DNA from: Candidatus Omnitrophota bacterium | GTDB lineage: Bacteria; Omnitrophota; Gorgyraeia; B26-G9; JBDRCZ01 | NCBI GenBank assembly: GCA_043821285.1 | Contig: JBDRCZ010000017.1 | Coordinates: 15,947 to 79,946, forward strand | Direction: 5' to 3' | DNA length: 64,000 nt | Part shown: positions 1 through 64,000 of the stretch, one piece after another | Numbering within the stretch: position 1 is the first letter of the stretch | Layout: every line of letters begins with the position of its first letter | Made by a program: the position numbers and the translations under genes | The notes under the pieces: model-generated | Databases searched by the model: none | What the model was told of the DNA's origin: nothing | The model's input: the letters and a program-made list of their open reading frames with translations, nothing else

Positions 1-1
1 G

Positions 2-982
2 GATACCCTGAGGATACTTTCAAAAATACTTGCTCATTCACCCGTTCCCGTTGGAACCGTACCGATATACCAGTCCGCGGTAGCGATGAAACAAAAGAAA
101 AAAAAGATTATCGATATGACGGCAGAGGATATGATCGCAGCGGTAGAAACCCATGCCAAAATGGGTGTGGATTTTATGACCATTCATTGCGGTGTCATTC
201 AGGAAACAGTAGCGCGGCTTAAGGCGGAAGGCCGGATTTTAGATATTGTTAGCCGCGGCGGGTCATTTCTCCTGGAATGGATGGTCCATAACAAAAAGGA
301 AAATCCTTTCTACCGGTATTTTGATAAAATATTGCAGATTGCCAGCAGATATGACATGGTTTTAAGCTTAGGTGATGGATTAAGACCAGGGGCAATTATT
401 GATTCTACGGATCGGGCACAAATCCAGGAATTAATCATCTTGGGAGAACAGGCAAAAAAGGCGCAGGAACGCGGAATACAGGTAATTATTGAAGGTCCCG
501 GACACCTCCCGCTTTCTGATATTGAAGCGAACGTTTTGTTGGCAAAAAAGATTTGCCATGATGCACCTTTTTATGTTTTAGGACCGTTGGTTACGGATGT
601 TGCTTTAGGATACGATCATATCTGCGGAGCAATTGGGGGAGCAATTGCCGCAATGCACGGGGCAGATTTTTTATGTTACGTAACCCCATCCGAACACCTG
701 CATTTGCCAGATGCCGATGATGTAAAAGAGGGGGTAATTGCTTCACGGATTGCGGCGCATGCAGCAGATATTGCCAAGAATGTCCCTGGCGCCAAAGACT
801 GGGATTTAAAAATATCTTTAGCCCGCAGAAAGCGGGACTGGAAAACGCAGATAAAACTATCCCTTGACAAACAACGTGCAAAGAAATACCATAATAAGTC
901 TTCAGCCAGCCATACGGATGTATGTACGATGTGCGGGGAATATTGTTCGATAAAAATAGCCGAAAAGAATTTGCGGGGATAA
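2..982 (+). CDS. thiC: phosphomethylpyrimidine synthase ThiC, 3' portion (5' end upstream of window)
   Basis: Frame of ORF 86..982 is open to window start and reads ...VGTVPIYQ... (ThiC motif). C-terminal CTMCGEYCS Cys cluster typical of ThiC radical-SAM Fe-S site. Confidence 0.8.
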   Translation, partial: DTLRILSKILAHSPVPVGTVPIYQSAVAMKQKKKKIIDMTAEDMIAAVETHAKMGVDFMTIHCGVIQETVARLKAEGRILDIVSRGGSFLLEWMVHNKKENPFYRYFDKILQIASRYDMVLSLGDGLRPGAIIDSTDRAQIQELIILGEQAKKAQERGIQVIIEGPGHLPLSDIEANVLLAKKICHDAPFYVLGPLVTDVALGYDHICGAIGGAIAAMHGADFLCYVTPSEHLHLPDADDVKEGVIASRIAAHAADIAKNVPGAKDWDLKISLARRKRDWKTQIKLSLDKQRAKKYHNKSSASHTDVCTMCGEYCSIKIAEKNLRG

Positions 983-1047
983 TTCAGGGGCAGAATGCAA
1001 GCTTCCCAAGCTTGACGTCGCGGGTTCGAATCCCGTTCCCCGCTCCA
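973..1047 (+). tRNA. tRNA-Gly (anticodon CCC)
   Basis: Acceptor stem GCGGGGA/TCCCCGC, D-arm with GG, anticodon stem CAAGC/GCTTG with loop TTCCCAA (anticodon CCC), T-arm GGTTCGAATCC, 3' TCCA. Overlaps last codons of thiC ORF. Confidence 0.8.
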
Positions 1048-1121
1048 GTAAAGATAGTGTACAATGAACTATTTATAGTTTACAGCAGGAGAACCAGAAA
1101 AAATGGTTTTTAGGGAAAAAG

Positions 1122-1343
1122 ATGCCAATATATGAATTTGAATGTTTTAACTGTCATAAAGAATTTGAGCAGTTTTTTCATTCGGCAAATCAAGAGTTGA
1201 GCATACAGTGTTCTCATTGTAATTCAAGAAAAATTAAACGAATTTTTTCAATTTTTGGATTTAAATCAAAAGATAAAAGCTCTGGTAGTAATAGTTCAGG
1301 ATGCACGTCATGTACCACTGGTAATTGTAGTAGCTGTCAATAA
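1122..1343 (+). CDS. FmdB-family zinc-ribbon putative regulatory protein
   Basis: N-terminal MPIYEFECxxCxKEFE signature, two CxxC pairs, Cys/Ser-rich tail. Confidence 0.65.
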   Translation: MPIYEFECFNCHKEFEQFFHSANQELSIQCSHCNSRKIKRIFSIFGFKSKDKSSGSNSSGCTSCTTGNCSSCQ

Positions 1344-1593
1344 ATTATTGCCTTCAGCACTAATTTATTGACTACCTTTTCTTTTTCAAAGAAAAGAAAA
1401 AATAAAGTAACGGATTAACACTGATTAAACACAGACCTCGCCTATGCAGAGCTTCGGCGGGTATTTTGGGTAGTATTACTGTTAAGCAGGGGTCCATTAA
1501 AAATCCGTGCAACATCTGTGGCTAAAAAATATATGAAATTCACGCATTATTCAGAATAATCTCCTATAAAATTGTGGAAATCTGTGTATAAAT

Positions 1594-3228
1594 ATGTTTA
1601 GCGAGCCAGTTATAAAAGAAAAATTTTTCGGGCGCAAGCTGCTTCTGGACTTATTGAAAAAACGAATTGAGGCTTTTAAAAATGACTATCGCCAGAATGT
1701 TGCGCTGCTTGGACCGGAATTAATTGGTAAAACTTCCCTGGTATTAGAATTACTTAATCAACATAACGACAAGACGATTATTCCGGTTTATGTAGAGGTT
1801 AAATCAGAACCCCTGCAGTTTTTTGTGCAAAAATTCATTGGTGTCTTTTTAAACCGCTTTATCACCACGGTTGAACATCAATCTCCCGAAGATCTAAATT
1901 TGCTGATTAAAAAATGCCGCCAGCATGCCAGCAAAACTTATCTTGGAATTAAAGATGTTTTTTCCCATTTAGAAAATAATAATAATAATGAAGCCTTTGT
2001 TCGGTTACTGCAATTGCCGGTAATATTTTATGCCGAGACAAATAAACGCTGCCTGATTGCAATAGATGAGTTTCAGAATTTGGAAACTTTAAAAATCAAT
2101 AATCCATTTAAGGTCTTAAGTAATGCAATTATGATGCAAAAGACAACGATGTATATCATTACCAGCTCCTGGGAGGCAAAGGCCAGGCAAATATTGTCCG
2201 AAAAGCTTAGTCTGTTATTTGGAAATTTTGAAACCCTGCATATCACTTCATTTGATATGCCGACCAGTAAGTTTTTTTTGGATAAAAAACTTATGGATAT
2301 CGAAATGCAGGACCTGTGCAAGAAATTTTTATATAATTTAACCATGGGGAAACCATTTTATTTAGATTTGATTGTCGAACGTTTAAAACGCCTTTTTGCC
2401 GCAGATAAAACAAAAAAAATGACCAGAGAATTAATTATCGATGCATTAAATGATCTCTTGTTTGACCCGCGTGGCATATTACATCAGTACTTTGAACATC
2501 ATATCGGAACGTTTTTACAGAATCGTACGTACTGCACATTTTCTTTAATTTTAAATGCGCTTGCCGATGGACAAAAAAGGACAGCCGGTATTTCAAAATA
2601 TACCAATCGGCCGGTAAAAGACATCACACAACATCTCTCGCAATTGATCAATATGGAAATTGTTCAACGTAGCGGAAGCTTTAACCGCTTGCATGATCCG
2701 ATGTTGAAATTATGGCTGAAATATGTATATAAAACACGGCAACAGAATTATTCGACTAATCCACAGATGCTTTCTACCGCATTCAATATGGCGATTGATG
2801 ATAATTTTACCGCTTTTTGTGATACGGACCGTAAAAATTTAGGGGAAATTCTCTTGACACTTTTTGAATCTTTTGGCAATGAAATTGTAGAAATTGGCAA
2901 AAAAAGATTCAAATTGTCAAAATTTAAAAAAGTTGAATTAAAAAATCAATCGGGGTTCTGCTATATTATTGCTACTCCAGCCTCATCACAAAAACAATGG
3001 ATCTGCCTCTTGGAAAATAAACTGATTACGGAACAGGATATTATCGATTTTAGTCAATATCTGCGTAATGCTAAACTGCGCCCAATACGCAAGATTATTG
3101 TTACAATTCGCACGTTGGATGTTAATGCAAAACTGAAAGCATTAGAAGATAAGTTTATAATCTGGGAAATTGAAACTTTGAATTCGCTTTTGGATTTATA
3201 CAGCCGATGCGGCGTTGTTAGGTGGTAA
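1594..3228 (+). CDS. AAA+ ATPase (Arch_ATPase-type) with C-terminal DUF234-like region
   Basis: P-loop-like LLGPELIGKTSL, Walker B-like IAIDEFQNL, ~540 aa. Start has no obvious SD. Confidence 0.45.
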   Translation: MFSEPVIKEKFFGRKLLLDLLKKRIEAFKNDYRQNVALLGPELIGKTSLVLELLNQHNDKTIIPVYVEVKSEPLQFFVQKFIGVFLNRFITTVEHQSPEDLNLLIKKCRQHASKTYLGIKDVFSHLENNNNNEAFVRLLQLPVIFYAETNKRCLIAIDEFQNLETLKINNPFKVLSNAIMMQKTTMYIITSSWEAKARQILSEKLSLLFGNFETLHITSFDMPTSKFFLDKKLMDIEMQDLCKKFLYNLTMGKPFYLDLIVERLKRLFAADKTKKMTRELIIDALNDLLFDPRGILHQYFEHHIGTFLQNRTYCTFSLILNALADGQKRTAGISKYTNRPVKDITQHLSQLINMEIVQRSGSFNRLHDPMLKLWLKYVYKTRQQNYSTNPQMLSTAFNMAIDDNFTAFCDTDRKNLGEILLTLFESFGNEIVEIGKKRFKLSKFKKVELKNQSGFCYIIATPASSQKQWICLLENKLITEQDIIDFSQYLRNAKLRPIRKIIVTIRTLDVNAKLKALEDKFIIWEIETLNSLLDLYSRCGVVRW

Positions 3229-3229
3229 A

Positions 3230-3718
3230 ATGAAAATTGGTATTTTATCGGATACACACATACATCTGCCAAAAGATAAAATCCCGGCAGCTTTAATTGA
3301 TGGACTAAAAAACGTTGATTTAATTTTGCATGCGGGTGATATATTGGATTTGGCGGTGATTAGAAAATTAGAAAAAATTGCCCAGGTTAAAGCAGTACAG
3401 GGAAATATGGATACCCCAGTGCTTAAAGAGATATTGCCGGAGAGAGAATTAATACGCGCGGAACAGATTAAAATCGGGTTAATCCACGGCTGGGGGCCGC
3501 CGGTCGGCCTATTAGATCGGGTAAAAGAGCTGTTTTATACAATGAAGGTGGATGTAGTTATATTTGGACATTCACATACCCCGATGATAAAAAAAATAGA
3601 TGGAGTTTTGTTTATAAACCCGGGCAGCCCGACAGATAAAATTTTTGCCCCTTACAATTCATATGTTGTTTTAGAGGTCAAAGGGAATAAAGCAGAAGCG
3701 CAGATTGTTAAGATATAA
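3230..3718 (+). CDS. metallophosphoesterase, YfcE/MJ0936 family
   Basis: MKIGILSDTH, HAGDI, GNMD, GHSHTP motifs. ATG at 3230 preferred over the ORF-track alt start at 3215. Confidence 0.8.
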   Translation: MKIGILSDTHIHLPKDKIPAALIDGLKNVDLILHAGDILDLAVIRKLEKIAQVKAVQGNMDTPVLKEILPERELIRAEQIKIGLIHGWGPPVGLLDRVKELFYTMKVDVVIFGHSHTPMIKKIDGVLFINPGSPTDKIFAPYNSYVVLEVKGNKAEAQIVKI

Positions 3719-3827
3719 CAACAATTAACAGTTTACGGTTTACAGTGAGATCGTGATGCGTAACTGTTGGCCAGGCAGAAATAAGTTATAACTTATAGGT
3801 AGTGTCAAAAATAAAATGAAAAACCGG

Positions 3828-4201
3828 AAAGCAACCACAGATTACGCAGATAGTTATAAAGATTTTAAGAGGGGAGAAAATCTGTGGTGAATGGATCAGT
3901 GGTGAAAGAAAGAGAAAAAGATTTTCCATATTCAAGGAGATAATATACAAGATAATTGGTGCGGCAATGGAAGTCCACAAGTAGTTAGGATGTGGAATTC
4001 TTGAAGCAGTAGATGAAGAAGGAGTAAGTAGAGAATTTAGAAGAAAATGATTATTATTTAACATAGGTAGAGTTTCTTTAGAATATAAGAGAGTAATAAG
4101 GTAGAAAATACACTTATAACCACAGATTAAATCACCACAGATTTATACAAATAATTTAAAAGAATAAAATCATTTTAATCTGTGAAATCTGTGGTTGCTT
4201 T
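3828..4201. repeat. MITE-like ~370-bp non-coding element bounded by perfect 15-bp inverted repeats (AAAGCAACCACAGAT / ATCTGTGGTTGCTTT); internal copies of CCACAGAT
   Basis: Perfect terminal inverted repeats at 3828-3842 and 4187-4201; AT-rich interior with no credible ORF; sits in a 500-bp gap between two plus-strand genes. Confidence 0.35.
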
Positions 4202-4257
4202 AAAAGATATACGAAAGATTTTTGACAGAACCAACTTATAAACAAGGGGTAGTCGTA

Positions 4258-5079
4258 ATGAATATAAATGGTAACATCCCGGTATTTTTGGTTCAGGGTG
4301 AGACTCTCCCTGAAGTTTGGGAGCGCGCGGTTATTAAAATCTGGGAAAATGGGGTTGATATTAAAACAGAATATGATAAAAAAGACGATCCGCCAAGTAA
4401 AGATGCAACAATGACAATGGTTGTCAATCAACCTTTTTCCGAGCCAAGAATTCACCGTGCGTTTCCCGCAGGGCTGGAGGACCTTGAAATTTACAAGCAA
4501 GAGGTCGTCTATGGCGTTCATGACCATTGGATAAATCCAGAAGAAGGTAAATGGACATATACCTACCATAAACGTTTATTTGAATATGAAATCGAGCAGG
4601 AAATAATCAGACAAATAGATTATATTATTAAAAAATTATCACAAAACGGCTATTCCCGCCGTGCACAAGCAATAACATGGAATCCAAAACTTGACCCGCA
4701 GACTGATGATCCTCCGTGTCTGCAGAGAATTTGGTGCCGGCTTATGACCAATAGCGATGGAAAAAAGGTATTGAACATGAACACCCATTGGCGAAGCCGA
4801 GATGCGTATAAAGCAGCATTTATGAATATTTTTGCCTTGACGGAACTGCAGAAGCTGATTGCCGATAGAATATCCGAAATATTAAAATTCGAAGTTATTG
4901 TTGGCCGCTATGTAGATATAAGCGATAGTTTTCATATCTATGGTTCTTATTATCAGGAATTTCAGAAATTTTTAAATCTTGTTAAAAACCGAACATTTGC
5001 CGAGCGCACCTGGACGACGGAATTTGCCCAGAGTTTTTTTGACGAAGCTGACAAAAAACTACATGATCGTGCGGTGTAG
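4258..5079 (+). CDS. thymidylate synthase (ThyA) family protein, divergent
   Basis: ITWNP (cf. SAWNP), DDPPC nucleophile Cys box (PCH with H->L), HWRSRD (cf. YQRSxD), NIFALTEL (cf. NIASYALL). ATG 4258 preceded by AAGGGG. Confidence 0.5.
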   Translation: MNINGNIPVFLVQGETLPEVWERAVIKIWENGVDIKTEYDKKDDPPSKDATMTMVVNQPFSEPRIHRAFPAGLEDLEIYKQEVVYGVHDHWINPEEGKWTYTYHKRLFEYEIEQEIIRQIDYIIKKLSQNGYSRRAQAITWNPKLDPQTDDPPCLQRIWCRLMTNSDGKKVLNMNTHWRSRDAYKAAFMNIFALTELQKLIADRISEILKFEVIVGRYVDISDSFHIYGSYYQEFQKFLNLVKNRTFAERTWTTEFAQSFFDEADKKLHDRAV

Positions 5080-5289
5080 AACATCAAAAATAATAAAAAA
5101 GAAAAAGATAATGCCACAGATTTTCACTGATTGAACACGGATAAAAAACAAAAGACAAATATTAAATAAAAATCCGTGTTTCATTCGTGTGAATCCGTGG
5201 CTAAAAAAATAGTTAAACTACGCGTAACACAAATTAACACGAACAGCAAAGGCTTTATTCTTAAAAGGGTAGGTAATTTTTGACAGAAC

Positions 5290-5796
5290 TTGCTGTCACA
5301 GCGGAGAAGATACGTGGATAGGCTTTGGGCACCATGGCGGATAGCTTATGTTAACAAAAGGGTAAAGAGAAAATGCATATTTTGTATAGAAGCTAAAAAG
5401 ATAAATCTTAGAAAAAACTATATTGTTGAAACAGGCAGGTACAGTTTTGTGATTTTGAATATTTTTCCCTATAACAATGGACATTTGATGATTGTACCAT
5501 ACCGGCACTTGCCTGACGTCTCTATACTGAGAACTGAAGAGTGGAATGAAATGTTAAAATTTATTAAAATATATAAATCTTATCTCTCAAAAATACTTAA
5601 TCCCGACGGCTATAATCTGGGTATAAACATTGGACGCGCGGCTGGGGCCGGTTTTGCCAACCATGTGCATTTACATATTGTTCCGCGCTGGATCGGGGAT
5701 AGTAATTTTATGCCCGCGATAACAAAGACTAAGATAATCTCTCAGTCACTCGATGAATTGTATAAGCAGTTAAAAAAATGGCAGAAAAAGAAGTAA
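5290..5796 (+). CDS. HIT-family (histidine triad) hydrolase
   Basis: [10 protein letters not shown] histidine triad. TTG/GTG start uncertain. Confidence 0.75.
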
Positions 5797-7322
5797 TATT
5801 AATTCTTGATTTTGGCTCTCAATATACCCAGTTAATTGCCAGACGCGTGCGGGAACTGGATGTTTATTCAGAGGTCTTACCGGCAAATGCCGCATTTAAT
5901 CTTATAAAAAAACATAATCCTTGCGGGATAATCCTCTCTGGCGGACCGGCTAGTGTTTATAAAGATTGTGCGCCAGAGTGCCATAAGGAGATCCTGCACT
6001 TAGGAATTCCGATTTTAGGCATCTGTTATGGCATGCAGTTAATCGTAAAATTTTTTGGCGGGCAAGTAATATCAGGACATAAACGGGAATATGGGCCAGC
6101 CAAACTCAAAATTATAGATAAAACGGATTTGTTTTATAAAATTGATACAACAATAAGCTGCTGGATGAGTCATGGTGACCGGGTCAATACTTTACCGGAT
6201 GATTTTAAGGCGCTTGCTTACACGGATAATTCTCGATATGCAGCAATTGCTAATAAAAGGCTTAATATTTACGGCGTACAGTTTCATCCGGAGGTTGTCC
6301 ATACCCCCTGTGGAAAAAAAATTATTCATAATTTTTTATATAAAATCTGCAGCTGTCAAGGTGCATGGTCAGTAACATCTTTTATTAAGGAAAAAATAAA
6401 AGAAATTAAATCAACCGTAAAAAACTCAAAAGTTATCCTGGGATTAAGCGGCGGAGTCGATTCCGCGGTTGCGGCAGTATTAATCCATCAGGCGATTGGC
6501 CGACAGTTAACCTGCATCTTTGTCGATAATGGACTGTTAAGACTTGGCGAGCTGAAAAAGGTTAAGGAAACATTTACCAGAAATTTTAATATAAATTTGC
6601 ATTGTCTGGATGCCCGCAGGCAGTTTTTGAAGAAACTTGCCGGGATTACTGATCCGGAACAAAAACGGAAAATAATTGGTAAGCTGTTTATCCGCGTATT
6701 TGAACAGGAAGCAAGAAAAACCGGCAACATCGAATACCTTGCCCAGGGCACGTTATATCCGGATGTCATCGAGAGCCGTTCCGTGTTTGGCGGACCGACC
6801 GCTAAAATAAAATCCCATCATAATGTCGGCGGGCTTCCGGAAAAGATGCATTTAAAATTGCTGGAACCGTTTAAATTTTTGTTTAAAGACGAAGTACGGC
6901 AAGTCGGTAAAAAAATGGGACTGGCTGCGGAAATTATCTCCCGTCAGCCGTTCCCCGGTCCGGGGCTAGCCGTTAGAATTATTGGTGCGGTAACTGAAAA
7001 TAGACTCGATATTTTGCGAAAGGCAGACCGGTGTGTGCTCGAAGAGATAAAAGCCAGTGGCCTTTATCAGCAGATATGGCAGGCATTTGCCGTGCTCTTA
7101 CCAATAAAAACAGTCGGGGTAATGGGCGATGAACGTACATATGAGAATGTTATTGCATTAAGGGCCGTTACCAGTTTAGATGGGATGACCGCAGACTGGG
7201 CAAGATTACCGTATAATGTCCTGGAAAAGATTTCCAATCGTATTATCAATGAAGTTAAAGGTGTTAACCGGGTAGTATACGACATTAGCACAAAACCACC
7301 GGCAACGATTGAGTGGGAATAA
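5778..7322 (+). CDS. guaA: GMP synthase (glutamine-hydrolysing)
   Basis: GATase [17 protein letters not shown]...GICYGMQ; ATP-PPase SGGVDSAV; conserved C-terminal dimerisation region. Confidence 0.93.
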
Positions 7323-7478
7323 GTAATAAAAAGTATTGCGTATCGAGCATTGCGTATTGCGTTTCTTTAAGATAAGAATTTTAATTTTTTTGCTTTTACT
7401 GTTAGCTGCTTGCCCCCAGGATAGGGGTAAACTGAACAGCATGCTCTGTACCCTTTGCTTTATGCTTTGCGTTTTATT

Positions 7479-7522
7479 CGCAATACTCAATACTCAATAC
7501 TCAATACTTAATACGCGATACG
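7479..7522. repeat. tandem heptamer array (CAATACT)n between guaA and dnaE, with inverted partial copy at 7332-7364
   Basis: CGCAATACTCAATACTCAATACTCAATACTTAATACGCGATACG; left arm GTATTGCGTATCGAGCATTGCGTATTGCG is its approximate reverse complement. Confidence 0.6.
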
Positions 7523-7528
7523 AAAAAA

Positions 7529-10500
7529 ATGAAGCATTCCGATTTTGTGCACTTACATGTGCATACACAATATAGTCTTTTAGATGGGGCCTGTATGATC
7601 GATAATTTGGTCGATCAGGCTTATCAGCTGAAAATGCCGGCCTTAGCCATGACCGACCATGGTAACATGTTTGGCACAATTGAGTTCTATCAAGCCGCAA
7701 TGAATAAAGGGGTAAAACCAATAATTGGATGTGAGGTATATATTGCACCGGAAAGCCGTTTAAAAAAAACATCCAAGGCCGGGCGGGATACCGCATATCA
7801 TTTATTACTCTTAGCTAAAGATGAACAGGGATACAAGAATTTAATGAAGCTTGTATCAATTGGTTATCTTGAAGGATTTTATTATAAACCGAGAATAGAT
7901 AAAGAAATCCTGGGAAAATATGCCAAAGGTTTGATTGGTCTGAGCAGCTGCCTTAAAGGAGAAATTCCGGTGTTGATTGCCTCCGGATTAATTGAACAGG
8001 CAAAAAAAACAACCGCAGAATTTATTGATATTTTTGGTAAAGACGATTTTTATTTAGAGCTGCAGGATTCCGGCATCACTCAGCAAAGAACGGTTAACCG
8101 GCACTTACTCGAATTTGCCAGACAATTTGAAATTTTACCCGTTGCTACAAACGATGTGCATTATTTACTTAAAGAGCATGCGCAGGCACATGAAATATTG
8201 TTATGTATCCAGACACAAACAACATTAGCTGATCCCGGTCATATGCGTTTTCAAACCGAAGAGTTTTATCTTAAAAATCCTCAAGAAATGCATAGTTTAT
8301 TTTCGGATGTCCCGCAAGCGCTGAGAAATACCTTGGCGATAACAGAAAAATGCAATTTAGAACTGGATTTTAGCAAAGTTTATTTGCCGAAATATAAGGT
8401 TCCCGACGGAAAAAAACCAGAGATTTATTTATCGGAGTTATGCCACCACAATTTAAAAACACGCTATCCGGAGCCTACGGAGATTATCTGTAACCGCCTA
8501 ATGCATGAATTAAAAGTAATCAAAGATTTAGGTTATGCCAGCTATTTTCTTATTGTTTGGGATTTTATAAATTTTGCAAAACAAAAATCTATCCCTGTCG
8601 GGCCGGGCCGGGGGTCGGCCGCCGGAAGTATCGTTAGCTATCTCTTAGGGATCACGGATATTGATCCTTTAAAATATGACCTATTATTTGAGAGATTTTT
8701 AAATCCCGAAAGAATCAGTTTACCAGATATTGATATTGATTTTTGTTACGAAAGACGGGAAGAGGTTATTAAATACGTTACCGAGGTGTATGGAAAGGAA
8801 AATGTTGCGCAGATAATTACTTTTGGCACGATGGCCGCTAAAGGGGTAATCCGTGATGTTGCCCGGGTTATGGGACTACCCTACGTAGATGCCGACCGTA
8901 TTGCTAAACTTGTTCCTTATGATATCAATATTACCTTGCAGGATGCAATTAATAATGTTTCTGAACTAACAAATTTATATAAAACAGACCCAACCATAAG
9001 ACAACTTTTGGATACATCTTTATCACTTGAAGGGCTTACGCGTCATGCCTCAACGCATGCGGCGGGGGTGGTGATTAGCAGTGATCGTTTGACCGAGCAC
9101 GTGCCATTGTTTAAGCCTAATGACGCGGGCCAAATTTCCACAGGATATCCCATGGGGGCACTTGAAAAAATAGGCCTTTTAAAAATGGATTTTTTGGGGC
9201 TTAAAACTTTAACCGTTATTGATCAAACACTCAAAATTTTAAAACGTACCGGTAATCTTGAGTTAATAATAGAACATATCCCCCCGGATGATAAAAAGAC
9301 ATATCAGATGCTCTCTGAGGGGAATTCCACCGGAGTATTTCAGCTTGAGAGTTCCGGGATGAGGGAAATATTACGGAAGTTAAGGCCAGAAATGTTTGAG
9401 GATTTAATTGCCATATTAGCGTTATATCGGCCGGGACCTTTAGGCAGCGGAATGGTTGATGATTTTATAAAACGTAAACATAATAAGACAAAAATAAAAT
9501 ATGATCACAAACTGCTGGAACCTATTTTAAAAGATACATATGGGATTATTATTTATCAGGAACAGGTGATGCGGATCGTAAATATTTTAGCCGGGTTTAC
9601 CCTCTCGCAGGCAGATACCATCCGCCGGGCAATGAGCAAGAAAATACCGGAGGTTATCGATCAGCTTCGTAATTCTTTTATCGAGGGTGCAGTAAAAAGA
9701 AATATTAATAAACGGATTGCAGAAAAGATATTTAATTTGATTGAATATTTTGCCGGTTATGGTTTTAATAAAAGTCATTCTGCCGCTTATGCGCAAATAT
9801 CATATTATACGGCCTATTTAAAGGCAAATTACCCGGTTGAATTTATGGCCGCATTGCTGACCAGTGAAAAAGATAATACCGATAAGATTGCTTTGTATAT
9901 TGATGAATTGAAAAGAATGAATATAAAAATCTTGCCGCCTGATATAAACGAAAGTTTTGGTAAATTTACCGTAGTTGGCGGCGCAATAAGATTTGGACTT
10001 TCCGCGGTAAAAAATGTTGGCATCGTTGCGGTCGATGCAATCGTGCGTTCGCGTATTGAGAAAGGTGCGTTTACATCACTTTATGATTTTTCTGAGCGAG
10101 TTGATTTGAGAACGGTTAACCGAAAAGTTATTGAGAGTCTGATAAAATGCGGCGCTTTTGATAGCTTTAAAAAATCAAGGGCATGTCTAATAACATCTAT
10201 CGATAATGCACTGGAAGTGGCGACTTCCATGCAGAAAGATAAACAAAATGGACAATTGACCTTTATCGATAACTTCGGGTATAGTTTATTTAATAAAAAA
10301 GAGAATGACAATATCGAGGTTAAGGAATGGCCGCAAGGTCAGCTGCTTTCGTTCGAAAAGGAGATGCTCGGATTATATATCACCGGACATCCCTTAGCAC
10401 AATATGCCAAGATCTTAAGCAAATTTAATCATTGTTCTTTAAAAAATATTGCCGAATTCAATAATAATGACGTTATGCTTGGCGGTTTAATTGTAAAAGT

Positions 10501-10969
10501 TAAGTTTACGGTGACAAAAAGAAAACAGGAAAAAATGGCAGTAATTAAACTGGAAAATCTTGACGGAGCTATCGAAGTAGTGATTTTTCCGGAAACGTTT
10601 AAAAAGGTACAAAATAATGTTCGTGCAGACGCAATAGTATTTGTTAAAGGTAACGTAAACGTTCAGGAGGGATTACGTCCGAAAATCATTGCCCGTGATT
10701 TAATTCCGCTGGAAGATGTATCTTCTTCTCTTACTCAGTCAATAAGTTTACAGGTCGACCGGATAAACCATGAGGAATGTTTAATAAAAATAAAAAACAT
10801 TGTTAGAAATCATCCGGGAAAAGTACCCCTTTATTTAAATTTCAACAGTAGTGTACGCACCCCAACACAAATACTTACGGGAATGAAAGTTAAACCGACG
10901 GAAAAGCTGCTCAATGAGTTAGAAGACCTCATCGGAGCAGATAATATAAAATTCGAGCTCTCTCAATAA
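7529..10969 (+). CDS. dnaE: DNA polymerase III alpha subunit
   Basis: PHP domain FVHLHVHTQYSLLDGA, 1146 aa, polymerase core motifs (GSAAGS, DIDIDF). Confidence 0.93.
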   Translation: MKHSDFVHLHVHTQYSLLDGACMIDNLVDQAYQLKMPALAMTDHGNMFGTIEFYQAAMNKGVKPIIGCEVYIAPESRLKKTSKAGRDTAYHLLLLAKDEQGYKNLMKLVSIGYLEGFYYKPRIDKEILGKYAKGLIGLSSCLKGEIPVLIASGLIEQAKKTTAEFIDIFGKDDFYLELQDSGITQQRTVNRHLLEFARQFEILPVATNDVHYLLKEHAQAHEILLCIQTQTTLADPGHMRFQTEEFYLKNPQEMHSLFSDVPQALRNTLAITEKCNLELDFSKVYLPKYKVPDGKKPEIYLSELCHHNLKTRYPEPTEIICNRLMHELKVIKDLGYASYFLIVWDFINFAKQKSIPVGPGRGSAAGSIVSYLLGITDIDPLKYDLLFERFLNPERISLPDIDIDFCYERREEVIKYVTEVYGKENVAQIITFGTMAAKGVIRDVARVMGLPYVDADRIAKLVPYDINITLQDAINNVSELTNLYKTDPTIRQLLDTSLSLEGLTRHASTHAAGVVISSDRLTEHVPLFKPNDAGQISTGYPMGALEKIGLLKMDFLGLKTLTVIDQTLKILKRTGNLELIIEHIPPDDKKTYQMLSEGNSTGVFQLESSGMREILRKLRPEMFEDLIAILALYRPGPLGSGMVDDFIKRKHNKTKIKYDHKLLEPILKDTYGIIIYQEQVMRIVNILAGFTLSQADTIRRAMSKKIPEVIDQLRNSFIEGAVKRNINKRIAEKIFNLIEYFAGYGFNKSHSAAYAQISYYTAYLKANYPVEFMAALLTSEKDNTDKIALYIDELKRMNIKILPPDINESFGKFTVVGGAIRFGLSAVKNVGIVAVDAIVRSRIEKGAFTSLYDFSERVDLRTVNRKVIESLIKCGAFDSFKKSRACLITSIDNALEVATSMQKDKQNGQLTFIDNFGYSLFNKKENDNIEVKEWPQGQLLSFEKEMLGLYITGHPLAQYAKILSKFNHCSLKNIAEFNNNDVMLGGLIVKVKFTVTKRKQEKMAVIKLENLDGAIEVVIFPETFKKVQNNVRADAIVFVKGNVNVQEGLRPKIIARDLIPLEDVSSSLTQSISLQVDRINHEECLIKIKNIVRNHPGKVPLYLNFNSSVRTPTQILTGMKVKPTEKLLNELEDLIGADNIKFELSQ

Positions 10970-11338
10970 AAAATTTCTTTTACGAGAAATTTTTTATGTA
11001 TTTTTTACTAAAACCTGTGTTCAAAAGGGCTTGACCAAGTTAGTAAAATCTGCGATCATCCTGTGTTATTGTGTTATTTAGTTTGACAAATTAACAGTAA
11101 TAACTTATTATAGTTATTGCTGAAAAACCCCAGCAATGACTTGATTACAGTGATATTCGTCCTTTACCTTTGCTGAAAGGTCATTGCTTGAACTAATGCC
11201 AAGTTACATCAAGGGAAAAAGCTGCAGCACTTAGAGAAAGCTTGAAAACCGTAGGTTCTAATATCACAAGCTGGACGAGTCAAAAGCAAGCATGATAAAG
11301 AATAATTTGACTCGTCCAGTTTGAAAAAAACTACGATT

Positions 11339-12718
11339 ATGAGAATTGAAAGTAGAAAATCTACGCGGCTCCGTACGCGCTTACGAATTAAATATCAGAT
11401 TGTTGCCAGTGACGACAGTTTATCAGGTCCAGTATATACAACTAACCGTGATATAAGCGCAAGCGGGATGCTGTTTGAAAGCCCGCGATTAATACCAATT
11501 GATACAGAACTTTACATAACTTTTAATATCCCGGGAATTGATCATCCCTCCCATGTTAAAGGAAGAGTTATCCGCATTGAAGAAAAAGAATTGGGTAAAT
11601 GGTTTTTAATTGGGGTAATTTTTACGGAAATAACGGATGATAATAAAAATGAGATAATCCGCCGCATCGAATTAATGGATATAATGCGGTTATTGCAGGT
11701 TACACATCAACGGCATGCCTCAGATTTACATTTAACTTATAATCGGCCGCCAATCTTGAGAATACATGGAAATTTAAAATTACTGGAGATGGAACCATTA
11801 GATTGTGATGATTTAAAAAACATGATCTATAGTATAATGACAGATGATCATATAGACAGATTTGAAAAACTTAAAGAATTAGATTTTGCATTTTCCCCTA
11901 ATCCGGAACTGCGTTTTCGCGTTAATGTACATCAGCAGCGCGGTAATATTGAAGCAGCTTTTAGAGCGATTATGCCAGAAATACGCTCGATCAGAGAATT
12001 AGGACTGCCATCGGTAGTTGAAAATTTAGCCAGAAAAAAGAAGGGAATTATTGTAATTGCCGGAGCAACCGGAACGGGAAAAACAACAACCTTAGCATCA
12101 ATGGTTGACTTAATTAACAAAGAAAGAGAAACAGTAATAATTTGCCTGGAAGACCCGATTGAATATGTGCATACTAATATTAATAGCATTGTTAAGCAAA
12201 GAGAAATCGGAACCGATACCCTGTCTTTTGCCGGCGCCCTAAAACAAGCGCTACGGCAGGACCCTGATGTGATTATGATTGGAGAGATGTTAGATGCCTC
12301 AACGGTTCGTACCGCAATAACCGCCGCAGAAACCGGGCATTTGGTAATTACTTCTTTGCATGCACCGGATACGGTACAGGCAATTGATCGATTAATTAAT
12401 ATCTTTCCGCCGCAGCAGAAACATCAATTCAGTTTTCAACTCTCTAATTGCCTCGAAGGAATTATTACCCAACTTTTACTCCCGCGTCGGGACAGGGAAG
12501 GCCGGGTGGTAGCAACCGAGGTTATGACGATTACAGATGCTGTGCGCAATCTAATCCGCGATTGTAATACCGTACAAATTCCTTCTGTTATCCAAACCGG
12601 GGCAAAATATATGATGCATACAATGGCCGAATCCATAAAAAGATTGTATGAAAATGGGTTGATTACCAAACGTGTGGCAATTGACCATTGTCCTGAACTT
12701 GAAGAAATTTTATCTTGA
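11339..12718 (+). CDS. pilT: type IV pilus retraction ATPase PilT/PilU family with N-terminal PilZ domain
   Basis: N-term RxxxR (RKSTRLRTR) + DISASGM PilZ signature; Walker A GATGTGKTTTL; PilT His-box ITSLHAPD. ATG 11339 preferred over TTG 11321. Confidence 0.8.
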   Translation: MRIESRKSTRLRTRLRIKYQIVASDDSLSGPVYTTNRDISASGMLFESPRLIPIDTELYITFNIPGIDHPSHVKGRVIRIEEKELGKWFLIGVIFTEITDDNKNEIIRRIELMDIMRLLQVTHQRHASDLHLTYNRPPILRIHGNLKLLEMEPLDCDDLKNMIYSIMTDDHIDRFEKLKELDFAFSPNPELRFRVNVHQQRGNIEAAFRAIMPEIRSIRELGLPSVVENLARKKKGIIVIAGATGTGKTTTLASMVDLINKERETVIICLEDPIEYVHTNINSIVKQREIGTDTLSFAGALKQALRQDPDVIMIGEMLDASTVRTAITAAETGHLVITSLHAPDTVQAIDRLINIFPPQQKHQFSFQLSNCLEGIITQLLLPRRDREGRVVATEVMTITDAVRNLIRDCNTVQIPSVIQTGAKYMMHTMAESIKRLYENGLITKRVAIDHCPELEEILS

Positions 12719-12773
12719 CATATATAATTTTATTATGATATATTAATATAACAACTAATAAAATCAAAAGTTT

Positions 12774-13262
12774 ATGATAAGTAAAGCGCTAGAAAATAAA
12801 ATCCAGGCAGTAGAAGAATATTTGGAATTGTGGCTGCGTTTTCACGACTTGTATAAAGAAGTTACACAAACGCAGGTAGTTAACCCCACTAAAGAAAAAG
12901 AATTTATGGATTTAAAAAGCTTGCTAACCCGTAAATATCAGGGACTGTTGGATACTTTAAATATACAATTAACTACGGAAGACCGCACTTTTGATGTTGT
13001 ATCACAACTCCTTTCTTTAAAAGATGTTATAAATATTTCCGAACTGCAAATGCAGAAAATTGAAACAGAATGGCATAATTCATATATTTCCTTAAATAAG
13101 ATGCTCGGGTCATTAGAAAATAGAAAAACAGAACTTGCCAATATAAGCCATGTAAAAGTAATTATTAACAAAATATTTTCTGGCCCATTGGTTTCGTTAT
13201 TATCGGTAATTATTGCCATTATTATCTTTTACTTGATTTATACAAAATTTTTTAATTACTAA
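12774..13262 (+). CDS. hypothetical coiled-coil protein with C-terminal TM anchor
   Basis: ORF only; hydrophobic C-terminus LVSLLSVIIAIIIFYLIY. Confidence 0.3.
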   Translation: MISKALENKIQAVEEYLELWLRFHDLYKEVTQTQVVNPTKEKEFMDLKSLLTRKYQGLLDTLNIQLTTEDRTFDVVSQLLSLKDVINISELQMQKIETEWHNSYISLNKMLGSLENRKTELANISHVKVIINKIFSGPLVSLLSVIIAIIIFYLIYTKFFNY

Positions 13263-13382
13263 TGGAGAACCACGAGTATAACCCGTGATTTATCCATATT
13301 CAAAAAATGTTTCGCATTTTTGGGTTAGCTTAACCAATAATTATACAGTAGCAAAAAATACAAGAAAGGAGGCGGGTAATCT

Positions 13383-13655
13383 ATGACAAAAAAAGATATT
13401 GTGATAAAAATCTCGAATGAAACAAAAATAAAACAGCTGGAAGTAAAAAGGGTTGTGCAGAAAATACTTGATGTGATTATTGAAAGTTTAGTAAACGGGC
13501 AAACAGTTGAACTGCGAAATTTTGGCGTTTTTAAGGTAAAGTCCCGCAGAGGACGCACGGGCAGAAATCCGCGTACTGGTGAAGTAGTACCGGTTCCGCC
13601 AAAAAAGATTGCGGTGTTCAAACCCGGGCTGGAAATGAAAAAACAGGTAAAATAA
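13383..13655 (+). CDS. HU/IHF-family DNA-binding protein
   Basis: GRNPRTGE arm motif, 90 aa, SD AAGGAGG upstream. Confidence 0.85.
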   Translation: MTKKDIVIKISNETKIKQLEVKRVVQKILDVIIESLVNGQTVELRNFGVFKVKSRRGRTGRNPRTGEVVPVPPKKIAVFKPGLEMKKQVK

Positions 13656-13770
13656 ATACGCGATATCGAATTACTATTTATTTATCAATAGGTTAAGATA
13701 AAAGATATTCGTAAAATATAAGAACCCCAATGCATTAATTGGTATGGCAATGGGGTATTTTTCTAATTAA

Positions 13771-15063
13771 ATGAAGGAAATTAAGCGGTTAAAAGGTATC
13801 AATGATATATTGCCAGGGGAGGCCGTTGCCTGGCAGTTTATAGAAGATAATGCCCGTACTATTTTTGAGCATTATGGATATGAACAAATCCGCCTGCCGC
13901 TCATTGAATATTTGGATTTATTTACCCGCAGTATTGGCGAAACTGCAGATATTGTCCAGAAGGAAATGTATCGCTTTACAGATCGTGCCGGTAGAGTTAT
14001 TGCCCTGCGGCCGGAAGCAACTGCGGGTGTAGTCCGGGCATATATAGAAAATGATCTAAAACGGGAAGGATTAAAAAAATTATACTATAGCGGAGCAATG
14101 TTTCGCGGAGAAAATCCTCAAGCCGGCAGATATCGTCAGTTTCATCAAATCGGGGTAGAGGCAATTGGGTCATCTAGTCCATATCTTGACTGTGAAATTA
14201 TTGTCATGCTGGATAACTTTTTGCAAAAAAATACCCTGACAAATTATGAAATCATTTTGAATAATGTTGGCTGTTTACAAGATCGAGAGAAATTTTCAAA
14301 GCATTTAAAACAGATTCTTAATCCACAAATTGATCTTCTTTGCATAGATTGTAGAGTCCGTCTTACAAAAAATCCCTTGCGAATTTTCGATTGTAAAAAT
14401 GCGCCGTGCAAAAAATTGCTGCAAAACCTGCCGAAAATTTCTGAAAATATCTGCCCTGACTGTGCCGCACATTTTACAACTGTTACAAAACTTTTGACAG
14501 ATTTAAATATTCGATATATTATTGACCATAATCTTGTAAGAGGATTAGATTATTATACAAAAACCGTGTTTGAAATTACCCATAAAGAATTAAGCGCACA
14601 AAATGCAATATGTGCCGGAGGACGTTACGATAATCTCATCGCAGAACTTGGCGGGACAGCAACTGGCGCATGCGGCTTTGCCCTTGGGGTTGAAAGATTG
14701 ATTATCGCACTTAAAAATACCGGTTTTGGTAAGTTAACGTACAATTATCCCAAAGTATATATTGCCACCTTAGGTGATCAGACAGTAAATGAAGGATTTA
14801 ATATCTGGCATGCCTTACATCAGGAAACTATTTCTACGACAATAAATTATGAAGGAAAATCATTAAAAGCTAAATTACGGCTGGCAAATAAACAAAATGC
14901 ATTATTGGTAATTATTCTTGGGGAAAATGAAATGTCCGCGGGAACCGTCATGGTAAAAGATATGCATACTAAATCACAAGATGTTGTTGCACGGGAAAAT
15001 CTTGTTTCTTATATAAAGGATCGTCTGAATATCCCCCCAATTTGCCGCAGTACTGGTGGATAA
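13771..15063 (+). CDS. hisS: histidyl-tRNA synthetase
   Basis: Class II motifs (RPEATAGVVRA; RYRQFHQIGVE), anticodon-binding C-terminus. Contains a Cys-rich insertion. Confidence 0.9.
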   Translation: MKEIKRLKGINDILPGEAVAWQFIEDNARTIFEHYGYEQIRLPLIEYLDLFTRSIGETADIVQKEMYRFTDRAGRVIALRPEATAGVVRAYIENDLKREGLKKLYYSGAMFRGENPQAGRYRQFHQIGVEAIGSSSPYLDCEIIVMLDNFLQKNTLTNYEIILNNVGCLQDREKFSKHLKQILNPQIDLLCIDCRVRLTKNPLRIFDCKNAPCKKLLQNLPKISENICPDCAAHFTTVTKLLTDLNIRYIIDHNLVRGLDYYTKTVFEITHKELSAQNAICAGGRYDNLIAELGGTATGACGFALGVERLIIALKNTGFGKLTYNYPKVYIATLGDQTVNEGFNIWHALHQETISTTINYEGKSLKAKLRLANKQNALLVIILGENEMSAGTVMVKDMHTKSQDVVARENLVSYIKDRLNIPPICRSTGG

Positions 15064-15111
15064 GACCGGGGATAAATTCTCTTCGCCAAAAAGCATAGCC
15101 GGTTATTAAAA

Positions 15112-16263
15112 ATGTTAAGTATCGATAAAATTTATAATATAGAAGAGTTGACGTTAGCGCCCTATGCGATGAAATCGAAAGACAGTCGCGGCCGGGGACA
15201 TAAGGAAAAAGAGCATGCCTACCGGAGTATTTATCAACGGGACCGAGACAGAATTGTCTATTCTACGGCATTTCGACGTTTACAGTATAAAACCCAGGTT
15301 TTTGTTAATTATGAAGGGGATCATTACCGTACACGCTTAACCCATACATTGGAAGTTGCTCAAATTGCAAGATCAATTGCCCGGGCACTACAATTAAACC
15401 AGGATTTAACCGAGGCGATTGCCATGGCACACGATATCGGGCACACGCCGTTTGGTCATGCTGGTGAAGCAGAGCTTCACGAATTAATGAAAGATCATCG
15501 CGGGTTTGAACACAACCGGCAAGGATTAAGAATCGTCGATCTGCTGGAAAAAAAATATCCAAACTTTACGGGACTAAACCTTACATGGGAAGTGCGTGAG
15601 GGGATAATAAAACACCAGACATTATATGACCGGCCGGAAGCAAAAGAATTTGAACCAAACAAGTTTCCTACACTCGAAACGCAAGTGGTCAATTGTGCAG
15701 ACGAAATTGCATATGACAATCATGATTTGGATGATGGGCTGCGCAGTGGTTTGATTTCGATTGCGGAGCTTAAAGATATCAGTCTCTATAAAGACATGTC
15801 AATGCAAATGAAGAATAACGATTTTGATGGTTCTTCGGATATATACCGGCATCAATTGGTACGTAATTTAATAGATTTTCAAATAAATAATCTCCTAATT
15901 TATTCTGAAAAAATATTAAAAGAACTAAAAATAAAATCTGTTTTAGATGTACGAAATGCAAAAAAAACATTAATTACTTTTACTCCGAATATGCTAAGTA
16001 AAAGAAAATATTTACAATCTTTTCTCATGGAAAAACTTTATAAAAATTATAAAGTAATGCGCATGTCTGATAAAGCGCGGCGTTTTATAAATCAGTTGTT
16101 TAAGGTGTATCTTGCAAAACCAAAACAACTCCCGCCAACTGTTCAGCAATGGATTAAGGCAGAATCAAAATACAGAGCAATATGTGACTATATTGCCGGA
16201 ATGACTGACCGTTATGCCCTTGATGAATACAAAAAGCTTTTTACCCCTTACGAGCGTGTCTGA
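15112..16263 (+). CDS. dgt: dGTPase-like triphosphohydrolase (HD domain)
   Basis: RTRLTHTLEVAQI...MAHDIGHTPFGHAGE. Confidence 0.85.
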   Translation: MLSIDKIYNIEELTLAPYAMKSKDSRGRGHKEKEHAYRSIYQRDRDRIVYSTAFRRLQYKTQVFVNYEGDHYRTRLTHTLEVAQIARSIARALQLNQDLTEAIAMAHDIGHTPFGHAGEAELHELMKDHRGFEHNRQGLRIVDLLEKKYPNFTGLNLTWEVREGIIKHQTLYDRPEAKEFEPNKFPTLETQVVNCADEIAYDNHDLDDGLRSGLISIAELKDISLYKDMSMQMKNNDFDGSSDIYRHQLVRNLIDFQINNLLIYSEKILKELKIKSVLDVRNAKKTLITFTPNMLSKRKYLQSFLMEKLYKNYKVMRMSDKARRFINQLFKVYLAKPKQLPPTVQQWIKAESKYRAICDYIAGMTDRYALDEYKKLFTPYERV

Positions 16264-16525
16264 TACACAGATGATCAGGAATAATGCGTGAAAACACTAT
16301 TTTTAATAGCCTTTTCAGACGACAACTGTGTAAAAGTTTTTAGCAAAAGTGTAGAATTTATCGAAACTTGATTTTTTGCATGCTCTTAAATGCAAAGGCT
16401 GATGAAACAGGGAAAGATAAAGCCACGGATTAACACTGATTGCACTCGGATAAAAAAAGACGAGGCCTAAATATTAAATTCACGTATTATTCAGGATAAT
16501 CTGTGTTTTAAGTGGTTTAAAGGGC

Positions 16526-16554
16526 TTGACAAAATATATTGCAAGTGTTAATAT
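16526..16554 (+). promoter_or_regulatory. sigma70-like promoter (TTGACA-17-TAATAT) upstream of PilZ/HD-GYP genes
   Basis: Consensus -35 and near-consensus -10 with 17-bp spacer, ~185 nt upstream of the 16739 start. Confidence 0.35.
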
Positions 16555-16738
16555 TAAAATATGAAGTATAAGTTGTAATTAAAGATTTAAAAAGTGTGTT
16601 GTATTCAAAAAAGGGGGATAAATTTCCCGTAAAAGGAACAGGGCGGATCATCAAAGAAGTGCGCGTGATATCCGCCTAACAAACTGGCGGATTAAATTCC
16701 CCGCCAAAAGACATGGCGGGTCATTTAAAGGAGGGGGA

Positions 16739-17125
16739 ATGAAAAAGGGAGGACCAATTGCAGAAAAACGGAAGTTTAACCGTATTATCACCGCGGATGT
16801 TGCTGTAAGCTATAAGCTGTATAATACACAAACACTTCCCATGTATCAAGAAATGATCGAAGAAGATGCAAGAAATATAAGTTTAGGTGGTATTGCATTT
16901 AAAACCCATGCGTTACTGCCTGTTGATACACCAATTGGTTTAACTATTCGTTTTGGAAAAACAGCTCCAATAAAAACTTTTGGCCGTGTTGCATGGATAA
17001 GTCAATCAGAAGGATTATCTCAATATAATGTGGGAATTCGTTTTTCCTGGTGGGTGTCAAATGAAGATCGGAAAATCCTGAACAACTATATTGACAAACA
17101 ATTGCCACCAGGAAGTTCAAACTAA
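16739..17125 (+). CDS. PilZ-domain c-di-GMP receptor protein
   Basis: RKFNRI (RxxxR) and NISLGGIAF (D/NxSxGG). Confidence 0.65.
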   Translation: MKKGGPIAEKRKFNRIITADVAVSYKLYNTQTLPMYQEMIEEDARNISLGGIAFKTHALLPVDTPIGLTIRFGKTAPIKTFGRVAWISQSEGLSQYNVGIRFSWWVSNEDRKILNNYIDKQLPPGSSN

Positions 17126-18621
17126 TGAGAAATAAATATCAGGAAGAATTATTTAATAAAATCTTTGAATTAAGTGAATGGAAAAAGACACAGCAGCTTA
17201 TTACAACCTATCTTGGTAAAGAAGGAAGATGGTGGTTCATTCCCAAGATTAGCAGAAAAACCCTATATTTGCTTAAAAATACGGTCTGTGTTCGCCAGCG
17301 GATTGCGAGTTGTATCACCAGATGGCTGCGATACCTGCAAACTGCAAAACGTAAACATACCCCGGTAATATTCACTTGTAACAATAGATATGTTTACTGT
17401 TTCCCCTTATGCCGCGGAGATAAATTATATGGCTACGTGGGCACTTGTAATGTCCGAGCAAAGATTTCAGACAATCTTCTCGAGTTTTTTGATCTACTTA
17501 TAAAAACAATCATTGAAAATGCACAAAAAGAGTTGGAACTTTCAAAGTTGTACGAAACAATTCGTCCGCGGGCAATTGCCCTTTCAACGATACATACGGT
17601 AAATCGTATTATCAGCGCAAATCTTGACCTGGATAATTTATTACCGCGTATTGCTAGATTAACTCTGCAGGTTATTAAGGCACAACGTTGTTCGATAATG
17701 TTACTGGATTCAGATAAAGATCAATTACGTCCGATGGCCGTTATTGATCTAAAACAAAAAATAGTAGATCTAAACAAAAAAGTTTTTTTAAAGAAGGGAT
17801 TGCCGGCAAAGGTTGTTCGAACGGGTAGGGCGATATTTAAAAATCAATATATATCAATTCCCATGGTCAGTGACGAAAAAATCATTGGGGTGATAACTGT
17901 TTCTAACAACATTAATAAAAAATCATTTAATTTGTTTGACTTTGAAATACTTTCAACCCTCACCGAACAAGCAGTTATTGCGATAAAAAATGCCAAACTT
18001 CATACGAAACAAAAAGAGATAACCTATGGCAGTATTAAAGCGCTGGCATCAGTTTTAGATATTGGCATGAATGATCGTTCAACTTCACCCGCGATTTTTA
18101 TAAATGTTACTATAGCAATCGCCCGGGAGCTAAGAATGCCAGAATCGGAAATGAAAATTTTGTATTTTGCATCTATGCTGCATCATGCCGGAAAAACAAG
18201 TATCCCGGAAAAAATAATCAAAAAAAGATCGCCGCTTACGGGGAAGGAACTGAACATTATAAAAAAACATCCTATTGTTGGCGCACAGATTATCCAGCCG
18301 TTAGACGACTTAGAGCCAGTGATCCCGATTATTTTACACCACCATGAACGCTATGACGGTACCGGATACCCGCAGGGATTAAAACAGAATGAAATCCCAT
18401 TTGGTGCAAGAATAATGTCGATTGCAGATTCTTTTGAAGCAATGATTTCAAAACGTCCATATCGTAAACCCATGACGGTTAAGCAGGCAATGTTGGAAAT
18501 CACCAGACATAGCGGAACACAGTTTGATCCGCAAGTGGTCGATGCATTTTGCCATGTTATTAAAAGAACCAATTACAAAAAAATATTATACAACGAGAAG
18601 TATTTTCAGAATTTTCTATAA
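17125..18621 (+). CDS. GAF-domain / HD-GYP c-di-GMP phosphodiesterase
   Basis: HHERYDGTGYPQGL HD-GYP signature; GAF-like region upstream; start overlaps preceding stop (TAATG). Confidence 0.85.
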   Translation: MRNKYQEELFNKIFELSEWKKTQQLITTYLGKEGRWWFIPKISRKTLYLLKNTVCVRQRIASCITRWLRYLQTAKRKHTPVIFTCNNRYVYCFPLCRGDKLYGYVGTCNVRAKISDNLLEFFDLLIKTIIENAQKELELSKLYETIRPRAIALSTIHTVNRIISANLDLDNLLPRIARLTLQVIKAQRCSIMLLDSDKDQLRPMAVIDLKQKIVDLNKKVFLKKGLPAKVVRTGRAIFKNQYISIPMVSDEKIIGVITVSNNINKKSFNLFDFEILSTLTEQAVIAIKNAKLHTKQKEITYGSIKALASVLDIGMNDRSTSPAIFINVTIAIARELRMPESEMKILYFASMLHHAGKTSIPEKIIKKRSPLTGKELNIIKKHPIVGAQIIQPLDDLEPVIPIILHHHERYDGTGYPQGLKQNEIPFGARIMSIADSFEAMISKRPYRKPMTVKQAMLEITRHSGTQFDPQVVDAFCHVIKRTNYKKILYNEKYFQNFL

Positions 18622-18910
18622 GGACTTGTACGCCAATTATATCAATCGGCAAAAAAAATTTTTGGTGCTACCAGCTTGACATAATACCCTGCAGTTTTGC
18701 TGAGTGATAGTTAAGCTGAAGGAAATTTTTTATATCTATTTTAATGTTTTATTAAAAGCCTTATTATGATATACTAATAATCCGGGCATAAAAAGGGTAA
18801 TTAAATTGAGTGAGAATTAGAAAAACTTATTCCCAGATGCTTTCTAATGAAAGCAAAACCGTGGAACAAAATTCCCGCGAAAAGGCATTGTGGGAATTTA
18901 GGAGATTAAG

Positions 18911-19534
18911 ATGCATTTTTGGAAAAATGAAATCCAGCCTGATTTGTTTAAAAATGTAGATTCCTCAAAAAAACAGGGACTACGTAATTTTATTTTTAGC
19001 AAAAAAATGGAGTTGACAATACAATATGATTCTATTGTTGTTTTAGTTATCAGTTTTTTAATGATTAATATTGTTGTATATACGTTAGGCGTAGAACGCG
19101 GCAAGAGAATGTCAGGTATTCCTGATTACATTGCTGATTTAAAACATATTGTAGAAAATAAAAAAGATAAAAAAAATATTAATTGCAATCCAACAACGGA
19201 GCAAAAGGAAGATGCTATAAATATAAAAACAACACAACCAGTAGAAAAGAAGAAAATAAAAACAATGCCGGCTGATTCGATTACGGTTAAACAATCCGAT
19301 ACCTGCTACTCAATACAGGTTGCAACATATTTGTCGGATAACTATGCGCGGACAGAAGAATTAAATTGGCGGAAAAACGGGCATAAAACGTTTATTATTA
19401 AAAAGGGGAAATATTACGTGCTTTGTATTGGTGATTTTATAAGTAAAAATGTTGCATCGAACGAGCTTAAAAATTTTAAAAAACGCTTCAAAGATTGTTT
19501 TATCAGAACGATAGCAAAAGAAGATGAAGTTTGA
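18911..19534 (+). CDS. membrane-anchored SPOR-like domain protein
   Basis: N-terminal TM; C-terminal YSIQVATY...YYVLCIGDF resembles SPOR fold sequence pattern. Confidence 0.4.
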   Translation: MHFWKNEIQPDLFKNVDSSKKQGLRNFIFSKKMELTIQYDSIVVLVISFLMINIVVYTLGVERGKRMSGIPDYIADLKHIVENKKDKKNINCNPTTEQKEDAINIKTTQPVEKKKIKTMPADSITVKQSDTCYSIQVATYLSDNYARTEELNWRKNGHKTFIIKKGKYYVLCIGDFISKNVASNELKNFKKRFKDCFIRTIAKEDEV

Positions 19535-19778
19535 TTAAAAGCATGCAGCATTGACCCTGCCGAGAGTATGGAAGGCGTATCCTTTTAAGTACAGTTGTGT
19601 CGCAAATAACAGTCTGGAAAATACATTGCATATTATGTGTTTAGCCGTGTTAGGAATTATTTTCATAGGTAATACTAATTAGGGTCTGATCGATAAAATT
19701 TATGTTTGTTGTAAAAGTTTCTGTATGCTCCGTTATTTTTTGGTTTTAGCACGTCTATGTTAGGAGGTGTAAACAGTT

Positions 19779-20033
19779 ATGTCTATTCATACGAGTTTAT
19801 CGGCAAAAAAAGGCAGTAAGCACCGTAGTGTGCTGAAAAGATATGAGCGGATTCAATGTTTAAAAAAGAAAGAAAAATGGACAGAAGAAACTTCGGCATA
19901 TAATCTGCCAAAGATTAAAAATATTAAGGTAAAGATAAAGAAGACAAAGACCGCGGCAGCAAAAACAGAAACACCGGCAGCTACTGCCTCTACGAAAGAA
20001 GGCAGCGGGGCAAAAGCAGCAGGCAAAAAATAG
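19779..20033 (+). CDS. small lysine-rich basic protein
   Basis: 84 aa, K/A-rich tail, SD GGAGGTG upstream. Confidence 0.4.
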   Translation: MSIHTSLSAKKGSKHRSVLKRYERIQCLKKKEKWTEETSAYNLPKIKNIKVKIKKTKTAAAKTETPAATASTKEGSGAKAAGKK

Positions 20034-20041
20034 CGGTTAAA

Positions 20042-20992
20042 ATGAAAAACAGTAAATCTTTAATTTTGGCATTAATATTTATTTTTCTTGATCCGGCGCA
20101 CCTGGTTGCCGCATCGGATAAATTTGCCGGTATGGTTTGTGCTGACCGGGTTAATGTCCGTGCCGGGCCAAGTACTAATTTTGAGCCGCTGTTTCAATTA
20201 GAGAAATCAGCAATTGTTAAGGTGCTGGGAGAAAATTCCGATTGGTACCGGATTGTCCTTCCAGAAGAGGCATCATGTTTTATTAGCGCTAAATATTTGG
20301 AAAAAATAGATAATAATTATTTTAGAATTACCGGTAAAAATGTGAATGTCCGAGGTGGCCCGAGCACAAACTATAATGTTCTTTGTCAGGTAAATACCGG
20401 TGATACAATTTTTGTTAGAGAAATTAAAGACGATTGGGCAAAAATTTATCCGCCGCAGGACTCAGCGGGATGGATACATAAAGACTATGTAAAGTATTAT
20501 ACTACGCTTGCCAGATATGCAATCGAAGAGCAGAAAGAGCAGGAAACTGTTCAACTGTTTGCTGCCGCTGAAGAAGAATATTGCAAAATGCAGAAAAAGA
20601 CAATGCTTGATGCAGATTTTTCCAGTCTGCTTATCAAATACAAACAGATTTTAGATAAATATAACCCTACGGCAGAACAATCAAGGCTTATCCAACAGAG
20701 AATAGACGAGCTTTGTAATAAAGCAAAAGAGATTGCCTTGCTTAAAAATGATTTATATACCCGTCATACGCCATTGGCGGTCGGGAAAATACAGGATTTA
20801 GGGTGGTATATTAAACGGCCAGGAACGCATAAATTAATTGATCATAATAAAAATACATTATATTATTTAAAAGGCGACCGGAAACTTTTAAATCAATATG
20901 CCAATGAATATGTAAAAATATGGGGCACATTAGAACAAGAAAGACGTTATAAACATTCAATAATTATTGTTGAAAAGATCGAACCAATGTAG
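20042..20992 (+). CDS. secreted protein with two bacterial SH3 (SH3b) domains
   Basis: Signal peptide; duplicated VNVRxGPSTN...DW(Y/A)(R/K)I motif. Confidence 0.55.
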   Translation: MKNSKSLILALIFIFLDPAHLVAASDKFAGMVCADRVNVRAGPSTNFEPLFQLEKSAIVKVLGENSDWYRIVLPEEASCFISAKYLEKIDNNYFRITGKNVNVRGGPSTNYNVLCQVNTGDTIFVREIKDDWAKIYPPQDSAGWIHKDYVKYYTTLARYAIEEQKEQETVQLFAAAEEEYCKMQKKTMLDADFSSLLIKYKQILDKYNPTAEQSRLIQQRIDELCNKAKEIALLKNDLYTRHTPLAVGKIQDLGWYIKRPGTHKLIDHNKNTLYYLKGDRKLLNQYANEYVKIWGTLEQERRYKHSIIIVEKIEPM

Positions 20993-20996
20993 CAAA

Positions 20997-21569
20997 ATGA
21001 ATAGTATTGCCAGATATATTACCACATTACCGGCCTTTTTAACCGCGGTTGTAATACACGAATATGCCCATGGCTGGATTGCTTATAAATTAGGCGATAA
21101 TACGGCAAAAGACAGCGGAAGACTGACCTTAAATCCACTAAGCCATATTGATCCGATCGGGACAGTAGTATTACCACTATTTTTAATACTAACACGTTCA
21201 CCGATTGTGTTTGGCTGGGCAAAACCTGTCCCAGTTAATATTTATAATTTAAGAAACCCAAAACGTGACATGATTTGGGTGGGATTAGCTGGACCGCTGG
21301 CTAATTTTTTAGGCGTATTTATTTTTTACAACTTTTTCCGCTTACAGATATTTCCTGAATTTAGTGCTGCGGCATATTTTTTAGAGACAGCTGTAGTGAT
21401 TAATTTAATTTTGGGGATTTTCAATCTTATCCCTATGCCTCCTTTGGATGGTTCAAAAATAGTAATTGGACTGTTGCCAAGGAGACTGGCTTATAATTAT
21501 AGCCGTATCGAACCATATGGAGTTGTTATCTTAATCCTGCTTTTGTTATTATTACAATCAATATTTTAG
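20997..21569 (+). CDS. site-2 protease (M50) family zinc metalloprotease-like membrane protein
   Basis: VIHEYAHGW HExxH; LTLNPLSHIDPIGT; multiple TM helices. Confidence 0.75.
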   Translation: MNSIARYITTLPAFLTAVVIHEYAHGWIAYKLGDNTAKDSGRLTLNPLSHIDPIGTVVLPLFLILTRSPIVFGWAKPVPVNIYNLRNPKRDMIWVGLAGPLANFLGVFIFYNFFRLQIFPEFSAAAYFLETAVVINLILGIFNLIPMPPLDGSKIVIGLLPRRLAYNYSRIEPYGVVILILLLLLLQSIF

Positions 21570-21672
21570 CTTGTGGAAACGAAATAGCATTTGACATTTT
21601 CGTGCTTTAAAAACCGCGTGAACATACCTTGTTATTTTTGATTATAATCTGTCCAAACATGGAGAGATAGCC

Positions 21673-22758
21673 GTGATTAGGGTTAAATTAAATAGCCGTA
21701 GTTATAATATTGTTGTTGAATCGGATAATTTAAAAAAATTTGCAAAAATTGCAAAAAGATTAAGCCTGGGACCGGATGCAGTCATTATAACTAATAATCA
21801 GATAAGACAGTATTATGGACAAAGACTTACAAAAGTATTAATGTTAGAAAAATTTAATACATTTTTTATAACAGTTTTGGATTCGGAAAAAAGTAAATCT
21901 TTGGACATATACAAAAGTGTTATTTCAAAAATTACCCGTTTAGATAAAAAACGAAAACTTTTTCTTATCGCATTTGGCGGAGGGGTAATTGGGGATCTTA
22001 CCGGGTTCATTGCCGCAACGTATAAACGTGGTATTCCATATTTACAACTTCCGTCAACCTTACTTGCCCAGGTTGACTCGGCAATTGGCGGTAAAACGGG
22101 CATTGATTTACCTGCAGGTAAAAATTTAGTCGGGGCAATTTACCAGCCACGCGTGGTATTTTCTGATATTTCACTGCTTAAGACCCTGCCACGAAGACAA
22201 ATTATCAGCGGGATGGCCGAGGTTATCAAATACGCAGTTATTTTTGACCGGAATTTATTTATTTTTTTGGATAAGAACGCAAAGGAAATCCTGAACCTTA
22301 AGCCAGATAAAATCTTATATATAGTTAAAAGATGCAGCCAGCTAAAGGCAGAAGTTGTATCGAGAGATGAATTTGAGAAAAAGGGCTATCGTACTCTGCT
22401 CAATCTGGGACACACCATCGGCCATGCAATTGAGGCGGCAGGTAGTTATTCCTCATCTTACAGCCATGGTGAGGCAATTGCGGTGGGTCTAATCTGCGCC
22501 GCAGAAATTTCACACGCATTGGGAATTATGGAAAAGGGAGAGCTTAACCGTATTGAGGAGTTAATCTTAAAATATAATCTACCAAATAAAATTAAACATT
22601 GTAGCATAAAAGCAATTATGCGTGCGCAGATGCATGATAAGAAATACATACACCGGAAAAACAGATTAGTACTACCGGCTAAAATCGGCCATACCATCGT
22701 CGTAGAAGACATTTCCGAGAAGCTGATTAAGAAAATTATTCAGCAACACAGAGTTTAA
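21673..22758 (+). CDS. aroB: 3-dehydroquinate synthase
   Basis: GGGVIGDLTGFIAATYKRGIPYLQLPSTLLAQVDSAIGGKTGID. Confidence 0.9.
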   Translation: MIRVKLNSRSYNIVVESDNLKKFAKIAKRLSLGPDAVIITNNQIRQYYGQRLTKVLMLEKFNTFFITVLDSEKSKSLDIYKSVISKITRLDKKRKLFLIAFGGGVIGDLTGFIAATYKRGIPYLQLPSTLLAQVDSAIGGKTGIDLPAGKNLVGAIYQPRVVFSDISLLKTLPRRQIISGMAEVIKYAVIFDRNLFIFLDKNAKEILNLKPDKILYIVKRCSQLKAEVVSRDEFEKKGYRTLLNLGHTIGHAIEAAGSYSSSYSHGEAIAVGLICAAEISHALGIMEKGELNRIEELILKYNLPNKIKHCSIKAIMRAQMHDKKYIHRKNRLVLPAKIGHTIVVEDISEKLIKKIIQQHRV

Positions 22759-22759
22759 G

Positions 22760-23155
22760 ATGATTAGTTTTGAAGTTTCAACTCGATCACGTATAGAATT
22801 TATAGATATCACTGCAAAGATCAATCAAATTATCCAAAAAAATAGCATCAGTGAAGGGATATGTGTGATATTTGTACCACATACAACCGCCGCAATAACA
22901 ATTAATGAAAAAGCCGACCCGGCGGTAGTAAAAGATATAATCAAATATTTAAATAAAACCATTCCTAAAGATGGCGATTATCGTCACATAGAGAGCAACT
23001 CTGACGCACATATAAAATCAACACTTATCGGCAACAGTCAATCCATCGCTATTCATAATTCAAATCTCGCCTTAGGTACCTGGCAGGGGATATATTTTTG
23101 CGAATTTGATGGGCCACGTCGAAGAAAGGTTTGGGTCGAGACTGTTTCTGTTTAA
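22760..23155 (+). CDS. YjbQ/UPF0047 family protein
   Basis: Family-typical 131 aa; VPHTTAAITINE...IHNSNLALGTWQGIYFCEFDGPR. Confidence 0.8.
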   Translation: MISFEVSTRSRIEFIDITAKINQIIQKNSISEGICVIFVPHTTAAITINEKADPAVVKDIIKYLNKTIPKDGDYRHIESNSDAHIKSTLIGNSQSIAIHNSNLALGTWQGIYFCEFDGPRRRKVWVETVSV

Positions 23156-23505
23156 AAAATTGTACCATAATTTCCTGAGGTAATTGATCAGTATTGTAAT
23201 GTGGCAATTAAAGACGGAGCATAGATATCCACCACTAAGATTGACGAATTAAATTCGTATAAATAATTTACGCCGCTTTTTACTCCGTAAATTATACACT
23301 CAATGAAGCTACCCTGCAGCAAGAGACGTGGTATCTTCATACACGGAAAATGCAAGCATTTTTCGGTCATCCGGCCTAGAGGCGATGCAAGCGAAATTGT
23401 CTTCGCCCCGCCACGGCGGCGGATCTTCGACAATTTCGCAAAAAACAAAAACCTTTTACCCTGTACAAGCTACAGGTAATACTCAAGTTTAAGGAGGTGA
23501 AAAAG

Positions 23506-23976
23506 ATGTCGCTTGCAATTAAGGAATTTGAATCATGTTATGGATTGGCGGTGAGAAAATTAATCCTGAAAATTTTATTATCGGAATTTCCAGAAACAAT
23601 GGTAGCCTATCCAAGTACAGATCTGGAAGATATTACTGGTAATTATGGCGGCAAACGGGAAAGATTTTTTATTGCATTAGATGAGGAAAAAGTAGTCGGA
23701 ACAATTGCCGTCAAAGAAGATGATAAAAAAAATGCACTACTCCGGCGTATTTATGTACATCCTAATTATCGGAACAAAGGCTACGGCAAAATGCTGCTTA
23801 AGACCGCCATAGATTTTGCTAAAAGCCAAGGTTATCGCCGAATCGTTTTTCGTTCCACAGATAAAATGTCACTTGCTAATTTACTTTGTAAAAAAAACGG
23901 TTTTAATGAAGTATCTCAGGTAGGTTTTGGGGGAATAAAAATCGTGGAATTTGCCCATATTTTTAAGAACAAATAA
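23506..23976 (+). CDS. GNAT-family N-acetyltransferase
   Basis: RRIYVHPNYRNKGYGKMLL motif A; AAGGAGG SD 8 nt upstream of ATG 23506. Confidence 0.8.
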   Translation: MSLAIKEFESCYGLAVRKLILKILLSEFPETMVAYPSTDLEDITGNYGGKRERFFIALDEEKVVGTIAVKEDDKKNALLRRIYVHPNYRNKGYGKMLLKTAIDFAKSQGYRRIVFRSTDKMSLANLLCKKNGFNEVSQVGFGGIKIVEFAHIFKNK

Positions 23977-24200
23977 TTACGATATAACTGGCCTGACCAA
24001 AAATCCCCAGTTTTCCCGTACAAACCAACGTAATCAAATTAACAGGTTATGCACAGGAGATATATAACTGCTATAACTTATTTAAAATAAACAAGTTATA
24101 GCAGTTAATCGCTAATATTGTAGTTAACATAAGATACATTATAGGAAGTTAAGGATGGGCCAAGCAAGGCTGGGTTTGCTTGGGTATTTCGGAGTTTTGA

Positions 24201-25373
24201 ATGAAAAAATATTTAAAAACCTGGTCAAAATCACTGCCAGAACTCCTATTTTCCATAATATTCTTGGCCGGCATCATATTTCGGCTCTTAATGCTGCTAA
24301 AGTATAAAAATGTCCCACTGACATTTGATGCTAAAGGATATTATGACATGGCAGTTAACATGACCAATTTCTATGCAGCAAGCTTTCGGGAGCCTTTTTA
24401 CATTTTAATTGTTAAAATGTTTGTTAAGTTAACCGGATTAGGTGAGTTTGCTGTGCGCATTCAATCTTTTACCTTTTCTGTTTTTAGTATACTAATATTG
24501 TATTTATTAGGGCTAAGATTATTTAACCGTTTTGTCGGTATATGTTCTGCTGTATTCCTGTCCTTAAACCCCTTTTTAATTTACAATTGTACCCGCGGCC
24601 TGCGTACAGAAATTACAATTTTTCTATTACTTATTTTTACCTTTATTGCATTTCCCCTGAACTTTTTGTGCAATAACGCAAAATTAATAATTCTGACATT
24701 TATTGCGGCCGCCTTATCCCTTATAAAAATTTATTATTTACCAATTATGATTTTGCTTATATTTTATATATTTTTTAAAGAAAAATGTCCCGCTTGGTTT
24801 TTAAAAACAATGATTGCATTTATTGTCGTAATTTTATTAGTTATGCCGTTTCTTATCAGCAATAAAAATACATATAATGACATGTTCTGCATTTCTAATA
24901 TGAATGCTGTTTTTTGGCGTAATCAGGAATTTGCTGGTAAACCCGGGTTCCCCACTATTGCAGAAGTCAAAAAAAATCCTTACATTGGGCCAAAAATAAC
25001 TACATTTGATTATTTATTTAAACTGCACAGCATTAGGGAAGTTATTATGCGGTTTATACAAGGGTATTATTTTTGCATCTTTAAATATATTTATCAAACA
25101 ATGTGGATTTTTAGCCCGCTGGTTTATTTTGGTATGATCGGCATAATTGCTATGCTTTTTACCGACAAAAGATTATTTGTTTTATTAATGCTCATTGTAA
25201 TTTTGCCGAATGTATTTATATTACCAATCAATACGATTGGATATATCAGAGTCGACCGTCGTTTTGCAATGGTCATGTACCCATTTTTTTCCATATGTAT
25301 CAGCTATGGGATTTATTTTGTGTTTACAAAAATAAAGAATTTTAGGGATAGCAATGCTAAATTAAAAGCCTAA
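24201..25373 (+). CDS. polytopic membrane protein, GT-C (ArnT/PMT-like) glycosyltransferase fold
   Basis: >10 predicted TM helices; N-terminal loop YYDMAVNMT...REPFY typical of GT39/83. Confidence 0.4.
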   Translation: MKKYLKTWSKSLPELLFSIIFLAGIIFRLLMLLKYKNVPLTFDAKGYYDMAVNMTNFYAASFREPFYILIVKMFVKLTGLGEFAVRIQSFTFSVFSILILYLLGLRLFNRFVGICSAVFLSLNPFLIYNCTRGLRTEITIFLLLIFTFIAFPLNFLCNNAKLIILTFIAAALSLIKIYYLPIMILLIFYIFFKEKCPAWFLKTMIAFIVVILLVMPFLISNKNTYNDMFCISNMNAVFWRNQEFAGKPGFPTIAEVKKNPYIGPKITTFDYLFKLHSIREVIMRFIQGYYFCIFKYIYQTMWIFSPLVYFGMIGIIAMLFTDKRLFVLLMLIVILPNVFILPINTIGYIRVDRRFAMVMYPFFSICISYGIYFVFTKIKNFRDSNAKLKA

Positions 25374-25575
25374 ATTTTCATCGCTTTGAGGATTAAACTT
25401 GATTATTCCCTGTAGTTTGGCTATATGGTGATCTATTGGATGGAAAGTTTGAAAACCGTAGGTTTTCAAATGGATAAAAAATTTCCGTTGCTGCATTGCC
25501 TCATCAGCTTGGCAAAAGACCCTGTAATCTTGCTACAGGGATGGTCAAGCTAATGGAAATTTTTTATTAACCGAT

Positions 25576-26667
25576 TTATTTAGATTTTGTCATTTGGATT
25601 TTGGAATTAGTTTGTGGATTTTCCTGCGTTTCATTAATTGCCCTTATTGGATATGGTATAATTATGCCTTCTTTGGCATAGCGCGCGTGCAGCGCCTTGA
25701 TAAATTCATGTTTTATCAGGTAATTATCGACAAATTCCTTTGCCCGCAGGATGACGGTAAAATCAATACTATAGGCATTAAACGTGTGATAGCGGATAAA
25801 CGGCTTAAAATCAGCAACTCCGCCGGTAACCGTTTTCATAATTTTCTCCCCGACTTCAATCGTAACCCGCTCCACCTGTGTTAGGTCGGAGTCATAATGC
25901 ACGCCTACCTGTACAAGCACCGCCAAGTCAGTTGACGGATAATAATAATTGAGCACTTTGGAGTTGACCAAGACCTTATTCGGGATAACCACAATATTAT
26001 TTGGCAGCATTTTCACCCAGGTAGACCTCCACCCGATCTTTTCAACATACCCCTCTTCCCCTGAGTCAAGCTTAATAAACTGCCCTTTTTGTATTGGCTT
26101 ATCAATAACAATTTGTACCCCCGAGAAAAAATTTTCCAGTGTTGGCTGAAGCGCCAATGCCACGGCTAAAGAACCAATACCTAAAGAAGCAATCAGCGGT
26201 GTAATCGATATACCAAAACTATCCATTAATATAAGAATACCAATAACAATGACAATTGCGCGGACAACTCCCTGGGTAATACTCCCGGAGGTTTTTAATA
26301 TTTCTACTTTTTCAGAATATAGCTGAATTAAGTTTTTAAGTAATTTATCTAAAAAAATAATTACCGCGACAATGGTTGTTGCCTTAAACGCAACAAAGAT
26401 ATATTTTGTAAGTTCGGCGTCTTTTGCCAGTGGGGAGAACTGTTGCAACACCAGTCCCCCGCTAACATAGATAAATAGTGTCAAGGGAAATTGTAATGCG
26501 GCAATAAAGATATCATCAAGCTGGGTATGCGTTCGTTGGGCAAAGCGTTGAATACGGTTGAATACAATCCGGCGGACAATAAAAAGTCCACTTACCCAGA
26601 CAAAATAGATTACTGGTGCATATATCCATGCCGGCACGGAAATTCCAAATAATACTAAGTTTTTCAT
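25576..26667 (-). CDS. mechanosensitive ion channel, MscS family
   Basis: TM helices followed by ALALQPTLENFFSGVQIVIDKPIQKGQFI beta-domain. Confidence 0.85.
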   Translation of the reverse strand: MKNLVLFGISVPAWIYAPVIYFVWVSGLFIVRRIVFNRIQRFAQRTHTQLDDIFIAALQFPLTLFIYVSGGLVLQQFSPLAKDAELTKYIFVAFKATTIVAVIIFLDKLLKNLIQLYSEKVEILKTSGSITQGVVRAIVIVIGILILMDSFGISITPLIASLGIGSLAVALALQPTLENFFSGVQIVIDKPIQKGQFIKLDSGEEGYVEKIGWRSTWVKMLPNNIVVIPNKVLVNSKVLNYYYPSTDLAVLVQVGVHYDSDLTQVERVTIEVGEKIMKTVTGGVADFKPFIRYHTFNAYSIDFTVILRAKEFVDNYLIKHEFIKALHARYAKEGIIIPYPIRAINETQENPQTNSKIQMTKSK

Positions 26668-26700
26668 TTTTTTAGAATAATATATTTGCTGACGCGGTTT

Positions 26701-26970
26701 TCATGGACAATGGGTCAGGTCGGGTTCTAGTTTTAACGCTAATTCCTCGATCTTAGGAAGAATTGCATTCAAATATCCTGCTATTTCTGAGTGTTCAGCC
26801 CGGGTTATCATGATCAAGAGATTTTCCCGTGGGATAGGATTAATATTTTTAGTGTCATACGGGGGGATCAGCGGCTGAACATGGTCTATACTAAAAAAAA
26901 CACCCTGCGCCTGGGCTACCAGAGGTATAAAAACAAATACAAACAGTAATACAAGGGATATCTTTTTCAT
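26701..26970 (-). CDS. small secreted hypothetical protein
   Basis: Signal peptide LVLLFVFVFIPLVAQAQG. Confidence 0.3.
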   Translation of the reverse strand: MKKISLVLLFVFVFIPLVAQAQGVFFSIDHVQPLIPPYDTKNINPIPRENLLIMITRAEHSEIAGYLNAILPKIEELALKLEPDLTHCP

Positions 26971-27147
26971 TTTCCCCTCCTATTATTTTTTGGGGTTCTG
27001 TCAAAACTTACCTAAACTTTTAATAAGCAATGCAGATTACAAACGACTAATTATATTATATACTTATTTTCAATGGAAAGTCAAGAAAATAATGCCCTAC
27101 GTGACTTAGGAATATCAAATGTTTAATGACAAATCTCAAATGAATTT

Positions 27148-27954
27148 TTAAATAACTTCAAAGCTAAGCCCCCAGCATAGCTGGGGGCTTAGCTTTGAAG
27201 TTATTTTTTTCTTTTCCTTATCAGATATGCTATTTTCTTCAGTTATAAGTTTCAAAATTAACTGAGAGGGCTTAACGGATTGTTTTAATTTTCTTAGATC
27301 CGGCAAGTCACGTACCTTTTTATTTGTATCTACATATTTATTTTTTATTTTCATGGCAAACGCTTCATCTCCCAGAATACAGCCTTTTAACGTCAGTTTT
27401 TGCAAAGGGAATTTTTCTTTTAACATTCCTGCTGCAACAAACTGCCGATATGATTTTTTGCTCTCAAAAGAAGCCATTATGGTTTTTGTTTCCATGTAGT
27501 TAGGCAATATTTTTGAACCAACATAGTAATGATAACTGCACCAGGGATATTCATAAGGTGTATTAGATAATCCGGCAGCGACGGCGTTAAGATGTATGTA
27601 GCGTGACAGTTCATTAAGGTATGCATCTTTATCAACAACAATTGCTTTATATCTGCCTTGAAAGAGGTGTCCTACCCTCTTTTGTGCTTTATTATAATAT
27701 GTGGTGTAGCTTGAATTTATATACTGCATGCACCGGCTTAAATTAGCATATGGAGTTTCCATAAGCAAGTGATAATGATTAGGCATTAAACAATAGGCAT
27801 GAATTATAAAGCTAAAACGCAGGTATGCATTTTTAATATAAAATAAAAACTTATCTTTATCATAATCAGTAGTAAATATTTCATTTTTATCATTTCCTCT
27901 GGCACTGATATGATAAAAGGCTCCTGGATATTCAATTCTTAATGGTCTAGCCAT
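27148..27954 (-). CDS. IS200/IS605-like Y1 (HuH) transposase family protein (COG1943-type, long form)
   Basis: LMPNHYHLLM HuH motif, conserved Tyr region, 268 aa. Confidence 0.75.
   Translation of the reverse strand: MARPLRIEYPGAFYHISARGNDKNEIFTTDYDKDKFLFYIKNAYLRFSFIIHAYCLMPNHYHLLMETPYANLSRCMQYINSSYTTYYNKAQKRVGHLFQGRYKAIVVDKDAYLNELSRYIHLNAVAAGLSNTPYEYPWCSYHYYVGSKILPNYMETKTIMASFESKKSYRQFVAAGMLKEKFPLQKLTLKGCILGDEAFAMKIKNKYVDTNKKVRDLPDLRKLKQSVKPSQLILKLITEENSISDKEKKKITSKLSPQLCWGLSFEVI
27154..27202. repeat. perfect 23-bp-arm palindrome (loop ATA) at 3' end of IS200-like transposase gene, followed by T8
   Basis: AACTTCAAAGCTAAGCCCCCAGC-ATA-GCTGGGGGCTTAGCTTTGAAGTT; encodes the last residues of the transposase ORF on the minus strand. 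Confidence 0.7.
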
Positions 27955-28035
27955 AACCTCTCTTTCTGATGATAATAACCTTCGTATATATTATAGGCGT
28001 TATAGTCAATTTTGGCAAATGGCGAGGTCTGACCC

Positions 28036-28449
28036 CTACTTATTTTTATTTACTACTGATACCAGCTTTTTATTATCATGGGAGTCAATAATTATCATAC
28101 AGGTGTTAGAGTTTGTACATTTACAGGTTGTACCGTATATGTAATTAATATTAATTCCCGCGGCCTTTATTTTTCCGGCCATTTGTGCGGCTTGTCCGGG
28201 TTTATCTTCCAACTGTATTAAGACTACCTCCTGTTCGCTGATCGCATAATCTTTGGCTTTTAATGCGGACGCTGCTTTTCTGTTATCAGAAGTAATTAAG
28301 TAAAAATGTGCTTTATCTTGCATTGCGTAGGCACAGATTGCGGATATATTTGCACCAGCTGCGGATATTGCCAGACTTACCTCTTGCAGTATGCCAACCT
28401 TATTTTCCGTAATTACCGTTAGTTGTTTTATAATTTCTGCCTTAGCCAT
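28036..28449 (-). CDS. tandem ACT-domain protein
   Basis: Two ~65-aa ACT-like repeats (VITENKVGIL...; VLIQLEDKPGQAA...). Confidence 0.5.
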   Translation of the reverse strand: MAKAEIIKQLTVITENKVGILQEVSLAISAAGANISAICAYAMQDKAHFYLITSDNRKAASALKAKDYAISEQEVVLIQLEDKPGQAAQMAGKIKAAGININYIYGTTCKCTNSNTCMIIIDSHDNKKLVSVVNKNK

Positions 28450-28633
28450 ATCTCTCCCCCCTTATTTTTTGCTCCGCAAAAAATAGAGCAATTGAAAATA
28501 GATAATGGAACATAGAGAAATTTTCTATTGTGGTCTATTGTTCAATTTTCTATTTTCAAAACCCTTTTCATGACCTGCCACAATATTATCAGATCTTCGA
28601 CTTGTTAATCAGAAAATGCAACGCATTTTCTAT

Positions 28634-28930
28634 CTATTGTTTAGTACTACTATATAAGTCATCATACCTAAGCTTAAAATCCGCGTTAAGATTTCTAAAT
28701 TCTAAGATAATTGCTCTTAGAGGAATTCTTGCTAAATTACTATACGCAGAGAAGCTATCGGATAATTTTCTCAGTATGGTCCGTTCATCGCCTTTATAGC
28801 TAAGCACGTTACCTTGCTCATTCACTTGAAGCCCCTGAATTTTTAAAACAGCATTGAACGTTTTTTCTTCTCCCAGTAAACGCAGTTCTCTTTGTATCAC
28901 CGCCGTAAAAAATGCCTTATAGTCAGTCAT
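28634..28930 (-). CDS. hypothetical protein
   Basis: ORF only, co-directional between H-NOX-like and ACT genes. Confidence 0.3.
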   Translation of the reverse strand: MTDYKAFFTAVIQRELRLLGEEKTFNAVLKIQGLQVNEQGNVLSYKGDERTILRKLSDSFSAYSNLARIPLRAIILEFRNLNADFKLRYDDLYSSTKQ

Positions 28931-28968
28931 TATCCTAACCCTTTTTTTATTTTTCCGGTACTAAATAA

Positions 28969-29508
28969 TTATTTATTAAACTTGATTATGACCTTACAAT
29001 AATCGTCGCCTTTTTTTATACATAAAGGTTCTTCAATCGTTCCTTCTTCCTGATAAGCGTCAAGGGTGAACTGGACAAGGGATTTTAAAAAAACACAAAG
29101 TTTATTTGGCGAGTTATACATATAGGTTAGCTCATTCTCTGTTTCTTTTAAAATTGTAAGTTTTGCGGTTGGTGTGCCGGCTAACGTTGGCAGTTCAATA
29201 TGATGCCCGGGAACACGGCGCAGCGCCTCTTTAGCACTCCCGGCATCTTCAAAATATCCGGGAAAAGTATTGCTGATCACTTGTCCGGCAAATTTGCCAA
29301 ATTTATCTTCAACTACTTCCGGTGCTTCGCTAAAACATGCCGCGGCTTCTCGATAAAGTTTTTGAAACTCTACTTCCGGATATATTCTTTCATCCTGATA
29401 TTTATCAGTTATCCCTATTTTTTTCATCAGGTCGTTTTTTTTATCCGGTCCCTTTTCTTTTTCCACAAAGGCAAGCAATATATTATTGACTATTCCCATC
29501 ATCAGCAA
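28969..29508 (-). CDS. H-NOX (heme NO/O2-binding) domain protein, stand-alone
   Basis: Aligns along full length to the H-NOX fold pattern (N-terminal GxVxxxxxxFV...G; F..YF; proximal His in HHIELPT + Pro; YxSxx...; C-terminal KVxIKF). The YxSxR Arg appears substituted. Confidence 0.55.
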   Translation of the reverse strand: MLMMGIVNNILLAFVEKEKGPDKKNDLMKKIGITDKYQDERIYPEVEFQKLYREAAACFSEAPEVVEDKFGKFAGQVISNTFPGYFEDAGSAKEALRRVPGHHIELPTLAGTPTAKLTILKETENELTYMYNSPNKLCVFLKSLVQFTLDAYQEEGTIEEPLCIKKGDDYCKVIIKFNK

Positions 29509-29810
29509 TCCCCCCTTTGTACATGGTTTATTAGATTTTAACAGGATTAGAGGTGATTGTCAAGGATATATCGTGAAAAAGTAAGAAAAATCGTATTGTG
29601 TATTGAGTATTGTGGTTAAGAAATCTATCCACGAATGGTACAAAAAGCAGCGTTAATGACGAATGACGAAATCAGAACATTAAAATAAAAAACTCAAAAA
29701 AAGAAAATTAAATTTTAGCCACGAAATACACGAATCGCACGAAAAAAGAAAAGAGAATAAAAAGAAAAATATTTAACCACGAAGATCACGAAGTTTTTTT
29801 GTGAGAATAA

Positions 29811-29832
29811 TTTTTTGTCATAAGACAAAAAA
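29811..29832. terminator. palindromic terminator at 3' end of member A
   Basis: TTTTTTGTCATAAGACAAAAAA immediately 3' of the stop. Confidence 0.45.
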
Positions 29833-32820
29833 TTATATTGCTTGCTCTATAAATGTCAGGTTTTGGAATTGCGGTTTTGGAATTGCTGTTGTACTAGGGG
29901 GAAAATTAGGAAGTGGTGGATATCCAAAAAATTCTCTGGCAGTTGGATTTTGAATAGATTCAAAAGTAATCATACTTGGTGTCCCTCTATAAGTAGCTAT
30001 TTCTCCATTTAATTTTATTGTATTTTCATTATAATCATATGTAACAATTACCTGCAGTCTCTTACCTCTCTCTCCGCTTCTTGTGAGAACTAAGACGACA
30101 TTTAGTTCTGTAATTCTGCTTTGCATGGTATAAACTTGTATGCTTCCAATACTTTCAGGTATTTTAAGCTCTTTACTCCCAATTTTTTTACTCTCACTTA
30201 TAACTTCTTCTTCAATAATCTCTAAGCCTTCTGGCGCGTGAATTTCTCGTATCGCTTTCATCACTTCTTGCTTTAAATCTGGTGACAAATTTTGTACTAC
30301 TTCACTATTTTCTATAAATCTTATTTCCCTTGGATCAGTCCTCCGGCGTTCTTTGCCTTTTTTATCATCAAGTTCAAGAAATAGATATCCCCCGGTCGCG
30401 GAATTCCACGAAATCCTTGTTTGACCTTTATCATTGGCAGAAAAATTAATAGTAACATAGTTATTCGGACTGATTGTTAATATTGTTCCTTCACCAAATG
30501 ACGCGTGTTTCACCGTATCCCCTGCCCGCAATAGTGTTCCGTCAGGCAAAATAAGAGTAGGTCGAGCTAAGTTATTAATTACACTTCGTAACGCTATTTG
30601 TAGGTTTCCCTGGGAATTATTTTCAATATCAGGATAATTTTCAAAAAAGTCGTTTTGTGCCTTTTGTATTGCATTATAATGGCCTAATACTGAACAAATA
30701 GCTCCGTGATAGATGTATTCCTGGCGAATTAATGGATTATCCTGTTCACAAATTTGCCTTGATAACACTAAAGCCGGTTCAGGAAATAATTCGTTAAATT
30801 TCGCCTCACCTAAAATATTAATAATCTCTTGTTTTGTTTCTTCTGCATGTGAATAGAATTCAAGCACATAATCATCTTCTTGATTAAACACAACAGCATC
30901 AGTTACAATAATGCGTAATGGTATCTCACTTCCTGCAGTAGTATGCAAATACTTCCTTATTCTTTGTTCTATTTGTTCTATATCTTGCTTAAGATCATCA
31001 GTTTCATCGCGATACTGCCTATGGGAAAGATTATAGAGCATTTGTTTAAACGCACGGTCACCTTTGCGGATAAAGCCGCCTTCATTGTCTGTCGGATTAT
31101 TTTCTTTTGATCCTTCTCCTAATTCAGGAAGAAGGTGATATTGTTCAATTATTGCGGCTATTTCTTCAGGGTCATTTAGATTTCTGTTCCTAATTTTTTC
31201 ATAAACATCCGAATGCCAATTATCAATAGCATCACCTATAGCCTCATTTGACAACTCGCTACCTTGCGTTCGGGTAACTAAAAACATATACGATAATAAT
31301 GATAGTTTCATAGAATTTGGCAGAGTAGGTTCTTTGAGCATTTCTAATGGGGGTAACATACGGTTTTCTAAAACAGTTTTTACTTGTTCTGGAAAATCCT
31401 TCATAATAATAGGCCACAGCTTTAAAAAATTAACCAATGCTTCTTGATTTATTCTTTCAGGTGGAAACGCCTGGGAGTTTTTTTCAACTATTCTTTCTAT
31501 AAAATACAAAACTGCTCTGAGAGAGAAAATTTCTATGTTTGCATTTTGCGGAATTTCAACAGAAGAATTAACCCGTTCTCCATTAACAAGAATTATTGAT
31601 TTTTCAAAAGATAAGTCGTTTGCCTGGTATGTGGCTGAAATATAAGTAAGTAGTTCTGCTACAGTACTGCCTTTAGCAGGAATTCTAATTAATTCGTCAT
31701 TCCTACTGCCAATAAGTGAAGCAGAGATTCCTATTGTGTAAGGTAAAAGACAAACACTTATCCTTTCTTGATAAATTTGGCGTGTCTGTTTAGTTATAAT
31801 TATAGGTTTGCCAGCATTATCCCTTACTTCTACCCTACCCTCGTGTACGGCATGAAGAAGATTAAGAAAATCATCTGTGCTTTTAATTAAATTTTTATCT
31901 TTAGAAGCTAAATCATTCATAAGGCTAAGGGCATTAAGAAGATTTGCCCTATCATAAAGAGGAATCAAGCCTTCATTAATGCAGCGCTCGAGGTCTTCTG
32001 GTGTTTGAATAAATCTTGTATTAACATGAATCTCAAGTATCTTTTTAAGCGGGGCCCCGAGCGGTTCGTATTTACCAAAGATAAAGTTAAGCCCGCTTAT
32101 ATTATACATAGGAATATTCTTTGATATTCTAACTAAAGCATTACCGTATCCAATAAGACAGATTTTGGTCTCTTCAAAATCTTCTCTAGCGATTAAATCC
32201 TGAACCTGTATTAACCCCCTAAGCACCGCCTCTCTCCGAATATCTTGAATGTGTACTATTTCCTCGCGGATTTGCCGCATCGATCCTATCTTGCGCAAAA
32301 TTTGAGTTAATATTTTGGTATAAATTATAAAATGTAATAATTGGTCATCAGCTTCAACAATACCTTGTTTTTCCATTAAATACTGGATTAAAAATGCCCC
32401 ATGTTCAAACACATACTTGTCTTCATCAGAAACGCTATAAAATCTAACCAACCATTTATTAAGCGAACGCTTAAAAGACGATAAGGTATCAAAGCGTTGT
32501 ATAACATTTTTTGTTGCTAACAGGGCACTAAAGATAAGATTATGGATAATGTGACTAATGCCAGTTCTCTTGTTTTCTTGTAAAAGTTTATCAGCATCGA
32601 CTATTATTTTAGCTTCAGCAGATTCTTTTGCTAAAGTATCCGTTGCTTCGCCAGGATCACTAATATCTTTTGCAAAAATATCGCTATTTATGCTTAAGGG
32701 AGGGGCAAGATGGGTGTGTAGGCCTTTTAAATTGTTGCCGGCGGCCCAGGAGAGGTCGAGGCAGAAAAAAGCGTTAATTAGCATAATAACTGTTAGTTTA
32801 AACCAAATACTGCGTTTCAT
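29833..32820 (-). CDS. giant-array member A (995 aa): N-leader / C-terminal EQAI-tagged secreted or membrane protein
   Basis: N-term MKRSIWFKLTVIMLINAFFCLDLSWAAGNNLKGLHTHLAPPL; C-term ...NLTFIEQAI; no recognisable catalytic domain. Confidence 0.7.
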   Translation of the reverse strand: MKRSIWFKLTVIMLINAFFCLDLSWAAGNNLKGLHTHLAPPLSINSDIFAKDISDPGEATDTLAKESAEAKIIVDADKLLQENKRTGISHIIHNLIFSALLATKNVIQRFDTLSSFKRSLNKWLVRFYSVSDEDKYVFEHGAFLIQYLMEKQGIVEADDQLLHFIIYTKILTQILRKIGSMRQIREEIVHIQDIRREAVLRGLIQVQDLIAREDFEETKICLIGYGNALVRISKNIPMYNISGLNFIFGKYEPLGAPLKKILEIHVNTRFIQTPEDLERCINEGLIPLYDRANLLNALSLMNDLASKDKNLIKSTDDFLNLLHAVHEGRVEVRDNAGKPIIITKQTRQIYQERISVCLLPYTIGISASLIGSRNDELIRIPAKGSTVAELLTYISATYQANDLSFEKSIILVNGERVNSSVEIPQNANIEIFSLRAVLYFIERIVEKNSQAFPPERINQEALVNFLKLWPIIMKDFPEQVKTVLENRMLPPLEMLKEPTLPNSMKLSLLSYMFLVTRTQGSELSNEAIGDAIDNWHSDVYEKIRNRNLNDPEEIAAIIEQYHLLPELGEGSKENNPTDNEGGFIRKGDRAFKQMLYNLSHRQYRDETDDLKQDIEQIEQRIRKYLHTTAGSEIPLRIIVTDAVVFNQEDDYVLEFYSHAEETKQEIINILGEAKFNELFPEPALVLSRQICEQDNPLIRQEYIYHGAICSVLGHYNAIQKAQNDFFENYPDIENNSQGNLQIALRSVINNLARPTLILPDGTLLRAGDTVKHASFGEGTILTISPNNYVTINFSANDKGQTRISWNSATGGYLFLELDDKKGKERRRTDPREIRFIENSEVVQNLSPDLKQEVMKAIREIHAPEGLEIIEEEVISESKKIGSKELKIPESIGSIQVYTMQSRITELNVVLVLTRSGERGKRLQVIVTYDYNENTIKLNGEIATYRGTPSMITFESIQNPTAREFFGYPPLPNFPPSTTAIPKPQFQNLTFIEQAI

Positions 32821-33140
32821 ATTACATATATGCTTTCATTCTCGTATTGAGTATCGCGTATTAATGTTTTAAATTCGAAATCCGAATATCTAAATGTTTA
32901 GAATTTGCCATTCGTCATTATAAGTGTTTTATTTTATCTATCTAGTTGATCCTGTCTAATTCGTTCTCGTATTGCGTTTTTTTATTGTCGTCTACTTGTT
33001 TTTATACTCAATACTCGATACACAATACACAATGCGTTGTTTAATCATTTCTCTCCGTGTTCTCTGCGGCTCTGTGTGATAAATTTTAGCTTTTATTTTC
33101 TGTCTTCTGAATTCTGATTTCTGTTTTCTGCTGTTAACTG

Positions 33141-36100
33141 TTAGATTGCTTGCTCTGCTATAAATATATTAGGTACTGTTATTTCTCCGGCACTTGGTAT
33201 ATCTTCAAGTAATGTGTCCGGTGCAAATACATTTTCATTAGCAGGATTGGCTCTTGTGGCTATATCTTTAGCGTTTATAACACGTTGTGAGCGTCTGTCC
33301 TTATGAGCACTAGTGTCATTCGTTTCCTTTTGTAATTTTGCAAGAAGAACCGGATTATCTTTTATTTCACGGTGATTTTTGACGTTGGGAAAAAAACCTG
33401 TTGTCAGTTTTCTTGCGGCGGTTAAATCATCAACAGTTTGAATAATCATTCCTAATTCACCATTTAAATCTTCGCTATGAACAACACCAGCTTCTAATCT
33501 TACCTGCATGCCTAATTCTGAAATCACTTCATTAACTTTGATTTCGATCGCTTTCAAAGTAGCGGCAATTTTTTCCGAAGTAATTATCCCATCATCTTCT
33601 CTATAAGCTCCTGCAAATTGATTATAAACATTGTTATTAATTGATAGAATTACATCATTTCCAACATTGTGGCCAAATACATCATTAATAACCTTAAATC
33701 CAAAATGCAATTGTGCAAATTGTGCATCTCCATTTAAGTCTGTTTCTCTGTAAAACTCTCTGTTGCCGCTTGCTCTTATGAAATCATTTATATTTATGGA
33801 TGTAGAACTAACTATATAATGTGCTGATAGTTTTATCAGTTGTACACGGTTATTTTCTCTTTTTATAACGAGGTAGAACTTATCAGGCCGTTCATGTACA
33901 ATACTGATTGAAACAGCAGATTTGCCGTCTAAAATGTTTTGAATGGTTTTGCCCAACTTATCTCTTTCTATTACCGGGTAAAACTTGTCTAAATCTTCTT
34001 TCGAAATACCCGCATCTATCATTTCCTGACGTATTCTTTCTCCTTCAACTCCTAATTGAAATTTTTTATCGTCAGCTATTTTAATCGGTGATTTTCTCTC
34101 TTCGCGCTCAGGATCTGGGCGTTCGGATAATCCTATTCCTACTAACTTGTTGGCATATTTAGTCCTGCGCTGGGTGTATTCCGCCTCATCTCTAGCAATT
34201 CTTAGTTGTTCCAATAGACTCATTTGGGAAATATTAGGTATATCACTTATTTTTACTGCTCCTACCGGGGCAAAGGGAACATAAACAGGAAAATAAATCT
34301 TACCATTAATATCAATGTCAAGACATTTAAGATTAGCGAGTATCTCGGATAGAACAGTGTTTTCATCCTCTTCTACATCTTTAGTGAACAGTATAAATGT
34401 TTCCTTAGAAGCCTTTTCTTCTTCTGGCGTTAAAAATACTGATTTTGTGACCGTAGTAATGTTTCTTTTTTTATTTTCTCTTAATTTTTCTATCAACGCA
34501 TCTCTGTTACTATCATTTATATTTTTTAGGATTGCAAAAACGTATTTTCCTTCAATCCGTTCTATGACCTTGCGTTGAATTTGTACGAGAAAGTGCTCAA
34601 TAACTTCTTTTGGCAACATAGGTGGTAACAAACCAACAACCTCATCACCACTAACATGATAAACTGTTCTACCTCTTTCTTCAATTTCTTTACGAGCTGC
34701 CTCAATTAATGTGTTAATTGCAAGTATATTCACATTTTCCCAGCCATATACATCATTTCTACCCCTTAGTTCGCTGATGTCAAAGAATATCACCCAAGCA
34801 TTGTCGTCGTGTCTACCTAAAAATACCACTGCTTCTTTTTCCCATTTTTGTGCATTTTCTGGATAGGCTTCATTAAGAAAGTTTCTTACGCGTGTTGTAT
34901 TATCAAATAAAGTGGTTAAATACATTATAAACTCTTGCAGTTCGTTATAGGGTTCGTCAGTATCTTTTCTACTTAAAAGAACATCTATCACCTTAGTAGC
35001 CGCGTCCCTAAATTGCTGATCATTAATATTTTGGTTAATAATTTTTCTCCACTTCTCACCTAAACGCTTTATTTCAGCCTTCAGAAACATTTCTATTGCT
35101 TCCTCATCTTCGCCTTGTTCTTTACACCTATCTACTTCTAATATTACTTTTTCTACATCTGCGCCCAACTCAAAAGCAAAAAATTCCCCATCTCGTTCCT
35201 GACTGGAATTTTCTCTTGGCAAAATGCTTGCCATACCTAAGCTAAATGCTGCGATTAAACCTGCGGTTCCTCCTCCCATCCCTGATTGAAGCATTGATGC
35301 TGCGGAAAATTCTGGTTGAGATGGGAAATAACCAAGTGCTCGCATTAATGTTCCAATAGATGCTGCTAAAAGCACGATGGATATTTTAGGTTTATTTCCA
35401 AACCATGCAACTAACCTCCTAATTAGCGTACCTAACCTGTTCTCATGGGAAGGACTTTTGTTTAATGCCCTCCAACCAGTTGGATGCATAAATGCTACAT
35501 TAGTTGCTTTGCGTCTACGATGAAGAAGTCCGCTTATATTTGCAGGAAATATTATTTTTCTGCTTATCCACTTTTTTACCTCATAAGCAATATATATTAA
35601 TGTTAAAATTATGCCCAAACCAGGTATTACCATACAATCGCTAATAAAATTATTCCACTGTTTAACACGAGCATAACCTTCTCTTACAGTAAAACTATCA
35701 ATAAAAAACTCTTCTCCCATCGGTGGCATGATACCAAACTTAGCAATAAAATCTGCCTGGTTTTTAAATGCTTCTGTTGTTTCTGGATTGATATCAAAAA
35801 AAGGAATAACTAATCGAGCAATGTTAAAAATCAACGTTACTGGGTTATGTTTTATAAGAAATTCCATTGGGTTTTTAGGCAAATTATCGACATGATGACT
35901 TAAACGCACTAATGTAACAGCGTATTCAAAAATTCCTCGCTTAGTAAAGAAATTTAATCCAATATTAGGATTACCCCATGTTCCATTCCATCTTGAACCA
36001 TAGACAATATCAAAATTGCTTTCACGGATAGGTGGATTATTTGTCATAAGAATTTGGTAAGTTTCGGGAGAAACTAATTTTATCAAAAATAGCGCTGGTC

Positions 36101-39100
36101 CAATATGTTCTGCTCCTTCAGTTCCATCTCTTCGCTCAATAAAATCGTCCAACATGCCCGCAGCTTTATATTCATTGTAAAGTTTAATTACGGCTGTATC
36201 GATTTCCTGAGCTCTTTTTCGTGCTGTTGATTCTATAAATGATCCCGTGTTTTCATCAATTTTTGATGCAAGTGGAGAGTTTTGAAATGTTTCAATTAGA
36301 TTATGGAATTCATTTAAAGCTATTTGTAATTCTCCATTATTTTCTTGTAATGATACAGGTTGTGGTAATTCATTAAGTTTTAAACTGTCAGCTGGTGTTG
36401 GCTGTACTAATCCACTTTTTCCAACTGGTTCTAAAGATACAATGTTTAATGGTGCAGCAATTCCGATTGGTGCTAATATGGTCTGTGATCCGATAGCGAG
36501 GATAGTGAGTAAAGGCAATACTACCTTACGTGCAAAAGAGAAGTTAACACTGTGTTTAAAACCCCAGCCAAAAATAGCTAATCCTATCAGTCCTATTGCC
36601 GCAATTACAGCACCTGGCAAACCAAAAAATAACCCTGCAAACCCAATTGCCATAATTAACCCATCGATTGAAAGTGCTGTGGTTCCATTAGGTAACCTAC
36701 GGCTGGAATTATTATCCGGCGCAGTAATCTCTACATTATCTCCATGATTAAACGTCTGTTCTAAGTCTTCTACGCTTCTGGGCAAGCCGTTAACTTTTAA
36801 CACCAACTCCCCAGACTGGAGCATTTTTTGTGTGGTTAGGATGGCTTTGCGATTACGATCATTATAATAAGAAATCTGTGAAGTAATAGTCTTAATAAAT
36901 AAATATGCCAGCAGATCATAGATATTTGTTGCGGGAATCTGTTCTGCTGATATCAGTTCTCTAATACCATCTTGTTGACTATTACTGGCTTCTTTAGTTA
37001 TTGTTAATTGGATTAATGCTTTTTGTTCTTCTTCTTGCAATTTTTGAGTTTGCTGAGTTATTTCATCCTCTAAAAGAGCTAATCCAGCCCTATGCTGCTC
37101 TAAGATATCTTTTTCAGGATCAAATTCCCCTTCAGCACAAATTATTAACCCATTTGGCATAATATAGTAGACTATATTGAGATAGCCATGTGTGCTTTTG
37201 CCGATCATCAGTGAGTTTTTATTATTTAGCCAACCTTCGTACCTTTCCTTATGAAGCATAATTTGTTGGCTATGTGTATAATATCTTAACGTTGCATTAA
37301 TAAAACCTTGCGCATCGGCTTCCTCTTCTTTACGATAAGTAAGTGTTGTTCCATGCCCAATGAAACCATTTTTATAATGTTCAGGTAAGTTCTTCCATTC
37401 TTTGTTCAAACCACTTTCAATCCTTTGATGCAGTGATTTGTTTCCAGGAGCCGGTATGACACGTTCTGGCTCTGATGCTAATATCTCAAAGCTCGTGAAG
37501 GCATAAAAAATATTTTCTCTATCTGTCGCAATACCCATGCGTGTTTGACCCAAATTATCAGTTACTACCTGCCAGGTTGTTAATCCTATTTCTCGAGTAT
37601 ATGCAATTAGCGCCAGTTCGTATATTTCTTCTGTTAATAGTCCATCATTTACCATCCGCACAAAAAGCTTAAGAAATTCGTTGCTGTGATATATAAACCC
37701 GACCAATATTACTAAAGAAATTTTTCTTAATCTTTCTGTTGCGTTCTCTTCCTTTTTGAGTTTACAATAGATTGCTTCTATTGCAGTAACACAATCACTT
37801 TTGTATTCTGAGCCTATTGGATCGTCTTCTAACAAGATATTCCCTAATATCTGAACCGCGTATTCTGTTCCAATATCACCTAAAAGGTTTTTAACAGCCC
37901 TTAGGCGTAAGTAAAGCGGGTTAGTTTTATCATTCAACGCATTTGTCACAAGTTTTTCTGCAGGTTCACCAATTCCTCTTATAATCTCCTCACCAAGCAA
38001 AAGTAAGTTGGTTAAGTTCATATTAATTATATATCTATTTGGTTGTTGAATTAATGTTCTCATTCGCTTAATACAAGATTCAATCACATGTGCTCCCAAT
38101 ATCTCTTTCCTGCCAATTTCAACTAAATAGTCCTTTAAAAGTTCTTTTCTTATGTTAGCAAGCTCATAAGCTGAATGAAAAAATAAAATTATTAAACTAT
38201 CAGTTATTTTATCAACCATTTGTTTAATAATATTGTTTTGGTTTTCTGCTCTGGGATTTATTTTTAATGCATTGGCAATTTCAGTTATAAACTGTCTATC
38301 TCTATCTGATAATTCATCCTGTTGAATTCTATTGTATAAGACGAATAAATATCTTATAAAATAATTGAGTACCTCAATAACAGTTCTAAGAAAATCTAGT
38401 TCAGTTTCGTTAAATACTTCTTTTTTTTCAAATTTTTCCTGTGTCATTTGCTCAAATATTTCTTTTATCAATATAACCACTCGTATTTCATTACGTTCTT
38501 TAAGTATGTTAATAAGTAAACGTCTTATCCTCAGGTCAGAAGATTGAAGCACGTATTCTCTTATGTGGGGAAATGCCCGCTCGACAATATTACCTAACAC
38601 CGAAGAGGCAATTGTAACACGTGTTCCGCGATATATTAATCCCTGTTCACTTAATTCTGTAACAGCAGATTGAAGATTATCTTCTGATTTTTTTGCAATC
38701 TCCGTCAAAATATCAATAATCACATCTTGTTTTTTTTCTCCATGATCAAGCAGGTGCCGGATAGCTTTTACGCCAAACCCTTTAACCAAAATATCTTTAA
38801 TATCAGATGTTATTTCACGATCTTCACTATGAGCTGATAAGGCATCTGTTAAAAGGTCCATTGCCGTTGCAATTGTATCTTCATCTCTATTAGCAAATTC
38901 ACCAAGTTCAGCCATATTATCAGTACGTGAAGCGCGATCTCTATACGTAGCTAACTTATTAATCACATCCTGTATGTAAGCTCTCGTTGTACTATTATAA
39001 CTATTTCTATTGCTAAAATGCTTTGTTGTATCTTCTCCCGGATTGCCCCAATCTTGTAAACTAGAAAAAGGTAACTTTAATCCACCTATTCCGGCAAATG

Positions 39101-39581
39101 TCAGTTTAGGGTTTATGCATTGCCAAAATAAATAAACTACCCCTGTTATCATTAACAATACATAAGGATTATTAAAATAACCATGAGGTATATTAGAAGA
39201 TAAGGAAATAATTATTTGCTTAAGTGGGTATAAGATTGTGCTTAGCGGTATTATATTGCTTATTACCAACACAGAAAATATTGCTAAAGCAGTTATACCG
39301 GCAATATAAGCTAATGTTCTGAATCTGTTTAAAAAGATTGGTGATTCTGTTGTAGGTTGTTTTGTTGTGATGGTAGCTGGGGCATGAGGTGTCATTTTTT
39401 CTCCTGAAATTATGAAAGCATGTTCCGTTACGGAATTAGCTATTTGCAATTCAGGGGCAAGGTGGGTGTGTAGACCTTTTAGATTGCCGCCGGCGGCCCA
39501 GGAAATGTCCAGGCATAAAAAGGCATTGATTAATATTATGGAAATTAGTCTAAAATAAATTTTACGTGTTAAATTATTCAT
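33141..39581 (-). CDS. giant-array member B (2146 aa): leader, HEAT-like repeats, multiple internal TM bundles, EQAI tail
   Basis: N-term MNNLTRKIYFRLISIILINAFLCLDISWAAGGNLKGLHTHLAPEL; PBS-lyase/HEAT-like LRLRAVKNLLGDIGTEYAV; TM clusters mid-protein; C-term ...NIFIAEQAI. Confidence 0.7.
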   Translation of the reverse strand: MNNLTRKIYFRLISIILINAFLCLDISWAAGGNLKGLHTHLAPELQIANSVTEHAFIISGEKMTPHAPATITTKQPTTESPIFLNRFRTLAYIAGITALAIFSVLVISNIIPLSTILYPLKQIIISLSSNIPHGYFNNPYVLLMITGVVYLFWQCINPKLTFAGIGGLKLPFSSLQDWGNPGEDTTKHFSNRNSYNSTTRAYIQDVINKLATYRDRASRTDNMAELGEFANRDEDTIATAMDLLTDALSAHSEDREITSDIKDILVKGFGVKAIRHLLDHGEKKQDVIIDILTEIAKKSEDNLQSAVTELSEQGLIYRGTRVTIASSVLGNIVERAFPHIREYVLQSSDLRIRRLLINILKERNEIRVVILIKEIFEQMTQEKFEKKEVFNETELDFLRTVIEVLNYFIRYLFVLYNRIQQDELSDRDRQFITEIANALKINPRAENQNNIIKQMVDKITDSLIILFFHSAYELANIRKELLKDYLVEIGRKEILGAHVIESCIKRMRTLIQQPNRYIINMNLTNLLLLGEEIIRGIGEPAEKLVTNALNDKTNPLYLRLRAVKNLLGDIGTEYAVQILGNILLEDDPIGSEYKSDCVTAIEAIYCKLKKEENATERLRKISLVILVGFIYHSNEFLKLFVRMVNDGLLTEEIYELALIAYTREIGLTTWQVVTDNLGQTRMGIATDRENIFYAFTSFEILASEPERVIPAPGNKSLHQRIESGLNKEWKNLPEHYKNGFIGHGTTLTYRKEEEADAQGFINATLRYYTHSQQIMLHKERYEGWLNNKNSLMIGKSTHGYLNIVYYIMPNGLIICAEGEFDPEKDILEQHRAGLALLEDEITQQTQKLQEEEQKALIQLTITKEASNSQQDGIRELISAEQIPATNIYDLLAYLFIKTITSQISYYNDRNRKAILTTQKMLQSGELVLKVNGLPRSVEDLEQTFNHGDNVEITAPDNNSSRRLPNGTTALSIDGLIMAIGFAGLFFGLPGAVIAAIGLIGLAIFGWGFKHSVNFSFARKVVLPLLTILAIGSQTILAPIGIAAPLNIVSLEPVGKSGLVQPTPADSLKLNELPQPVSLQENNGELQIALNEFHNLIETFQNSPLASKIDENTGSFIESTARKRAQEIDTAVIKLYNEYKAAGMLDDFIERRDGTEGAEHIGPALFLIKLVSPETYQILMTNNPPIRESNFDIVYGSRWNGTWGNPNIGLNFFTKRGIFEYAVTLVRLSHHVDNLPKNPMEFLIKHNPVTLIFNIARLVIPFFDINPETTEAFKNQADFIAKFGIMPPMGEEFFIDSFTVREGYARVKQWNNFISDCMVIPGLGIILTLIYIAYEVKKWISRKIIFPANISGLLHRRRKATNVAFMHPTGWRALNKSPSHENRLGTLIRRLVAWFGNKPKISIVLLAASIGTLMRALGYFPSQPEFSAASMLQSGMGGGTAGLIAAFSLGMASILPRENSSQERDGEFFAFELGADVEKVILEVDRCKEQGEDEEAIEMFLKAEIKRLGEKWRKIINQNINDQQFRDAATKVIDVLLSRKDTDEPYNELQEFIMYLTTLFDNTTRVRNFLNEAYPENAQKWEKEAVVFLGRHDDNAWVIFFDISELRGRNDVYGWENVNILAINTLIEAARKEIEERGRTVYHVSGDEVVGLLPPMLPKEVIEHFLVQIQRKVIERIEGKYVFAILKNINDSNRDALIEKLRENKKRNITTVTKSVFLTPEEEKASKETFILFTKDVEEDENTVLSEILANLKCLDIDINGKIYFPVYVPFAPVGAVKISDIPNISQMSLLEQLRIARDEAEYTQRRTKYANKLVGIGLSERPDPEREERKSPIKIADDKKFQLGVEGERIRQEMIDAGISKEDLDKFYPVIERDKLGKTIQNILDGKSAVSISIVHERPDKFYLVIKRENNRVQLIKLSAHYIVSSTSININDFIRASGNREFYRETDLNGDAQFAQLHFGFKVINDVFGHNVGNDVILSINNNVYNQFAGAYREDDGIITSEKIAATLKAIEIKVNEVISELGMQVRLEAGVVHSEDLNGELGMIIQTVDDLTAARKLTTGFFPNVKNHREIKDNPVLLAKLQKETNDTSAHKDRRSQRVINAKDIATRANPANENVFAPDTLLEDIPSAGEITVPNIFIAEQAI

Positions 39582-40421
39582 AAGTTAATAGCCTATCAGT
39601 TAATTCCAAATGTTCCGCCTATCAAACCGGCGGACAGGCAAATAATAAAATCCAAATGACAAATGAATCATTTAATATCTCAATCTAAAAATCAAAATGA
39701 TATATTAAAATTCAAATATTTTTCTCTTTGACAGGATTTACAGGATTAACATGATTTTTTATCCAGTTAATCCTGTCTATTTTCTTATTTTCTCTGTGAA
39801 CTTTGTGTTCTCTGTGGTTATAAATTTTTTTATTTTTTTTAATCGTAATACTCAATACATGCTACTCAATACGCATTACTTTTTATAGTGTGCTCTCTGT
39901 GGTTAAAATATTTTTTGTTTTTTTATCTACATAATCATCCGTATTCTACGCTCTCTTTTATATGCACTATTTTCATTACAATCATACATATTGTAACCGC
40001 TAATAATTACAATCTGTTAAATATATTTATAACAATTTTAATATATACAAGTAAAGTATACCATATTTTTCTGATTTTTCAAGGATTTTGCTAAAAAAAT
40101 ATAGAAAATAACAGATTAAAAGATTCAGGTGATCACGGTTTTAAAACAGTATCAAGGCATTATTTATAACTTATTTATTTATAATATATTATAAAATAAT
40201 TATCGAATATGCCTACATGTTAATTATTCGTGAAATTCGTGTAATTTGTTGTTTAAAAATAAGCAGTTAAAGTTTTTCTTTGTGTGATAAATTTTATTTT
40301 TTACCGCAGAGAAAATCTAAAAGAAATCTCGTTCACAGATGTATGTAAGTTACATCCACTTTCTATTCTTAGTGCGTTACGTAAACGGTAAACTGCCTGC
40401 CTCCCGTTAGGGAGGTAAACT

Positions 40422-40446
40422 AAAAAATTGCCATAGGCAATTTTTT
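40422..40446. terminator. palindromic A6-TTGCC-ATA-GGCAA-T6 terminator (bidirectional in form) at 3' end of member C, overlapping its stop codon
   Basis: AAAAAATTGCCATAGGCAATTTTTT; second hairpin CCTCCCGTTAGGGAGG at 40400-40415. Confidence 0.5.
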
Positions 40447-43400
40447 AAATTGCCCGTTCAATTTCAAACAAATCTGCTATCTCTCTCTTCTCCAGTTTTG
40501 TATCTGATCCATTTATGCCTACCCTATAGCCAGTGTGTCTTTCTTGGGGAGCAACTATTAGAGAATAAAGAGCGTGTAGTAACAGCATATCAGAATCAGA
40601 AATATGAGGGTCTATATTTTTTGCTTCTAATATTGATTCATCATCGCTTATTATTTCTTGTATAATTGTTTTTACTATATCTCTATCTTCAGCTCTGCAT
40701 TTTTCATGAATTGCATTCAGACATTGTTCAAAAAATGGTCTGAGCATCATAAGCTGAACATTATCTTCTTGTGTATATGCATTGGCAACTGCTTTTGTAA
40801 CTGTTTCTAAAACAGTTTGCCGGTAATCTGGTCTTACCGTATAGATATTATCAAAAAAGATAAAAGTCCCGGCTGCGGCTTGTGGCATTATTGTCTTGTT
40901 TAGTATCTCATTAATAACATTTCGAGGAAAATATACTAAAATACTTAATAATTTATCTATTGTAGTATTACTTGGGGTTAAACCTTGCTGCTGGATCAAC
41001 TCTTGATATTTTCTTCCTATGATTCTATGCATAGATTCAAGACTTCTTCTATTTGCATTTATCATTAAATTATTTCCTTTAACTGCTGTAACTAAGTCCG
41101 TTAATTCGCTTCGTATCATTTCTCGTTCTTTCTCAAATACATCCGTATCTTCGTTCCTCTGAGATATAAATAACCCTAAAAATTCAAGTTCTAATGCTTT
41201 TTTAAAGGCATCTTCCGAAGTAAATGCGTTTAATCTAACAGTAATATTTTCTAACAACATTAGCTCAAAGCTGGTACCTTGACGAAAAATATGTTTTAGA
41301 AATTTTTCTGCATTAGTAAATTCGGGTGAAAAGATGATTTCTCCACTGACACCATCTACTGTTTTCTCCATCACTTCATTTATCAAATTACCTACTGAAT
41401 CTAAGTTGTGAAACTCGTTTAATCTATTTTCATCTTGTATAACAGCTCTTAAATAAACCTCCATTCTTAAAAGGTAATCAGCCAAAAAAACACCATCAAT
41501 TGCAAAACGTATATTTTCATTCGTATCTTGAGTTCTTGCAGTCAAGGCTTGATAAAGAAAATCATCTATATCGGTCAACATTCTATAAAAGATTTCCATT
41601 GCTGTTTCCTTATCCTGTTTTAGAGCAAGTTCGAGGACATTATTAACATTTGAAAAATCTCGTGAAATATACTCCTTAATTACATCACATAACGCATTGA
41701 ACAGTGGTTTTTTATCACGACGGTAAATAGCAAAACTTAGCCTAATAAATGCTGCTAATATCTCATGGGAATTAAATCCTGAATTTATTAAATAACTTTG
41801 CTCCTTTTCTATATAGATTGGTATAATTTTAGAAACGTCATATCCCGCAATAACTGTGTAAGCAACTGCAGCAAAAATAAGATTATGTGTTTCTGCATCA
41901 TGTTTAGGAATGTTTATTCGTTGTAAGATTTCTCCTAATACTTCTCCTGCCTCAGTAGTTCTCTCCTCTTTTCCTTCAATCTGCGCTTTTATTTTATTAG
42001 TAAAAAATTCAAAAACAAAATCAGGTTCTGCCTTAAGATACGCTTCTATTGTTTCCCAATCTGCTGCTAATAAATTACGCAGTTTTTGGATTTTATCTTG
42101 AACCACGATTAAGTTATTTCGTAGATTGCTTATTTTTTTCTGATTTTTTCTCGTTTGTTTTTGCTCTTTGTTTATGGTTTGCTGAATAGTTCTTTCATTG
42201 CTTTGGCGACGATTAAGTGCCTGCGTCCTTGTAATAACTCCTTCTAAGAGGATTGTTACTTCAGAGAGTTTTTCTCTACGCGCTTTTACTGCCGGGGGCA
42301 TATCTAAAAGTAGAGGTTCCCTTGTTGTCACTGGAGCCTGCCATGCTGGAAGTTCTTCAGATGCTACTTGCATAGCAGCAGCGCCTTGAAGGACCTGAGG
42401 ATATAATGAATGTTTTTGCATTGGGTCTTCAACTAACATAAGCTCACAACTTTGAGGCGGTTTGAGAGCATTAATTCTATTTTGGATAACTACTCCCAAT
42501 CCCCAAGCCCATTCTGCTTGACTTTTATATAAATCAACTAAGGCTTCAATATCCTCACTTTCGTTTATAATTGCGGTTATTCTCTCTACCAGAGGAGCCC
42601 GGCTGTTTCTGTTAGGATAGGTATTAAGCATTTGATATAATTCAGGTATATTACTTAAATCATTATAACCGAGTAATCTTTTTCTCAGTACCTCTGCTAT
42701 TACCCCCCTTATTTGCTTACATCCGTAGGTATATTTATTTATAGAATTATCTGTAAGTAAACGAAGCAGGTTTTCGATATCTAAGGAAAACACTTGCCTG
42801 ATAATACCGAAAATAATATATATTTCTACTTCAGAGTGAATTTTTTTACTAAGTAAATTAGCTAATGCAGCAAGTGCCTCGCCCCCCCATTTACTAACCA
42901 TCTCCTGAGCAATAGCTTGAGCTTGTGTTTTGTCATTATTTTCTGCTTGCTGACGTTTAAATCTATCGGAAATTGCGGTTAATCGTTCAATGCCATCTTC
43001 AATCGAAGAAACAGTTAGGTGTATTTCTGATATTTTTCCTTGAGAAGCAATACTATTACTTAATTGTGCGGCTGCTGCTTGCTTTGTTTTCTGGGGTAAC
43101 CTTGGATTTCGTGACCACTCTGAAAGCAAGCGATCATTTACTTCTGCTAATCTTTTTGCAGTGCTTAACGCCTTAATTCTATACCAAAGATAATTATTCC
43201 AGTATTCATCGTCCCATTCTTGGCTTAGATACACATCAACTAAGGCAACAATATCTTGATTATTTTTTATTATATGTTTCATCCTTCTTCTTGCCAGATC
43301 TTTAATGTCTTCGTTCGGACATAATGTTTCATTATTAATAACATAATATAATGCAGAAATACTTGTTACGTTTCGAGGAATGCTAACAGTTTTTATGATA

Positions 43401-46400
43401 ATTATGCTTTTAATCATACCTCTGGTAACTTCAGCTCCTTTAGTTTCTTGCTGATTCATCGCAGTATATAAATAAAATATTTCTGTAACAGACATTGAGT
43501 TAAGACAATTACCAAGTGCCGACATAGTTATTTCTATTGCTTCTTCATTAAGAAGATTCGTATCAATTTGCTCAGCAAATTGTTTAATAATTTCTAAAAA
43601 CTCATCTTTATCCTTTGTGTTATACATTTCTGTTATAATATTTTTAACTTCTTGAGGAGCGGATGCAATAAAGGCTTGTATTTCTTCGGGTGTCTGATAA
43701 TAATCAGCCAACTCTTTCTCCAGCTTTTCTATTTGTGACGCAATTGTCGTATCTAGTTCTGGTTTATTAATTCGCAGCCACTCTATTATTCTTTTTCTTA
43801 CTGTCCGATCTTGGATGCCAATCAATAATCCTAGTACATGCACTACCTCGTTTTCTAAACACATGTATTGTGACAAGATGTCGTTAAGTTCCGTATTCGC
43901 TGCATTGCTAAAGAATAGGTATATAGTACCAGCAATATGTTTTTGTATGCCCGTAAGTCTAAGGATTTTTTCACTCAAAATATTTCTTATGCTCGAACCC
44001 CAGCTTCTTTCTAAATATAATTCTACTGCTGTCTTTAAATTATCACATTCATTAACCAGTTCTCTTATTCTCATCCTTAGCAGTGCCCGGGTTCCTTCAT
44101 GGTACTCTCTATCATTGAGCAAATCTTGCAGTGGTTCGATACTAGCAATGCCTTGATATTCAGCAAGGCGCTGTTTGATCGCTTCTATTAATTGACTACT
44201 ATTGTCCCCATGATTTAACCTACGCAATAGTTCCTCTAAGGTGAGAGTTTTTATGGGGTCAAAATCTGCTAGTAGTTCTGCAAAAGTTACTTGATTATCA
44301 GAAGGCGCTGCAACTTCTCTTGTCGGGGGGGCATCCCTGTTGGTGTCGGCTCTTTGATTAGCGTTTCGCCATGCTGCTCTTAAGGCACGTGTATCTGACT
44401 GTGATGGTGGCTCTGGAAAATGTACCACCTGAGCTGCATTCGACGGAGCTGTTGTTCGTACAAACCTATCTGGAGGGGATAGTGATAGATCGAAAGCAGC
44501 TGCTAGTTTTTCTAATGAGTTTAGAGTCAAAGGGTTATTGTTTCCTGATGGAGGAACTGTATCTTTTGGTAAAGCAACTTCTGCTGTGTCAGTCCCTTCC
44601 TTTTCTGGTTGTCGCAAGTCACCTGATTGTAATGGTACGGTGTATGCTTGAGGGTTATTTTCTTTTTCCCTTTCCCTTTTCCTTTTCTTTCTTGCAATAG
44701 GAGGACTATCTGCTCTATATTGTTTACGTGCTTTCCTTTTCATTAATACAACTTTATCTTCTTCTTCATCATCATCATATTGGTCACTATCATCTATTGC
44801 ATTTATTAACTCCTCTATTATGAGCATTAAAGCAATCCGTATATTTTCTTCTGATAATTCACCCGAACCCTCTTGCATCAATTGCTCAATTTCTTCCTCT
44901 GACAAAGTTAAATCGTTTATAACACCAATGAGCTGTTCAATGATTTGACCATTCTCGTGTGCGCTTTCAATTATATTATCTATAGCATCTTTTAACGCTT
45001 CATGATATGTATCTTCATCAAGTAGTAAATAAGTTTTTACTAAAAAACTAAGATCTATTTCTAAAGCACTATTTCTCGTTGATCTTACGCCGGTACTACC
45101 AAGCAAGCATAGTAAACTAAATCCCCAAGCCAACCCCTTCCAAATAAAAAATGCCAGTGCATCTGGTCTTGCGGCAACAAAGTGTACTACTGGATATAAT
45201 AATCCTTCATGTCGTGCAAGAGAATTTATGATTGTAAATTCGATGTAGTCGATAATAATGAGCATAGCTGATTTAGCACCAGTAACCGCCTTTTTAACTA
45301 ATTCCCAAACATTTGGTATAAATTGTATCTGCGGTTGTATATATAAAGGAAAGGTCATTATTAAGGAAAGACCTAATATAGCGTGTATTGGTAAATGCCC
45401 TAAGTTTACACTAACCGGGATGCCCGTGATATTACTGATTACCTCTAATATAAAAGGTGCAATCAATAATAAAAAGAGGCCATTTATTAATGGATGGGAA
45501 TTCAGGGTAACACTCTTACCAGCATTACTTTCTTGATAAAATTCTCTTACCGCTCTATTTGTTTTTATTAAAGCACGTAAATCAATAATGATATTTCCAT
45601 TTCTATCTTTACGAAGGTCATGTTTATTTTCCTTGTCAGATAAAAATATCTTATCATCTTCTTTCACAATTTTATATTCCACGTTACCAATCCAAATAAT
45701 ATCATTTTCCCTGAAAGTTACTTCTTTCCTTAAAATATCAATGATTAATTCCTTGCTGTTTGCTTCGTTACGCAGAAGAATAGTATTACCAGCTATTGCA
45801 TATTTTGTATTATCTATCATTCTGTCTTGATGCCACCATGCTATTCTGAGTTTGTAACCATCACCCTTTCCCTCAGTTTTTATTTTTTTTAGACCATCTG
45901 TTGGGAAAAATTCTAACCGTTCTCGTAAACGCTGGATTTTAGTATTGTATTGTCTTATATCTAAAATTCGCTTGTTATGAATGTTCTGAATTACAGCTAA
46001 TAACTCGTTGTCCTTAATACTTGCTAATAATGCGCCATAAAAGGCCAGACCTAAGCTATCTACTCTTAAAACTATTCTTTCTATTTCTGTGTGTTTGTTT
46101 TTGTTAAATAGAGTTGTTAAATAATTAGCCAATATCAGTACAAATTCCCCGCCCCACCACTTTATAACCTCAACCAATTGACCAAGAGACTGCGGTGTAA
46201 TATTTTGATGTTCATTCAGGAGATTTTCAATAATTTGTAATACTGCAGAAACTGAATATACACCAAATTGTTCGGCCAAAGCTTTGATTATTGCCAATCT
46301 TTGCGTTTCATCAAAATTATTAAGATTAGCTTCTTTTTCTTTCATCATCTTAATATAATTTTCGGCTGAATCCCAATCTTGAGTAGACTTATTAGTATCC

Positions 46401-47536
46401 CAATACTGTACTGGTTTGCGATACACTGCTTTTGCTGCTACTAATATATTTTTTTCTTTCTCTGTAAGTGCGGTGTCATCATTTGTCCATATCCTAATCA
46501 TTCCGTGTCTTGGTGCTGTTATATAAAATGAAATTTTTGACGCAAGAAACTCTTCCCATTCTTCTGGAGAAGGCACAGTTGATAAATCAGCACGTAAACG
46601 TATAAAACGGTTATAGTTTTTATTTTCGTTATTAATTATGTCTGCCGGAAGCAGCCGCCGGCCAACATGAATTTCTATATTAGAGTTTTCTGGTATTGGT
46701 TGGGTATAACGGCTTCGATCAGGGGTTGAAACATTCCAGTAGTTTTGTGTTGATATACCAAATCTCAAAGATTCGTTATCTATTTTTATGCTCTCGGGAG
46801 CAAAAAACATCATCATAATTGCATGCGCAGGTAAACGTATTGCATCAATCCAGTAGTGAATTCCTTTACGATAACTATACTCAAGGATAATTTTAATACC
46901 ACGTTCAAACAGAACTTTTAATCCGGGTAAAAAGGCAATATTATTAAATACGCTGTTGGTATTTAATCTAAAGACTTCCATATCCCTGGGGACAGTAAGC
47001 ACTATTCGCGGAGACGCACCTTTAATATCTATTTTTCCATAAGTAGTAATTTCACTTTGCAAATCACGCGCCAACCCAAGCAAACTTAGAAAGTCAATTT
47101 CTTTTAGAACCGGGGGTATTCTTTCAACCGTCTCATCATCTGGACAAGGTATTTCTGGAATTTCCCTAATATTTAATTGATTGTTTTTTTTAGAAATTAC
47201 ATAAGAACGTTGTTTACCAGCTGCGCCTGTTGTTACAAACAATACTATCGAACCATCATTCGCAAATCTTTTCTCGCATGCATCAAACTCAAACTTATCT
47301 TTAATATAACTTACGCCAACATGTCCTTCTGCCCAAGTATATGCATCACTTATTTTTTTGTAAAGCATAATATTTTCTGCAAATAGAGGGTCATTTACTT
47401 CCAAAGGCGGGGCAAGATGGGTATGTAGACCTTTTAGATTGCCGCCGGCGGCCCATGAGATGTCTAAGCATAGAAAGGCATTGATTAATATTATGGAAAT
47501 TAGTCTAAAACAAATTGTACGTGTTAAATTATTCAT
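40445..47536 (-). CDS. giant-array member C (2363 aa): leader, TM bundle, basic/acidic low-complexity region, C-terminal module paralogous to member F, EIERAI tail
   Basis: N-term MNNLTRTICFRLISIILINAFLCLDISWAAGGNLKGLHTHLAPPL; RKKRKREREKE basic stretch; ~450-aa alignment with F; C-term ...DLFEIERAI. Confidence 0.7.
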   Translation of the reverse strand: MNNLTRTICFRLISIILINAFLCLDISWAAGGNLKGLHTHLAPPLEVNDPLFAENIMLYKKISDAYTWAEGHVGVSYIKDKFEFDACEKRFANDGSIVLFVTTGAAGKQRSYVISKKNNQLNIREIPEIPCPDDETVERIPPVLKEIDFLSLLGLARDLQSEITTYGKIDIKGASPRIVLTVPRDMEVFRLNTNSVFNNIAFLPGLKVLFERGIKIILEYSYRKGIHYWIDAIRLPAHAIMMMFFAPESIKIDNESLRFGISTQNYWNVSTPDRSRYTQPIPENSNIEIHVGRRLLPADIINNENKNYNRFIRLRADLSTVPSPEEWEEFLASKISFYITAPRHGMIRIWTNDDTALTEKEKNILVAAKAVYRKPVQYWDTNKSTQDWDSAENYIKMMKEKEANLNNFDETQRLAIIKALAEQFGVYSVSAVLQIIENLLNEHQNITPQSLGQLVEVIKWWGGEFVLILANYLTTLFNKNKHTEIERIVLRVDSLGLAFYGALLASIKDNELLAVIQNIHNKRILDIRQYNTKIQRLRERLEFFPTDGLKKIKTEGKGDGYKLRIAWWHQDRMIDNTKYAIAGNTILLRNEANSKELIIDILRKEVTFRENDIIWIGNVEYKIVKEDDKIFLSDKENKHDLRKDRNGNIIIDLRALIKTNRAVREFYQESNAGKSVTLNSHPLINGLFLLLIAPFILEVISNITGIPVSVNLGHLPIHAILGLSLIMTFPLYIQPQIQFIPNVWELVKKAVTGAKSAMLIIIDYIEFTIINSLARHEGLLYPVVHFVAARPDALAFFIWKGLAWGFSLLCLLGSTGVRSTRNSALEIDLSFLVKTYLLLDEDTYHEALKDAIDNIIESAHENGQIIEQLIGVINDLTLSEEEIEQLMQEGSGELSEENIRIALMLIIEELINAIDDSDQYDDDEEEDKVVLMKRKARKQYRADSPPIARKKRKREREKENNPQAYTVPLQSGDLRQPEKEGTDTAEVALPKDTVPPSGNNNPLTLNSLEKLAAAFDLSLSPPDRFVRTTAPSNAAQVVHFPEPPSQSDTRALRAAWRNANQRADTNRDAPPTREVAAPSDNQVTFAELLADFDPIKTLTLEELLRRLNHGDNSSQLIEAIKQRLAEYQGIASIEPLQDLLNDREYHEGTRALLRMRIRELVNECDNLKTAVELYLERSWGSSIRNILSEKILRLTGIQKHIAGTIYLFFSNAANTELNDILSQYMCLENEVVHVLGLLIGIQDRTVRKRIIEWLRINKPELDTTIASQIEKLEKELADYYQTPEEIQAFIASAPQEVKNIITEMYNTKDKDEFLEIIKQFAEQIDTNLLNEEAIEITMSALGNCLNSMSVTEIFYLYTAMNQQETKGAEVTRGMIKSIIIIKTVSIPRNVTSISALYYVINNETLCPNEDIKDLARRRMKHIIKNNQDIVALVDVYLSQEWDDEYWNNYLWYRIKALSTAKRLAEVNDRLLSEWSRNPRLPQKTKQAAAAQLSNSIASQGKISEIHLTVSSIEDGIERLTAISDRFKRQQAENNDKTQAQAIAQEMVSKWGGEALAALANLLSKKIHSEVEIYIIFGIIRQVFSLDIENLLRLLTDNSINKYTYGCKQIRGVIAEVLRKRLLGYNDLSNIPELYQMLNTYPNRNSRAPLVERITAIINESEDIEALVDLYKSQAEWAWGLGVVIQNRINALKPPQSCELMLVEDPMQKHSLYPQVLQGAAAMQVASEELPAWQAPVTTREPLLLDMPPAVKARREKLSEVTILLEGVITRTQALNRRQSNERTIQQTINKEQKQTRKNQKKISNLRNNLIVVQDKIQKLRNLLAADWETIEAYLKAEPDFVFEFFTNKIKAQIEGKEERTTEAGEVLGEILQRINIPKHDAETHNLIFAAVAYTVIAGYDVSKIIPIYIEKEQSYLINSGFNSHEILAAFIRLSFAIYRRDKKPLFNALCDVIKEYISRDFSNVNNVLELALKQDKETAMEIFYRMLTDIDDFLYQALTARTQDTNENIRFAIDGVFLADYLLRMEVYLRAVIQDENRLNEFHNLDSVGNLINEVMEKTVDGVSGEIIFSPEFTNAEKFLKHIFRQGTSFELMLLENITVRLNAFTSEDAFKKALELEFLGLFISQRNEDTDVFEKEREMIRSELTDLVTAVKGNNLMINANRRSLESMHRIIGRKYQELIQQQGLTPSNTTIDKLLSILVYFPRNVINEILNKTIMPQAAAGTFIFFDNIYTVRPDYRQTVLETVTKAVANAYTQEDNVQLMMLRPFFEQCLNAIHEKCRAEDRDIVKTIIQEIISDDESILEAKNIDPHISDSDMLLLHALYSLIVAPQERHTGYRVGINGSDTKLEKREIADLFEIERAI

Positions 47537-47855
47537 ATGTTAATACCCTGTTAGTTAATTCCAAATGTTCTAATTCAAGATTTAAAAATTCCAAGATTCC
47601 AGATTCTAAAATTATAAAATTCCCCGCTACAAGGTCGAAGATCCGCCATCGTATTAGTGAAGAACGCTGGCGAACAGGCAAATTCTCTAACCTTCGGCAA
47701 GTAAAACGTTTTGAATCGTTAAATCTTAAAATATTCAAATTTTGGAATTGTTTGTTTTATTCTTCTGTCTTCTATTCTCTACCTTCTGTTTTCTGCTTTC
47801 AATCAGCTGTATCAGTAAACGGTAAACTGCCTGCCTTCCATTAGGGAGGTAAACT

Positions 47856-47879
47856 AAAAAATTGCCGCAGCAATTTTTT
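47856..47879. terminator. palindromic terminator at 3' end of member D
   Basis: AAAAAATTGCCGCAGCAATTTTTT; adjacent CCTTCCATTAGGGAGG. Confidence 0.5.
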
Positions 47880-50800
47880 AGATTGCTTGTTCTACTGCCA
47901 ACATTTCATTCCACTCTAACTCTGTAAGTGCAGGGGGTTGTTTAGGCATTGTTGTCAATTGTCCTGGGTTATTATCATGAGGATCCAGTCTTTGCTGCTC
48001 TACAATCTTTATTGCTGCTTCAATAATCGCTGCAGTGTCCATCTTATGTGCACGGTATAATATCTCGTGACTTCTTGCGGATTGTCCCCAACCTTGGATT
48101 CCTAACGAAGTTACAGTTGAACCAGTTGTAAGCAGAGATGAAGTTACTACCTTACTTACTGCTCCGCTTAATATTTTTGGAGAAGCGTCTTGAACAGTAA
48201 TTATTGGCACTCCCCGTTCAAGAAGAGGTGGTAAAGCTTCATCGATTAAATCCAATCTGGTCAAATTTATTACTTTTGCGGTAATATCTTGACTTTCCAA
48301 TTGTTCGCTCGCGGCAATTGCAAATTCCACCATTGCTCCGGCAGCAATAATAATAATATCGCTATTTTGTCCGTTTTCTCTTGGATCTTTAATTACATAA
48401 GCACCTTGTTCTGGACTGGGATTTTCTCCTCTATTTAAAACTGGAACATTTTGACGGGTAAGCTGAAGATAAGAAGGTCCTTTACCATCTAATGCCCTGT
48501 GCATAGCAAAATCTACTGCTTCTTCAGCCTCACGGGCATCTGCAGGTATAAAACCAGTCATTTTTTGCAAAAAAGAAATATAGCGAATAACGCCAGCAAC
48601 GATTACTGACTGATGAGTAGAACCGTCTGGCCCAACGCCTAAGCCGGCATGACTTAACGCAACAATTACCGGTAGTTTTGCCCGGGCAATCACAATTATT
48701 TGACTAATCATTCGGTTAGCAAAACAATCAAAGGTTGCGATAACTGGTATCTTACCATATAATGCTAATCCAGCAGCAATTCCTGCCATTGCTTGTTCTC
48801 TTACTCCGGATGGAACGTATCTTCCATTGGTGTTATGACGAGAAAAAATGCCAAAGTCCCTAGCAAACCAATTCAGTCTTGTAGAACTGGCAATGTCCGC
48901 GCAGAAAGCAATAATCTTTTCGACGCGTTTTCCCCAGTCAAGCATCCTGTTACCAAAACCATCACGTGTAGCAAAATTCCTATTTGCTTGGTATCTAATT
49001 TCTGCCGGTGTTTGTAGCATTGTCATTTGAACCGGCTCTGGCTCTTGTGTTTGTTTAATGTTGCTATAAATAAGCAGATTGAATTCCCCAATCTTATAAG
49101 GAACCATTCCATTCAATGCTTCCATAATTGTTGTGGCCATGATGTGTTCATCAAAACCCCGGGTAATAATTAAAACAGGTTTTCCTGTATTATCCTTGTT
49201 TAGCTGTTCAAAGGTTTGACCTAAGATTTCAGCCTGTTCTTGATTATTATTAGCATTGAGCTCAATCACTCTCCAACCATAAGCTTGCCAAATATTAACT
49301 AATTCCGTGTTTGTCTCTGAAGCTTGAAGGACTAAGCAGAGATTATCTATGCCATTGTGTGCGGCGAATCTAGCTGTTTCTGCAAACTGACCTTCTCTTT
49401 CTTCTTTTTCCGTGGCTAAAGCAATAACTCTGCCAGATGCTGTATCCATTTTAGCTCCAAAAGCTATACCTGCGGCCAGAGAAAGACGCATACCCGCAGG
49501 GAATATTTCTTGAGGACTAAAATCTATTTTCATAAGCCCGTCCGTGGGTTTTTCTTTTCCATCAACTAATTCTTTTGCTACTTCTATTATATTTTCAATA
49601 TCCTTGTCACTCATGGACCAAACAACGGAACCTGCGGTTTTAGAAGATGAAGTTACAGTCCTGCTTACCGCATCACCTAAACATACTGGCAATCCATCAT
49701 AAATTGTAAGAATACGGCTTCCTGGCTCAATATACTCTAAGAGCTCACTTCCTGCACCTAATGAGTCTAATTGCGTAACATTTATGATCTTAGTCATCGT
49801 ACCTTGTGATTCTAACTCATTACTGACTTTTATGGTTTGATGAAGACTTTTACCTGAAGAAATAAGAATAACCCTCTTTTTTGCCGTGTCCCACCCTTCA
49901 GATTGACTTATAACATAGGCACCTTGCTCTGGCTGGGGATTTTCTCCTCTATCTATAACCGGAAGATCTGCAGAACTTAAACGAATATAAGAAGCAGTGT
50001 ACTCATCTGGGATATTAAGTGATGTAGGGGCTTTATTTGTTATTTTAGCCAATAATAATGCATTTTTTATTGCCATATCAGTCAACTCATTAGTTTCATT
50101 AGGATCCCCTGGTTCTAACGCAATTACATTATGCATCAGGTCCATAACTCCTGGGGTAAAACTTAACTCTTCAGATTCAGCCGCTAAAATAAACGGTACC
50201 CTTGCCTGAGCATTTATCCTTAATTGGTCTAACATTTTCATCGCATCATTTTCCGGCAGAAAGACAATCGGCAGCATACCCGAATAACCAAACCCAGCAG
50301 CAAAACTGGCTAAGTGCTGTTCTCTATCCTCAACTAAGAAACATCGCTCGATGAGTTTATTTCTTATATCTTCATCAGTAATCTGTGCAATAAATTCATC
50401 AATAAATCTTTGTTTAGAATCGGAATTATTAAAAATAAATACTATCCGTTCATCTTTTTCTGCCCACTGGAGTAGTCTATTTTTAAATGCAACAGATGGA
50501 GAGACTTCCTCATCCTGTGCATAGTTGGTTCTATCTGGTATTGTTGTCGTGTCTGTTTTTTGTAGAGTACTCTCTTTTGATAAATTGTTTTCTTCTTGTT
50601 CTGTCATTTGGTTATCTGAAATAAATCTATCTACATCTGTTGAAAATCCATAAAAATTCATTTGTTGACTAATATTTTCAATTGTGTTTTCTATTTGGGG
50701 GATAGCTTCAGATAGTTCTTTATCATTTAATGCTCTACCGTGAAACGCGGTTGGATCATCTTCCATAAAATCTACGCCTTTACCTTTTTTTGTCTTGGCA

Positions 50801-53553
50801 ATAATTGCTGTTGGCTTGTTTTTAATGTTTCTTGCTTCTTCACAAGCCGCGATAATTTCTAATGGTTCATGGCCATTAATTTCAATAACATGCCAGCCAC
50901 AACCTCTCCACGAACCTGCGACATCCGCACTATCTACTTCTTTAGTCAAGCTATCAATTTGTGCGCCATTAGCATTTACAAATAAGGTAAGATTATCTAA
51001 CCCTAATTCCGCAATATGCCTGGCAGCCTCTGCATATTGTCCTTCCTGTTCTTCCCCATCACCGGCAATAGCAAAGACGTTGGAGTCACGTCCATGCATT
51101 TTAGCTAGAAGCGCCATACCCGCGGCATTGGAGAGTCCCATACCTAAGGAACCGGTCAAGGCTTCTATACCACGAGTACAAATCCAGTCAGTATGTCCAG
51201 GAAGTCCACTGTTTAACTCTCTTAAATGGGATAATTGCTCTTTTGAAATATAGCCAAGTTTAGCTAAAATAGAATAAACTGCTGGCGCTATATGCCCTTC
51301 AGAAATAACTAACCGGTCACGGTCTGGCCAGCGCGGGTCATTTGGTGTATGATTCATAATCCGCGTTCCATCGGAATATCGTCCAAGATATAAAGTGACC
51401 AGTATCTCAGCCGCAGAGAGCGAACCTCCTGGATGTCCTGAACCAGCTATATTAATCATCTCCAGAATATCATTACGGCACATTTCTGCGATTTTCTTTA
51501 ACATCAAGCTTTGGCGCTGCTGTTCTATATAGTCTTTTCGCCAAAAAGCACCAATTATCAAAACACCAACAAGAAATATAGTATATGCGATCAATAAATG
51601 TATTGGAGATTGAAACAGTGTCATTATTGGTATTGAAATGGTTTCAAAACGATGGCTAAATGTTTTTAGTAGTTCGACAAAAGCTAATAAAATCGCACCA
51701 ATTGTGCCCAATAAGGCATAGGGGTTGAATTGTCGAAGGGTTAAATCTTGAGGAAATATATCTGAATTGTGGGGTGAAACATTAGAATCATCCCCTTTCC
51801 TTTTTAAATATTCTATTGCTCCATTAACCACCAAAAGAGCCCTAAAATATGCCTCTAAATAATCTTCTGCTGTTGTAAGAATAATTTTTTGATCATCTAA
51901 TCCAGAACGTGCTATCGGGTGACCTAAAATGTTTTCGTTTTCAGCCATTCTTTGTGAAGCAATCTTCCGCATATGTGTCCAGTTATGAAGTTGATTTACG
52001 CCTTTCAGCGGTAATAAGAGAGGGTTTCTTATACCCTGTGAGGTATAAAATTTTTCAACATCCTCGTCTTTGAGACCTGTCTGCTCTGGCACAAAATGAG
52101 GAGTATCACTAGGATATGCAGCCTCTGCCAAAAAAACATTTGCTGTTATTCTCCCCGAAGAATAATGTTCTGTTACACATTTTAGGTAAAAAACCAATGT
52201 TCCATTTAAAGCAGAGTCAATAAAGCATACTTGCGATGTATTATTATCAATAATTCCTTCATCAATTAACTGCTCATAAGTTTGTTTTGCTTGTTCAGCA
52301 AAAACCGTGTTTGTTTTTAATGTTTCTTCAAAGGATTGTCTTAATTGTGGATAGAAATTTTCCGGATCTCCTTGTTCTGTAGTATTGCGGCGAACTTTTC
52401 GCAATGTGTCTTCAATAATCTTAAAATTGTCGCGTTTTCTTTTTTCCGGAGTAGGATGATCATCTCCTATATAACCTAACATTTTTCGATCAAGATAAAA
52501 TACAAAAGAATTATCAGGGGGAGCCCCTTTTGTCAAAAGACTCAAATAATACTCGGACTCATAGTAAATTGCTCCATCACGTGCTAAATAAACTCTTCGT
52601 CCTTCAGCAGGTAATTGTTCTAATAAATAAGGGATGATTTTAGCTGTGCCTATTAACCACATAAAAGAATCTTTTTTTTGTCTTGAAGTCAAAAAATGGC
52701 AAAGGCTTCTTAGCTTTATATTCAAACTTCCAGTAAATAAGCCTTGATTTCTTACACCTTGTTCTGTCATTACCAATAACTCTTGCTCTCTTCTTCGTAA
52801 TTCTTCTGCTATTTCTACGTTACTTCTCCATCTCAATTGGTCTGGTTTAAGAACTTGATAATGCGTGCGTACCTCATGCCCTTCGATCGGGCTTAAAAAA
52901 TGTATCGGAAATGTTGGACTTATTTCTGGTACATTAATAGAGGTTAACATCATTTCTAAATCCATGGCTATACCTTCTTCGCCGAGTGGATGTCTTAATA
53001 CTGATAATGCGCGCTCTTTAACTTTATCATTGGGGTCTTCCAATATTATTTTTTTCAAAAATTCAACAACCTTTGTTTTAGCTGTCTCACTTTTGTTCCC
53101 AACAATTCCCAAGAGCCGTATTAAATTACTGCGTGGATTGTCTAACACAACACCACCACGATAAAGAAGATCATCAGGGTCAATAATGGTTGGATCATCC
53201 CAAGCAGCGATTAAGGCATTTATCAGTATAATAGCATCGAGACTTAATAATTTTGGAGCTTCATTTCGTCTCCAAATATTAAACTGCGAAAAAGTTAATC
53301 TTAAAACTTGCGTTAGTTCTTCCCTTTTTATCTCTATAGGGTACTTATTTACTGATTGTGTAGATATACCAAGTGTATTTTGTTCAAAAGGCTCTGTAAG
53401 TGAAGACTTACTTATCTCTAAAGGAGGCGAGAGGTGGGTGGACAAATTTTTCAAATTACTATTTGCCGCCCATGAAATGTCAAGACATAAAAAAGAGTTG
53501 ATTAATATAAAGGCTGTTAGTTTGAATAAAATGTCCCGTTTTATTTTTTTCAT
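47878..53553 (-). CDS. giant-array member D (1891 aa): leader, HEAT-like repeats, TM, two tandem transketolase-like units, EQAI tail
   Basis: N-term MKKIKRDILFKLTAFILINSFLCLDISWAANSNLKNLSTHLSPPL; TK TPP motifs GSGHPGGSLSAAEIL and AIAGDGEEQEG; TK Pyr motif GPDGSTHQ; C-term ...LAVEQAI. Confidence 0.75.
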   Translation of the reverse strand: MKKIKRDILFKLTAFILINSFLCLDISWAANSNLKNLSTHLSPPLEISKSSLTEPFEQNTLGISTQSVNKYPIEIKREELTQVLRLTFSQFNIWRRNEAPKLLSLDAIILINALIAAWDDPTIIDPDDLLYRGGVVLDNPRSNLIRLLGIVGNKSETAKTKVVEFLKKIILEDPNDKVKERALSVLRHPLGEEGIAMDLEMMLTSINVPEISPTFPIHFLSPIEGHEVRTHYQVLKPDQLRWRSNVEIAEELRRREQELLVMTEQGVRNQGLFTGSLNIKLRSLCHFLTSRQKKDSFMWLIGTAKIIPYLLEQLPAEGRRVYLARDGAIYYESEYYLSLLTKGAPPDNSFVFYLDRKMLGYIGDDHPTPEKRKRDNFKIIEDTLRKVRRNTTEQGDPENFYPQLRQSFEETLKTNTVFAEQAKQTYEQLIDEGIIDNNTSQVCFIDSALNGTLVFYLKCVTEHYSSGRITANVFLAEAAYPSDTPHFVPEQTGLKDEDVEKFYTSQGIRNPLLLPLKGVNQLHNWTHMRKIASQRMAENENILGHPIARSGLDDQKIILTTAEDYLEAYFRALLVVNGAIEYLKRKGDDSNVSPHNSDIFPQDLTLRQFNPYALLGTIGAILLAFVELLKTFSHRFETISIPIMTLFQSPIHLLIAYTIFLVGVLIIGAFWRKDYIEQQRQSLMLKKIAEMCRNDILEMINIAGSGHPGGSLSAAEILVTLYLGRYSDGTRIMNHTPNDPRWPDRDRLVISEGHIAPAVYSILAKLGYISKEQLSHLRELNSGLPGHTDWICTRGIEALTGSLGMGLSNAAGMALLAKMHGRDSNVFAIAGDGEEQEGQYAEAARHIAELGLDNLTLFVNANGAQIDSLTKEVDSADVAGSWRGCGWHVIEINGHEPLEIIAACEEARNIKNKPTAIIAKTKKGKGVDFMEDDPTAFHGRALNDKELSEAIPQIENTIENISQQMNFYGFSTDVDRFISDNQMTEQEENNLSKESTLQKTDTTTIPDRTNYAQDEEVSPSVAFKNRLLQWAEKDERIVFIFNNSDSKQRFIDEFIAQITDEDIRNKLIERCFLVEDREQHLASFAAGFGYSGMLPIVFLPENDAMKMLDQLRINAQARVPFILAAESEELSFTPGVMDLMHNVIALEPGDPNETNELTDMAIKNALLLAKITNKAPTSLNIPDEYTASYIRLSSADLPVIDRGENPQPEQGAYVISQSEGWDTAKKRVILISSGKSLHQTIKVSNELESQGTMTKIINVTQLDSLGAGSELLEYIEPGSRILTIYDGLPVCLGDAVSRTVTSSSKTAGSVVWSMSDKDIENIIEVAKELVDGKEKPTDGLMKIDFSPQEIFPAGMRLSLAAGIAFGAKMDTASGRVIALATEKEEREGQFAETARFAAHNGIDNLCLVLQASETNTELVNIWQAYGWRVIELNANNNQEQAEILGQTFEQLNKDNTGKPVLIITRGFDEHIMATTIMEALNGMVPYKIGEFNLLIYSNIKQTQEPEPVQMTMLQTPAEIRYQANRNFATRDGFGNRMLDWGKRVEKIIAFCADIASSTRLNWFARDFGIFSRHNTNGRYVPSGVREQAMAGIAAGLALYGKIPVIATFDCFANRMISQIIVIARAKLPVIVALSHAGLGVGPDGSTHQSVIVAGVIRYISFLQKMTGFIPADAREAEEAVDFAMHRALDGKGPSYLQLTRQNVPVLNRGENPSPEQGAYVIKDPRENGQNSDIIIIAAGAMVEFAIAASEQLESQDITAKVINLTRLDLIDEALPPLLERGVPIITVQDASPKILSGAVSKVVTSSLLTTGSTVTSLGIQGWGQSARSHEILYRAHKMDTAAIIEAAIKIVEQQRLDPHDNNPGQLTTMPKQPPALTELEWNEMLAVEQAI

Positions 53554-53752
53554 GATTTGTAGATATGTTTATCCATTCCAGATTTTAAAATTCCCCGCCA
53601 TAATGCGTTGACAGGCAGATTCAAAATTTAAATATTTTCTTTGAAACAAGTGTCACATGATTAATCTGATTTTTTATCCTTCTTTATCCTATTAATCCTG
53701 TCTATTTTTTCTGCTTTTTTGTCTTCCAAATTCTGACTTCTGTTTTCTATCA

Positions 53753-55231
53753 CAGTACTTTGTTAAAAATCAGGTCTTTTCAAAAAAATCATTTACGTAA
53801 GTCGTGAAAACTCATAACTTATGTAATTTCAATACTTTACGTTAATTTTTTCCTTGACAATATCCACAACTCCTGCTATGGTATATAGTTGTAATCAAAC
53901 CACCGTAACACACAACAGGAGGTGGATATGGGTATTTTTAATCTCACTATTTCGGTAATCAATAATTTCTTATTTCGTTTTAAACCTGCCTTCTCAAAAA
54001 AACAATTTATCGTTTTCTCCTTCCTGATCTATGCTTTGTTTAAAGACTACAAGAGAAATTCCCTTTATGCCCTCGCCTCTAAAACTCCAATCAACTATCA
54101 GGCTTGTCAGTACTTCTTATCTGAAGGAAAATGGAGTATCGATGATCTTAATAATATAAGGTTAAAAATTATTGAACATCAAAGAACTACTTCTGCTACT
54201 TCCTCCGGCGTCTTAGTTATTGATGATACTTCTCCTAAGCCTTTTGCTAAAGCTACCGCCGGTGCTAAACGTCAACACTGTGGTGTCTTAAATCGTGAAG
54301 AAATCTGTAATGTTGCTGTATTCTCTGCCTTCGCCTCCAAAACTAAACGCTTCCCGATAAACCTTAAATCTTATCTCCCCGCTGAAAAATTCTTATTTGG
54401 CAAAGAGGATGTAGATTTTAAAAGTAAGCTCGATCTTGCCCAAATATTAGTCGATGATGCCTTAGAAAGAAAAATTAAATTCTCTTCCCTCGTCATAGAT
54501 GCATGGTATGCTCAGTCTTCACAATTCCTTGAGTTTGTTCACTGCCAGAGAAAACTGCCCTTCATTGGTGAATTAAAGTCCAATCGTAACATCTTCTTTT
54601 ACCATCCGCTAAAGCGGAAACACTGCTGGATCCAGCAGGATGAGCTGGTGAAACTCATCAAAAAACATTATCCGCATAAGTGTAGGTTTTTTACCTCCAC
54701 GAGCAAAGATGGTAAGAAGAAGTCTTGGGTCTTCTACACCTTCAAGGGACTGCTGAAAGATTGTTCTGTTCCCTTAAGCATAGTGGTGATCTTTGGTAAG
54801 TGGGATAATCAGGATGATAAGAATGTTCATATCCTTATCTCCAATCAGACCCGCCTGGCTACTAAGACCATCATTTCCACCTACCTGCTTCGTTGGGGAA
54901 TAGAGCTTATCTTCAGGGAGCTCAAGGATGTCTTCTCCTTTGACCAATACCAGGTTAGACATACCAAACAGATCGAACGTTACTAGACACTATGCCTTAT
55001 TGCATGGAGCCTGTTATATTGGGTCAAACAAAATGCCTATCTTACCAAAATCCTTGAGCATAAACCTGCTACCTTCTATGACTACAAACAGGCCATTGAC
55101 TCCTTACTCCTTTATGATGCTCATCAGTCTCTTTCAAAGAACAGTCATCTTGCTCAGAAATATTTTAAAATTAAATCGGATAATTTTAAACAGCAAATCG
55201 CTCGCGTTGCCTGATTTTTAACAAAGTCCTG
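53753..55231 (+). mobile_element. IS4/IS701-family insertion sequence (~1.48 kb) with 22-bp imperfect TIRs and 8-bp TSD TTCTATCA
   Basis: IRL CAGTACTTTGTTAAAAATCAGG vs reverse complement of IRR (CAGGACTTTGTTAAAAATCAGG); direct repeat TTCTATCA at 53745-53752 and 55232-55239; DDE transposase ORF inside. Confidence 0.75.
53922..55221 (+). pseudogene. IS4/IS701-family DDE transposase interrupted by in-frame TAG (codon at 54984-54986)
   Basis: LVIDDTSPKP, LVIDAWYAQS, RWGIELIFRELK catalytic motifs. ORF stops 19 aa after the E motif and a conserved-looking hydrophobic tail (LCLIAWSLLYW...) continues in-frame after TAG. Confidence 0.55.
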
Positions 55232-55287
55232 TTCTATCATTTAAAACATATAGTAGACAGCAAACTGTACACTGTAAACGGTAAACT

Positions 55288-55312
55288 AAAAATTGCCGAT
55301 GGCAATTTTTTT
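55288..55312. terminator. palindromic terminator at 3' end of member E
   Basis: AAAAATTGCCGATGGCAATTTTTTT. Confidence 0.5.
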
Positions 55313-58300
55313 AGATTGCCTGTTCCACGGCCAAAACCGTATTCAATCCTACTCCTTCAAGTAGCGGAAGTAAAGACATCAATTTCTGCATAGGCTTTTC
55401 ACCCTGCTGTCTGCAACCATCTGGAGTGTCTTTTCTTTCTCCATCTTCCATGAAACTCTGAGAAGCTAAATATCTCATTAGTTCTCCTGTTTGATTAGGA
55501 TTGGTTACTCTTACTATCGTAATATTTTCAACTTTAAGAACTAATCGATCATTACCTCCACTCCAAAATTCATCACCAATATATATGTCAGCTGCTGCAT
55601 CTATTACAGCCGCGGCTTTATCTTCTAAGTTTTCAGTATGTTCTTCTACAAAATCTCCCATTTTTTCATCATAGATGAATTTATGATACCCCGGTTCAGA
55701 GGATATGGTATAAAGAACAAGATTTTTTAATAAACCCTGCTTATCTTTCGGGATAGCAAATAATACCTGGCCTTTTACATTAAATATGTTTCCGCCAGTA
55801 ATTATTCTTAGCTTATATCCAACCTCAAGTAAGTTAAGGAATGCATCCAGATTATCTTCTCCGATTATTCCCCAGTAAGGAACAAGTGTGCCATCCATAT
55901 CTATTCCTATAACCTGAATTTCTTCTAACGGTACATGGCCATTTATAATATCATGGACATTTAATGGAGTATTTTGGGTTGTATCTACTGGGGATAGCGT
56001 GCCAAGTGTTTGTTTTGGGACAAAACTGTTTTCTTGCTCACGCTTTGCTATAAATTTACGGTGTGCAAGGACAATAAAGGTAGAAAGTGCAAGACCTTTA
56101 CCCTGCAATTCTTCTACTGTTTCACGGTTATCTTTAAGCTGCGGATCTAAATATGCCGCCAATAATTGCATAAGCAAAGGTTCATTAAGTAATAAATCTA
56201 CTCCCACGTTAACTTCTTGATAAAGTTTTTTTGCCTTTACATAGTCTGAAAAAAGTTCTCCTAATAACGAGGATTCATTGGTTAATTCCGCATACAAATT
56301 ATCGAATATTTCTTCTACAGATATTAATATATCATTGTACATTTCATCAGAAAGATGGCTTCTTAAAAATTCTTCTTGTTCTTGTACTTTCCACGGAGGT
56401 AGATATTTACTTCTCAAACCGTATTGATTTAAACATTGCTCTAACTTATAAAAGATTATTTGTTCAAGAACACTCTCATTATCAACTTTACTGATCAAAT
56501 TTTCTGGCAAGCGGTTTTTAATAAGATTTTTAAGCAGTGTACCAGTCGCCGATGTACTCAATCCGGTTCCATCAGCAAGTGAGTTTGGTGTCCATTCAAA
56601 AGGCAGCCATTCTGACACAACTATTCCGTGAAGATACTCTCTTCCAAAAGATATTCTTCCTCTTGTTCCTAAACCAAAAGTGTGAAGTTGAATGCCAAAT
56701 TGTTCGTTAAGCTTAGCATTTGTAACAGTGGAAGAGTCAGAATTTTTAAGAAGAGCAGCGAAATGTGCTTCAACCTCTGCTAATGAATCAAGCAAACACC
56801 TTGCTTTATGAAGAGTTACACCAGTTTCAACAATATCATCAATTATAAGAACGTTGCGGTGTTCTCTGAGATACTCGACGACCTTTGTATCATTTAGAAA
56901 TAACCGCAGGTCTTCAGGAGAATCTAAAGAGTATACATCTCTTTCAAAACCCAAACGCACCCTTTCAGCTTCTGTCAATAATGACCAAATTATTGTTGTT
57001 AAATTTAACTTTTGAGTAATAATCCAACTTTGGAATTCAGGTATTTCCTTATTAAATAAGTTATTCGCTTTTAACTGAGTAAGCAAAATTTCCAATGCTT
57101 TGGCAATTGGATCAGCTCCTTTTGAGGGAAAGATAACTAAATTTATATCGTGTTGGATTAAATATTTAACAATAGGAAGAAGTATAGGAGCAAATTGCAA
57201 AACTTGTATGTCTGTTCCTAAAGAATCTATGTCTCCAATTTCTTCACCTAATGCAGCTTCGACCGCCTGCCGAAGCTTTCCAGTATATCTGGAGCGATAA
57301 GGACTACGCAGATATCCTTCAATCGTTGGCAAGTTTTTTGCGATCTCCTTTTCAAGCTCTTCTTCAGCCCTCAAAAACATCTGATGCCCTGTTTCTGTCC
57401 TGAATAAAGTTTCACCCAGAAAATTGCCGTCATCTTTGCCTGATTTTTCATAAAGTCTATACTCTTCTTCAAGGCGCTCTTTATTAGTTTTAAATCTGGC
57501 TCGGATCTGTTCAGGTGTTATTTCTATTCCCGCAGCTTCTAAATCAGCAATAATCCCTTGATAAGTACACATAAATAATCTGTCTGCCTCACGCCATACT
57601 GTTATTAATCTATAAAAAGAAGAAGCATTAGCAAAAGGCCCTTCAAAATTAAACAAAAACTGTCCTTTTTCATATAAAGAAGTATCAACACCCATATTTC
57701 TAAGCTCTACTAAGGCCTGTTCAATAGAAGGATTATCATGAGCTTTTACCACACCACAGATTAAATTTACATTTACATCAGTTGCACTTAAAATACCGGT
57801 TGAAATTAATTGTTGGATTAATTCCCTAATCATTTCGGGGGCTTTTTTCATATGCGCAAGCCTAAACGCGATTGTGTTCTGCGCTAATTCTTTTGCCTTT
57901 AACGAATTTCTCTGTTCAATTTTCTTGCGTATTTGAATAATTCTTGCCCGTGAGCCTTCTAACTTGGCGTACCCAATATCATGTAATAAGGCTAATATTG
58001 CTGCGTTTTTAAATTCTTCATAGGTAAAATCTTCTCCTAATCCAATCTGCACCGCGTTCTCTAAGACTTGAGTATGATGATTTACAGGGTTGCCATTTGC
58101 TCCAGCTTTAAAATGAGGTAAGGCGCTCCAAAAAAGTGTGAAGAGAATATTTTGAATTTCTTGTTTTTGCTGGTCTGTAAATGTGCGGTCTTTTTCAATG
58201 CGGCTTAGTGCATTTTCCAAATTCTGAACTGCTAAACTTTTCTTACACTGAACAAGATAGTAGCCATTCTTTTCTTCAATTACTGCTTCTAATCCATTGT

Positions 58301-59036
58301 CTGTAAGAAATTGTTCAAATTCTGCTTTATTAGAAAAACTAAATCGACCACGTCCAGCGTTTATTGGTTCGGCAATCAATATTTCACCTTCTGAACTAAC
58401 TGCCCGAATATACTCCTTTAATAACTGATCACGTTCTTCACGATTACTAAACATGGTAAAGAACCGAATGCTGACCACTTTAGAAAAACTTCCGTCTTTA
58501 AACCGCATGTCCAAGGCACTGGCTTTTACCAAATCAACATTTTTGCTATCTTGCTTTCTATTTTGAGCAATGTTAAGTAAAATTTCATTGGTATCTAACC
58601 CTGTTATATGTTTGCAAAATTGAGAAATATAAAAAGTGAAATGTCCGGAACCACAACCTATTTCTAAAACTTCATCATCATTATCAATATTAGCTTCAAG
58701 CCAGTCTTTAGGGAAGTCTACAAGATAAGATGCAAGCGTACGATCATAAAAATAGGAAAAATATATCTTTTTGAGCCAATCAACGAGTCTTTCAGTCCAA
58801 GACCTGTGAGGAGAAATATCTCGTGTATCGTTAGGCAGCTTTAGCTGAGTTATATTTATTGTTTCTGCAACGTGTTCTTTAAGAATAGAATTATTTATTT
58901 GCAAAGGCGGAGCAAGGTGGGTGGACAAATTTTTTAAATTACCATTAGCAGCCCAGGAAATATCTAAGCATAAAAAGGCGTTAATTAATATAATCGCTGT
59001 TAGTTTGAATAATATATTTTTTTTAATGTTCAACAT
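55311..59036 (-). CDS. giant-array member E (1241 aa): leader + class I SAM-methyltransferase + HD phosphohydrolase + type I phosphoribosyltransferase + HAD hydrolase domains, EQAI tail
   Basis: LEIGCGSGHF (MTase motif I); VNHHT...LLHDIGY (HD); NVLIIDDIVETGVTL (PRTase); VIGIDMDGTL...GDEFWSGGND (HAD motifs I/IV); N-term MLNIKKNILFKLTAIILINAFLCLDISWAANGNLKNLSTHLAPPL; C-term ...LAVEQAI. Confidence 0.75.
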   Translation of the reverse strand: MLNIKKNILFKLTAIILINAFLCLDISWAANGNLKNLSTHLAPPLQINNSILKEHVAETINITQLKLPNDTRDISPHRSWTERLVDWLKKIYFSYFYDRTLASYLVDFPKDWLEANIDNDDEVLEIGCGSGHFTFYISQFCKHITGLDTNEILLNIAQNRKQDSKNVDLVKASALDMRFKDGSFSKVVSIRFFTMFSNREERDQLLKEYIRAVSSEGEILIAEPINAGRGRFSFSNKAEFEQFLTDNGLEAVIEEKNGYYLVQCKKSLAVQNLENALSRIEKDRTFTDQQKQEIQNILFTLFWSALPHFKAGANGNPVNHHTQVLENAVQIGLGEDFTYEEFKNAAILALLHDIGYAKLEGSRARIIQIRKKIEQRNSLKAKELAQNTIAFRLAHMKKAPEMIRELIQQLISTGILSATDVNVNLICGVVKAHDNPSIEQALVELRNMGVDTSLYEKGQFLFNFEGPFANASSFYRLITVWREADRLFMCTYQGIIADLEAAGIEITPEQIRARFKTNKERLEEEYRLYEKSGKDDGNFLGETLFRTETGHQMFLRAEEELEKEIAKNLPTIEGYLRSPYRSRYTGKLRQAVEAALGEEIGDIDSLGTDIQVLQFAPILLPIVKYLIQHDINLVIFPSKGADPIAKALEILLTQLKANNLFNKEIPEFQSWIITQKLNLTTIIWSLLTEAERVRLGFERDVYSLDSPEDLRLFLNDTKVVEYLREHRNVLIIDDIVETGVTLHKARCLLDSLAEVEAHFAALLKNSDSSTVTNAKLNEQFGIQLHTFGLGTRGRISFGREYLHGIVVSEWLPFEWTPNSLADGTGLSTSATGTLLKNLIKNRLPENLISKVDNESVLEQIIFYKLEQCLNQYGLRSKYLPPWKVQEQEEFLRSHLSDEMYNDILISVEEIFDNLYAELTNESSLLGELFSDYVKAKKLYQEVNVGVDLLLNEPLLMQLLAAYLDPQLKDNRETVEELQGKGLALSTFIVLAHRKFIAKREQENSFVPKQTLGTLSPVDTTQNTPLNVHDIINGHVPLEEIQVIGIDMDGTLVPYWGIIGEDNLDAFLNLLEVGYKLRIITGGNIFNVKGQVLFAIPKDKQGLLKNLVLYTISSEPGYHKFIYDEKMGDFVEEHTENLEDKAAAVIDAAADIYIGDEFWSGGNDRLVLKVENITIVRVTNPNQTGELMRYLASQSFMEDGERKDTPDGCRQQGEKPMQKLMSLLPLLEGVGLNTVLAVEQAI

Positions 59037-59935
59037 AATAAATATCTCCAGTTATTTAATTTTAAATGTCCCGCCTATCAAACCGGCGACAGGCAAATGA
59101 ATCATTAAATAATTCAATCTTTAAAATTTATTTATGTAATTTGTGTGATTTGTTGTTAATAAAATAAGTACTTGAAATCTTTCTTTGTGTGCTCCGTGTC
59201 TCTGTGTGACAAATCTAATATTTTTGTTTCGCTTGTCCGCCGTGCTCTGTTTGGCGGGTCATTCTGGTTTCGTTATTCGTTATTAAATTATCCTGTCTAT
59301 CATCCACAATGATTGGCGGATCTTCAATTTTTTATATTTTCTCTGTGAACTTTGCGAGCTCTGTGGTGATAAATTTTTTATTTTTTTTTACCGCGATACT
59401 CAATACTCATTGCTTTTTATAGTGTGCGCTCTGTGATGATAATTTTTGTTTTGTTTTTTTAGCCACAATGCTCAATACACAATACCCGATACTTAATCAT
59501 ATTACTTTTCATAATGCCTTGTTATAAATAAATTTATAACATCTTTTAAATAGTTTTATAAGTATACCATATAATTACGCAATTTTCAAGGGTTTGGGGA
59601 AATTTTTTTTGATTTTGTGATTTCTATGCTTATTGTTTTAACTATTTGGTATTAAAAAAGATATGGCATAGAAAATTAACAACAGCATTATTTAGGCAAG
59701 AATTGATTATATTTTTATTAAAGAAATAAATTGTAAGAGAAAATAATTATTACGATTAGATTTTATTGATTCTAAAATTTTAAATAAATTTTAACTTTAT
59801 TTTTCACCACAGAAAACACTGAGCCCACAAAGAAAAACTTGATACAAATCATACAAATATTTACATGCATAGCCTTCTTCCGTATAATCTGATTCTGCCT
59901 GCCTCCGGTAGGACGGTAAACAGTAAACGGTTAAC

Positions 59936-59960
59936 AAAAAGTTGCCATAGGCAACTTTTT
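59936..59960. terminator. palindromic terminator at 3' end of member F
   Basis: AAAAAGTTGCCATAGGCAACTTTTT. Confidence 0.5.
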
Positions 59961-62900
59961 AAATTGCCTGTTCTATAGCATACACCATATCTAATTCAAA
60001 CAAGTTAATCTCTGGCGCATCATCCGGTTGAGATACAATCATTAGAGCAGTGCTTGGTTTTATAGGAGGATTATTTTGATCTAACTCATCTGGGTCATTG
60101 CGGAAAGACCCATATTCATCTTCGCTCCAGGGATAACAATATATTGAAGTTCCCCCATCCTTTTTTTTCTCAAGAAGACCGTATTCTGATAATCGATTAA
60201 GAACTGTCCTTACCCTGTCTGTGCCCATATATCTATAATTGCGGAATTCATCTCTCAATACCTCAGCAACCTCTGATGCTTTAAACTCCCTACCGTTAGC
60301 AAAATTCGCCCAGACTGTACGAAGTATAACTTTTTCATTACCGGGCTGATTGTTCTCCTGTAGTGTAATATTGTCCCAGTAAGATAAATATGATTGGTCA
60401 AATTCCTCTTTTGACAAATCCCGCAATTCCCGTTTATGTTCTTGGTCAATTGCTGCCATCTCACGATATACAATGCATTTGTTTAAGTGTGCGAGTGACA
60501 GCAATAACGGCACATTTTTTATCTGCCCCTTGTTTATTCTTTGCGTTTCTGATATTCTTAAAATCTGTTTATAATATTCTATTGTTTTGTCATAACACGA
60601 TAGTGCTTTTATATATTCTTCTTTATCATTTTGCTCAAAACCATTTTCCGCATATTCAGCGCCTTCTTCAGCATACCATGCAGCTGCTTCTGTAAAAATA
60701 TCTACTGCACCAGCAAAATATTTTTCCTTAATATATTTACTAGCTAACGCTTTATAAACATTAGCGGACATTGGCATACTGCTATCTGGATAAAATTGTT
60801 TTCCTGTTGACTGGTTACTAGTTCTCGTGTGTGATGGTATTATCATTCTTGCAGGTGTGCTACTTTGGGGAGAAACTCCATTATATGTTGTATCAAAACC
60901 CCTAGTATATGCGAATTGCCATTTTTGTGGTATGATATTTCGTAATACCTCCGCGATAAAGGCAGGTGGGGTTAAAATCCAATTTGCTACCTTGATTAAG
61001 GCTTCAGAATATCTTTTACCTTCTAATTTATCCTCCATCCATTTTAGTACTGTAGCGCGCTGCCAGAAGCCAAGATATTCTCCAAAGAAATAGAAAAATA
61101 CTACTGCTGCCCATCCTCCCACACCCGCCAGGTCAAAAGGTATAATTAAACGGCCCGCACCTCTATTTCTGAGTCTATCTTGTATAACAAAATGCGGCAG
61201 TGGGACATTAAACCTTAATATCTGCCTTTCTCTACTTAATATTAAATCAGCATTGCCTAAATTTGCTTTACCGATAACTTCATCTATAATACTCCTCACA
61301 ATCACTTTTTCTCGATTATTACACCCGCGGTAAATCGCTCTAAAATATTCTCTTAGTAGAGAACGGATCATTATAAGCTGAACATTGTCTTGTCTTATGT
61401 ATACTTCAGCAGCTGAACGTACTGCTATTTCAAGTGCTTCTTGTTTGTGCGCTGGCAATATTCTGTATGTCTGATTAGCCACTGTGCCCCTATCTTGTGT
61501 GACATAAGGGGCTATCACTTTAAAAAGTACATGCCGTGCATCTGCTTGAGAAAGATATACTAATCCTTTTAATGTGTCATCCATGACCGCTTTAGTTAAC
61601 GGGTGTTGTCCTGGATTTTGAATAGAACTGTAAATTCTAGCGATAATTTCTATATTAATTCTCTCTATAGGTGTAGAATCTATTTTAAATTCATAGCTTC
61701 CTACATCGTCTTTTCTAACGGTCTGCACAATTTCATTTACTTTTTGAATAATCTCTTGTCTTTCATCTTTTAAAAGGCCTATATCTTCTCTTGATAAAAA
61801 GCTTGCTAAAAACTCCAGTTCTAATGCTTGCTGAAGAGCATTTTCTGGAGAAAAATTATTAATCCCTTGTTTAAGAGCATCCATCATGGAAACTTCTAAG
61901 TTTATACCAGGGCGATAAGTGTGTAAAAAAAACCTTTTGATATTGATAAATTCTGGCAAAAGAATAACCTCTTTAGTGTCTAAATTTATAGTCTCATTTA
62001 TAGTTTCTTCTAATATAGAGCTAAACGGGCGAAGAAGTACTAATCTTTCATAAAGAGTCTCATCTGAATGAAAAAATGTTAAATAGATCACAAGTCTTAA
62101 ATAATAATCCGCCAGAAAAACACCATCTACAGTAAACTCTATGTTACCATCTTTATCTCTACGGCTTACAGTTAAACATTTGTACAAAAAATTATCTATC
62201 TCTGTAAGCATCCGATATAAGATTTCCATCGCGGTTTCTGTATTCTGTTCTAAGGCAAGCTCAAGAACATTAGTGACATTTGAGAAATCTTGCAAAACAA
62301 CATATTCTTTAAGAACACCCCATAGACTATCAAACAACTCATGGTCTTCACGATGATAAGCAAATGCAGCCAGGCCAACAAATGACGCTAAGTTTGCTTT
62401 TAAATTTAAACCGGTATTTATCAAATAGCTTATTTCCTTTTCTATATAAATGAGTATAATTTTAGAAACATCACCTCCGGCAATAAAGGTATAAACAATC
62501 ACTGCAAAAAGGGCGTCGTGTAATTCCTCATCTTCCGGAGATATATTTAATCGTTGAAGTATTTCAGCCAACACTGCTATTACCATATCAATTTCTTCGA
62601 TATTATCTTGTATATGCACGCGCATTTTATTAATAAAAAATACCAAAACATGGCGAAGTTCATTTTTTAGATGACTGTCCAATTTTTCCCAGTCTCCTTC
62701 TTCCGTTTCTGTTAAACTTTGTATTTCAGCTTGGACACGGTCTAATTCTTCATTCAACGAGTTTATTCTTTCTGTATTTGAAGGGGCCGGACTTCTCTGT
62801 CTCTGTCTTTGTCTCTGCCGCCTTGAGCTTCTTGGTTCTGACCTACGCTGTAAGTTTTGTATTTCCCGGGTAATCTCTTGCTCTCGCCCTTTCAGCGCCG

Positions 62901-64000
62901 TTAGTTCTTTTCTGCTGGCAATAATATGCTCTAATAAATTGCTTATATCTGTTTGTAATCGGTCATCTGCTGGTCTAACGACCGATGGTTGCTTATCTTC
63001 AGCAGTTGGTTGTTCTGTAGGAATTAATGCTATTGATACTTTTATCGGGTCATCAAACGGCCAATCAATACTTTGGCTTAGCATTCTCTGAAACTCCACA
63101 AATAATTCTTTACTGTTTTTTTGCCCATTAACCTGCTCTGCAAAAATTTCAAACATATCTTCTCTGGTAAGACTACCTTCAATTAACGGTCTAATATCGG
63201 CTGTAGATTCTACAAGAATCATACTAACCGAGCGCAGTGAATTTTCGATTGTATCAGCCTTAATAACCCTATCTTCTTTATCTTGCAAATATTCTCTGAT
63301 TAAATATTGCAGTGCTTCTCGGTTAACACTAAGGGTTGAGCTGGCAAAATACATTACTATCTCTAAATAGTACATCCGCATCTCTTGCTTTCTTGCCCCG
63401 GCAATTTTTTTGATAATTTCTTCAAAATAATCTTTATCCTCCTCAAGTTTATCTTGCCAGAGATTTGCTAACTGGTAAAGAGCCGTCCTTCTTGTATTTT
63501 CATCTCTACTTTCTCTTAGTTTTCTGATAAGCTGTGCTTCGCGCTGTGTAGCAAGATTTTGATAGATTTCATCTATTTCAAACAATATCTCCAATTTTTC
63601 TCTTAATTTTATTCTTTCATTACCCAAACGGCCATCATCCGTGCCTTGGAGAACTAAATTCCCTAATATCTCAATGGCACATCTCTTGCGCATCTTATTA
63701 AGCGGTGTGAAGTTATTAAAGGATGCTTCTATTAATACTAAACCCATTCTTTCTAAAGAAGCGCCTTGAGCAAAAAGGGTTCTAAAATATAGACCGATAT
63801 TATAGTGGTCCGGCGGCAGTTCTGTAAACATCTCTATTTCAGAACGGTCAACAATCTCTTGAAACAATATTTCGATTAAGATAGTTAGCAATCTGTAACG
63901 TCTATTTTCAACCCCAGTAAGATAGAGTACTAAACTATTAGTAAACTCCGCTAGACCAATTATTACTTCTTCTGGTAATTCGGCTGTTTTCAGTTCGGGT
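59959..64000 (-). CDS. giant-array member F (>1345 aa, 5' end beyond window): RQ-repeat, module paralogous to member C, TPR-like C-terminal region, EQAI tail
   Basis: Frame open to window edge; RRQRQRQRQRS; ~450-aa alignment with C; C-term ...VYAIEQAI. Confidence 0.7.
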   Translation of the reverse strand, partial: PELKTAELPEEVIIGLAEFTNSLVLYLTGVENRRYRLLTILIEILFQEIVDRSEIEMFTELPPDHYNIGLYFRTLFAQGASLERMGLVLIEASFNNFTPLNKMRKRCAIEILGNLVLQGTDDGRLGNERIKLREKLEILFEIDEIYQNLATQREAQLIRKLRESRDENTRRTALYQLANLWQDKLEEDKDYFEEIIKKIAGARKQEMRMYYLEIVMYFASSTLSVNREALQYLIREYLQDKEDRVIKADTIENSLRSVSMILVESTADIRPLIEGSLTREDMFEIFAEQVNGQKNSKELFVEFQRMLSQSIDWPFDDPIKVSIALIPTEQPTAEDKQPSVVRPADDRLQTDISNLLEHIIASRKELTALKGREQEITREIQNLQRRSEPRSSRRQRQRQRQRSPAPSNTERINSLNEELDRVQAEIQSLTETEEGDWEKLDSHLKNELRHVLVFFINKMRVHIQDNIEEIDMVIAVLAEILQRLNISPEDEELHDALFAVIVYTFIAGGDVSKIILIYIEKEISYLINTGLNLKANLASFVGLAAFAYHREDHELFDSLWGVLKEYVVLQDFSNVTNVLELALEQNTETAMEILYRMLTEIDNFLYKCLTVSRRDKDGNIEFTVDGVFLADYYLRLVIYLTFFHSDETLYERLVLLRPFSSILEETINETINLDTKEVILLPEFINIKRFFLHTYRPGINLEVSMMDALKQGINNFSPENALQQALELEFLASFLSREDIGLLKDERQEIIQKVNEIVQTVRKDDVGSYEFKIDSTPIERINIEIIARIYSSIQNPGQHPLTKAVMDDTLKGLVYLSQADARHVLFKVIAPYVTQDRGTVANQTYRILPAHKQEALEIAVRSAAEVYIRQDNVQLIMIRSLLREYFRAIYRGCNNREKVIVRSIIDEVIGKANLGNADLILSRERQILRFNVPLPHFVIQDRLRNRGAGRLIIPFDLAGVGGWAAVVFFYFFGEYLGFWQRATVLKWMEDKLEGKRYSEALIKVANWILTPPAFIAEVLRNIIPQKWQFAYTRGFDTTYNGVSPQSSTPARMIIPSHTRTSNQSTGKQFYPDSSMPMSANVYKALASKYIKEKYFAGAVDIFTEAAAWYAEEGAEYAENGFEQNDKEEYIKALSCYDKTIEYYKQILRISETQRINKGQIKNVPLLLSLAHLNKCIVYREMAAIDQEHKRELRDLSKEEFDQSYLSYWDNITLQENNQPGNEKVILRTVWANFANGREFKASEVAEVLRDEFRNYRYMGTDRVRTVLNRLSEYGLLEKKKDGGTSIYCYPWSEDEYGSFRNDPDELDQNNPPIKPSTALMIVSQPDDAPEINLFELDMVYAIEQAI

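What the first reader, a model, noticed from the sequence alone, without database searches (positions are those of the whole stretch)
5095..5215. Dispersed intergenic repeat family: helically phased AT(C/T)CGTG units terminating in GTGGCTAAAAAA
At least five non-coding loci carry related elements: 1396-1592 (…ATCCGTGCAACATCTGTGGCTAAAAAATA), 5095-5215 (…ATCCGTGTTTCATTCGTGTGAATCCGTGGCTAAAAAAATA), 16425-16520, 29590-29830 (reverse orientation: TTCGTGCGATTCGTGTATTTCGTGGCTAAAAT, plus CCACGAA x4) and the MITE-like 3828-4201. Units recur every 10-11 bp, about one helical turn, typical of cooperative response-regulator or nucleoid-protein binding arrays. Loci 1396-1592 and 16425-16520 additionally share ACGGATTAACACTGATT and AATTCACG(C/T)ATTATTCAG(A/G)ATAATCT blocks. 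Several of these repeats occur upstream of genes (5290 HIT, 1594 ATPase, 16739 PilZ).
Basis: seen in the sequence. Interest (0 to 1): 0.55.

Follow-up and report, generated by a model that had tools for sequence, protein, structure and literature searches.

The report
Hairpin relics of a nuclease element
The repeats are real, but they are not regulator-binding sites: they are the paired three-unit end sequences, here mostly folded back as gene-less hairpins, of a small element that surrounds a tiny GxxExxY nuclease gene in many bacterial phyla and whose way of spreading is unknown.

Summary
The window (a Candidatus Omnitrophota MAG) holds 21 arrays of CRCNRA units against 6.2±2.4 in shuffles, almost all of them intergenic. 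Region 5113-5201 is a 30-nt arm, a 29-nt loop and a 30-nt arm, with RNA z-score -7.4. The "MITE-like" 3833-4196 encloses a PDDEXK_3 (GxxExxY) pseudogene.

In 72 intact GxxExxY loci from about 18 phyla, 65 have a forward array upstream, 55 have a reverse array downstream, and 53 gene-less mini-hairpins lie nearby. A profile built only from those foreign arms finds both arms of the focal hairpin (E≈0.004). Syntenic relatives have tight gene junctions without arrays, so the window copies are lineage-specific insertions.

The arms have sharp ends and no target-site duplication. They co-vary unit by unit and stay about 81% identical where synonymous sites are saturated.

Best reading: these are decayed, gene-less derivatives of a GxxExxY-nuclease element. 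Its units are probably the nuclease's binding sites; that step is inferred. Mobility is not directly shown. No description of the association was found in the held literature. The host-regulator reading is not supported.

The parts
5113..5142 (+). Focal hairpin, left arm: GCCACAGATT ttCACTGATT gaaCACGGAT (3 units, 10-11 nt period)
   Evidence: nhmmer hit with the foreign arm profile, E=0.0036
5143..5171 (.). Focal hairpin, 29-nt A-rich loop with no ORF
5172..5201 (+). Focal hairpin, right arm: ATCCGTG tttcATTCGTG tgaATCCGTGGC, followed by the tail TAAAAAAATAG (5202-5212)
   Evidence: nhmmer E=0.0045 on the minus strand; fold dG -31.1 (+) and -32.7 (-), z -7.4 and -6.7; the same tail follows a solo right arm in L152
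5226..5244 (+). Solo two-unit left-type arm AACACAAATTAACACGAAC
1409..1435 (+). Element B, degenerate left arm AACGGATTAACACTGATTAAACACAGA
   Evidence: D7; E=0.3
1503..1522 (+). Element B, right arm ATCCGTGcaacATCTGTGGC plus TAAAAAATATA; the 67-nt interior (1436-1502) is G+C-rich
   Evidence: weak fold, z -1.9
1536..1588 (+). Two further solo right-type arms (AAATTCACGCATTATTCAGAATAATCT; ATTGTGGAAATCTGTGTA) just upstream of the ATPase start codon
   Evidence: (I2)
3833..3904 (+). Element C, left arm AACCACAGATTACGCAGATA (3833-3852) with an inner right-type arm ATCTGTGGTG..ATCAGTGGTG (3880-3904). Together they form a mini-hairpin upstream of the pseudogene.
   Evidence: (E=0.0035)
3910..4116 (+). 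GxxExxY (PDDEXK_3) pseudogene. It has three in-frame stops and is truncated before the D...ExK catalytic motif.
   Evidence: frame +3781 translation; Pfam PF13366 E=5.6e-7, 30.4 bits against a cut-off of 22; homologues are 51-84% identical
4118..4196 (+). Mini-hairpin downstream of the pseudogene: AACCACAGATTaaatCACCACAGATT, a 33-nt loop, then AATCTGTGAAATCTGTGGTT
   Evidence: (E=0.0044); fold z -5.5 and -5.9. The same hairpin-gene-hairpin layout is seen in L042, L043, L051 and L066.
16265..16297 (+). Solo left-type arm ACACAGATGATCAGGAATAATGCGTGAAAACAC, an inverted copy of 1520-1562
   Evidence: (I2)
16422..16505 (+). Element E: left arm GCCACGGATTAACACTGATTGCACTCGGAT, a 24-nt loop, then the degenerate right arm AAATTCACGTATTATTCAGGATAATCTGTG
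   Evidence: D7, I20; E=0.032; fold z -2.95
29718..29793 (+). Two CACGAA-type left arms in direct order (GCCACGAAATACACGAATCGCACGAA; AACCACGAAGATCACGAAG). On the minus strand the first ends in GTGGCTAAAAT.
39790..39904 (+). Right-type arms TTCTCTGTGAACTTTGTGTTCTCTGTGGTT and GTGTGCTCTCTGTGGTT, separated by a heptamer array
   Evidence: (E=0.065)
59339..59368 (+). Right-type arm TTCTCTGTGAACTTTGCGAGCTCTGTGGTG, a paralogue of 39790-39819
   Evidence: D5, I4; E=0.045
59805..59832 (+). Left-type arm CACCACAGAAAACACTGAGCCCACAAAG
   Evidence: (I4)

Best explanation
The focal repeat and its relatives in the window are decayed, mostly gene-less derivatives of a small palindromic element. In its full form, about 410-700 bp long, this element carries one gene for a 120-aa GxxExxY (PDDEXK_3/TIGR04256) PD-(D/E)XK nuclease.

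Shown: each end of the full element is an arm of two to four (usually three) 9-11-bp units with core C-R-C-N-R-A(T). The outermost unit is marked by an extra C (CC-R-C). The two arms are inverted, so gene-less copies fold as about 65-100-nt hairpins with a one-base mismatch between units. The window copies entered intergenic spacers of this Omnitrophota lineage and then decayed; the only gene copy is a pseudogene.

Inferred: the units are binding sites for an oligomer of the element's own nuclease, which cuts at or near the sharp CC-R-C ends. This lets the gene plus its arms, and in trans the gene-less hairpins, be copied or moved without a target-site duplication, loosely as RAYT transposases do for REPINs. 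In this window the copies are most likely inert relics. I do not expect them to regulate thyA, HIT, the ATPase or the PilZ gene.
For: Identity of the window repeats:
- A PDDEXK_3 pseudogene sits between arms at 3833-4196.
Both arms of the focal hairpin score E=0.0036 and 0.0045.

Generality:
- Of 72 GxxExxY loci, 65 have a forward array upstream, 55 have a reverse array downstream, 51 have both and 71 have at least one.
- The usual form is 3 units with a period of 9 (144 cases) or 10 (61 cases).
- Bracketing inverted repeats exceed the 99th percentile of shuffles in 48 of 75 loci, and cognate arms score higher than non-cognate ones (p=9e-8).
- There are 53 gene-less mini-hairpins in the same 80 loci.
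- Arm-derived peptides (PQITQI, SADYAD and the like) occur in 29 of 150 diverse family representatives.

Coherent element:
- The ends are sharp. Position -1 is C in 95% of terminal units, whereas A (57%) predominates there in inner units, and nothing is conserved outside position -3.
- Mirror units of the two arms co-vary (89 matches against 58 expected), while the spacer base does not (38-42% match).
- Unit type tracks protein subfamily (permutation p<0.001).

Selection:
- In six orthologous Pyrinomonadaceae loci, dS is saturated and dN/dS is at most 0.08.
- The left arms there stay about 81% identical, and one species has a compensatory CGCCGAT/ATCGGCG change.

Nuclease:
- D64, E74 and K76 are invariant.

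Insertion:
- The syntenic relatives L086, L127, L141 and L154 have MPE-thyA and thyA-HIT junctions from overlapping to about 110 nt, without arrays. The window has 503 and about 235 nt.
- Nested or truncated copies occur (L001-L004, L009), as do tandem hairpins (L041).
Against: - No intact GxxExxY gene lies in the window, and the rest of the genome could not be fetched.
- Mobility is not shown directly. Identical proteins looked up on several contigs always sat in the same context.
- There is no target-site duplication.
- The syntenic 'empty' sites come from distant relatives; the thyA-like protein is only 64-69% identical in them.
- The Pyrinomonadaceae element has stayed at one site across a family, which fits domestication as well as selfishness.
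- The family is rare on plasmids (8 of 72,556 records), has only one weak hit to a phage protein family of unknown function, and is absent from the defence libraries.
- Window termini read GCCAC or ACCAC, not the common ATCC-R-C.
- Binding of the nuclease to the units is pure inference. Arm co-variation could equally reflect pairing in RNA or single-stranded DNA.
Confidence: 0.6

Rival explanations
1. The arms work at the RNA level, like the intervening sequences of 23S rRNA. In a transcript they pair into a long interrupted stem that RNase III or a similar enzyme cuts, or that stabilises or terminates the message. The gene-less hairpins are kept because they serve the host as processing or stability elements between genes.
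For: The focal hairpin folds strongly (z -7.4). Mirror units co-vary, with one compensatory pair in orthologues. At unit position 1, G·U-type mismatches outnumber A·C-type 43 to 21. The layout (about 30-nt inverted ends and one small ORF, 410-700 nt in all) resembles the 428-444-nt Coxiella IVS with its 28-bp stem (PMC4990558). All four GTGGCTAAAA-type ends point the same way as the flanking genes.
Against: Pooled mismatches show no strand bias: G·U 64 against A·C 49, and position 4 goes the other way. The hairpin folds equally well on either strand. A mismatch every 9-10 nt makes a poor RNase III substrate. Core sequences are conserved across phyla far beyond what pairing alone needs. There is no Rfam match. 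None of the 80 loci lies in rRNA. Syntenic relatives lack the hairpins.
Confidence: 0.15
2. The arms are operators and a terminator for the GxxExxY gene itself. The protein, or a host factor, binds three sites upstream to autoregulate, and the inverted copy downstream stops transcription. The family grows by ordinary duplication and horizontal transfer, not by an element-specific mobility reaction. Solo arms and hairpins are deletion debris.
For: The upstream arm ends a median of 50 nt before the conserved domain, and the stop codon often overlaps the first downstream unit. The element is retained at one site for a long time with strong purifying selection. No target-site duplication and no identical copies in different contexts were found.
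Against: It does not explain 53 gene-less hairpins and tandem hairpin arrays next to genes. It also does not explain the sharp conserved termini, the nested truncated copies that each begin exactly at ATCC, or the hairpins inserted between unrelated housekeeping genes in the window.
Confidence: 0.12
3. They are REP/REPIN-type or MITE-type repeats mobilised by a different enzyme, either a RAYT/HUH transposase or a DDE transposase such as the DDE_5 gene at 53922-54986. The link to GxxExxY would then be incidental insertion preference.
For: The copies are dispersed, intergenic and hairpin-forming, like REPINs (PMC3116915). A DDE_5 transposase is present in the window.
Against: The gene bracketed by the arms is PDDEXK_3 in 65-71 of 72 loci across phyla, and unit type co-varies with that protein. 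There is no target-site duplication. No CRCNRA arrays flank the DDE_5 gene.
Confidence: 0.06
4. The helically phased units are cooperative binding arrays for a host response regulator or nucleoid protein that controls the downstream genes (HIT, ATPase, PilZ).
For: There are three sites per arm about one helical turn apart. Several copies lie upstream of genes.
Against: The copies are absent from the same junctions in syntenic relatives. The same units flank nuclease genes in unrelated phyla. Copies also lie downstream of genes and between convergent or giant genes. The shared promoter-like 12-mer lies outside the element.
Confidence: 0.04

Closest known systems
REPIN-RAYT systems (REP doublets forming hairpins, copied by a REP-associated tyrosine transposase; PMC3116915, PMC3337134)
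   Same: Short intergenic hairpin-forming repeats are dispersed in the genome. The same repeats flank the gene of the presumed mobilising enzyme. There is long vertical persistence, and gene-less copies far outnumber genes.
   Different: Here the flanked gene is a PD-(D/E)XK nuclease, not a Y1/HUH transposase. The arms are arrays of three 9-11-bp units rather than one REP palindrome. GxxExxY genes are multi-copy and often pseudogenised, whereas RAYTs are typically single-copy. No activity has been shown.
ORF-bearing intervening sequences of 23S rRNA (Leptospira, Coxiella; S23p four-helix-bundle ORF; PMC4990558)
   Same: Both are about 430-700 nt long, with terminal inverted repeats of about 28-30 nt around one small ORF of unknown function. 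Both show patchy distribution suggesting horizontal transfer, ORF decay, and an unknown mobility mechanism.
   Different: These elements are not in rRNA. The ORF family differs (PDDEXK_3, not PF05635). The stem is interrupted every 9-10 nt. RNase III processing is untested.
MITEs (miniature inverted-repeat transposable elements derived from DDE insertion sequences)
   Same: Both are gene-less, short, bounded by inverted repeats, lie in intergenic DNA, and are related to a longer gene-carrying form.
   Different: There is no target-site duplication and no DDE transposase. The ends are built from tandem units.
STRR heptamer repeats of heterocystous cyanobacteria (Mazel et al. 1990, from my own knowledge; mentioned in PMC2670836)
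   Same: Both are tandem 7-nt units in intergenic DNA with unknown function. The window also holds heptamer arrays (7333-7361/7479-7521), one of which begins with the same AGCCAC end (59461-59492).
   Different: STRRs are described as simple tandem arrays. A link to GxxExxY or to inverted pairing was not tested here.
Transposon ends with several transposase-binding sites (Tn7, Mu; general knowledge)
   Same: Both have several phased binding sites in each inverted end, and the outermost site is distinct.
   Different: Those sites are about 22 bp and bind DDE transposases, and their transposition makes target-site duplications. The analogy concerns architecture only.

Membership tests
GxxExxY (PDDEXK_3)-associated inverted-array element (defined here from L001-L080) | Arm of at least 2-3 units with core C-R-C-N-R-A at a 9-11 nt period | tested here: met
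   Window arms at 5113-5142, 5172-5201, 3833-3852, 4118-4196, 16422-16451, 29718-29743 and others; the reference set is.
GxxExxY (PDDEXK_3)-associated inverted-array element (defined here from L001-L080) | Outermost unit preceded by C (CC-R-C), giving a sharp end | tested here: met
   The window has GCCAC or ACCAC at every outer end. In the reference set position -1 is C in 95%. The usual A-T at positions -3/-2 is replaced by W-G/A, so this is a variant.
GxxExxY (PDDEXK_3)-associated inverted-array element (defined here from L001-L080) | Inverted partner arm, either 15-90 nt away (mini-hairpin) or across a PDDEXK_3 ORF | tested here: met
   The focal loop is 29 nt, 4118-4196 has a 33-nt loop, and 3833...4196 spans the pseudogene.
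GxxExxY (PDDEXK_3)-associated inverted-array element (defined here from L001-L080) | Significant match to a profile built from arms of unrelated genomes | tested here: met
   nhmmer E=0.0035-0.0045 for four arms and 0.03-0.07 for four more. All nine best hits are intergenic arms.
GxxExxY (PDDEXK_3)-associated inverted-array element (defined here from L001-L080) | Intact nuclease gene (D...ExK) between the arms | tested here: not met
   The focal element has no ORF. The only gene copy (3910-4116) has 3 stops and lacks the D64/E74/K76 region. The window copies are therefore derivatives, not autonomous members.
REP/REPIN-RAYT | Repeats flank a Y1/HUH (RAYT) transposase gene | tested here: not met
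   The flanked gene is PDDEXK_3/TIGR04256 in the reference loci. The window ORFs scanned gave no such family, but not every small ORF was scanned.
MITE / DDE insertion-sequence derivative | Target-site duplication at both ends | tested here: not met
   In 51 bracketed elements, direct-repeat lengths at the ends match the random expectation. The A-rich flanks of the window hairpins are ambiguous.
23S rRNA intervening sequence | Located inside a 23S rRNA helix and excised by RNase III | tested here: not met
   There is no rRNA in the window. No conserved 23S motifs occur in any of the 80 loci. Cleavage cannot be tested here.
Response-regulator / iteron-type binding array | Sites conserved at the orthologous promoter in relatives | tested here: not met
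   L086, L127, L141 and L154 keep the gene order but have no arrays and only short junctions (overlapping to about 110 nt).
Intrinsic terminator | Short-loop G+C-rich hairpin followed by a U-run on the transcribed strand | tested here: not met
   The loop is 29 nt. On the + strand (the gene strand) the hairpin is followed by UAAAAAAA. The scanner reported nothing here. A U-rich run follows only on the minus strand.
Known RNA families (Rfam 15) | Covariance-model match | tested here: not met
   Only tRNA-Gly was found, both at gathering threshold over the whole window and at E<=1 over 900-5400.

The most novel reading that the evidence does not exclude
GxxExxY genes with their three-unit inverted arms, together with the swarm of gene-less hairpins, form an unrecognised class of selfish element driven by a minimal PD-(D/E)XK nuclease. 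It would be a REPIN-like system with a different enzyme and no target-site duplication. The family is present in about 18 phyla and has more than 12,000 protein clusters at 50% identity. Under this reading, many 'hypothetical' intergenic hairpins and odd N-terminal peptides (PQITQI, SADYAD) in metagenomes are its footprints.
Probability: 0.3. Interest if true: 0.8.

Novelty: new variant of a known kind. Interest (0 to 1): 0.6.

Why it matters
GxxExxY/PDDEXK_3 is a very large protein family: 12,374 clusters at 50% identity have E<=0.001. Its function is listed as unknown (PMC3424549), and I found almost no literature on it.

Nearly every gene copy is wrapped in the same sharply bounded, unit-built inverted arms, and gene-less hairpins of the same kind litter intergenic DNA. 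This gives the family a testable role as the enzyme of a hairpin element.

It also explains a common class of metagenome artefacts, namely arm-encoded peptides fused to ORFs and short broken contigs. Finally, it warns annotators not to read these periodic arrays as promoters or regulator sites. For this window in particular, it removes a supposed regulatory feature from four gene neighbourhoods.

Tried and rejected
- **Fetching the source genome.** Exact-protein look-ups for the source genome or sister strains failed. The only 100% match is one Omnitrophota MAG protein, and the next relatives are about 73% identical. No close empty-site test was therefore possible.
- **Identical proteins in different contexts.** Looking for identical GxxExxY proteins in different genomic contexts gave only the same context in different samples. 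Apparent differences were gene-calling artefacts (P0028, P0036, P0042, P0399, P0343).
- **Database searches.** The PDB sequence search gave nothing. The Rfam scans found only the tRNA-Gly gene. PADLOC found nothing, and PHROGs gave one weak hit of unknown function. The plasmid search gave 8 records, mostly megaplasmids.
- **Target-site duplication.** The test was negative.
- **Strand bias of G·U against A·C mismatches.** The result was inconclusive.
- **Literature.** Searches for the arm sequence, GxxExxY, PDDEXK_3, TIGR04256 and PF13366 found no description of the association.
- **Rejected ideas.** CRISPR-like array: the L041 'spacers' are identical, so it is a tandem duplication. Intrinsic terminator: rejected.

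Full report
**1. The observation**

- GTGGCTAAAAA occurs exactly three times (1518+, 5197+, 59456-) against 0.06 expected, and a fourth copy (29712-) differs by one base.
- The looser terminus TGTGGYTRWWA occurs 7 times against 0.82 expected.
- I defined a unit as C-R-C-N-R-A and an array as at least two units 7-13 nt apart. The window then holds 21 arrays against 6.2±2.4 (maximum 13) in 200 shuffles. Nearly all lie in the 8.8 kb of intergenic DNA.
- The copies align beyond the core (family D7, 63-82% over 56 nt; I2; I20).

**2.

The units are arranged as inverted arms.
- The focal element consists of three parts:
  - a left arm, GCCACAGATTttCACTGATTgaaCACGGAT (5113-5142);
  - a 29-nt A-rich loop;
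  - a right arm, ATCCGTGtttcATTCGTGtgaATCCGTGGC (5172-5201).
- It folds at -31 to -33 kcal/mol on either strand, with z -7.4 and -6.7, and has a single mismatch between units.
- The same layout occurs at 4118-4196 (z -5.5 and -5.9), 16422-16505 (z -2.95 on the + strand only) and, more weakly, 1409-1522.
- At 29718-29793 two CACGAA-type arms lie in direct order.

The "MITE-like" stretch 3833-4196 has three parts: a mini-hairpin, a frame-disrupted ORF, and a second mini-hairpin. The ORF translation KEIIYKIIGAAMEVHK*LGCGILEAV.. matches Pfam PDDEXK_3 (PF13366, E=5.6e-7, above the curated cut-off).

**3. Evidence from elsewhere**

Homologues of the pseudogene are GxxExxY proteins. Several of them carry odd terminal peptides such as SADYADF or NLRNLRNLW.

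A scan of one genome per species returned at least 575 loci, of which the best 80 were kept. By their record titles they come from about 18 phylum-level groups. Reading the flanks shows the same picture almost everywhere: ATCC-R-CAGATTACGCAGATT.. upstream and ..AATCTGCGTAATCTG-Y-GGAT downstream.

Quantified on the 72 loci with enough flank:
- 65 have a forward array upstream, 55 have a reverse array downstream, 51 have both and 71 have at least one.
- Three units is the usual number, with a period of 9 (144 cases) or 10 (61 cases).

Further measures:
- Bracketing inverted repeats beat the 99th percentile of shuffles in 48 of 75 loci, and cognate arms match better than non-cognate ones (p=9e-8).
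- The outermost unit is distinct. Position -1 is C in 95% of terminal units, whereas A (57%) predominates there in inner units, and conservation stops at position -3.
- Full elements are 411-705 bp long, median about 508, and show no target-site duplication beyond chance.
- The same 80 loci hold 269 arrays of at least 3 units and 53 gene-less mini-hairpins with loops of 6-89 nt. Some are tandem (L041, L066).
- Some genes are flanked by a complete hairpin on each side (L042, L043, L051, L066), as is the window pseudogene.

A profile HMM made only from these foreign arms finds the window arms as its nine best hits. Four have E≈0.004, including both arms of the focal hairpin. I therefore regard the identity of the window repeats as settled.

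**4. Gene and arms form one evolving unit**

- Variable positions agree between mirror units of the two arms far more than expected (for example 89 against 58). The one-base spacer does not (38-42% match).
- Unit type (xGAT against xAAx) follows protein subfamily (permutation p<0.001).
- Six Pyrinomonadaceae species carry the element at the same site, and there the host gene even reads into the left arm. Synonymous sites are saturated, dN/dS is at most 0.08, and the left arms remain about 81% identical. One species has the double change CGCCGAT/ATCGGCG.

Both the protein and the arms are thus under constraint in gene-carrying copies.

**5. The window copies are insertions, not ancestral regulatory DNA**

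The window comes from a Candidatus Omnitrophota MAG. Four metagenomic relatives keep the order metallophosphoesterase - thyA-like - HIT. Their junctions range from overlapping to about 110 nt and carry no arrays. The window has 503 nt (the pseudogene element) and about 235 nt (the focal hairpin).

Across 630 kb of related loci, arrays are at background density (0.21 per kb). One relative does carry a solo right arm ending GTGGCTAAtaaaaaaatag, matching the window tail.

A 12-mer, TTTTGACAGAAC, lies 25-40 nt upstream of three start codons and outside the hairpin. It is a better promoter candidate than the repeats.

**6. Mechanism**

Shown:
- The architecture and the sharp ends.
- Co-variation of the arms, and constraint on gene and arms.
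- Lineage-specific presence.
- Nested truncated copies that each restart exactly at ATCC (L001-L004, L009), and tandem amplification.

Inferred:
- The nuclease binds the three phased units.
- It acts at the ends.
- It moves or copies the element, and it acts in trans on the hairpins.

Against mobility:
- Identical proteins found on several contigs were always in the same context.
- The family is rare on plasmids.
- It has only one weak phage-family hit and no match in the defence libraries.
- The Pyrinomonadaceae copy is old and stable.

On the RNA rival, pooled mismatch types show no clear strand bias (G·U 64 against A·C 49). Position 1 alone is biased 43:21. An RNA-level role like that of rRNA intervening sequences (PMC4990558) therefore remains a live rival.

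**7. Comparison with known systems**

The nearest analogues are REPIN-RAYT systems (PMC3116915, PMC3337134), ORF-bearing 23S rRNA intervening sequences (PMC4990558) and MITEs. Membership in each fails on a defining feature: enzyme family, location in rRNA, and target-site duplication respectively.

Searches of the held literature for GxxExxY, PDDEXK_3, PF13366, TIGR04256 and the arm sequence found no description of the association. The one survey that lists the family gives its function as unknown.

**8. Verdict**

The finding is real. Its regulatory interpretation is not supported.

In this window it is a set of decayed relics, so their local biological importance is probably nil. The wider pattern they reveal is a very large nuclease family with 12,374 clusters at 50% identity. 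Its genes are consistently wrapped in unit-built inverted arms, with gene-less hairpin satellites. That pattern appears undescribed and is directly testable.

Scores:
- Interest: 0.6.
- Novelty: new variant of a known kind.
- Confidence that the repeats are arms of this element family: about 0.85.
- Confidence in the full statement, including the selfish-element reading: 0.6.
- Confidence in the inferred step that the nuclease binds the units: about 0.35.

Noticed in passing
window 7333-7361 and 7479-7521: Inverted arms built from 7-nt units (GTATTGNG / CNCAATAC) bracket a 117-nt non-coding interior between guaA and the next gene. RNA dG is -51.7 and z is -3.7, with A-rich flanks on both sides. 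The same heptamers occur at about 29593-29617, 32843-32866, 33004-33035, 39848-39880, 59396-59420 and 59461-59492. The last copy begins TTTTTTAGCCAC, the same terminus as the CACNGAT arms, so these may belong to the same superfamily.
   Followed up: partly
window 33098-33142, 47750-47802, 53700-53756; 39731-39760, 53650-53680; 3733-3750, 40381-40393, 47815-47827, 55276-55288, 59912-59930: There are further short-unit arrays of other types (TTCTG units, CAGGATT units, GTAAACGGTAAAC units), chained in the spacers between the giant genes. Similar heptamer arrays, some as inverted pairs, occur in unrelated genomes (TTGGACA in L023/L032, GAAGTCA in L004). The cargo gene, if any, is unknown.
   Followed up: no
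window 29833-63891 (minus strand): Six very large ORFs (995, 2146, 2363, 1891, 1241 and 1310 aa) lie in a row. Five share a 175-nt block at the 5' end (D1). Four are followed by a hairpin AAAAAATTGCCnnnGGCAATTTTTT (D4), which looks like a terminator. The 2146-aa protein has no Pfam match, and the 1241-aa one has a methyltransferase domain.
   Followed up: partly
window 53922-54986 (+): A DDE_5 / DDE_Tnp_1 transposase ORF (E=6e-22) lies between two giant genes. It is an ordinary insertion sequence and is not flanked by CRCNRA arrays.
   Followed up: partly
window 4220-4231, 5278-5289, 26995-27006 (minus): The exact 12-mer TTTTGACAGAAC (contains TTGACA) lies 25-40 nt upstream of three start codons: thyA-like, HIT, and the minus-strand ORF ending at 26970. 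Only 2 of 100 shuffles reach 3 matches even with one mismatch allowed. It is a possible promoter or leader motif of this organism.
   Followed up: partly
window 27150-27206: A perfect 27-nt inverted repeat with a 3-nt loop (AAATAACTTCAAAGCTAAGCCCCCAGC / GCTGGGGGCTTAGCTTTGAAGTTATTT) overlaps the 3' end of the minus-strand ORF 27148-27954 (I8).
   Followed up: no
window 16600-16738: The G-rich leader upstream of the PilZ-domain gene has repeated GGCGG(A/G)T and CCGCC blocks that could pair. No Rfam family matched at the gathering threshold.
   Followed up: no
L161-L170 (e.g. L167 1900-2691); L009; L182-L186: In Desulfobacterales-type contigs the right arm abuts the start of a Bac_transf sugar-transferase gene. 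In L161-L170 the right arm plus 115 nt of that gene's 5' end is duplicated on both sides of a GxxExxY pseudogene element. This hints at co-duplication of flanking DNA or recombination between arms.
   Followed up: partly
L041 2558-2900; L066 2447-2844: Four tandem copies of a mini-hairpin plus a constant 21-nt linker (86-nt period) run directly into the left arm of a GxxExxY gene that lacks a right arm. L066 has a similar 110-nt tandem.
   Followed up: partly
L017, L023, L029, L032, L048, L052 (Pyrinomonadaceae): The element sits at one orthologous site. The upstream host ORF runs into the left arm and ends inside it (…STDYADYTD*), so the arm supplies the host gene's C-terminus and stop codon.
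   Followed up: partly
L180 2880-2965 (Desulfosarcina sp. BuS5), L008, L003: The left arm is split by a small G+C-rich hairpin insert (ACCCCG...CGGGGCAGG) between units 1 and 2. The window's element B likewise has a G+C-rich 67-nt interior (1436-1502).
   Followed up: no
L152 5740-5880; L156 175-215: Another widespread hairpin type (CCCCCTTTGAAAAAGGGGG... GGGGGATTTAAA) lies next to the arms in Omnitrophota-related contigs.
   Followed up: no
protein database: Most close GxxExxY hits are truncated fragments of 40-100 aa on contigs of 0.5-5 kb. Thousands of 122-aa proteins 75-83% identical to each other each form their own 90% cluster. This pattern is expected for a multi-copy, decaying repeat that breaks assemblies.
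   Followed up: no

Follow-up and report, generated by a model that had tools for sequence, protein, structure and literature searches.

In the accessible parts of the literature on the Omnitrophota (bioRxiv 10.1101/2023.11.21.568195; 10.64898/2026.06.07.730766; PMC10066038), it is an open question how giant and large mosaic proteins are made, exported and organised by these bacteria. We analysed a stretch of 64,000 nucleotides, here called the window, from a Candidatus Omnitrophota MAG (GCA_043821285.1 JBDRCZ010000017.1:15947-79946; locus prefix ABH952), in which large genes share their extreme ends, and asked what these ends are for. The MAG contains at least 23 genes tagged with the N-terminal leader. 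Our results suggest that the two ends form a tag that probably marks large and giant proteins for one shared handling step in the cell envelope.

Six large genes with common ends

The first-pass annotation described six large minus-strand ORFs, and we recover all of them, with lengths from 995 to 2363 aa and the sixth leaving the window. Its figure of more than 10,000 codons was too high, as the visible codons of the six genes total 9,982. The genes, here named A to F, lie on the same strand as described, but the array is not uninterrupted: an ORF for an IS transposase (DDE_5 / DDE_Tnp_1; 53922-54986, plus strand), which stands outside the tag system, is inserted in the spacer between D and E.

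Gene A (29833-32820, minus strand; 995 aa; ABH952_01575) consists of the leader, an orphan cargo without an internal hydrophobic segment and the tail FIEQAI, and its protein matched only itself among 5.8e9 proteins. Gene B (33141-39581, minus strand; 2146 aa) has several internal hydrophobic segments between the leader and the tail IAEQAI, and a degenerate GGDEF-like stretch near residue 1962. Internal hydrophobic segments are also present in gene C (40445-47536, minus strand; 2363 aa; ABH952_01585), which starts with the leader, ends in EIERAI and contains no Pfam domain. In gene D (47878-53553, minus strand; 1891 aa), the leader is followed by a region of about 580 aa without an assigned domain and by two tandem transketolase units, and the protein, which has a hydrophobic hairpin at residues 611-672, ends in AVEQAI. 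Gene E (55311-59036, minus strand; 1241 aa) carries a SAM methyltransferase between its leader and the same tail, AVEQAI; it has weak matches to a phosphoribosyltransferase and to HAD, and no internal hydrophobic segment. Gene F (59959 to beyond 64000, minus strand; at least 1346 aa) is open to the end of the window, so that its N-terminus lies beyond it; the visible part contains a region homologous to gene C, SNAP/TPR-like and winged-helix matches, and the tail AIEQAI.

The interiors had been described as dissimilar, which holds for most pairs, as BLASTP alignments between them cover the leader only (53-89% identity). The exception is a region of 590 aa shared by C and F with 36% identity; residues 1734-2297 of gene C are homologous to F. 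A search of the PDB by sequence returned no relative for A, B or C.

Since the source is a MAG assembled from short reads and the leaders are repeated, the array could in principle reflect collapsed repeats, chimeric contigs or faulty annotation. We consider the chance of this negligible. The leader copies have diverged to 63-89% identity at the DNA level, the ORFs run unbroken over 1-2.4 kaa, and independent assemblies from NCBI, JGI and Logan, more than 12 in all, show a matching architecture.

A nearly fixed leader and an adjoining box

The five visible N-termini are nearly identical, as the first reading had noted: the alignment of A-E spans about 48 aa, and 23 of its columns are invariant. 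The shared start was put at about 45 aa, but the conserved N-terminal module reaches about 65 aa. The alignment also bears out the two leader subtypes, one in A/B/C and the other in D/E. All leaders are on the minus strand. The leader of A (32683-32820) comprises aa 1-46, with MKRSIWFKLTVIMLINAFFCLDLSWA followed by AGNNLKGLHTHLAPPL, and the others comprise aa 1-49. The leader of B (39435-39581) belongs to DNA repeat family D1, and that of C (47390-47536) is 89% identical to it in DNA, with 34 nt ahead of the ATG included. The leaders of D (53407-53553) and E (58890-59036) have the subtypes N-S-NLKNLSTHLSP and N-G-NLKNLSTHLAP, respectively. A six-frame translation of the window contains the core motif in these five places only.

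The part of the leader that resembles a signal peptide has 28-30 residues, with a basic n-region, a core of the form I-x-x-[IV]-L-I-[NQH]-[AS]-F-L-x-L and a c-region D-I-[AS]-W-A, followed by [AG]-G. Among 74 leaders, position 11 is K or R in 70, F21 is kept in 73 and L41 in 72, and in the stretch D25-I-[AS]-W28-A29-[AG]-G the D is present in 70, the W in 62 and the A in 70. The leader sequence is nearly fixed, and the conservation of F21, D25 and L41 exceeds what a generic signal peptide needs. K and R residues are more frequent before the hydrophobic core (2.0) than behind it (1.1). At the predicted mature N-terminus, a box of the form L-[AS]-P-x-Φ-x-[IL] follows, and then a short helix. In an AF2 model of the smallest member, with 152 aa, leader residues 3-29 form one confident helix and a further helix follows the box.

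The basic n-region, the hydrophobic core and the [SA]-W-A before G-G bear out the export-like character proposed for the leader. A Sec/signal peptidase I signal has a basic n-region, an h-region with about 10-15 hydrophobic residues, and a polar c-region in which positions -3 and -1 are small; judged by reading the sequence, not by a trained predictor, the leader has these features. Other classes of signal do not fit. Lipoprotein signals carry the lipobox L-[AS]-[GA]-C, whose Cys, at +1, never varies; the only Cys in the leaders is at position 23 (F-L-C-L-D), occurs in 27 of the 74, and lies six residues before the A-x-A site, so that signal peptidase II was rejected. Tat signals have the twin-arginine motif S/T-R-R-x-F-L-K, while RR is absent from the leaders, which have one basic residue before the core. 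Type IV prepilin (class III) signals are short and basic, with a G followed by F/M-x-x-x-E where the hydrophobic segment starts; G-F-x-x-x-E is missing here, and the G-G comes after the hydrophobic segment. Resemblances of the box or cleavage region to PTS2, a TonB box or a LapG site were limited to one subfamily and were dropped. Ordinary secreted neighbours in the tagged loci have unrelated signal peptides and lack the tail.

A conserved C-terminal octapeptide

All six genes end in E[QR]AI before the stop codon. This common end had been called a pentapeptide-like tail, and the shared end stands, but it is better described as an 8-mer, which across the family reads Φ-x-Φ-[IV]-[E/G/D]-[Q/R/E]-[A/S]-I and leaves the carboxylate free. 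On the minus strand, the tails of A (29833-29859) and B (33141-33167) cover the last eight codons and TAA, and those of C, D, E and F are found at 40445-40471, 47878-47904, 55311-55337 and 59959-59985. D and E share the longer tail LAVEQAI. Among 96 ORFs in the window (stop-to-stop, at least 80 codons), the [AS]I ending is confined to the six. In several members the tail is preceded by a linker, often of low complexity or charged. The AF2 model of the 152-aa member places a weak, short helix at the tail, and no confident fold, contact or packing of the two ends was obtained (pTM 0.25).

That the tail is a by-product of an RNA element was rejected: the post-stop hairpin is an ordinary A-tract, stem and U-tract, and the tail codons are unused in the minimum-energy folds. 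Synonymous differences among the tail codons (gag/gaa, caa/cag, ata/atc/att), and the tail that B keeps without a hairpin downstream, indicate that selection acts on the peptide.

Coupling and distribution of the two ends

Word-indexed searches with the leader profile gave short fragments only, and an exhaustive profile search was therefore used to collect cluster representatives with a leader. The 66 representatives all have the leader at residue 1, and 41 of them end in [AS]-I, the terminal residue being Ile in 41/41. Those without the tail are mostly short, consistent with fragments, although only two are annotated as partial. In the fetched loci, the tail was present on 28 of 32 leader ORFs and on 9 of 214 other ORFs (Fisher p = 6e-25), which confirms the linkage of leader and tail; five of the nine tailed ORFs without a leader are 5'-truncated large ORFs. 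With further loci included, at least 68 unique proteins have both ends.

Arrays of tagged genes occur in at least 12 other Omnitrophota assemblies. All named matches are to Omnitrophota MAGs, except one that is labelled Planctomycetia. Scans of genomes and metagenomes with the leader subtype of this MAG gave no match, and patterns from a broader leader subtype found loci in the genome and metagenome collections. As first proposed, the tag matches no catalogued family, in that isolated leaders and tails have no Pfam or NCBIfam match at E<=10. Descriptions of it are likewise absent from Pfam, NCBIfam and the accessible parts of the giant-gene literature on Omnitrophota (bioRxiv 10.1101/2023.11.21.568195; bioRxiv 10.64898/2026.06.07.730766; PMC10066038).

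Cargo and membrane segments

Judged by their domains, the proteins between the two ends are mostly enzymes of cytoplasmic type, and include transketolase, SAM methyltransferases, PGK, PGI, PPDK, guanylate kinase, SF1 helicase, M50 protease, ROK/PHP and CofD. The tagged members span 152 to 6278 aa, and a giant of 9199 aa likewise ends in VNNAI. No strong internal hydrophobic segment is present in 31 of 68 members. The PPDK protein P0057 has no internal membrane segment, and predicted membrane segments flank the PGK domain (581-824) of P0022. The tag is independent of a freely exchangeable cargo, which ranges from 0.1 to more than 9 kaa and from none to about 12 membrane segments. Two approaches addressed the side of the membrane on which the tail comes to lie in members with several segments. 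By a crude hydropathy count, the number of internal segments is even in 31 cases and odd in 11. Tests of the K and R residues flanking the first and last internal segments were not significant (p = 0.68 and 0.30). No significant internal leader match was found in any large protein, so that the giants are not concatenated modules of leader, cargo and tail.

In members without an internal segment, the whole cargo would be translocated, since basic residues flank the leader on its N-side. A Sec-exported location is hard to reconcile with the cargo, much of which needs ATP, SAM, PRPP, GTP or TPP, including E and P0057.

Genomic context of the arrays

The arrays are typically placed between a true giant gene with a small PilZ gene and a block of MFS and glycosidase (GH2_C) genes. 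PilZ was a neighbour in nine of the fetched loci, MFS in seven and GH in nine, and genes for cytoplasmic PilZ proteins are the most constant neighbours. In the window, a small canonical PilZ protein is encoded at 16739-17125 on the plus strand, 12 kb from the array, and is homologous to the PilZ proteins that flank arrays or giants in eight other fetched loci. A regulatory link between this protein and the array is possible. The plus strand also encodes, at 11321-12718, a fusion of PilZ with an ATPase of type II/IV secretion (GspE/PilB-type), noted here as context. A pair of PilZ and HD-GYP genes is located directly upstream of the array in locus L023, and such a pair is also present in the window. 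One giant next to an array carries SecA_DEAD, SecA_PP_bind and P-loop_SecA domains.

A giant-gene locus is described, in the accessible part of the source, by a gene of more than 20 kb, a pilZ gene immediately downstream, a T2SS-like locus upstream, and genes for sugar import and glycosidases downstream (West-Roberts et al. 2023). In related work, as far as accessible, the giants have T2SS/T4P-like loci on their upstream side and pilZ on their downstream side, a separate clade of SecA is reported from within giants, and the lifestyle of the phylum is described as predatory or epibiotic (bioRxiv 10.1101/2023.11.21.568195; PMC10066038; bioRxiv 10.64898/2026.06.07.730766). By this description, loci L001-L003, L007 and L011 show the features of a giant-gene locus (gene >20 kb, pilZ, T2SS-like, sugar import/glycosidase). 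The window genes agree with such loci in their Omnitrophota origin and in their very large, mosaic products (1-2.4 kaa), which have a leader and membrane segments. However, the window contains no gene of more than 7.1 kb, its small PilZ gene is 12 kb off, the PilZ-GspE ATPase stands alone, there is no MFS/GH block, and the region upstream of F lies beyond it.

Candidates for a reader of the tag (PDZ, TPR, peptidase, secretin) were neither adjacent to the array in the window nor consistent across loci, and no partner peptidase or transporter was identified. A SurA-like PPIase in L024 was unconvincing, given its apparent housekeeping surroundings, which we take to be the conserved surA-pdxA-rsmA gene order, and so was a secreted TPR protein that recurs in two loci only. 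Scans for promoter and terminator consensus sequences gave counts not clearly above those of shuffled controls.

Possible functions of the tag

The reading that we prefer, at about even confidence, is a lineage-specific two-ended tag for sorting or docking, which defines an Omnitrophota-specific set of terminally tagged proteins. The leader would bring the chain to SecYEG, where signal peptidase I would cut after [SA]-W-A. The new N-terminal motif and the C-terminal motif would then be read by a shared, lineage-specific envelope factor, which may sort, dock or retain the tagged proteins alongside the giants encoded in their loci, perhaps under the control of c-di-GMP and PilZ. A bolder version, which we consider unlikely, is that leader, box and tail are the substrate signal of a new Omnitrophota envelope route for the export or assembly of unfolded chains, from 1 kaa to beyond 9 kaa in length. 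On exit from Sec, an outer conduit, for example the giant-protein/T2SS-like apparatus, would capture the box, and the tail with its free carboxylate would be the final signal for retention or release. Such a pair of secretion signal and secretion system could build a coat or deliver enzymes to prey. In a still more exotic variant of this version, tagged proteins would be joined head to tail through the G-G N-terminus and a short C-terminal leaving peptide.

The nature of the cargo invites two other readings. Central-metabolism and nucleotide-dependent enzymes would be expected in a membrane-tethered array without secretion, in which the leader is an anchor, catalysis takes place on the cytoplasmic face between segments, and a C-terminal helix docks on a hub such as a giant protein or PilZ adaptor. 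The assembly so pictured is a membrane-bound multi-enzyme complex, in effect a giant protein in pieces. Multi-enzyme giants with many membrane helices are described in the accessible part of bioRxiv 10.64898/2026.06.07.730766, many tagged members have internal segments, as around the PGK domain of P0022, the constant PilZ neighbours are cytoplasmic, and the modelled tail may be a short helix. However, the 31 of 68 members without a strong internal segment should be translocated in full, the conserved [SA]-W-A / G-G looks like a cleavage site and not an anchor, and the internal leader-like modules that the fission of a giant would leave are absent; we regard this reading as rather unlikely. Cytoplasmic-type enzymes would also make sense in the cytoplasm of a target cell, if the apparatus of the giant loci, with SecA-like domains in giants and T2SS/T4P-like genes upstream, carried them across both membranes into prey or host. 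Recognition by a dedicated motor or conduit would then depend on the fixed leader and box, and the tail would signal release or retention. The position of arrays directly downstream of giants, the giant with three SecA-type domains, the PilZ-GspE-type ATPase in the window, and the SecA clade, upstream T2SS-like loci and predatory or epibiotic lifestyle of the accessible literature are in line with this. Yet the membrane segments of many members would integrate via Sec into the producer's own membrane, the giants bear the same tag, no secretin, pseudopilin or SecA-like domain is found beside the window array, and PGI, PGK and transketolase, being of housekeeping type, are unusual effectors, which makes export to a partner cell quite improbable.

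It is equally doubtful that the ends are mostly an evolutionary residue, conserved as arms of homology through which paralogues exchange cassettes or undergo gene conversion, with a generic signal peptide as leader and, as tail, a determinant of stability or quality control, for example a degron for a tail-specific protease or ClpXP. The 89% DNA identity of the B and C leaders including the 34 upstream nt, the leader subtype and tail common to D and E despite non-homologous cargo, and the apolar C-terminus ending in A-I agree with it. Against this, the motifs are conserved as protein over at least 12 assemblies with diverged DNA and cargo, the tails are written in different synonymous codons, F21, D25 and L41 are nearly invariant beyond the needs of a signal peptide, and a degron on at least 23 large proteins of one MAG and on the giants of related loci would be costly.

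For the sorting or docking tag, the practical consequence is that a short, searchable signature at both ends of at least 68 proteins, giants included, makes the whole substrate set countable in any genome. It also offers a route to the machinery, through phylogenetic profiling for the reader, and localisation can be tested by fusions or proteomics. The presence of transketolase, PGK, PGI and PPDK behind an export-type leader sharpens the puzzle, and, if these enzymes are exported, bears on the question of whether these ultra-small epibionts carry out chemistry outside their cytoplasm or inside a partner cell.

Comparison with known systems

The signals of LPXTG/sortase, PEP-CTERM/exosortase and GlyGly-CTERM/rhombosortase are tripartite, with a motif, a membrane helix and a basic tail. 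Similar to the tag, they combine a signal peptide with a short C-terminal signature on many unrelated proteins per genome and are lineage-restricted. In contrast, the Ile of the motif is the last residue of the tagged proteins, and no hydrophobic helix follows; neither a sortase-like partner nor an NCBIfam match turned up. In accessory-Sec substrates (KxYKxGKxW with an AST domain), ESPR autotransporters, the N22 of CsgA and the TonB box, an element at or after the signal peptide routes special substrates. The tag resembles these in its conserved signal peptide and linear motif past the cleavage site and in its very large or special substrates, but shows no sequence similarity to them and has a leader of normal length, and Pfam/NCBIfam searches found no SecA2/SecY2, CsgG or TonB-dependent barrel features.

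Several C-terminal signals are read with their carboxylate, such as the YxF of outer-membrane proteins by the PDZ domains of DegS/DegP, apolar tails by Prc/Tsp, PTS1-SKL by the TPR of Pex5, and the Dxxx of T1SS proteases. The tail is similar in that the last residues and carboxylate are conserved after a variable linker and the final residue is hydrophobic, but the 8-mer fits none of their consensus sequences and ends in Ile, not in an aromatic residue. T1SS substrates have no N-terminal signal peptide and often RTX repeats; the tagged proteins have a signal-peptide-like leader and no RTX/HemolysinCabind matches. The T9SS C-terminal domain is a folded domain of about 70-100 aa, while only about eight residues are conserved here and the last 42-53 aa match no model at E<=10. 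The β-signal of outer-membrane β-barrel proteins is a strand at the C-terminus whose last residue is aromatic, and is incompatible with the invariant terminal Ile and with cargo made of enzyme or helical domains.

The closest likeness is to the giant-gene loci of the Omnitrophota themselves ('Archaeovorin'-type, dockerin-type and multi-enzyme long proteins). As far as the accessible parts of the sources describe them, arrays of this kind are already catalogued among the large- and giant-gene loci of the phylum (bioRxiv 10.1101/2023.11.21.568195; 10.64898/2026.06.07.730766; PMC10066038), and the cargo corresponds to the 'multi-enzyme metabolic' class described there. Both comprise mosaic proteins of very large size, which have a signal peptide and/or membrane helices and enzyme-rich cargo, with a small pilZ gene adjoining and sugar transporter and glycosidase genes downstream. 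The window differs from the published loci, so described, in that six mid-sized genes (1-2.4 kaa) take the place of one giant, and the array adjoins neither an MFS/GH block nor a T2SS-like locus. A near-invariant leader, a box and a C-terminal 8-mer are features of the window and the family that go unmentioned in those same parts, so that the gene class is already known while the two-ended tag is one for which we found no description. In related loci, the tagged genes are placed inside the exact giant-gene arrangement, and the giants there bear the same tail.

The array and its shared ends

The six large genes A-F lie on the minus strand at 29833-64000, as the first-pass annotation had described, and were called as gene A (29833-32820, 995 aa), gene B (33141-39581, 2146 aa), gene C (40445-47536, 2363 aa), gene D (47878-53553, 1891 aa), gene E (55311-59036, 1241 aa), and gene F (59959 onward), which is open at the window end. 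Gene F stays open as far as base 63999 without an in-frame stop, and its N-terminus is thus located outside the window. The visible codons amount to 9,982, which falls short of the more than 10,000 claimed at first. The gene order agrees with a head-to-tail array, but the genes are not strictly consecutive in that an IS-type DDE transposase ORF (DDE_5, DDE_Tnp_1; 53922-54986, plus strand) splits D from E inside their 1.76-kb spacer. An exact look-up identified gene C as MFH1776244.1 (ABH952_01585; contig of 85,997 bp) and gene A as ABH952_01575, where ABH952 is the locus prefix of the source MAG.

The near-identical N-termini reported for five of the ORFs were recovered in an alignment of A-E, which has 23 invariant columns over the first ~48 residues, and all six proteins share the C-terminal ending ..E[QR]AI-stop. 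The core of this leader occurs five times in the whole window and nowhere else in it, and only A-F, 6 of the 96 long stop-to-stop ORFs in the whole window, end in [AS]I. The leader copies are just 63-89% identical at the DNA level. That the interiors are otherwise dissimilar holds by all-against-all BLASTP, in which A-F had nothing in common beyond their ends, except for a single 590-aa stretch in which C and F are 36% identical.

Anatomy of the leader and the tail

The ~45-aa leader and the pentapeptide-like tail proposed at first are both present, but the N-terminal module is longer (~65 aa) and the tail is more accurately given as eight residues. The 74 aligned leaders follow the consensus M-x-x-L-x-[KR]-x-Φ-x-F10-[KR]11-x-I13-[AS]-x-[IV]-L17-I18-[NQH]19-[AS]-F21-L-x-L24-D25-I-[AS]27-W28-A29-[AG]30-G-G, with F21 conserved in 73, D25 and A29 in 70 each, and W28 in 62. 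The leader has a basic n-region, then ~12 residues of hydrophobic core, then a c-region 5-6 residues long in which positions -3 and -1 are small, and the K and R residues are concentrated N-terminal to the core (mean 2.0 vs 1.1 on the other side). This geometry is that of a Sec signal peptide. The sequence features of a lipobox, a twin-arginine signal or a prepilin signal were not matched. After 6-15 variable residues follows the N-box, L41-[AS]42-P43-x-Φ45-x-[IL]47, in which L41 is conserved in 72/74 and P43 in 60/74 sequences, and the segment past it is a helix in the AF2 model (pLDDT ~81). The ordinary secreted proteins of the same loci, which served as a control, have unrelated signal peptides and no tail. 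Judged by its sequence, the leader is conserved far more than Sec demands.

The tail, as counted in 41 tailed representatives, has L/I/V at position -8, L/F/A/I at -6, I or V at -5 (36/41), E at -4 (24/41, otherwise G or D), Q (20/41) or R (9/41) at -3, A (33/41) or S (8/41) at -2, and an invariant I at -1 (41/41). It is often preceded by a low-complexity or charged linker and is modeled by AF2 as a short helix with low confidence; for the minimal member, a tagged protein of 152 aa, AF2 gave no confident tertiary information.

The tail is under selection as a peptide. Its codons vary among A-F (gag/gaa, caa/cag/cgg, ata/atc/att), and the hairpins with an A-tract, stem and U-tract that start at the TAA stops of A, C, D, E, and F (29811-29835, 40422-40447, 47855-47880, 55288-55313, and 59936-59961, respectively) are predicted to fold without involving the tail codons, while gene B has kept the tail but lacks the hairpin. 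The hairpins are symmetric and therefore terminator-like on both strands; since gene B has none, B and A may be co-transcribed. A 65-nt block located 3' of the terminators of C and D (40381-40445 vs 47815-47879) is 89% identical between the two and contains the palindrome CCTCCC-N4-GGGAGG.

Distribution of the tagged family

A profile of the leader first matched a single 67-aa protein, from an NCBI “Candidatus Omnitrophota” MAG. When 1.84 billion cluster representatives were then searched exhaustively with HMMER, going beyond the window as the first-pass annotation had proposed, 66 proteins of 67 to 6278 aa were identified at E<=1e-3, and the leader starts at residue 1 in 66/66. The matches P0001-P0022 all come from MAG ABH952, where they are spread over at least 10 contigs and often have adjacent accession numbers, and this genome therefore contains at least 23 leader-tagged genes with a total of ~30,000 codons. 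The [AS]-I ending is present in 41 of the 66 representatives; the remaining 25 are mostly short, just two of them being annotated as partial.

When public genomes and metagenomes were scanned using a leader alignment of wider scope, at least 12 further assemblies contributed loci; one of these assemblies carries the label Planctomycetia, and the others are named Omnitrophota. Among the loci of the first batch, the tail was found on 28/32 ORFs with the leader vs 9/214 other ORFs (Fisher p = 6e-25), and five of these nine are large ORFs that the locus boundary truncates at the 5' end. The second batch added 11 leader ORFs that are complete and non-duplicate, all of which have the tail, and the unique proteins with both ends total 68. 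The pairing of leader and tail is a family trait, neither chance nor an assembly artefact; the latter explanation, raised initially, is essentially excluded, as the leader copies have diverged and the same pairing recurs in the further assemblies.

Two loci deserve a comment. In L010, a 273-aa leader ORF without the tail (9980-10801) is followed by a leaderless 539-aa ORF ending in ..FVGRSI (10937-12556), and the pair is probably one tagged gene that a frameshift or sequencing error has broken in two. The contig CAYTGV010000010.1 (L007) contains a typical locus with giant, PilZ, tagged, MFS, and GH genes, but is deposited as “uncultured Planctomycetia bacterium”; an Omnitrophota MAG has probably been assigned to the wrong taxon here.

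Genomic context and repeats

Five loci (L001, L002, L003, L007, and L011) contain between one and five tagged genes in a run. On its upstream side, the run directly adjoins a true giant gene with a small PilZ gene; downstream of it are genes for an MFS transporter, for GH2_C-type glycosidases, and for two secreted proteins of small size. One giant of these loci is 9199 aa long and ends in ..VNNAI, and another, of 6877 aa, has SecA-like domains and ends in ..VESAA. Arrays are also present in other settings, with four genes in a row in L022, three in L023, and five in L024. Immediately upstream of the array in L023 is a PilZ and PAS-HD_5 pair (214-2503), and a similar pair is present in the window, where a small PilZ gene (16739-17125, plus strand) abuts a GAF-HD_5 (HD-GYP-like) gene (17125-18621, plus strand). 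The window also encodes a fusion of a PilZ domain with a type II/IV secretion ATPase of the GspE/PilB type (11321-12718, plus strand). Both PilZ domains contain the canonical RxxxR and [DN]xSxxG motifs, the latter as DxSxxG in the fusion, in which a GspE/PilB-type motor is directly coupled to the sensing of c-di-GMP.

Short tandem heptamers (GTATTGN/CAATACT, TTTCTGA, and ATACACA) fill many intergenic spacers throughout the window (7333-7362, 7481-7521, 29593-29614, 33004-33033, 33097-33130, and 59464-59492), both inside the array and outside it, and some blocks are common to several array spacers. These heptamers might be binding sites of a regulator or belong to a repeat class found across the genome. 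An IS200-like Y1 transposase is encoded near the array (27148-27954, minus strand), and its homologs adjoin leader/tail genes in L007 (8891-9529), L010 (4763-5086), and L013 (11625-12314); it may be tied to the palindromic intergenic repeats. The sole Rfam match in the window is a tRNA gene (973-1044, plus strand), which overlaps the final 10 bases of the ThiC ORF (86-982).

Cargo of the tagged proteins

Gene D contains two tandem transketolase units (residues ~677-1307 and ~1310-1850), of which the first retains the thiamine-diphosphate motif, GDG...N, while the GDG has been lost from the second, as read from the translation. Gene E encodes a SAM methyltransferase and has weak matches to phosphoribosyltransferase and HAD, gene B a degenerate GGDEF-like stretch, and gene F has SNAP/TPR-like and winged-helix matches. 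No relatives of A and C were found in Pfam or PDB, and gene A had no homolog besides itself among 5.8e9 proteins. Tagged proteins elsewhere contain PGK, guanylate kinase, M50 protease, methyltransferases, SF1 helicase, PGI, PPDK, and ROK/PHP, CofD, and HATPase_c domains, while the small members (152-460 aa) have one domain or none. The tag is therefore modular and the cargo exchangeable. A crude hydropathy scan indicated that a strong internal hydrophobic segment is absent in 31/68 members, including A, E, and the PPDK protein.

Interpretation of the two-ended tag

The tag is two-ended, cargo-independent, and lineage-restricted. In the model that we favor, the leader would bring the chain to Sec and be cut off after [SA]-W-A. 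A factor common to all tagged proteins would then read both the N-box and the tail with its free carboxylate, and would sort, dock or retain these proteins along with the giants in a manner controlled by c-di-GMP. We give this model about an even chance of being correct.

The chief problem for this model is that much of the cargo belongs to enzyme types that depend on cytoplasmic cofactors, even in leader-only members, and two other explanations stay alive for this reason. The proteins may form a membrane-tethered enzyme array that faces the cytoplasm, with the tail as a docking helix, which we consider unlikely but worth keeping in mind, or they may be delivered to a partner cell by an apparatus encoded at the giant-gene loci, which seems distinctly improbable. 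We are equally doubtful that the ends are mainly recombination handles combined with a generic signal peptide and a degron, an explanation weakened by the finding that the motifs hold across genomes at the protein level.

Large mosaic proteins of the Omnitrophota are a known gene class, but the two-ended tag appears to be undescribed so far: the available text of the giant-gene literature contains no mention that we found of a shared leader or C-terminal motif (bioRxiv 10.1101/2023.11.21.568195; 10.64898/2026.06.07.730766; PMC10066038), and additional searches of the literature likewise yielded none. As far as described in the same text, the published giant-gene loci have pilZ downstream and T2SS/T4P-like genes upstream, with which the context of the tagged genes in the related loci agrees, and the cargo is similar to the “multi-enzyme metabolic” class of long proteins, as outlined in the available part of bioRxiv 10.64898/2026.06.07.730766. 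While the tag matches no curated signal family in Pfam or NCBIfam, consistent with the initial claim, it resembles in kind the sorting tags that combine a signal peptide with a C-terminal signature.

Follow-up and report, generated by a model that had tools for sequence, protein, structure and literature searches.

Probable constraint on leader peptides, and one exchange of a 5' module, in an Omnitrophota array of multi-enzyme genes

The 64,000-nt stretch analysed here (the window; Candidatus Omnitrophota bacterium, contig JBDRCZ010000017.1) contains an array of six neighbouring genes, A to F, whose products follow a common architecture: a leader of ~45 residues, unrelated multi-domain cargo and a short C-terminal tail. 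The 5' end of gene B, the stretch singled out by an earlier note on this DNA, closely resembles that of gene C, raising the question of whether the leaders are kept alike by exchange of DNA between paralogs, by a signal in the nucleic acid or by selection on the encoded peptide. Our results suggest that purifying selection on the peptide is probably the main force keeping the paralogs alike, that the B–C pair reflects one discrete DNA event, and that leader and tail together form a putative sorting module.

A repeat search located five copies of the leader within the window, one each in genes A to E; the sixth lies beyond the window end, at the N-terminus of F, which bears the leader MNNLTRTIWFRLIAIILVNAFFCMDISWAAGG... 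The array genes have distinct upstream regions, and all five genes other than B are directly followed by a terminator-like hairpin (Table 1). A joint scan for sigma-70 promoters and terminators stayed at the level of shuffled sequence (85 vs 76.8 ± 8.3), and we claim no promoter; a candidate σ54 promoter 5' of B was rejected, its spacing being wrong when the sequence was read. The TRF scan of the window returned only short intergenic repeats of 7–9 nt in 2–5 copies and no switch-like repeats, and neither a homopolymer or SSR switch nor an invertible element was seen in the window. The Rfam scan gave a tRNA at 973–1044 as its sole match. The genome has a GC content of 36%; the best DnaE matches were from Omnitrophota MAGs (57–65% identity), and the NCBI protein records are assigned to 'Candidatus Omnitrophota bacterium'.

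Table 1. Coordinates, in the window, of the array genes and associated features
Feature	Coordinates	Strand	Remarks
Gene A	29833..32820	-	995 aa; leader 32695-32820, 3 residues shorter; tail ...IEQAI
Gene B	33141..39581	-	NCBI ABH952_01580, 2146 aa; leader, unrelated cargo, ...AEQAI tail
Gene C	40445..47536	-	ABH952_01585, 2363 aa; leader 47402-47536; tail ...IERAI
Gene D	47878..53553	-	1891 aa; leader 53419-53553; tail ...VEQAI
Gene E	55311..59036	-	1241 aa; leader 58902-59036; tail ...VEQAI
Gene F	59959..64000	-	ABH952_01605; whole protein 3205 aa, continues past window end; tail ...IEQAI
B copy of the 162-nt tract	39454..39614	-	Proximal 5' UTR and codons 1-43; core of the finding; blastn and alignment
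C copy of the 162-nt tract	47409..47569	-	blastn
D-E similar stretch	D 53432-53529; E 58915-59012	-	blastn
Palindrome GCCGCCGGCGGC	B 39486..39497; twin C 47441-47452	.	Codons A29 A30 G31 G32 of B
B 5' UTR block, -61..-26	39607..39642	-	Motif ATTTGCCTGTC and hairpin CCGCC-N9-GGCGG
Predicted Sec/SPase I-type signal peptide of B	39495..39581	-	Codons 1-29; sequence reading, family consensus, Kyte-Doolittle, AF2 of P0025
Conserved mature N-terminal motif of B	39447..39494	-	Codons 30-45, AGGNLKGLHTHLAP(P/E)L
Tail codons and stop of B	33141..33167	-	...IAEQAI*
Equivalent tails	A 29833-29859; C 40445-40471; D 47878-47904; E 55311-55337; F 59959-59985
Terminator-like hairpin AAAATTGCC-TAT-GGCAATTTTTT	40422..40444	-	Directly 3' of C stop
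Terminator-like hairpins of the same design	D 47855-47877; E 55288-55310; F 59936-59958	-	Compensatory change in F

Nucleotide similarity among the leaders

Genes B and C share 124 of 138 nt (90%) over codons 1–46, and identity falls to 33% afterwards; their cargo proteins gave no blastp match at E < 1e-5, so that the earlier note was right in describing 5' ends about 90% identical followed by unrelated sequence. By blastn, the similar tract spans 162 nt (-33 to +128, counting from the ATG) at 92% identity (13 differences; E = 9e-60), and thus includes 33 nt of non-coding 5' UTR. The same had been said of D and E, which was an overstatement: they are 77% identical over codons 1–46 (106/138), and reach 85.7% only in the most similar stretch of 98 nt (+25 to +122). 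With the remaining eight pairs at 65–73%, alignment of leaders A to E bore out a near-identity for B–C but not for any other pair (65–77%). Likewise, the 12-bp GC palindrome GCCGCCGGCGGC, attributed before to A, B and C, occurs at 39486 (B) and 47441 (C) only; genes D and E lack it, as does A, which has GCCGCCGGCAAC. Both copies lie within the B–C tract and hence represent one evolutionary event, not two.

The region upstream of B has other affinities than its leader. The block from -61 to -26 is 94% identical to positions 59063–59097, 5' of E, and is unalignable with C. Over -200 to -27, Smith-Waterman scores group B with E (61) and D (58), the B–C score being 25 and the null maximum ~30. B is thus a mosaic, its upstream region grouping with D/E and its leader with C, and the block marks a recombination breakpoint near -30. 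The B–C tract therefore records one discrete event, in which a C-type leader module became joined to a D/E-type upstream region. Conversion of a short tract is one possible mechanism, and duplication of a 5' module followed by its transplantation is another; the dS of ~0.35 between the two leaders indicates that it was not recent.

It is extremely unlikely that the B–C identity is an assembly artefact of the MAG, arising from a mis-assembled or collapsed repeat. The last 14 residues of two partial family members, P0004 and P0020, are identical, pointing to contigs broken at repeats. However, 13 of the 162 positions distinguish the two copies of the tract, each copy is continuous in frame with a long, uninterrupted ORF, the flanks of B and C are unlike on both sides, and in the NCBI annotation both genes are complete, on a contig of 86 kb.

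Synonymous sites and nucleic-acid signals

We compared codon usage at identical amino acids, taking the homologous cargo of C and F as a control (0.51 vs 0.46); the DNA-level tests in the source genome rest on the five leaders A to E. The same codon was used at 31 of 38 such positions in B–C, against 14.3 expected (P = 6e-9). Sharing was marginal in D–E (21/35 vs 14.6; P = 0.015) and A–B (18/29 vs 11.7; P = 0.009), and at chance in the other seven of the ten pairs. NG86 estimates agreed with this, as dS was 0.35 for B–C, 0.82 for A–B, 1.16 for A–C, 1.47 for D–E and ~2 or saturated for the other six pairs, that is, at least 0.8 or saturated in nine of ten. Leader dN ranged from 0.05 to 0.26, with dN/dS of ~0.06–0.25. 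In three arrays of other Omnitrophota (L081, L082 and L083), codon sharing was at chance in 26 of 28 leader pairs. Since synonymous sites are at chance or saturated in most pairs, the leader appears to be held mainly by protein-level selection. For most pairs, then, synonymous sites are as diverged as elsewhere, the observation that the earlier note had named as contradicting its own reading. Its proposal of gene conversion or recombination stands as far as B–C is concerned, where codon sharing, UTR similarity and the upstream mosaic all indicate DNA exchange, but does not extend to the other pairs, D–E and A–B being marginal.

The 27 full-length leaders of the MAG have a median identity of 25/42 residues. 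The two highest of their 351 pairs are B–C (39/42) and D–E (36/42), both of them neighbours with unrelated cargo, and neighbouring pairs share on average 29.9 identical positions, as compared with 24.4 for all pairs. Such an excess among neighbours, together with the sharp edges of the B–C tract and its mosaic upstream region, is what would be expected if frequent conversion homogenised the 5' cassette across the whole family, as in Mycoplasma vsp/vlp or Neisseria pilE/pilS; the short leader-only ORFs of the MAG, P0009 (67 aa) and P0010 (118 aa), could then be donor remnants. We nonetheless regard ongoing concerted evolution as improbable, and the earlier suggestion of a homogenisation still under way was not borne out. 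Synonymous sites are at chance in the large majority of pairs here and in the other arrays, even the two copies of the B–C tract have already accumulated their 13 differences, and the median leader identity of the 27 paralogs argues against a uniform cassette. In addition, the genes have separate upstream regions and, in five cases, terminator-like hairpins, no switch was found in the window, and their cargo consists of enzymes rather than repetitive surface antigens.

Codons 21–48 of A, B and C form a GC3-rich patch (15, 13 and 11 of 27, vs ~6.7 expected), which fits concerted evolution and also selection on a nucleic-acid signal in the leader-coding region, either an mRNA structure for translation control or a DNA site such as the palindrome. 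The patch could derive from repeated GC-biased conversion or from codon-level selection, both beyond the reach of the pairwise codon test. A nucleic-acid signal would also agree with a GC-only 12-bp palindrome in a genome of such low GC content, with a few rare codons, such as CTA at L12 and ACC at T39, that recur in each of the five leaders and with the motif ATTTGCCTGTC and weak hairpin found upstream of B, C, D and E. Nevertheless, the strong selection at the mRNA or DNA level that had been proposed found no support, and we consider this explanation very unlikely. RNAalifold on -40 to +135 gave a consensus energy of only -6.4 kcal/mol and a covariation term of +0.12, and hence no credible conserved structure; Rfam had no match in the leader region; and single-sequence folds of the upstream hairpins were similar to shuffles (z of -0.1 to -1.1), with the exception of D (-2.8). 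Moreover, A, D and E lack the palindrome, most pairs share codons no more often than chance predicts, and neither L081 nor L083 showed any GC3 effect. Protein-level constraint plus one old recombination footprint makes the locus, at the nucleotide level, an ordinary paralog family; the module that its genes encode is of more interest.

Anatomy of the leader and tail

The leader is found in ~28 large proteins of this Omnitrophota MAG. The family came to light through a query with full-length C and an exhaustive profile search, which recovered from public data 67 cluster representatives of 67–6278 aa, always with the leader at residues 1 to ~50; 22 further representatives belong to this MAG. A word-index protein search with the 56-aa leader and leader-pattern scans of GTDB genomes and JGI metagenomes returned no match, and the leader matched no Pfam or NCBIfam model.

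The family consensus can be written as K/R - ΦΦΦLI[NQ][AS]FLxLDI[AS]WA, then [AG]GG ... L[AS]PxΦxI. The most conserved positions in the aligned leaders are F16 (59/68), K/R17 (64/68), L23 (64/68), F28 (66/68), D32 (65/68), W35 (60/68), A36 (63/68) and L69 (65/68). This organization resembles that of a signal peptide of the Sec type, with a conserved motif at the start of the mature protein, and it is from this anatomy that we infer export and cleavage. Most of the 68 leaders have a positive n-region, with K/R at aligned positions 9–11 and 17; the h-region falls within the usual 7–15 residues, with a Kyte-Doolittle peak of 1.8–2.5 at residues ~4–31 in all members checked; and the c-region, D-I-[SA]-W-A before [AG]-G, agrees with the AXA rule (A at -1 in 63/68 and A or S at -3 in 56/68). 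In B, the corresponding parts are MNNLTRKIYFR, the 13-residue LISIILINAFLCL and DISWA, with a likely cut after A29. The mature motif reads NLKGLxTHLAPPL and, family-wide, L-[AS]-P-x-[LIV]-x-I...F. An AF2 model of the minimal member P0025 (152 aa, single sequence; mean pLDDT 43.6) has a helix at residues 3–28; only this N-terminal helix is moderately confident, and the model is uninformative on any contact between leader and tail. Other signal types were discarded: the leaders have no RR motif for Tat (S/T-R-R-x-F-L-K) and no G-F-T-L-x-E for a class III prepilin signal, and the Cys of F-L-C-L-D does not fit the lipobox L-[AS]-[GA]-C of lipoproteins, having L at -1 and being found in only 28 of 68 leaders.

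The tail, of consensus Φ-x-Φ-[VI]-E-[QR]-[AS]-I-COOH, contains no TM segment. Proteins ending in [AS]I account for 43 of 69 family members, most of the 26 exceptions being short (17 of at most 310 aa) or annotated as partial, as compared with 23 of 1529 background ORFs; the fuller tail pattern occurs in none of these 1529. Within the window, the EQAI-type ending is restricted to the six array genes. NCBIfam scans of the whole proteins A, B, C and F, tails included, gave no match to a sorting tag.

Cargo is enzymatic and diverse, with transketolase, PGK, PPDK, radical SAM and methyltransferase domains as well as kinases. In the array, B contains TM segments and a weak GGDEF-like match, and the C-terminal third of C is homologous to F; D contains transketolase N-terminal, pyrimidine-binding and C-terminal domains; and E has a SAM methyltransferase domain, a phosphoribosyltransferase match below the Pfam cut-off and a faint HAD-type match. 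Additional TM segments occur in many family members, although A, E, P0025, P0052 and P0056 have no other hydrophobic segment.

Possible roles and comparison with known systems

In the mechanism that we propose, the leader would direct translocation across, or insertion into, the inner membrane and the tail would be recognised at a later stage, both acting jointly as a lineage-specific, two-signal sorting module. Export calls for caution, because a large share of the cargo is made up of enzymes of a normally cytoplasmic type, which is odd for Sec-exported proteins. Cargo of this kind (transketolase, PGK, PPDK, radical SAM, methyltransferases) would be better accommodated if the leader were retained permanently at the N-terminus, as an assembly helix or an anchor that tethers the multi-enzyme proteins to a membrane, with the tail as a protease- or PDZ-type recognition or degradation tag. 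The extra TM segments of many members point the same way, as do conserved polar residues of the h-region (N/Q25 and D32), which suggest specific helix-helix recognition, and the prediction, in a 2026 preprint (10.64898/2026.06.07.730766), of SP+TM or TM-only topology for 85% of long Omnitrophota proteins. Conversely, the h-region after K/R17 has only ~13 residues and is followed by a textbook -3/-1 SPase I site; positive charges N-terminal of the helix would place the cargo outside in either case, with the leader cleaved or retained; and the five members named above have no second hydrophobic segment. On balance, we find a permanent anchor rather unlikely.

A broader version of the sorting module, which we put forward tentatively, is that leader and tail could be complementary parts of an as yet undescribed sorting system, confined to a subset of Omnitrophota and with dozens of substrates per genome, that exports or displays on the surface enzymes of cytoplasmic type, for instance for action on or within a host or prey cell. 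Occasional transplantation of 5' modules (UTR plus leader) between neighbours would then recruit new substrates. Omnitrophota are uncultured, ultra-small and probably host-dependent.

Known systems resemble the module in part. The YSIRK-G/S signal found on surface proteins of Gram-positive bacteria, the ESPR (extended signal peptide region) of autotransporters and the KxYKxGKxW signal are also conserved N-terminal Sec-type sequences, beyond mere hydrophobicity, on unrelated passengers, but their motifs are unrelated to that of the Omnitrophota leader, which is coupled to a mature motif and a tail and carries cytoplasm-type enzymes. T9SS, PEP-CTERM/exosortase, LPXTG/sortase and GlyGly-CTERM/rhombosortase likewise combine an N-terminal signal peptide with a C-terminal tag in dozens of unrelated, often clustered paralogs per genome. 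Unlike those tags, the present tail has ~8–12 residues ending in a free carboxylate (-E-Q-A-I), without a TM helix, basic cluster or β-sandwich domain, and within the window we identified no sortase-like partner or cognate machinery gene. Cargo peptides of encapsulins and bacterial microcompartments are, similarly, short terminal peptides behind flexible linkers on diverse metabolic enzymes; those enzymes, however, have no signal-peptide-like N-terminus, whereas the present proteins do and measure 1–6 kaa, and no shell gene was seen among the scanned window neighbours. Clustered paralogs with a common 5' end (UTR and signal peptide) and differing remainders, of which the mosaic pair here is reminiscent, are typical of Mycoplasma vsp/vlp/vsa and Neisseria pilE/pilS. 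In these variable-antigen families, the 5' cassette is generally near-identical across all members and coupled to a switch, be it an SSR or poly-A tract, an inversion or silent cassettes. In the present array, identity is 65–77% for most pairs, their synonymous sites are saturated and the window revealed no switch.

The closest context is provided by the long and giant proteins of the same phylum (West-Roberts et al. 2023, bioRxiv 10.1101/2023.11.21.568195; and the 2026 preprint 10.64898/2026.06.07.730766), for which these sources describe SP/TM predictions and PPDK_N, Radical_SAM, HAD, GGDEF, methyltransferase, HATPase and AAA domains. Family members also combine a signal peptide or TM segments with several enzyme domains per polypeptide; at 995–3205 aa in the window and 6278 aa for the largest, they fall short of the 'giant' size of at least 10 kaa. 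Neither a conserved leader nor an -EQAI tail is mentioned in the passages retrieved from the two preprints, and our literature search (Omnitrophota giant-gene papers and motif strings) found no description of either. An origin of giant genes through fusion of array members was considered and dropped, the family yielding one weak internal leader match (P0030, residues 258–288; i-E 0.008).

The pairing of a sharply conserved, signal-peptide-like leader with a fixed -EQAI tail on ~28 multi-enzyme proteins of one genome bears on the targeting of the huge multi-enzyme proteins of Omnitrophota. As a signature, it lists the substrate set in any genome, and offers a basis for phylogenetic profiling of the cognate machinery and a handle for export fusions. 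Arrays with leader and tail recur in tandem in other Omnitrophota; among these, L082 and L083 adjoin PilZ genes, and L082 also adjoins a giant gene with a SecA domain.

A leader shared by six neighbouring giant genes

The array comprises six neighbouring giant paralogs (A–F), each made of a leader, unrelated cargo and a C-terminal tail, lying head-to-tail on the minus strand of the window. All six proteins begin with M..K..I.F(K/R)L..IILINAFLCLDISWAA(G/N)xNLKxLxTHLAPPL, although the leader of F, whose frame is open to the window edge, lies outside the window at the N-terminus of the NCBI protein. A TTG at 63891 (1310-aa ORF) was rejected as the start of F, because the NCBI protein, with the shared leader at its start, has 3205 aa. 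NCBI names the source, where the array has locus tags ABH952_01580 to _01605, a 'Candidatus Omnitrophota bacterium' MAG, in agreement with the best matches of DnaE, which are Omnitrophota MAGs (57–65% identity). Mobile elements occur both within the array, where a transposase gene between D and E runs on the opposite strand, and just past its A end.

Coordinates of the array genes, their associated elements and related arrays
Feature	Position	Strand	Remark
Gene A	29833-32820	-	995 aa
Gene B	33141-39581	-	2146 aa
Gene C	40445-47536	-	2363 aa
Gene D	47878-53553	-	1891 aa
Gene E	55311-59036	-	1241 aa
Gene F	59959 to window edge (64000)	-	NCBI protein 3205 aa
Tail + stop, A	29833-29859	-	
Tail + stop, B	33141-33167	-	
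Tail + stop, C	40445-40471	-	
Tail + stop, D	47878-47904	-	
Tail + stop, E	55311-55337	-	
Tail + stop, F	59959-59985	-	
Terminator-like hairpin region, C	40422-40454		
Terminator-like hairpin region, D	47855-47881		
Terminator-like hairpin region, E	55288-55320		
Terminator-like hairpin region, F	59936-59968		
Upstream motif ATTTGCCTGTC	39633-39643, 47673-47683, 53610-53620, 59088-59098	-	0-1 mismatch
3' flank, C	40381-40445		non-coding
3' flank, D	47815-47879		non-coding
GC3-rich patch, A	32677-32760		codons 21-48
GC3-rich patch, B	39438-39521		codons 21-48
GC3-rich patch, C	47393-47476		codons 21-48
58-nt repeat in D	48392-48449, 49910-49967		83% identical
CAATACT/AGTATTG heptamers	7458-7528, 29593-29636, 33000-33042, 39837-39879, 59385-59499		tandem, intergenic
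dnaE	7529-10969		
IS200-like Y1 transposase	27148-27954	-	
DDE-type transposase	53922-54986	+	
Array L081	3000-17335		Logan assembly
Array L082	1373-14191		GCA_004196255.1
Array L083	9456-36112		JGI 3300033148

We built a profile from the five leaders in the window and ran it over 1.84 billion representative proteins; all 67 matches lie at residues 1 to ~50 of proteins of 67–6278 aa. Besides the array members, 22 matches were assigned to this MAG by ABH952 tags or contiguous MFH177... accessions, making about 28 members in one genome; further matches came from other Omnitrophota MAGs and assemblies. With its K/R-rich n-region, 13-residue h-region and c-region D-I-[AS]-W-A followed by [AG]-G-G, the consensus reads as a textbook Sec/SPase I signal, with A at −1 in 63/68 leaders, and residues F16, L23, I24, N/Q25, F28, D32 and W35 are unusually conserved. 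Past a spacer that varies between 8 and 20 residues lies another motif, L-[AS]-P-x-[LIV]-x-I...F...F. Tat, lipoprotein and prepilin signals were rejected as leader types, and neither Pfam nor NCBIfam had a model matching the leader. The AF2 prediction for a minimal 152-aa member (P0025) is of too low confidence to be informative (pLDDT 43.6). Outside the window, the same MAG also contains short leader-bearing ORFs without a tail (P0009, 67 aa; P0010, 118 aa; P0011, P0017 and P0022). Some adjoin full-length members, such as P0010 beside P0021, and these short ORFs may represent gene truncations or stray 5' modules.

Constraint on the leaders and origin of the B–C tract

The earlier note, which had reported about 90% DNA identity between the 5' ends of B and C and likewise between D and E, was partly confirmed. 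B and C are identical at 124/138 positions (90%) across codons 1–46, after which identity drops to 33% and their cargos show no blastp relation. D and E are less alike (77% over codons 1–46, 85.7% over +25..+122, relative to the ATG), and the remaining eight leader pairs are 65–73% identical. The 12-bp palindrome GCCGCCGGCGGC, formed by codons GCC GCC GGC GGC (A-A-G-G) inside the tract common to B and C, is confined to B (39486) and C (47441); A, for which it had also been claimed, has GCCGCCGGCAAC.

For identical amino acids, we compared how often two leaders use the same codon with what codon usage across the window predicts. Sharing was strongly in excess for B–C (31/38, expected 14.3, P = 6e-9), marginally so for A–B (18/29, expected 11.7, P = 0.009) and D–E (21/35, expected 14.6, P = 0.015), and at chance for the other seven leader pairs (P = 0.08–0.38); the control, cargo that is homologous between C and F, gave 0.51 observed versus 0.46 expected. 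Nei-Gojobori dS was 0.35 for B–C, 0.82 for A–B, 1.16 for A–C and 1.47 for D–E, and ~2 or saturated for the rest, with dN of 0.05–0.26. In a repeat of the test on three further tandem arrays of the family, L081, L082 and L083 from other Omnitrophota, 26/28 leader pairs were at chance. The mRNA- or DNA-level signal proposed earlier found no support, since RNAalifold recovered no conserved structure in the leaders (−6.4 kcal/mol, no covariation) and Rfam no match at the leader region. Together, chance-level codon sharing and the lack of RNA structure indicate that leader similarity across the family is protein-level, and the comparisons show a conserved N-terminal peptide under purifying selection; a DNA-level signal of shared ancestry is kept only in B–C and, weakly, in A–B, A–C and D–E.

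The leaders of A (15/27 codons), B (13/27) and C (11/27) have a GC3-rich patch, where codon use at these amino acids in the cargo predicts ~6.7 of 27. D and E show this enrichment less strongly, L081 and L083 not at all; GC-biased conversion, a pause at rare codons or shared ancestry could account for it.

By blastn, the B–C match (92% over 162 nt) runs from −33 to +128, thus extending into non-coding DNA, and ends abruptly on both sides. Upstream of about −30, B loses its likeness to C, and is 94% identical to E over −61..−26, a block containing ATTTGCCTGTC and a CCGCC-N9-GGCGG hairpin, and 88–92% identical to E farther upstream. In local alignments of −200..−27, B groups with E (61) and D (58; null maximum ~30), whereas B versus C scores 25, with no grouping. 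Relationships are therefore incongruent on either side of a breakpoint near −30, at a shared ACATTT, a pattern showing that B- and C-type 5' modules recombined once. Boundary modules elsewhere in the array are also shared in patchwork fashion, among them the stop-proximal hairpin of C, D, E and F. On their 3' side, C and D have non-coding flanks that are 89% identical over 65 nt (96% over 52 nt by blastn), at least as conserved as the B–C leader tract; these flanks contain GTTTACC repeats and a further hairpin, CCTCCC-TAAC-GGGAGG.

Among 351 leader pairs in the MAG, the most similar are B–C (39/42) and D–E (36/42), each a pair of neighbours with unrelated cargo, and neighbouring leaders are more alike than random pairs (29.9 vs 24.4 of 42). 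Where two members have related cargo, as do P0004 and P0023, their leaders show no more than ordinary similarity. These patterns fit 5' modules that are occasionally exchanged locally or duplicated. They do not fit continuous homogenisation, given a median leader identity of 25/42 in the MAG and strong divergence of the arrays elsewhere; of the ongoing gene conversion put forward in the earlier note, one old event (B–C) stands.

The C-terminal tail and the gene boundaries

Each of the six genes has ...[IV]-E-[QR]-A-I-stop at its 3' end, a tail that in the window is confined to them. Family-wide, the consensus is Φ(-7)-x-Φ(-5)-[VI]-E-[QR]-[AS]-I-COOH, with a terminal [AS]I in 43/69 representatives; the 26 exceptions are mostly short (17 of ≤310 aa) or annotated as partial. 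A background set of 1529 Omnitrophota ORFs has a terminal [AS]I in 1.5% of cases and the fuller pattern in none. The tail, which matched no known model, is linked to the leader: it occurs on 14/14 complete leader-bearing genes of L081, L082 and L083. In these other Omnitrophota, 3 to 7 leader/tail genes stand together in a compact tandem array. Immediately upstream of L082 are a SecA-domain giant gene (6877 aa product), an Avd-like gene and a PilZ gene; both L082 and L083 run on into MFS and GH2_C genes.

A terminator-like hairpin common to C, D, E and F starts directly 3' of the stop codon. Its 5' arm, AAATTGCC, could pair either with the 3' arm or with the final codons, (G)GCAATTT(AA), encoding A-I-stop, so that two alternative hairpins are possible; that of F has a compensatory change in the arm. 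Gene B has no such hairpin and A a different one, TTTTTTGTC-TTA-TGACAAAAAA. Upstream of B, C, D and E, at 62–147 nt from the ATG, the ATTTGCCTGTC motif precedes a weak GCCUGUC...GGCGGG hairpin whose folding energy is better than shuffles in D only. The intergenic heptamers, one set of which is directly upstream of dnaE, are not constant in orientation relative to the downstream gene, and are accompanied by other 7–9-nt repeats (TTTCTGA, ACAGGATTT).

Possible export and the cargo

We infer that the leader directs Sec/SRP-dependent translocation and is probably cleaved after AWA or SWA. Lineage-specific machinery would recognise the motif at the mature N-terminus together with the tail, leading to onward sorting, surface retention, processing or delivery. 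The chief alternative is that the leader serves as a permanent membrane anchor and the tail is recognised by a protease or PDZ-type protein. The leader is the sole hydrophobic segment in A, E, P0025, P0052 and P0056, and others have several. Cleavage and two-ended recognition, our preferred reading, would resemble T9SS, PEP-CTERM, LPXTG and GlyGly-CTERM in arrangement, and YSIRK and ESPR in having a family-specific signal peptide; we found no HMM match and no TM-plus-basic or CTD tag, so the family fits none of these. The suggested likeness to contingency or antigenic-variation genes, such as Mycoplasma vsp/vlp-type 5' cassettes, is superficial, since the array family has neither near-identity across members nor a switch.

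The family belongs to a known phenomenon of long, SP/TM-bearing, multi-enzyme Omnitrophota proteins, the subject of two papers (10.1101/2023.11.21.568195 and 10.64898/2026.06.07.730766), and the SecA-giant/PilZ neighbourhood of L082 matches those described for giant genes of the phylum. The interest lies in the leader/tail module itself, which is apparently undescribed: the term-searched passages of those papers do not mention it, and literature searches by motif strings did not find it.

The cargo consists of enzymes normally working in the cytoplasm: D has a transketolase, E a SAM methyltransferase, alongside PRTase and HAD matches that are weak and sub-threshold, and B a GGDEF-like match that is also weak. 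Further members of the MAG carry domains of PGK, guanylate kinase and methyltransferase type, and by NCBI annotation they also include S2P-family and AAA-domain proteins. L081, L082 and L083 add radical SAM, PPDK, HEAT, ROK, PHP, CofD and HATPase domains. Transketolase C-terminal Pfam models match two separate stretches of D, which suggests internal duplication of an enzyme module; the gene also contains an internal 58-nt repeat.

Follow-up and report, generated by a model that had tools for sequence, protein, structure and literature searches.

Shared gene ends in an array of large genes

Why do large neighbouring genes with unrelated coding sequences stop in the same way? In the window, by which we mean the entire 64-kb stretch of DNA analysed here, which comes from an uncultured Omnitrophota bacterium, four of six such genes (C, D, E and F of A to F) end with the same final codons and carry the same hairpin across the stop codon. 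A sequence-only reading had taken tail, stop codon and terminator to be a cassette whose parts move together. The repeated arrangement itself is real, and all elements reported for it are found in place. We consider it probable that three layers, each with its own cause, make up the gene-end module, i.e., the peptide tail, a first hairpin (hairpin 1) and a direct repeat accompanied by a second hairpin (hairpin 2). No published description of the module, or of the N- and C-terminal signature described below, was found in the literature searched. At the gathering threshold, tRNA was the sole Rfam match; a single snoRNA match was at chance level (E = 0.17).

The tail is conserved as a peptide

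Genes C, D, E and F end with (I/V)E(Q/R)AI-TAA, and related codons close the other two genes of the array. Three of the tails are:

40445..40462, minus strand: tail of gene C, ATT GAA CGG GCA ATT TAA (I-E-R-A-I-stop)
47878..47895, minus strand: tail codons of gene D (A-V-E-Q-A-I-stop region)
33141..33158, minus strand: tail codons of gene B (A-E-Q-A-I-stop), with a CAGAAAN heptamer array in the flank and no hairpin after it

The consensus proposed earlier for the tail holds in the array genes, except that C has CGG (Arg) where CAR (Gln) had been given. Wobble positions vary across the six genes (GAA/GAG, CAA/CAG/CGG, ATT/ATC/ATA), and the Ala/Ser position is encoded by GCA, GCG, GCC or TCG in other genomes. 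The C-terminus [VI]-x-[QRES]-[AS]-I-COOH was found in six of six window genes, in 11 gene ends at four further loci (L001, L004, L005, L006) and in 48 of the 78 cluster representatives that the N-terminal profile of the array proteins matched among 1.84e9 proteins. For these 48 representatives with an [AS]-I terminus the consensus is [LF]-[VI]-E-[QR]-[AS]-I, positions -8 to -1 being conserved. Because its amino acids are conserved while the wobble bases vary, the tail is, judged from codon usage, a signal at the protein level that is maintained by selection on the protein and not on the DNA; the same synonymous variation argues against a general DNA cassette. The motif occurs at true C-termini only. 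The idea of gene fusion leaving internal tail relics was dropped, as none were found. Neither Pfam nor NCBIfam holds a model for the N-terminal or the C-terminal motif.

Hairpin 1 resembles a bidirectional terminator

As claimed before, the tail is followed in all four genes by a palindrome consisting of an A-run, TTGCC, a loop, GGCAA and a T-run. The statement that the stop codon lies within this palindrome is correct for C, D and F, where it is part of the 5' arm, while in E it abuts the stem:

40421..40447, minus strand: hairpin 1 of gene C, 12 bp, perfect, mRNA UAAAAAAUUGCC-UAU-GGCAAUUUUUUA, -11.9 kcal/mol, putative intrinsic terminator
47854..47881, minus strand: hairpin 1 of gene D, 12 bp, loop UGCG (4 nt), -13.3 kcal/mol, stop codon 47878-47880 in the 5' arm
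55288..55310, minus strand: hairpin 1 of gene E, 10 bp, AAAAAUUGCC-AUC-GGCAAUUUUU, -9.5 kcal/mol, abutting stop codon 55311-55313
59936..59960, minus strand: hairpin 1 of gene F, 11 bp, AAAAAGUUGCC-UAU-GGCAACUUUUU, -13.3 kcal/mol, stop codon 59959-59961

The stems are perfect over 10-12 bp, with loops of 3-4 nt and four to five G:C pairs. On the forward strand, the palindrome of gene C reads TAAAAAATTGCC-ATA-GGCAATTTTTTA (40421-40447). It closes with the reverse complement of TAA (40445-40447), so that in the mRNA the 5' arm starts with the three nucleotides of the stop codon. The core of G:C pairs is short and on its own gives a weak stem (-5 to -8 kcal/mol). It is directly followed on its 3' side by five to six U's (UUUUUU-AG-UUUAC in C and D, UUUUU in E, CUUUUUGUU in F), which can also pair with the A-tract. 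Folding of the module in the four genes gave z-scores of -5.0, -2.9, -1.75 and -3.2. The pattern TTGCN4GGCAA has three sites in the window (six matches over both strands), compared with 0.66 matches expected in shuffled sequences. Perfect hairpins with stems of at least 9 bp amounted to 30 records, some of them one hairpin recorded under more than one stem/loop setting; shuffled sequences averaged 2.8. A simple terminator scan was uninformative because the T-run within the stem is included in its count, and a MAFFT alignment of the hairpins mis-set E.

Two changes among the four related copies preserve pairing. In F, an A:U pair of C, D and E is replaced by G:C (GTTGCC/GGCAAC), and in D the loop is shifted with the stem intact. 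The pairing may therefore be under selection, although the four sequences are related and offer a single compensatory event.

Judged from its sequence, hairpin 1 is most probably a lineage-specific Rho-independent terminator that could work in either direction and was inherited among the copies. It consists of an A-tract that takes in the TAA stop, a core of 5 bp containing G:C pairs, a loop of 3-4 nt and a U-tract. Such an element would terminate each giant transcript and protect its 3' end and, because the hairpin is symmetric, would also stop antisense transcription coming in from the spacer. Known bidirectional Rho-independent terminators share with it the perfect stem with a G:C core, the loop of 3-4 nt, the five to six U's, the complementary upstream A-run, the sense orientation just where a gene ends, and a symmetry that could serve both strands. 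Unlike usual terminators of this type, hairpin 1 has the stop codon in its 5' arm, a short AT-rich core and a 3' arm that duplicates the last codons. Taken alone, it is an ordinary putative terminator in an unusual position, useful mainly for annotation, since it shows where the 3' ends of giant Omnitrophota genes truly lie. A -1/+1 frameshift or read-through signal was discarded as the extensions of the genes differ in both length and sequence and inspection by eye revealed no canonical in-frame slippery heptamer.

A perfect palindrome with 5-bp half-sites at four genes could also be a double-stranded DNA operator, with TTGCC-N3-GGCAA as the site at which a dimeric regulator binds to coordinate the array. 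We regard this as highly improbable. The palindromes lie at gene 3' ends, 270-900 nt from the next start codon, and the symmetric change of the half-sites in F and the altered spacing in D preserve pairing, whereas a protein binding site would be altered. Furthermore, the stem is lengthened by flanking complementary A and U runs, a typical trait of RNA terminators.

A possible link between tail translation and termination

In hairpin 1, the tail codons G-GCA-AUU-U recur as the 3' arm, GGCAAUUU, and in inverted form as the 5' arm, resulting in the order direct, inverted, direct. A template switch or an inverted duplication that copied the tail may be how the hairpin arose. The same arrangement allows for a terminator that senses translation: on untranslated RNA, the tail GGCAAUUU would pair with the 5' arm AAAUUGCC and act as an anti-terminator, and a ribosome reading the tail would melt this pairing, such that termination would depend on whether and how closely translation of the giant ORF reaches its end. 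An alternative hairpin between tail and 5' arm can be formed in all four genes (-9.1 kcal/mol in C, -7.0 in E, -9.1 in F; for D the predicted structure of -6.1 involves a different upstream partner), compared with -9.5 to -13.3 kcal/mol for the terminator hairpins. Precedents are ribosome-induced termination at mccA (PMC4231749) and stop-adjacent terminators repressed by the ribosome, such as tR2 (PMC4824070), which like hairpin 1 are situated at the end of an ORF whose sequence can pair with one arm. In contrast to the seven-codon peptide gene mccA, the array ORFs span 3-10 kb, and the predicted alternative pairing may be a by-product. Complementarity is automatic once the 3' arm resembles the tail, and the four homologous copies represent one evolutionary event. 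At equilibrium the terminator hairpin is favoured in four of four contexts. Moreover, a ribosome paused at the stop codon would, going by its usual footprint, cover the 5' arm as well, which renders the direction of the effect ambiguous, and the arrangement is missing from genes A and B and from 11 relatives elsewhere. We therefore consider translation sensing unlikely. One point also counts against the plain terminator that we prefer. In E. coli, the terminating ribosome represses a terminator almost completely when that terminator lies a few base pairs past a stop codon (PMC4824070), and a stop-embedded terminator may accordingly work poorly if this organism couples transcription and translation. 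A putative terminator that embeds a stop codon is a clean natural case for the interplay of ribosome and RNA polymerase.

Stop codons in other hairpins of the window

Genes A and B had been said to deviate, A by a different A/T palindrome and B by the lack of a hairpin, and both observations are correct. No structure is present at the end of B (MFE -2.1 kcal/mol, z = +1.75). The hairpin of gene A and a further example are:

29807..29836, minus strand: 13-bp A/T palindrome of gene A, ATAATTTTTTGTC-ATAA-GACAAAAAATTAT, unrelated to hairpin 1, containing the stop codon 29833-29835
10966..10997, plus strand: hairpin of 13-14 bp with A-run and T-run that contains the dnaE stop codon, of the same architecture as hairpin 1, with an unrelated stem

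In the mRNA sense, the gene A palindrome starts with the U-run and ends with the A-run, and with the A-run on its 3' side it is not a canonical terminator in the sense direction. A 27-bp inverted repeat abuts the stop codon of a gene resembling REP-associated tyrosine transposases (RAYT). Altogether, seven of the 11 distinct perfect hairpins of at least 10 bp in the window touch a stop codon. Given the stop-embedded hairpins at dnaE, gene A and the transposase-like gene, stop embedding is a habit of this genome.

Hairpin 2 and heptamer repeats

The downstream elements were said to recur at the D, E and F loci in the same layout as in C. This holds for hairpin 1, and not throughout for hairpin 2 or for the place of the repeat:

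40400..40415, minus strand: hairpin 2 of gene C, CCUCCC-UAAC-GGGAGG, the sole perfect copy (forward strand CCTCCC-GTTA-GGGAGG)
40381..40393, minus strand: GTTTACC-GTTTAC direct repeat of gene C (forward strand GTAAACGGTAAAC), preceded by AGGCAGGCAG at 40393-40402
47815..47849, minus strand: downstream block of gene D with degenerate hairpin 2 (47834-47849), AGGCAGGCAG and the GTTTACCGTTTAC repeat (47815-47827)
55264..55286, minus strand: heptamer array of gene E, approximately GTTTACC GTTTACA GTGTACA GT, without hairpin 2
59895..59935, minus strand: downstream block of gene F with heptamers (59916-59935), bulged hairpin 2 (59902-59916) and AGGCAGGCAG (59895-59904)
3731..3743, plus strand: GTTTACGGTTTAC followed by CCAGGCAG, 13 nt past the stop codon of a non-array gene for a YfcE-family phosphodiesterase (3215-3718)

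Perfect only in C, hairpin 2 contains one mismatch at the centre in D (CCTTCC/GGGAGG) and a bulge in F (CCTCC-GGTA-GGACGG), and E lacks it; it is probably a decaying or accessory element. The GTTTAC-type repeat was placed beyond hairpin 2, and F departs from this order with its heptamers between hairpins 1 and 2. Period-7 arrays were intergenic in six of six cases, intergenic DNA making up 16% of the window. With a copy after the phosphodiesterase gene, the GTTTACN repeat belongs among the many heptamer arrays in intergenic DNA of the window and is not specific for gene ends, which also speaks against a general cassette. Heptamer arrays were absent from the other Omnitrophota loci examined. 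In heterocystous cyanobacteria, STRR sequences are tandem heptanucleotides that are confined to intergenic DNA and fall into several sequence families. The window heptamers resemble them in being tandem, 7 nt long, intergenic and of several families, and differ in phylum and unit sequences. Two further ideas were dropped: hairpin 2 as a sequestered Shine-Dalgarno site, since no start codon follows GGGAGG, and the GTTTAC repeats as promoter of the next gene, which starts 270-900 nt downstream.

Probable inheritance of gene ends among paralogs

The homology island shared between genes comprises the last ~5 codons and up to ~75 nt downstream, and the adjacent coding DNA is unrelated. The gene-end blocks of C and D are 89% identical over 65 nt (family D8) and those of C and F 86% over 49 nt (family D3). 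Conservation extends to 5' ends, with 89% identity over 175 nt for B and C. The TTGCC/GGCAA version of the hairpin is common to C, D, E and F because their gene ends are homologous. The shared ends probably arose by tandem duplication or by gene conversion of ends, with gene bodies replaced or diverged. Within the 64 kb, the TTGCC hairpin occurs only at these four array gene ends (D being a variant), in the same register and within 1 nt of the stop codon, as expected if paralogs inherited it or exchanged it by gene conversion. Its distribution is given here for this window; the same metagenome-assembled genome (MAG) has at least six further family members. GenBank proteins of this MAG, with locus tags ABH952_*, include MFH1776244 and MFH1776247, and at least MFH1776048, MFH1776169, MFH1776483, MFH1776816 and MFH1777823 are family members encoded on other contigs. 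The cassette proposal is thus upheld locally, as a DNA homology island beside unrelated gene bodies, and does not extend to gene ends in general: the tail of A is combined with an unrelated palindrome, that of B with no hairpin, and of the 11 family gene ends in four other genomes all keep the tail and none has a stop-embedded hairpin. No recombinase accompanies the module, nor does a recombination site of the cassette type.

Homology islands beside unrelated bodies would also be expected for mobile DNA, either as REP-like elements of the RAYT-type Y1 transposase nearby or as attC-like sites, with gene ends exchanged as cassettes. A RAYT-like ORF (27148-27954; NCBIfam REP_Tyr_transpos, 75.7 bits against a cutoff of 80) and an IS701 transposase between genes D and E are indeed encoded in the window, and the array spacers of L004 contain a different palindrome four times. 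REP/BIME elements likewise are short palindromes repeated just past stop codons. They differ from the hairpin at issue, the four copies of which occupy homologous positions in one register with the stop, with none dispersed elsewhere in the 64 kb. The inverted repeats around the RAYT-like gene have no sequence in common with the TTGCC hairpin, which lacks a GTAG head and the paired inverted organization of REPs. The notion of a gene end and a palindrome travelling together recalls integron cassettes, the attC stems of which typically carry extrahelical bases. The stems described here are perfect without such bases, and each gene has its own promoter region and conserved 5' region. No integrase family was found among 28 ORFs of at least 150 aa scanned against Pfam, all such ORFs but 5290-5796, and no fit to the GTTRRRY attC core was found within the module. 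A mobile origin of hairpin 1 is consequently improbable.

A paired N- and C-terminal signature

The pairing of a conserved N-terminus with the tail is more unusual than the hairpin and the more valuable by-product. It marks a large paralogous family, whose genes form tandem arrays in several Omnitrophota genomes. The N-terminal segment is signal-anchor-like and highly conserved (..ILINAFLCLDISWAAGG..HLAPPL..). Its ..[IV]LI[NQH][AS]F[LF].[LM]D[IV][AS]WA[AG]G.. portion is present in window genes A-E, in F as judged from full-length protein P0082, and in the 78 representatives. Together with the tail it brackets unrelated multi-domain bodies (among them transketolase, methyltransferase/HD/HAD, site-2 protease and AAA) in proteins of up to 6,278 aa. 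Homolog searches with N-terminal profiles yielded only short fragments, and those with full-length C only proteins of the same MAG. A degenerate DNA pattern for NAFLCLDIxWAA has three matches in the window. It gave none in a metagenome scan, and neither it nor the protein profile matched in a collection of genome contigs. The broader pattern FLxLDIAWAGG led to four loci in the metagenome scan. L001, L004 and L006 are tandem arrays with the tail and without the hairpin, and L005 is a single member. All named members and loci recovered stem from Omnitrophota MAGs.

Bipartite sorting systems combine an N-terminal signal peptide with a C-terminal tag, as in LPXTG, PEP-CTERM and T9SS CTD proteins, and short C-terminal recognition tags are exemplified by ssrA (LAA), MuA (..RRKKAI, recognized by ClpX) and PDZ ligands. 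The family resembles the former in its conserved signal-like N-terminus and invariant C-terminus on unrelated bodies, and its -A-I-COOH end is reminiscent of the MuA-type ClpX tag and of hydrophobic PDZ ligands. Unlike sorting tags, the C-terminal motif comprises only ~8 residues without a transmembrane helix or basic tail; unlike ordinary signal peptides, the N-terminal segment is far more conserved, and a partner enzyme was not identified. We tentatively propose, as one possibility, that EQAI tail and signal-anchor constitute an undescribed two-part address. It would direct a large family of tandemly arrayed multi-enzyme and giant proteins, found here only in Omnitrophota, to a machine of their own for sorting, unfolding or processing, for instance a PDZ-type or AAA+ reader of -A-I-COOH. 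In this reading, an inverted copy of the tail codons gave rise to the terminator in this lineage, with the result that translating the tail would gate termination. Should the signature serve as a code for sorting or recognition, it would offer a handle on how host-dependent nanobacteria deploy large multi-domain proteins.

Gene ends of the array are composite

The sequence-only reading of this stretch proposed that tail codons, stop codon and terminator at the ends of the giant minus-strand array genes appear to move together as a cassette. Every element described there sits where it was placed and the gene-end finding is real; it is a composite of a protein motif, a probable terminator and a genome-wide spacer repeat. 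The anatomy of the ends, their conservation pattern and the separability of these three layers were observed directly. The window is part of a bacterial chromosome, has a low GC content (about 36%) and comprises the following genes.

Genes in the window
1-25,400, + strand, housekeeping genes including thiC, guaA, dnaE, hisS and aroB
29833-32820, - strand, array gene A, very long ORF
33141-39581, - strand, array gene B, very long ORF
40445-47536, - strand, array gene C, very long ORF
47878-53553, - strand, array gene D, very long ORF
53922-54986, + strand, IS701-family transposase, inserted between D and E and converging on the 3' hairpin of E
55311-59036, - strand, array gene E, very long ORF
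59959 to beyond 64000, - strand, array gene F, very long ORF

In the source MAG annotation the locus tags run from ABH952_01580 to ABH952_01605, and full-length F (P0082) comprises 3,205 residues. By domain content (Pfam/NCBIfam), the gene bodies are mutually unrelated: D contains two transketolase units, E a SAM methyltransferase plus weaker matches to phosphoribosyltransferase and HAD domains, and F matches to TPR/SNAP-like and winged-helix domains, while no Pfam domain was found in C. C and F are the sole array pair with related interiors: 41163-41667 corresponds to 61793-62297 in patches that are 70-74% identical as DNA, and the proteins are 36% identical across 24% of C.

A bipartite signature frames unrelated bodies

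All six array proteins have in common an N-terminal stretch of some 45 residues, M..L.R.I.F.L..IILINAFLCLDISWAAGGNLKGLHTHLAPPL, and end in (I/V/A)E(Q/R)AI. More novel than the gene-end module is the pairing of these termini, a bipartite signature that marks a family of Omnitrophota proteins encoded in tandem arrays. In this family, unrelated bodies lie between a strongly conserved N-terminal ..ILINAFLCLDISWAAGG..LAPxLxI.. and a C-terminal [VI]-E-[QR]-[AS]-I that is invariant. A profile built from five N-termini matched 78 of 1.84 billion cluster representatives, the window's own proteins included, the others ranging from 65 to 6,278 residues. The [AS]-I ending is present in 48 of the 78, and many of the remainder are short and may be fragments. 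Conserved C-terminal positions are -8 (L/I/V), -6 (L/F), -5 (V/I), -4 (E), -3 (Q/R), -2 (A/S) and -1 (I). All named family members and recovered loci originate from Omnitrophota MAGs. Neither end of the signature has a Pfam or NCBIfam model, and it goes unmentioned in two papers on Omnitrophota giant proteins.

Tandem arrays of the signature family
Window, 29833-64000 (A-F)
Locus L001, 245-4253
Locus L004, 1-12036
Locus L006, 1-5368

The gene-end tail is a protein-level signal, a family-wide motif. Codons in the six window tails vary at wobble positions (GAA/GAG, CAA/CAG/CGG, ATT/ATC/ATA), position -2 is encoded by GCA, GCG, GCC or TCG in other genomes, and no relic of the motif, internal or in other frames, was found in the window.

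A stop-embedded hairpin at the ends of C, D, E and F

In mRNA sense, C ends ..ATT GAA CGG GCA ATT TAA-AAAATTGCC-TAT-GGCAATTTTTT-AGTTTAC-CTCCC-TAAC-GGGAG-GCAGGCA-GTTTACCGTTTAC. The same module had been proposed for C, D, E and F. All four do carry a perfect first hairpin (A-run, TTGCC, loop, GGCAA, T-run), but the second, CCTCCC-N4-GGGAGG, is perfect in C only, carries a mismatch in D and a bulge in F, and is missing from E; in F the heptamers and second hairpin come in reversed order. A has a different palindrome, as described earlier, and B lacks structure altogether (MFE -2.1 kcal/mol, z = +1.75).

Hairpins and palindromes in the window
10966-10997, + strand, dnaE stop-embedded A-run/T-run hairpin, ..CAA-TAAAAAATTTCT..AGAAATTTTTTAT, 13-14 bp stem
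25448-25470, perfect 10-bp palindrome TTTGAAAACC-GTA-GGTTTTCAAA between convergent genes 24201-25373 (+) and 25576-26667 (-)
27150-27206, perfect 27-bp inverted repeat, 3-nt loop, inside the 3' coding end of a RAYT-like ORF, adjoining its stop
29807-29836, palindrome of A, unrelated to the TTGCC hairpin
40421-40447, perfect 12-bp hairpin of C
47854-47881, perfect 12-bp hairpin of D, 4-nt loop
55288-55310, perfect 10-bp hairpin of E, adjoining the stop
59936-59960, perfect 11-bp hairpin of F

The pattern greatly exceeds chance. TTGCN4GGCAA occurs at three window sites (six matches, one per strand, versus 0.66 expected). Perfect hairpins of at least 9 bp gave 30 records versus 2.8 in shuffles, several of the 30 being one hairpin listed under different stem/loop settings. 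As RNA, the hairpins of C, D, E and F have folding energies of -9.5 to -13.3 kcal/mol, and the complete 3' modules are more stably folded than shuffled sequences (z-scores -5.0, -2.9, -1.75 and -3.2). A symmetric change in F (AAAGUUGCC/GGCAACUUU) preserves a base pair, and in D one base has shifted from stem to loop with 12 pairs retained. With five to six U's directly out of the GGCAA arm, the element is shaped like an intrinsic terminator that has a complementary A-tract. The TTGCC/GGCAA stem is array-specific, found in the window only at these four ends and always in identical register; the hairpin is probably a lineage-specific terminator inherited among paralogs.

Embedding of a stop codon in an A-run/U-run hairpin is not array-specific, since dnaE and gene A have their own versions. 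Of the eleven distinct perfect hairpins in the window with at least 10 bp, seven are in contact with a stop codon, and embedding stops in terminator-like hairpins seems habitual in the source genome. The palindrome at 25448-25470 is likely a bidirectional terminator. The RAYT-like ORF (27148-27954, - strand) resembles REP-associated tyrosine transposases, scoring 75.7 bits against an NCBIfam cutoff of 80. Readings of the array hairpin as a REP/RAYT element, an attC-like site or an operator are weak.

Tail and hairpin are separable across genomes

Four other genomes, all distant relatives, were compared; L001, L004 and L006 hold tandem family arrays and L005 a single member. The module does not recur with the homologous genes there: all eleven family gene ends retain the tail and none has a stop-embedded hairpin or TTGCC palindrome, so that tail and hairpin are separable. 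In L004, a GC-rich palindrome that lacks a U-run, TTCCGC-CCCCGGA-GCGGAA, recurs in spacers (2495-2512, 4863-4880, 5006-5023 and 7738-7755); three copies follow a stop by 10-20 nt, and the fourth stands deeper in a spacer, some 90 nt upstream of where the next family gene starts. Within-array 3' palindromes shared by genes therefore recur, yet are lineage-specific.

Within the window, the cassette idea retains part of its force, because the repeat analysis found sharply bounded islands of homology at the ends of C and D (89% identity over 65 nt) and of C and F (86% over 49 nt), beside unrelated coding DNA. The 5' ends are likewise islands (B/C, 89% over 175 nt), and several spacer blocks recur among paralogs. 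C is a mosaic, its 5' end like B and its 3' end like D, which fits duplication plus gene conversion of gene ends. B (39600-39640) and E (59056-59095) also have in common, on the minus strand, a 5'-UTR block, TGCCTGTC, with the hairpin CCGCC-GGTTTGATA-GGCGG. The block is 91% identical between B and E and precedes their start codons by about 45 nt; D has a variant. The UGCCUG of the block is complementary to CAGGCA of the 3' module.

Possible roles of the hairpin

The first hairpin would terminate and stabilise each giant transcript and, being symmetric, could also halt antisense transcription, for instance from the IS701 gene converging on E. Its 3' arm, GGCAAUUU, duplicates the tail codons and its 5' arm is their inverted copy, so the tail can pair with the 5' arm (predicted at -9.1, -7.0 and -9.1 kcal/mol in C, E and F; D has a predicted -6.1 kcal/mol structure with a different upstream partner). 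The arrangement suggests that inverted duplication or template switching gave rise to it. Such pairing might allow translation-dependent termination by a ribosome-sensing terminator, analogous to mccA (PMC4231749); in E. coli, the ribosome represses terminators set a few bp past the stop codon (PMC4824070). We regard the ribosome-sensing reading as improbable because the terminator fold wins at equilibrium in all four contexts and the tail-complementary arm represents one shared event.

Heptamer repeats are a property of the spacers

The GTTTACN repeat, assigned earlier to the module, is present at array ends but also elsewhere: GTTTACGGTTTAC followed by CCAGGCAG lies 13 nt past the stop codon of a YfcE-family gene outside the array. 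All six period-7 tandem arrays of at least three copies are intergenic, intergenic DNA making up 16% of window bases, and other tandem-repeat periods show no intergenic bias in the window. Recurring units are GTATTGN/CAATACN, CAGAAAN, GTTTACN and TTCGTGN (also TTCGTTA).

Heptanucleotide arrays in the window
7333-7362
7476-7515
29592-29614
33004-33033
33097-33132
55264-55286
59269-59284
59464-59492

No heptamer arrays were present in the other Omnitrophota loci examined. The GTTTAC repeat belongs to the source genome's spacers and not to the gene-end module. The spacer between guaA and dnaE holds an inverted pair of heptamer arrays.
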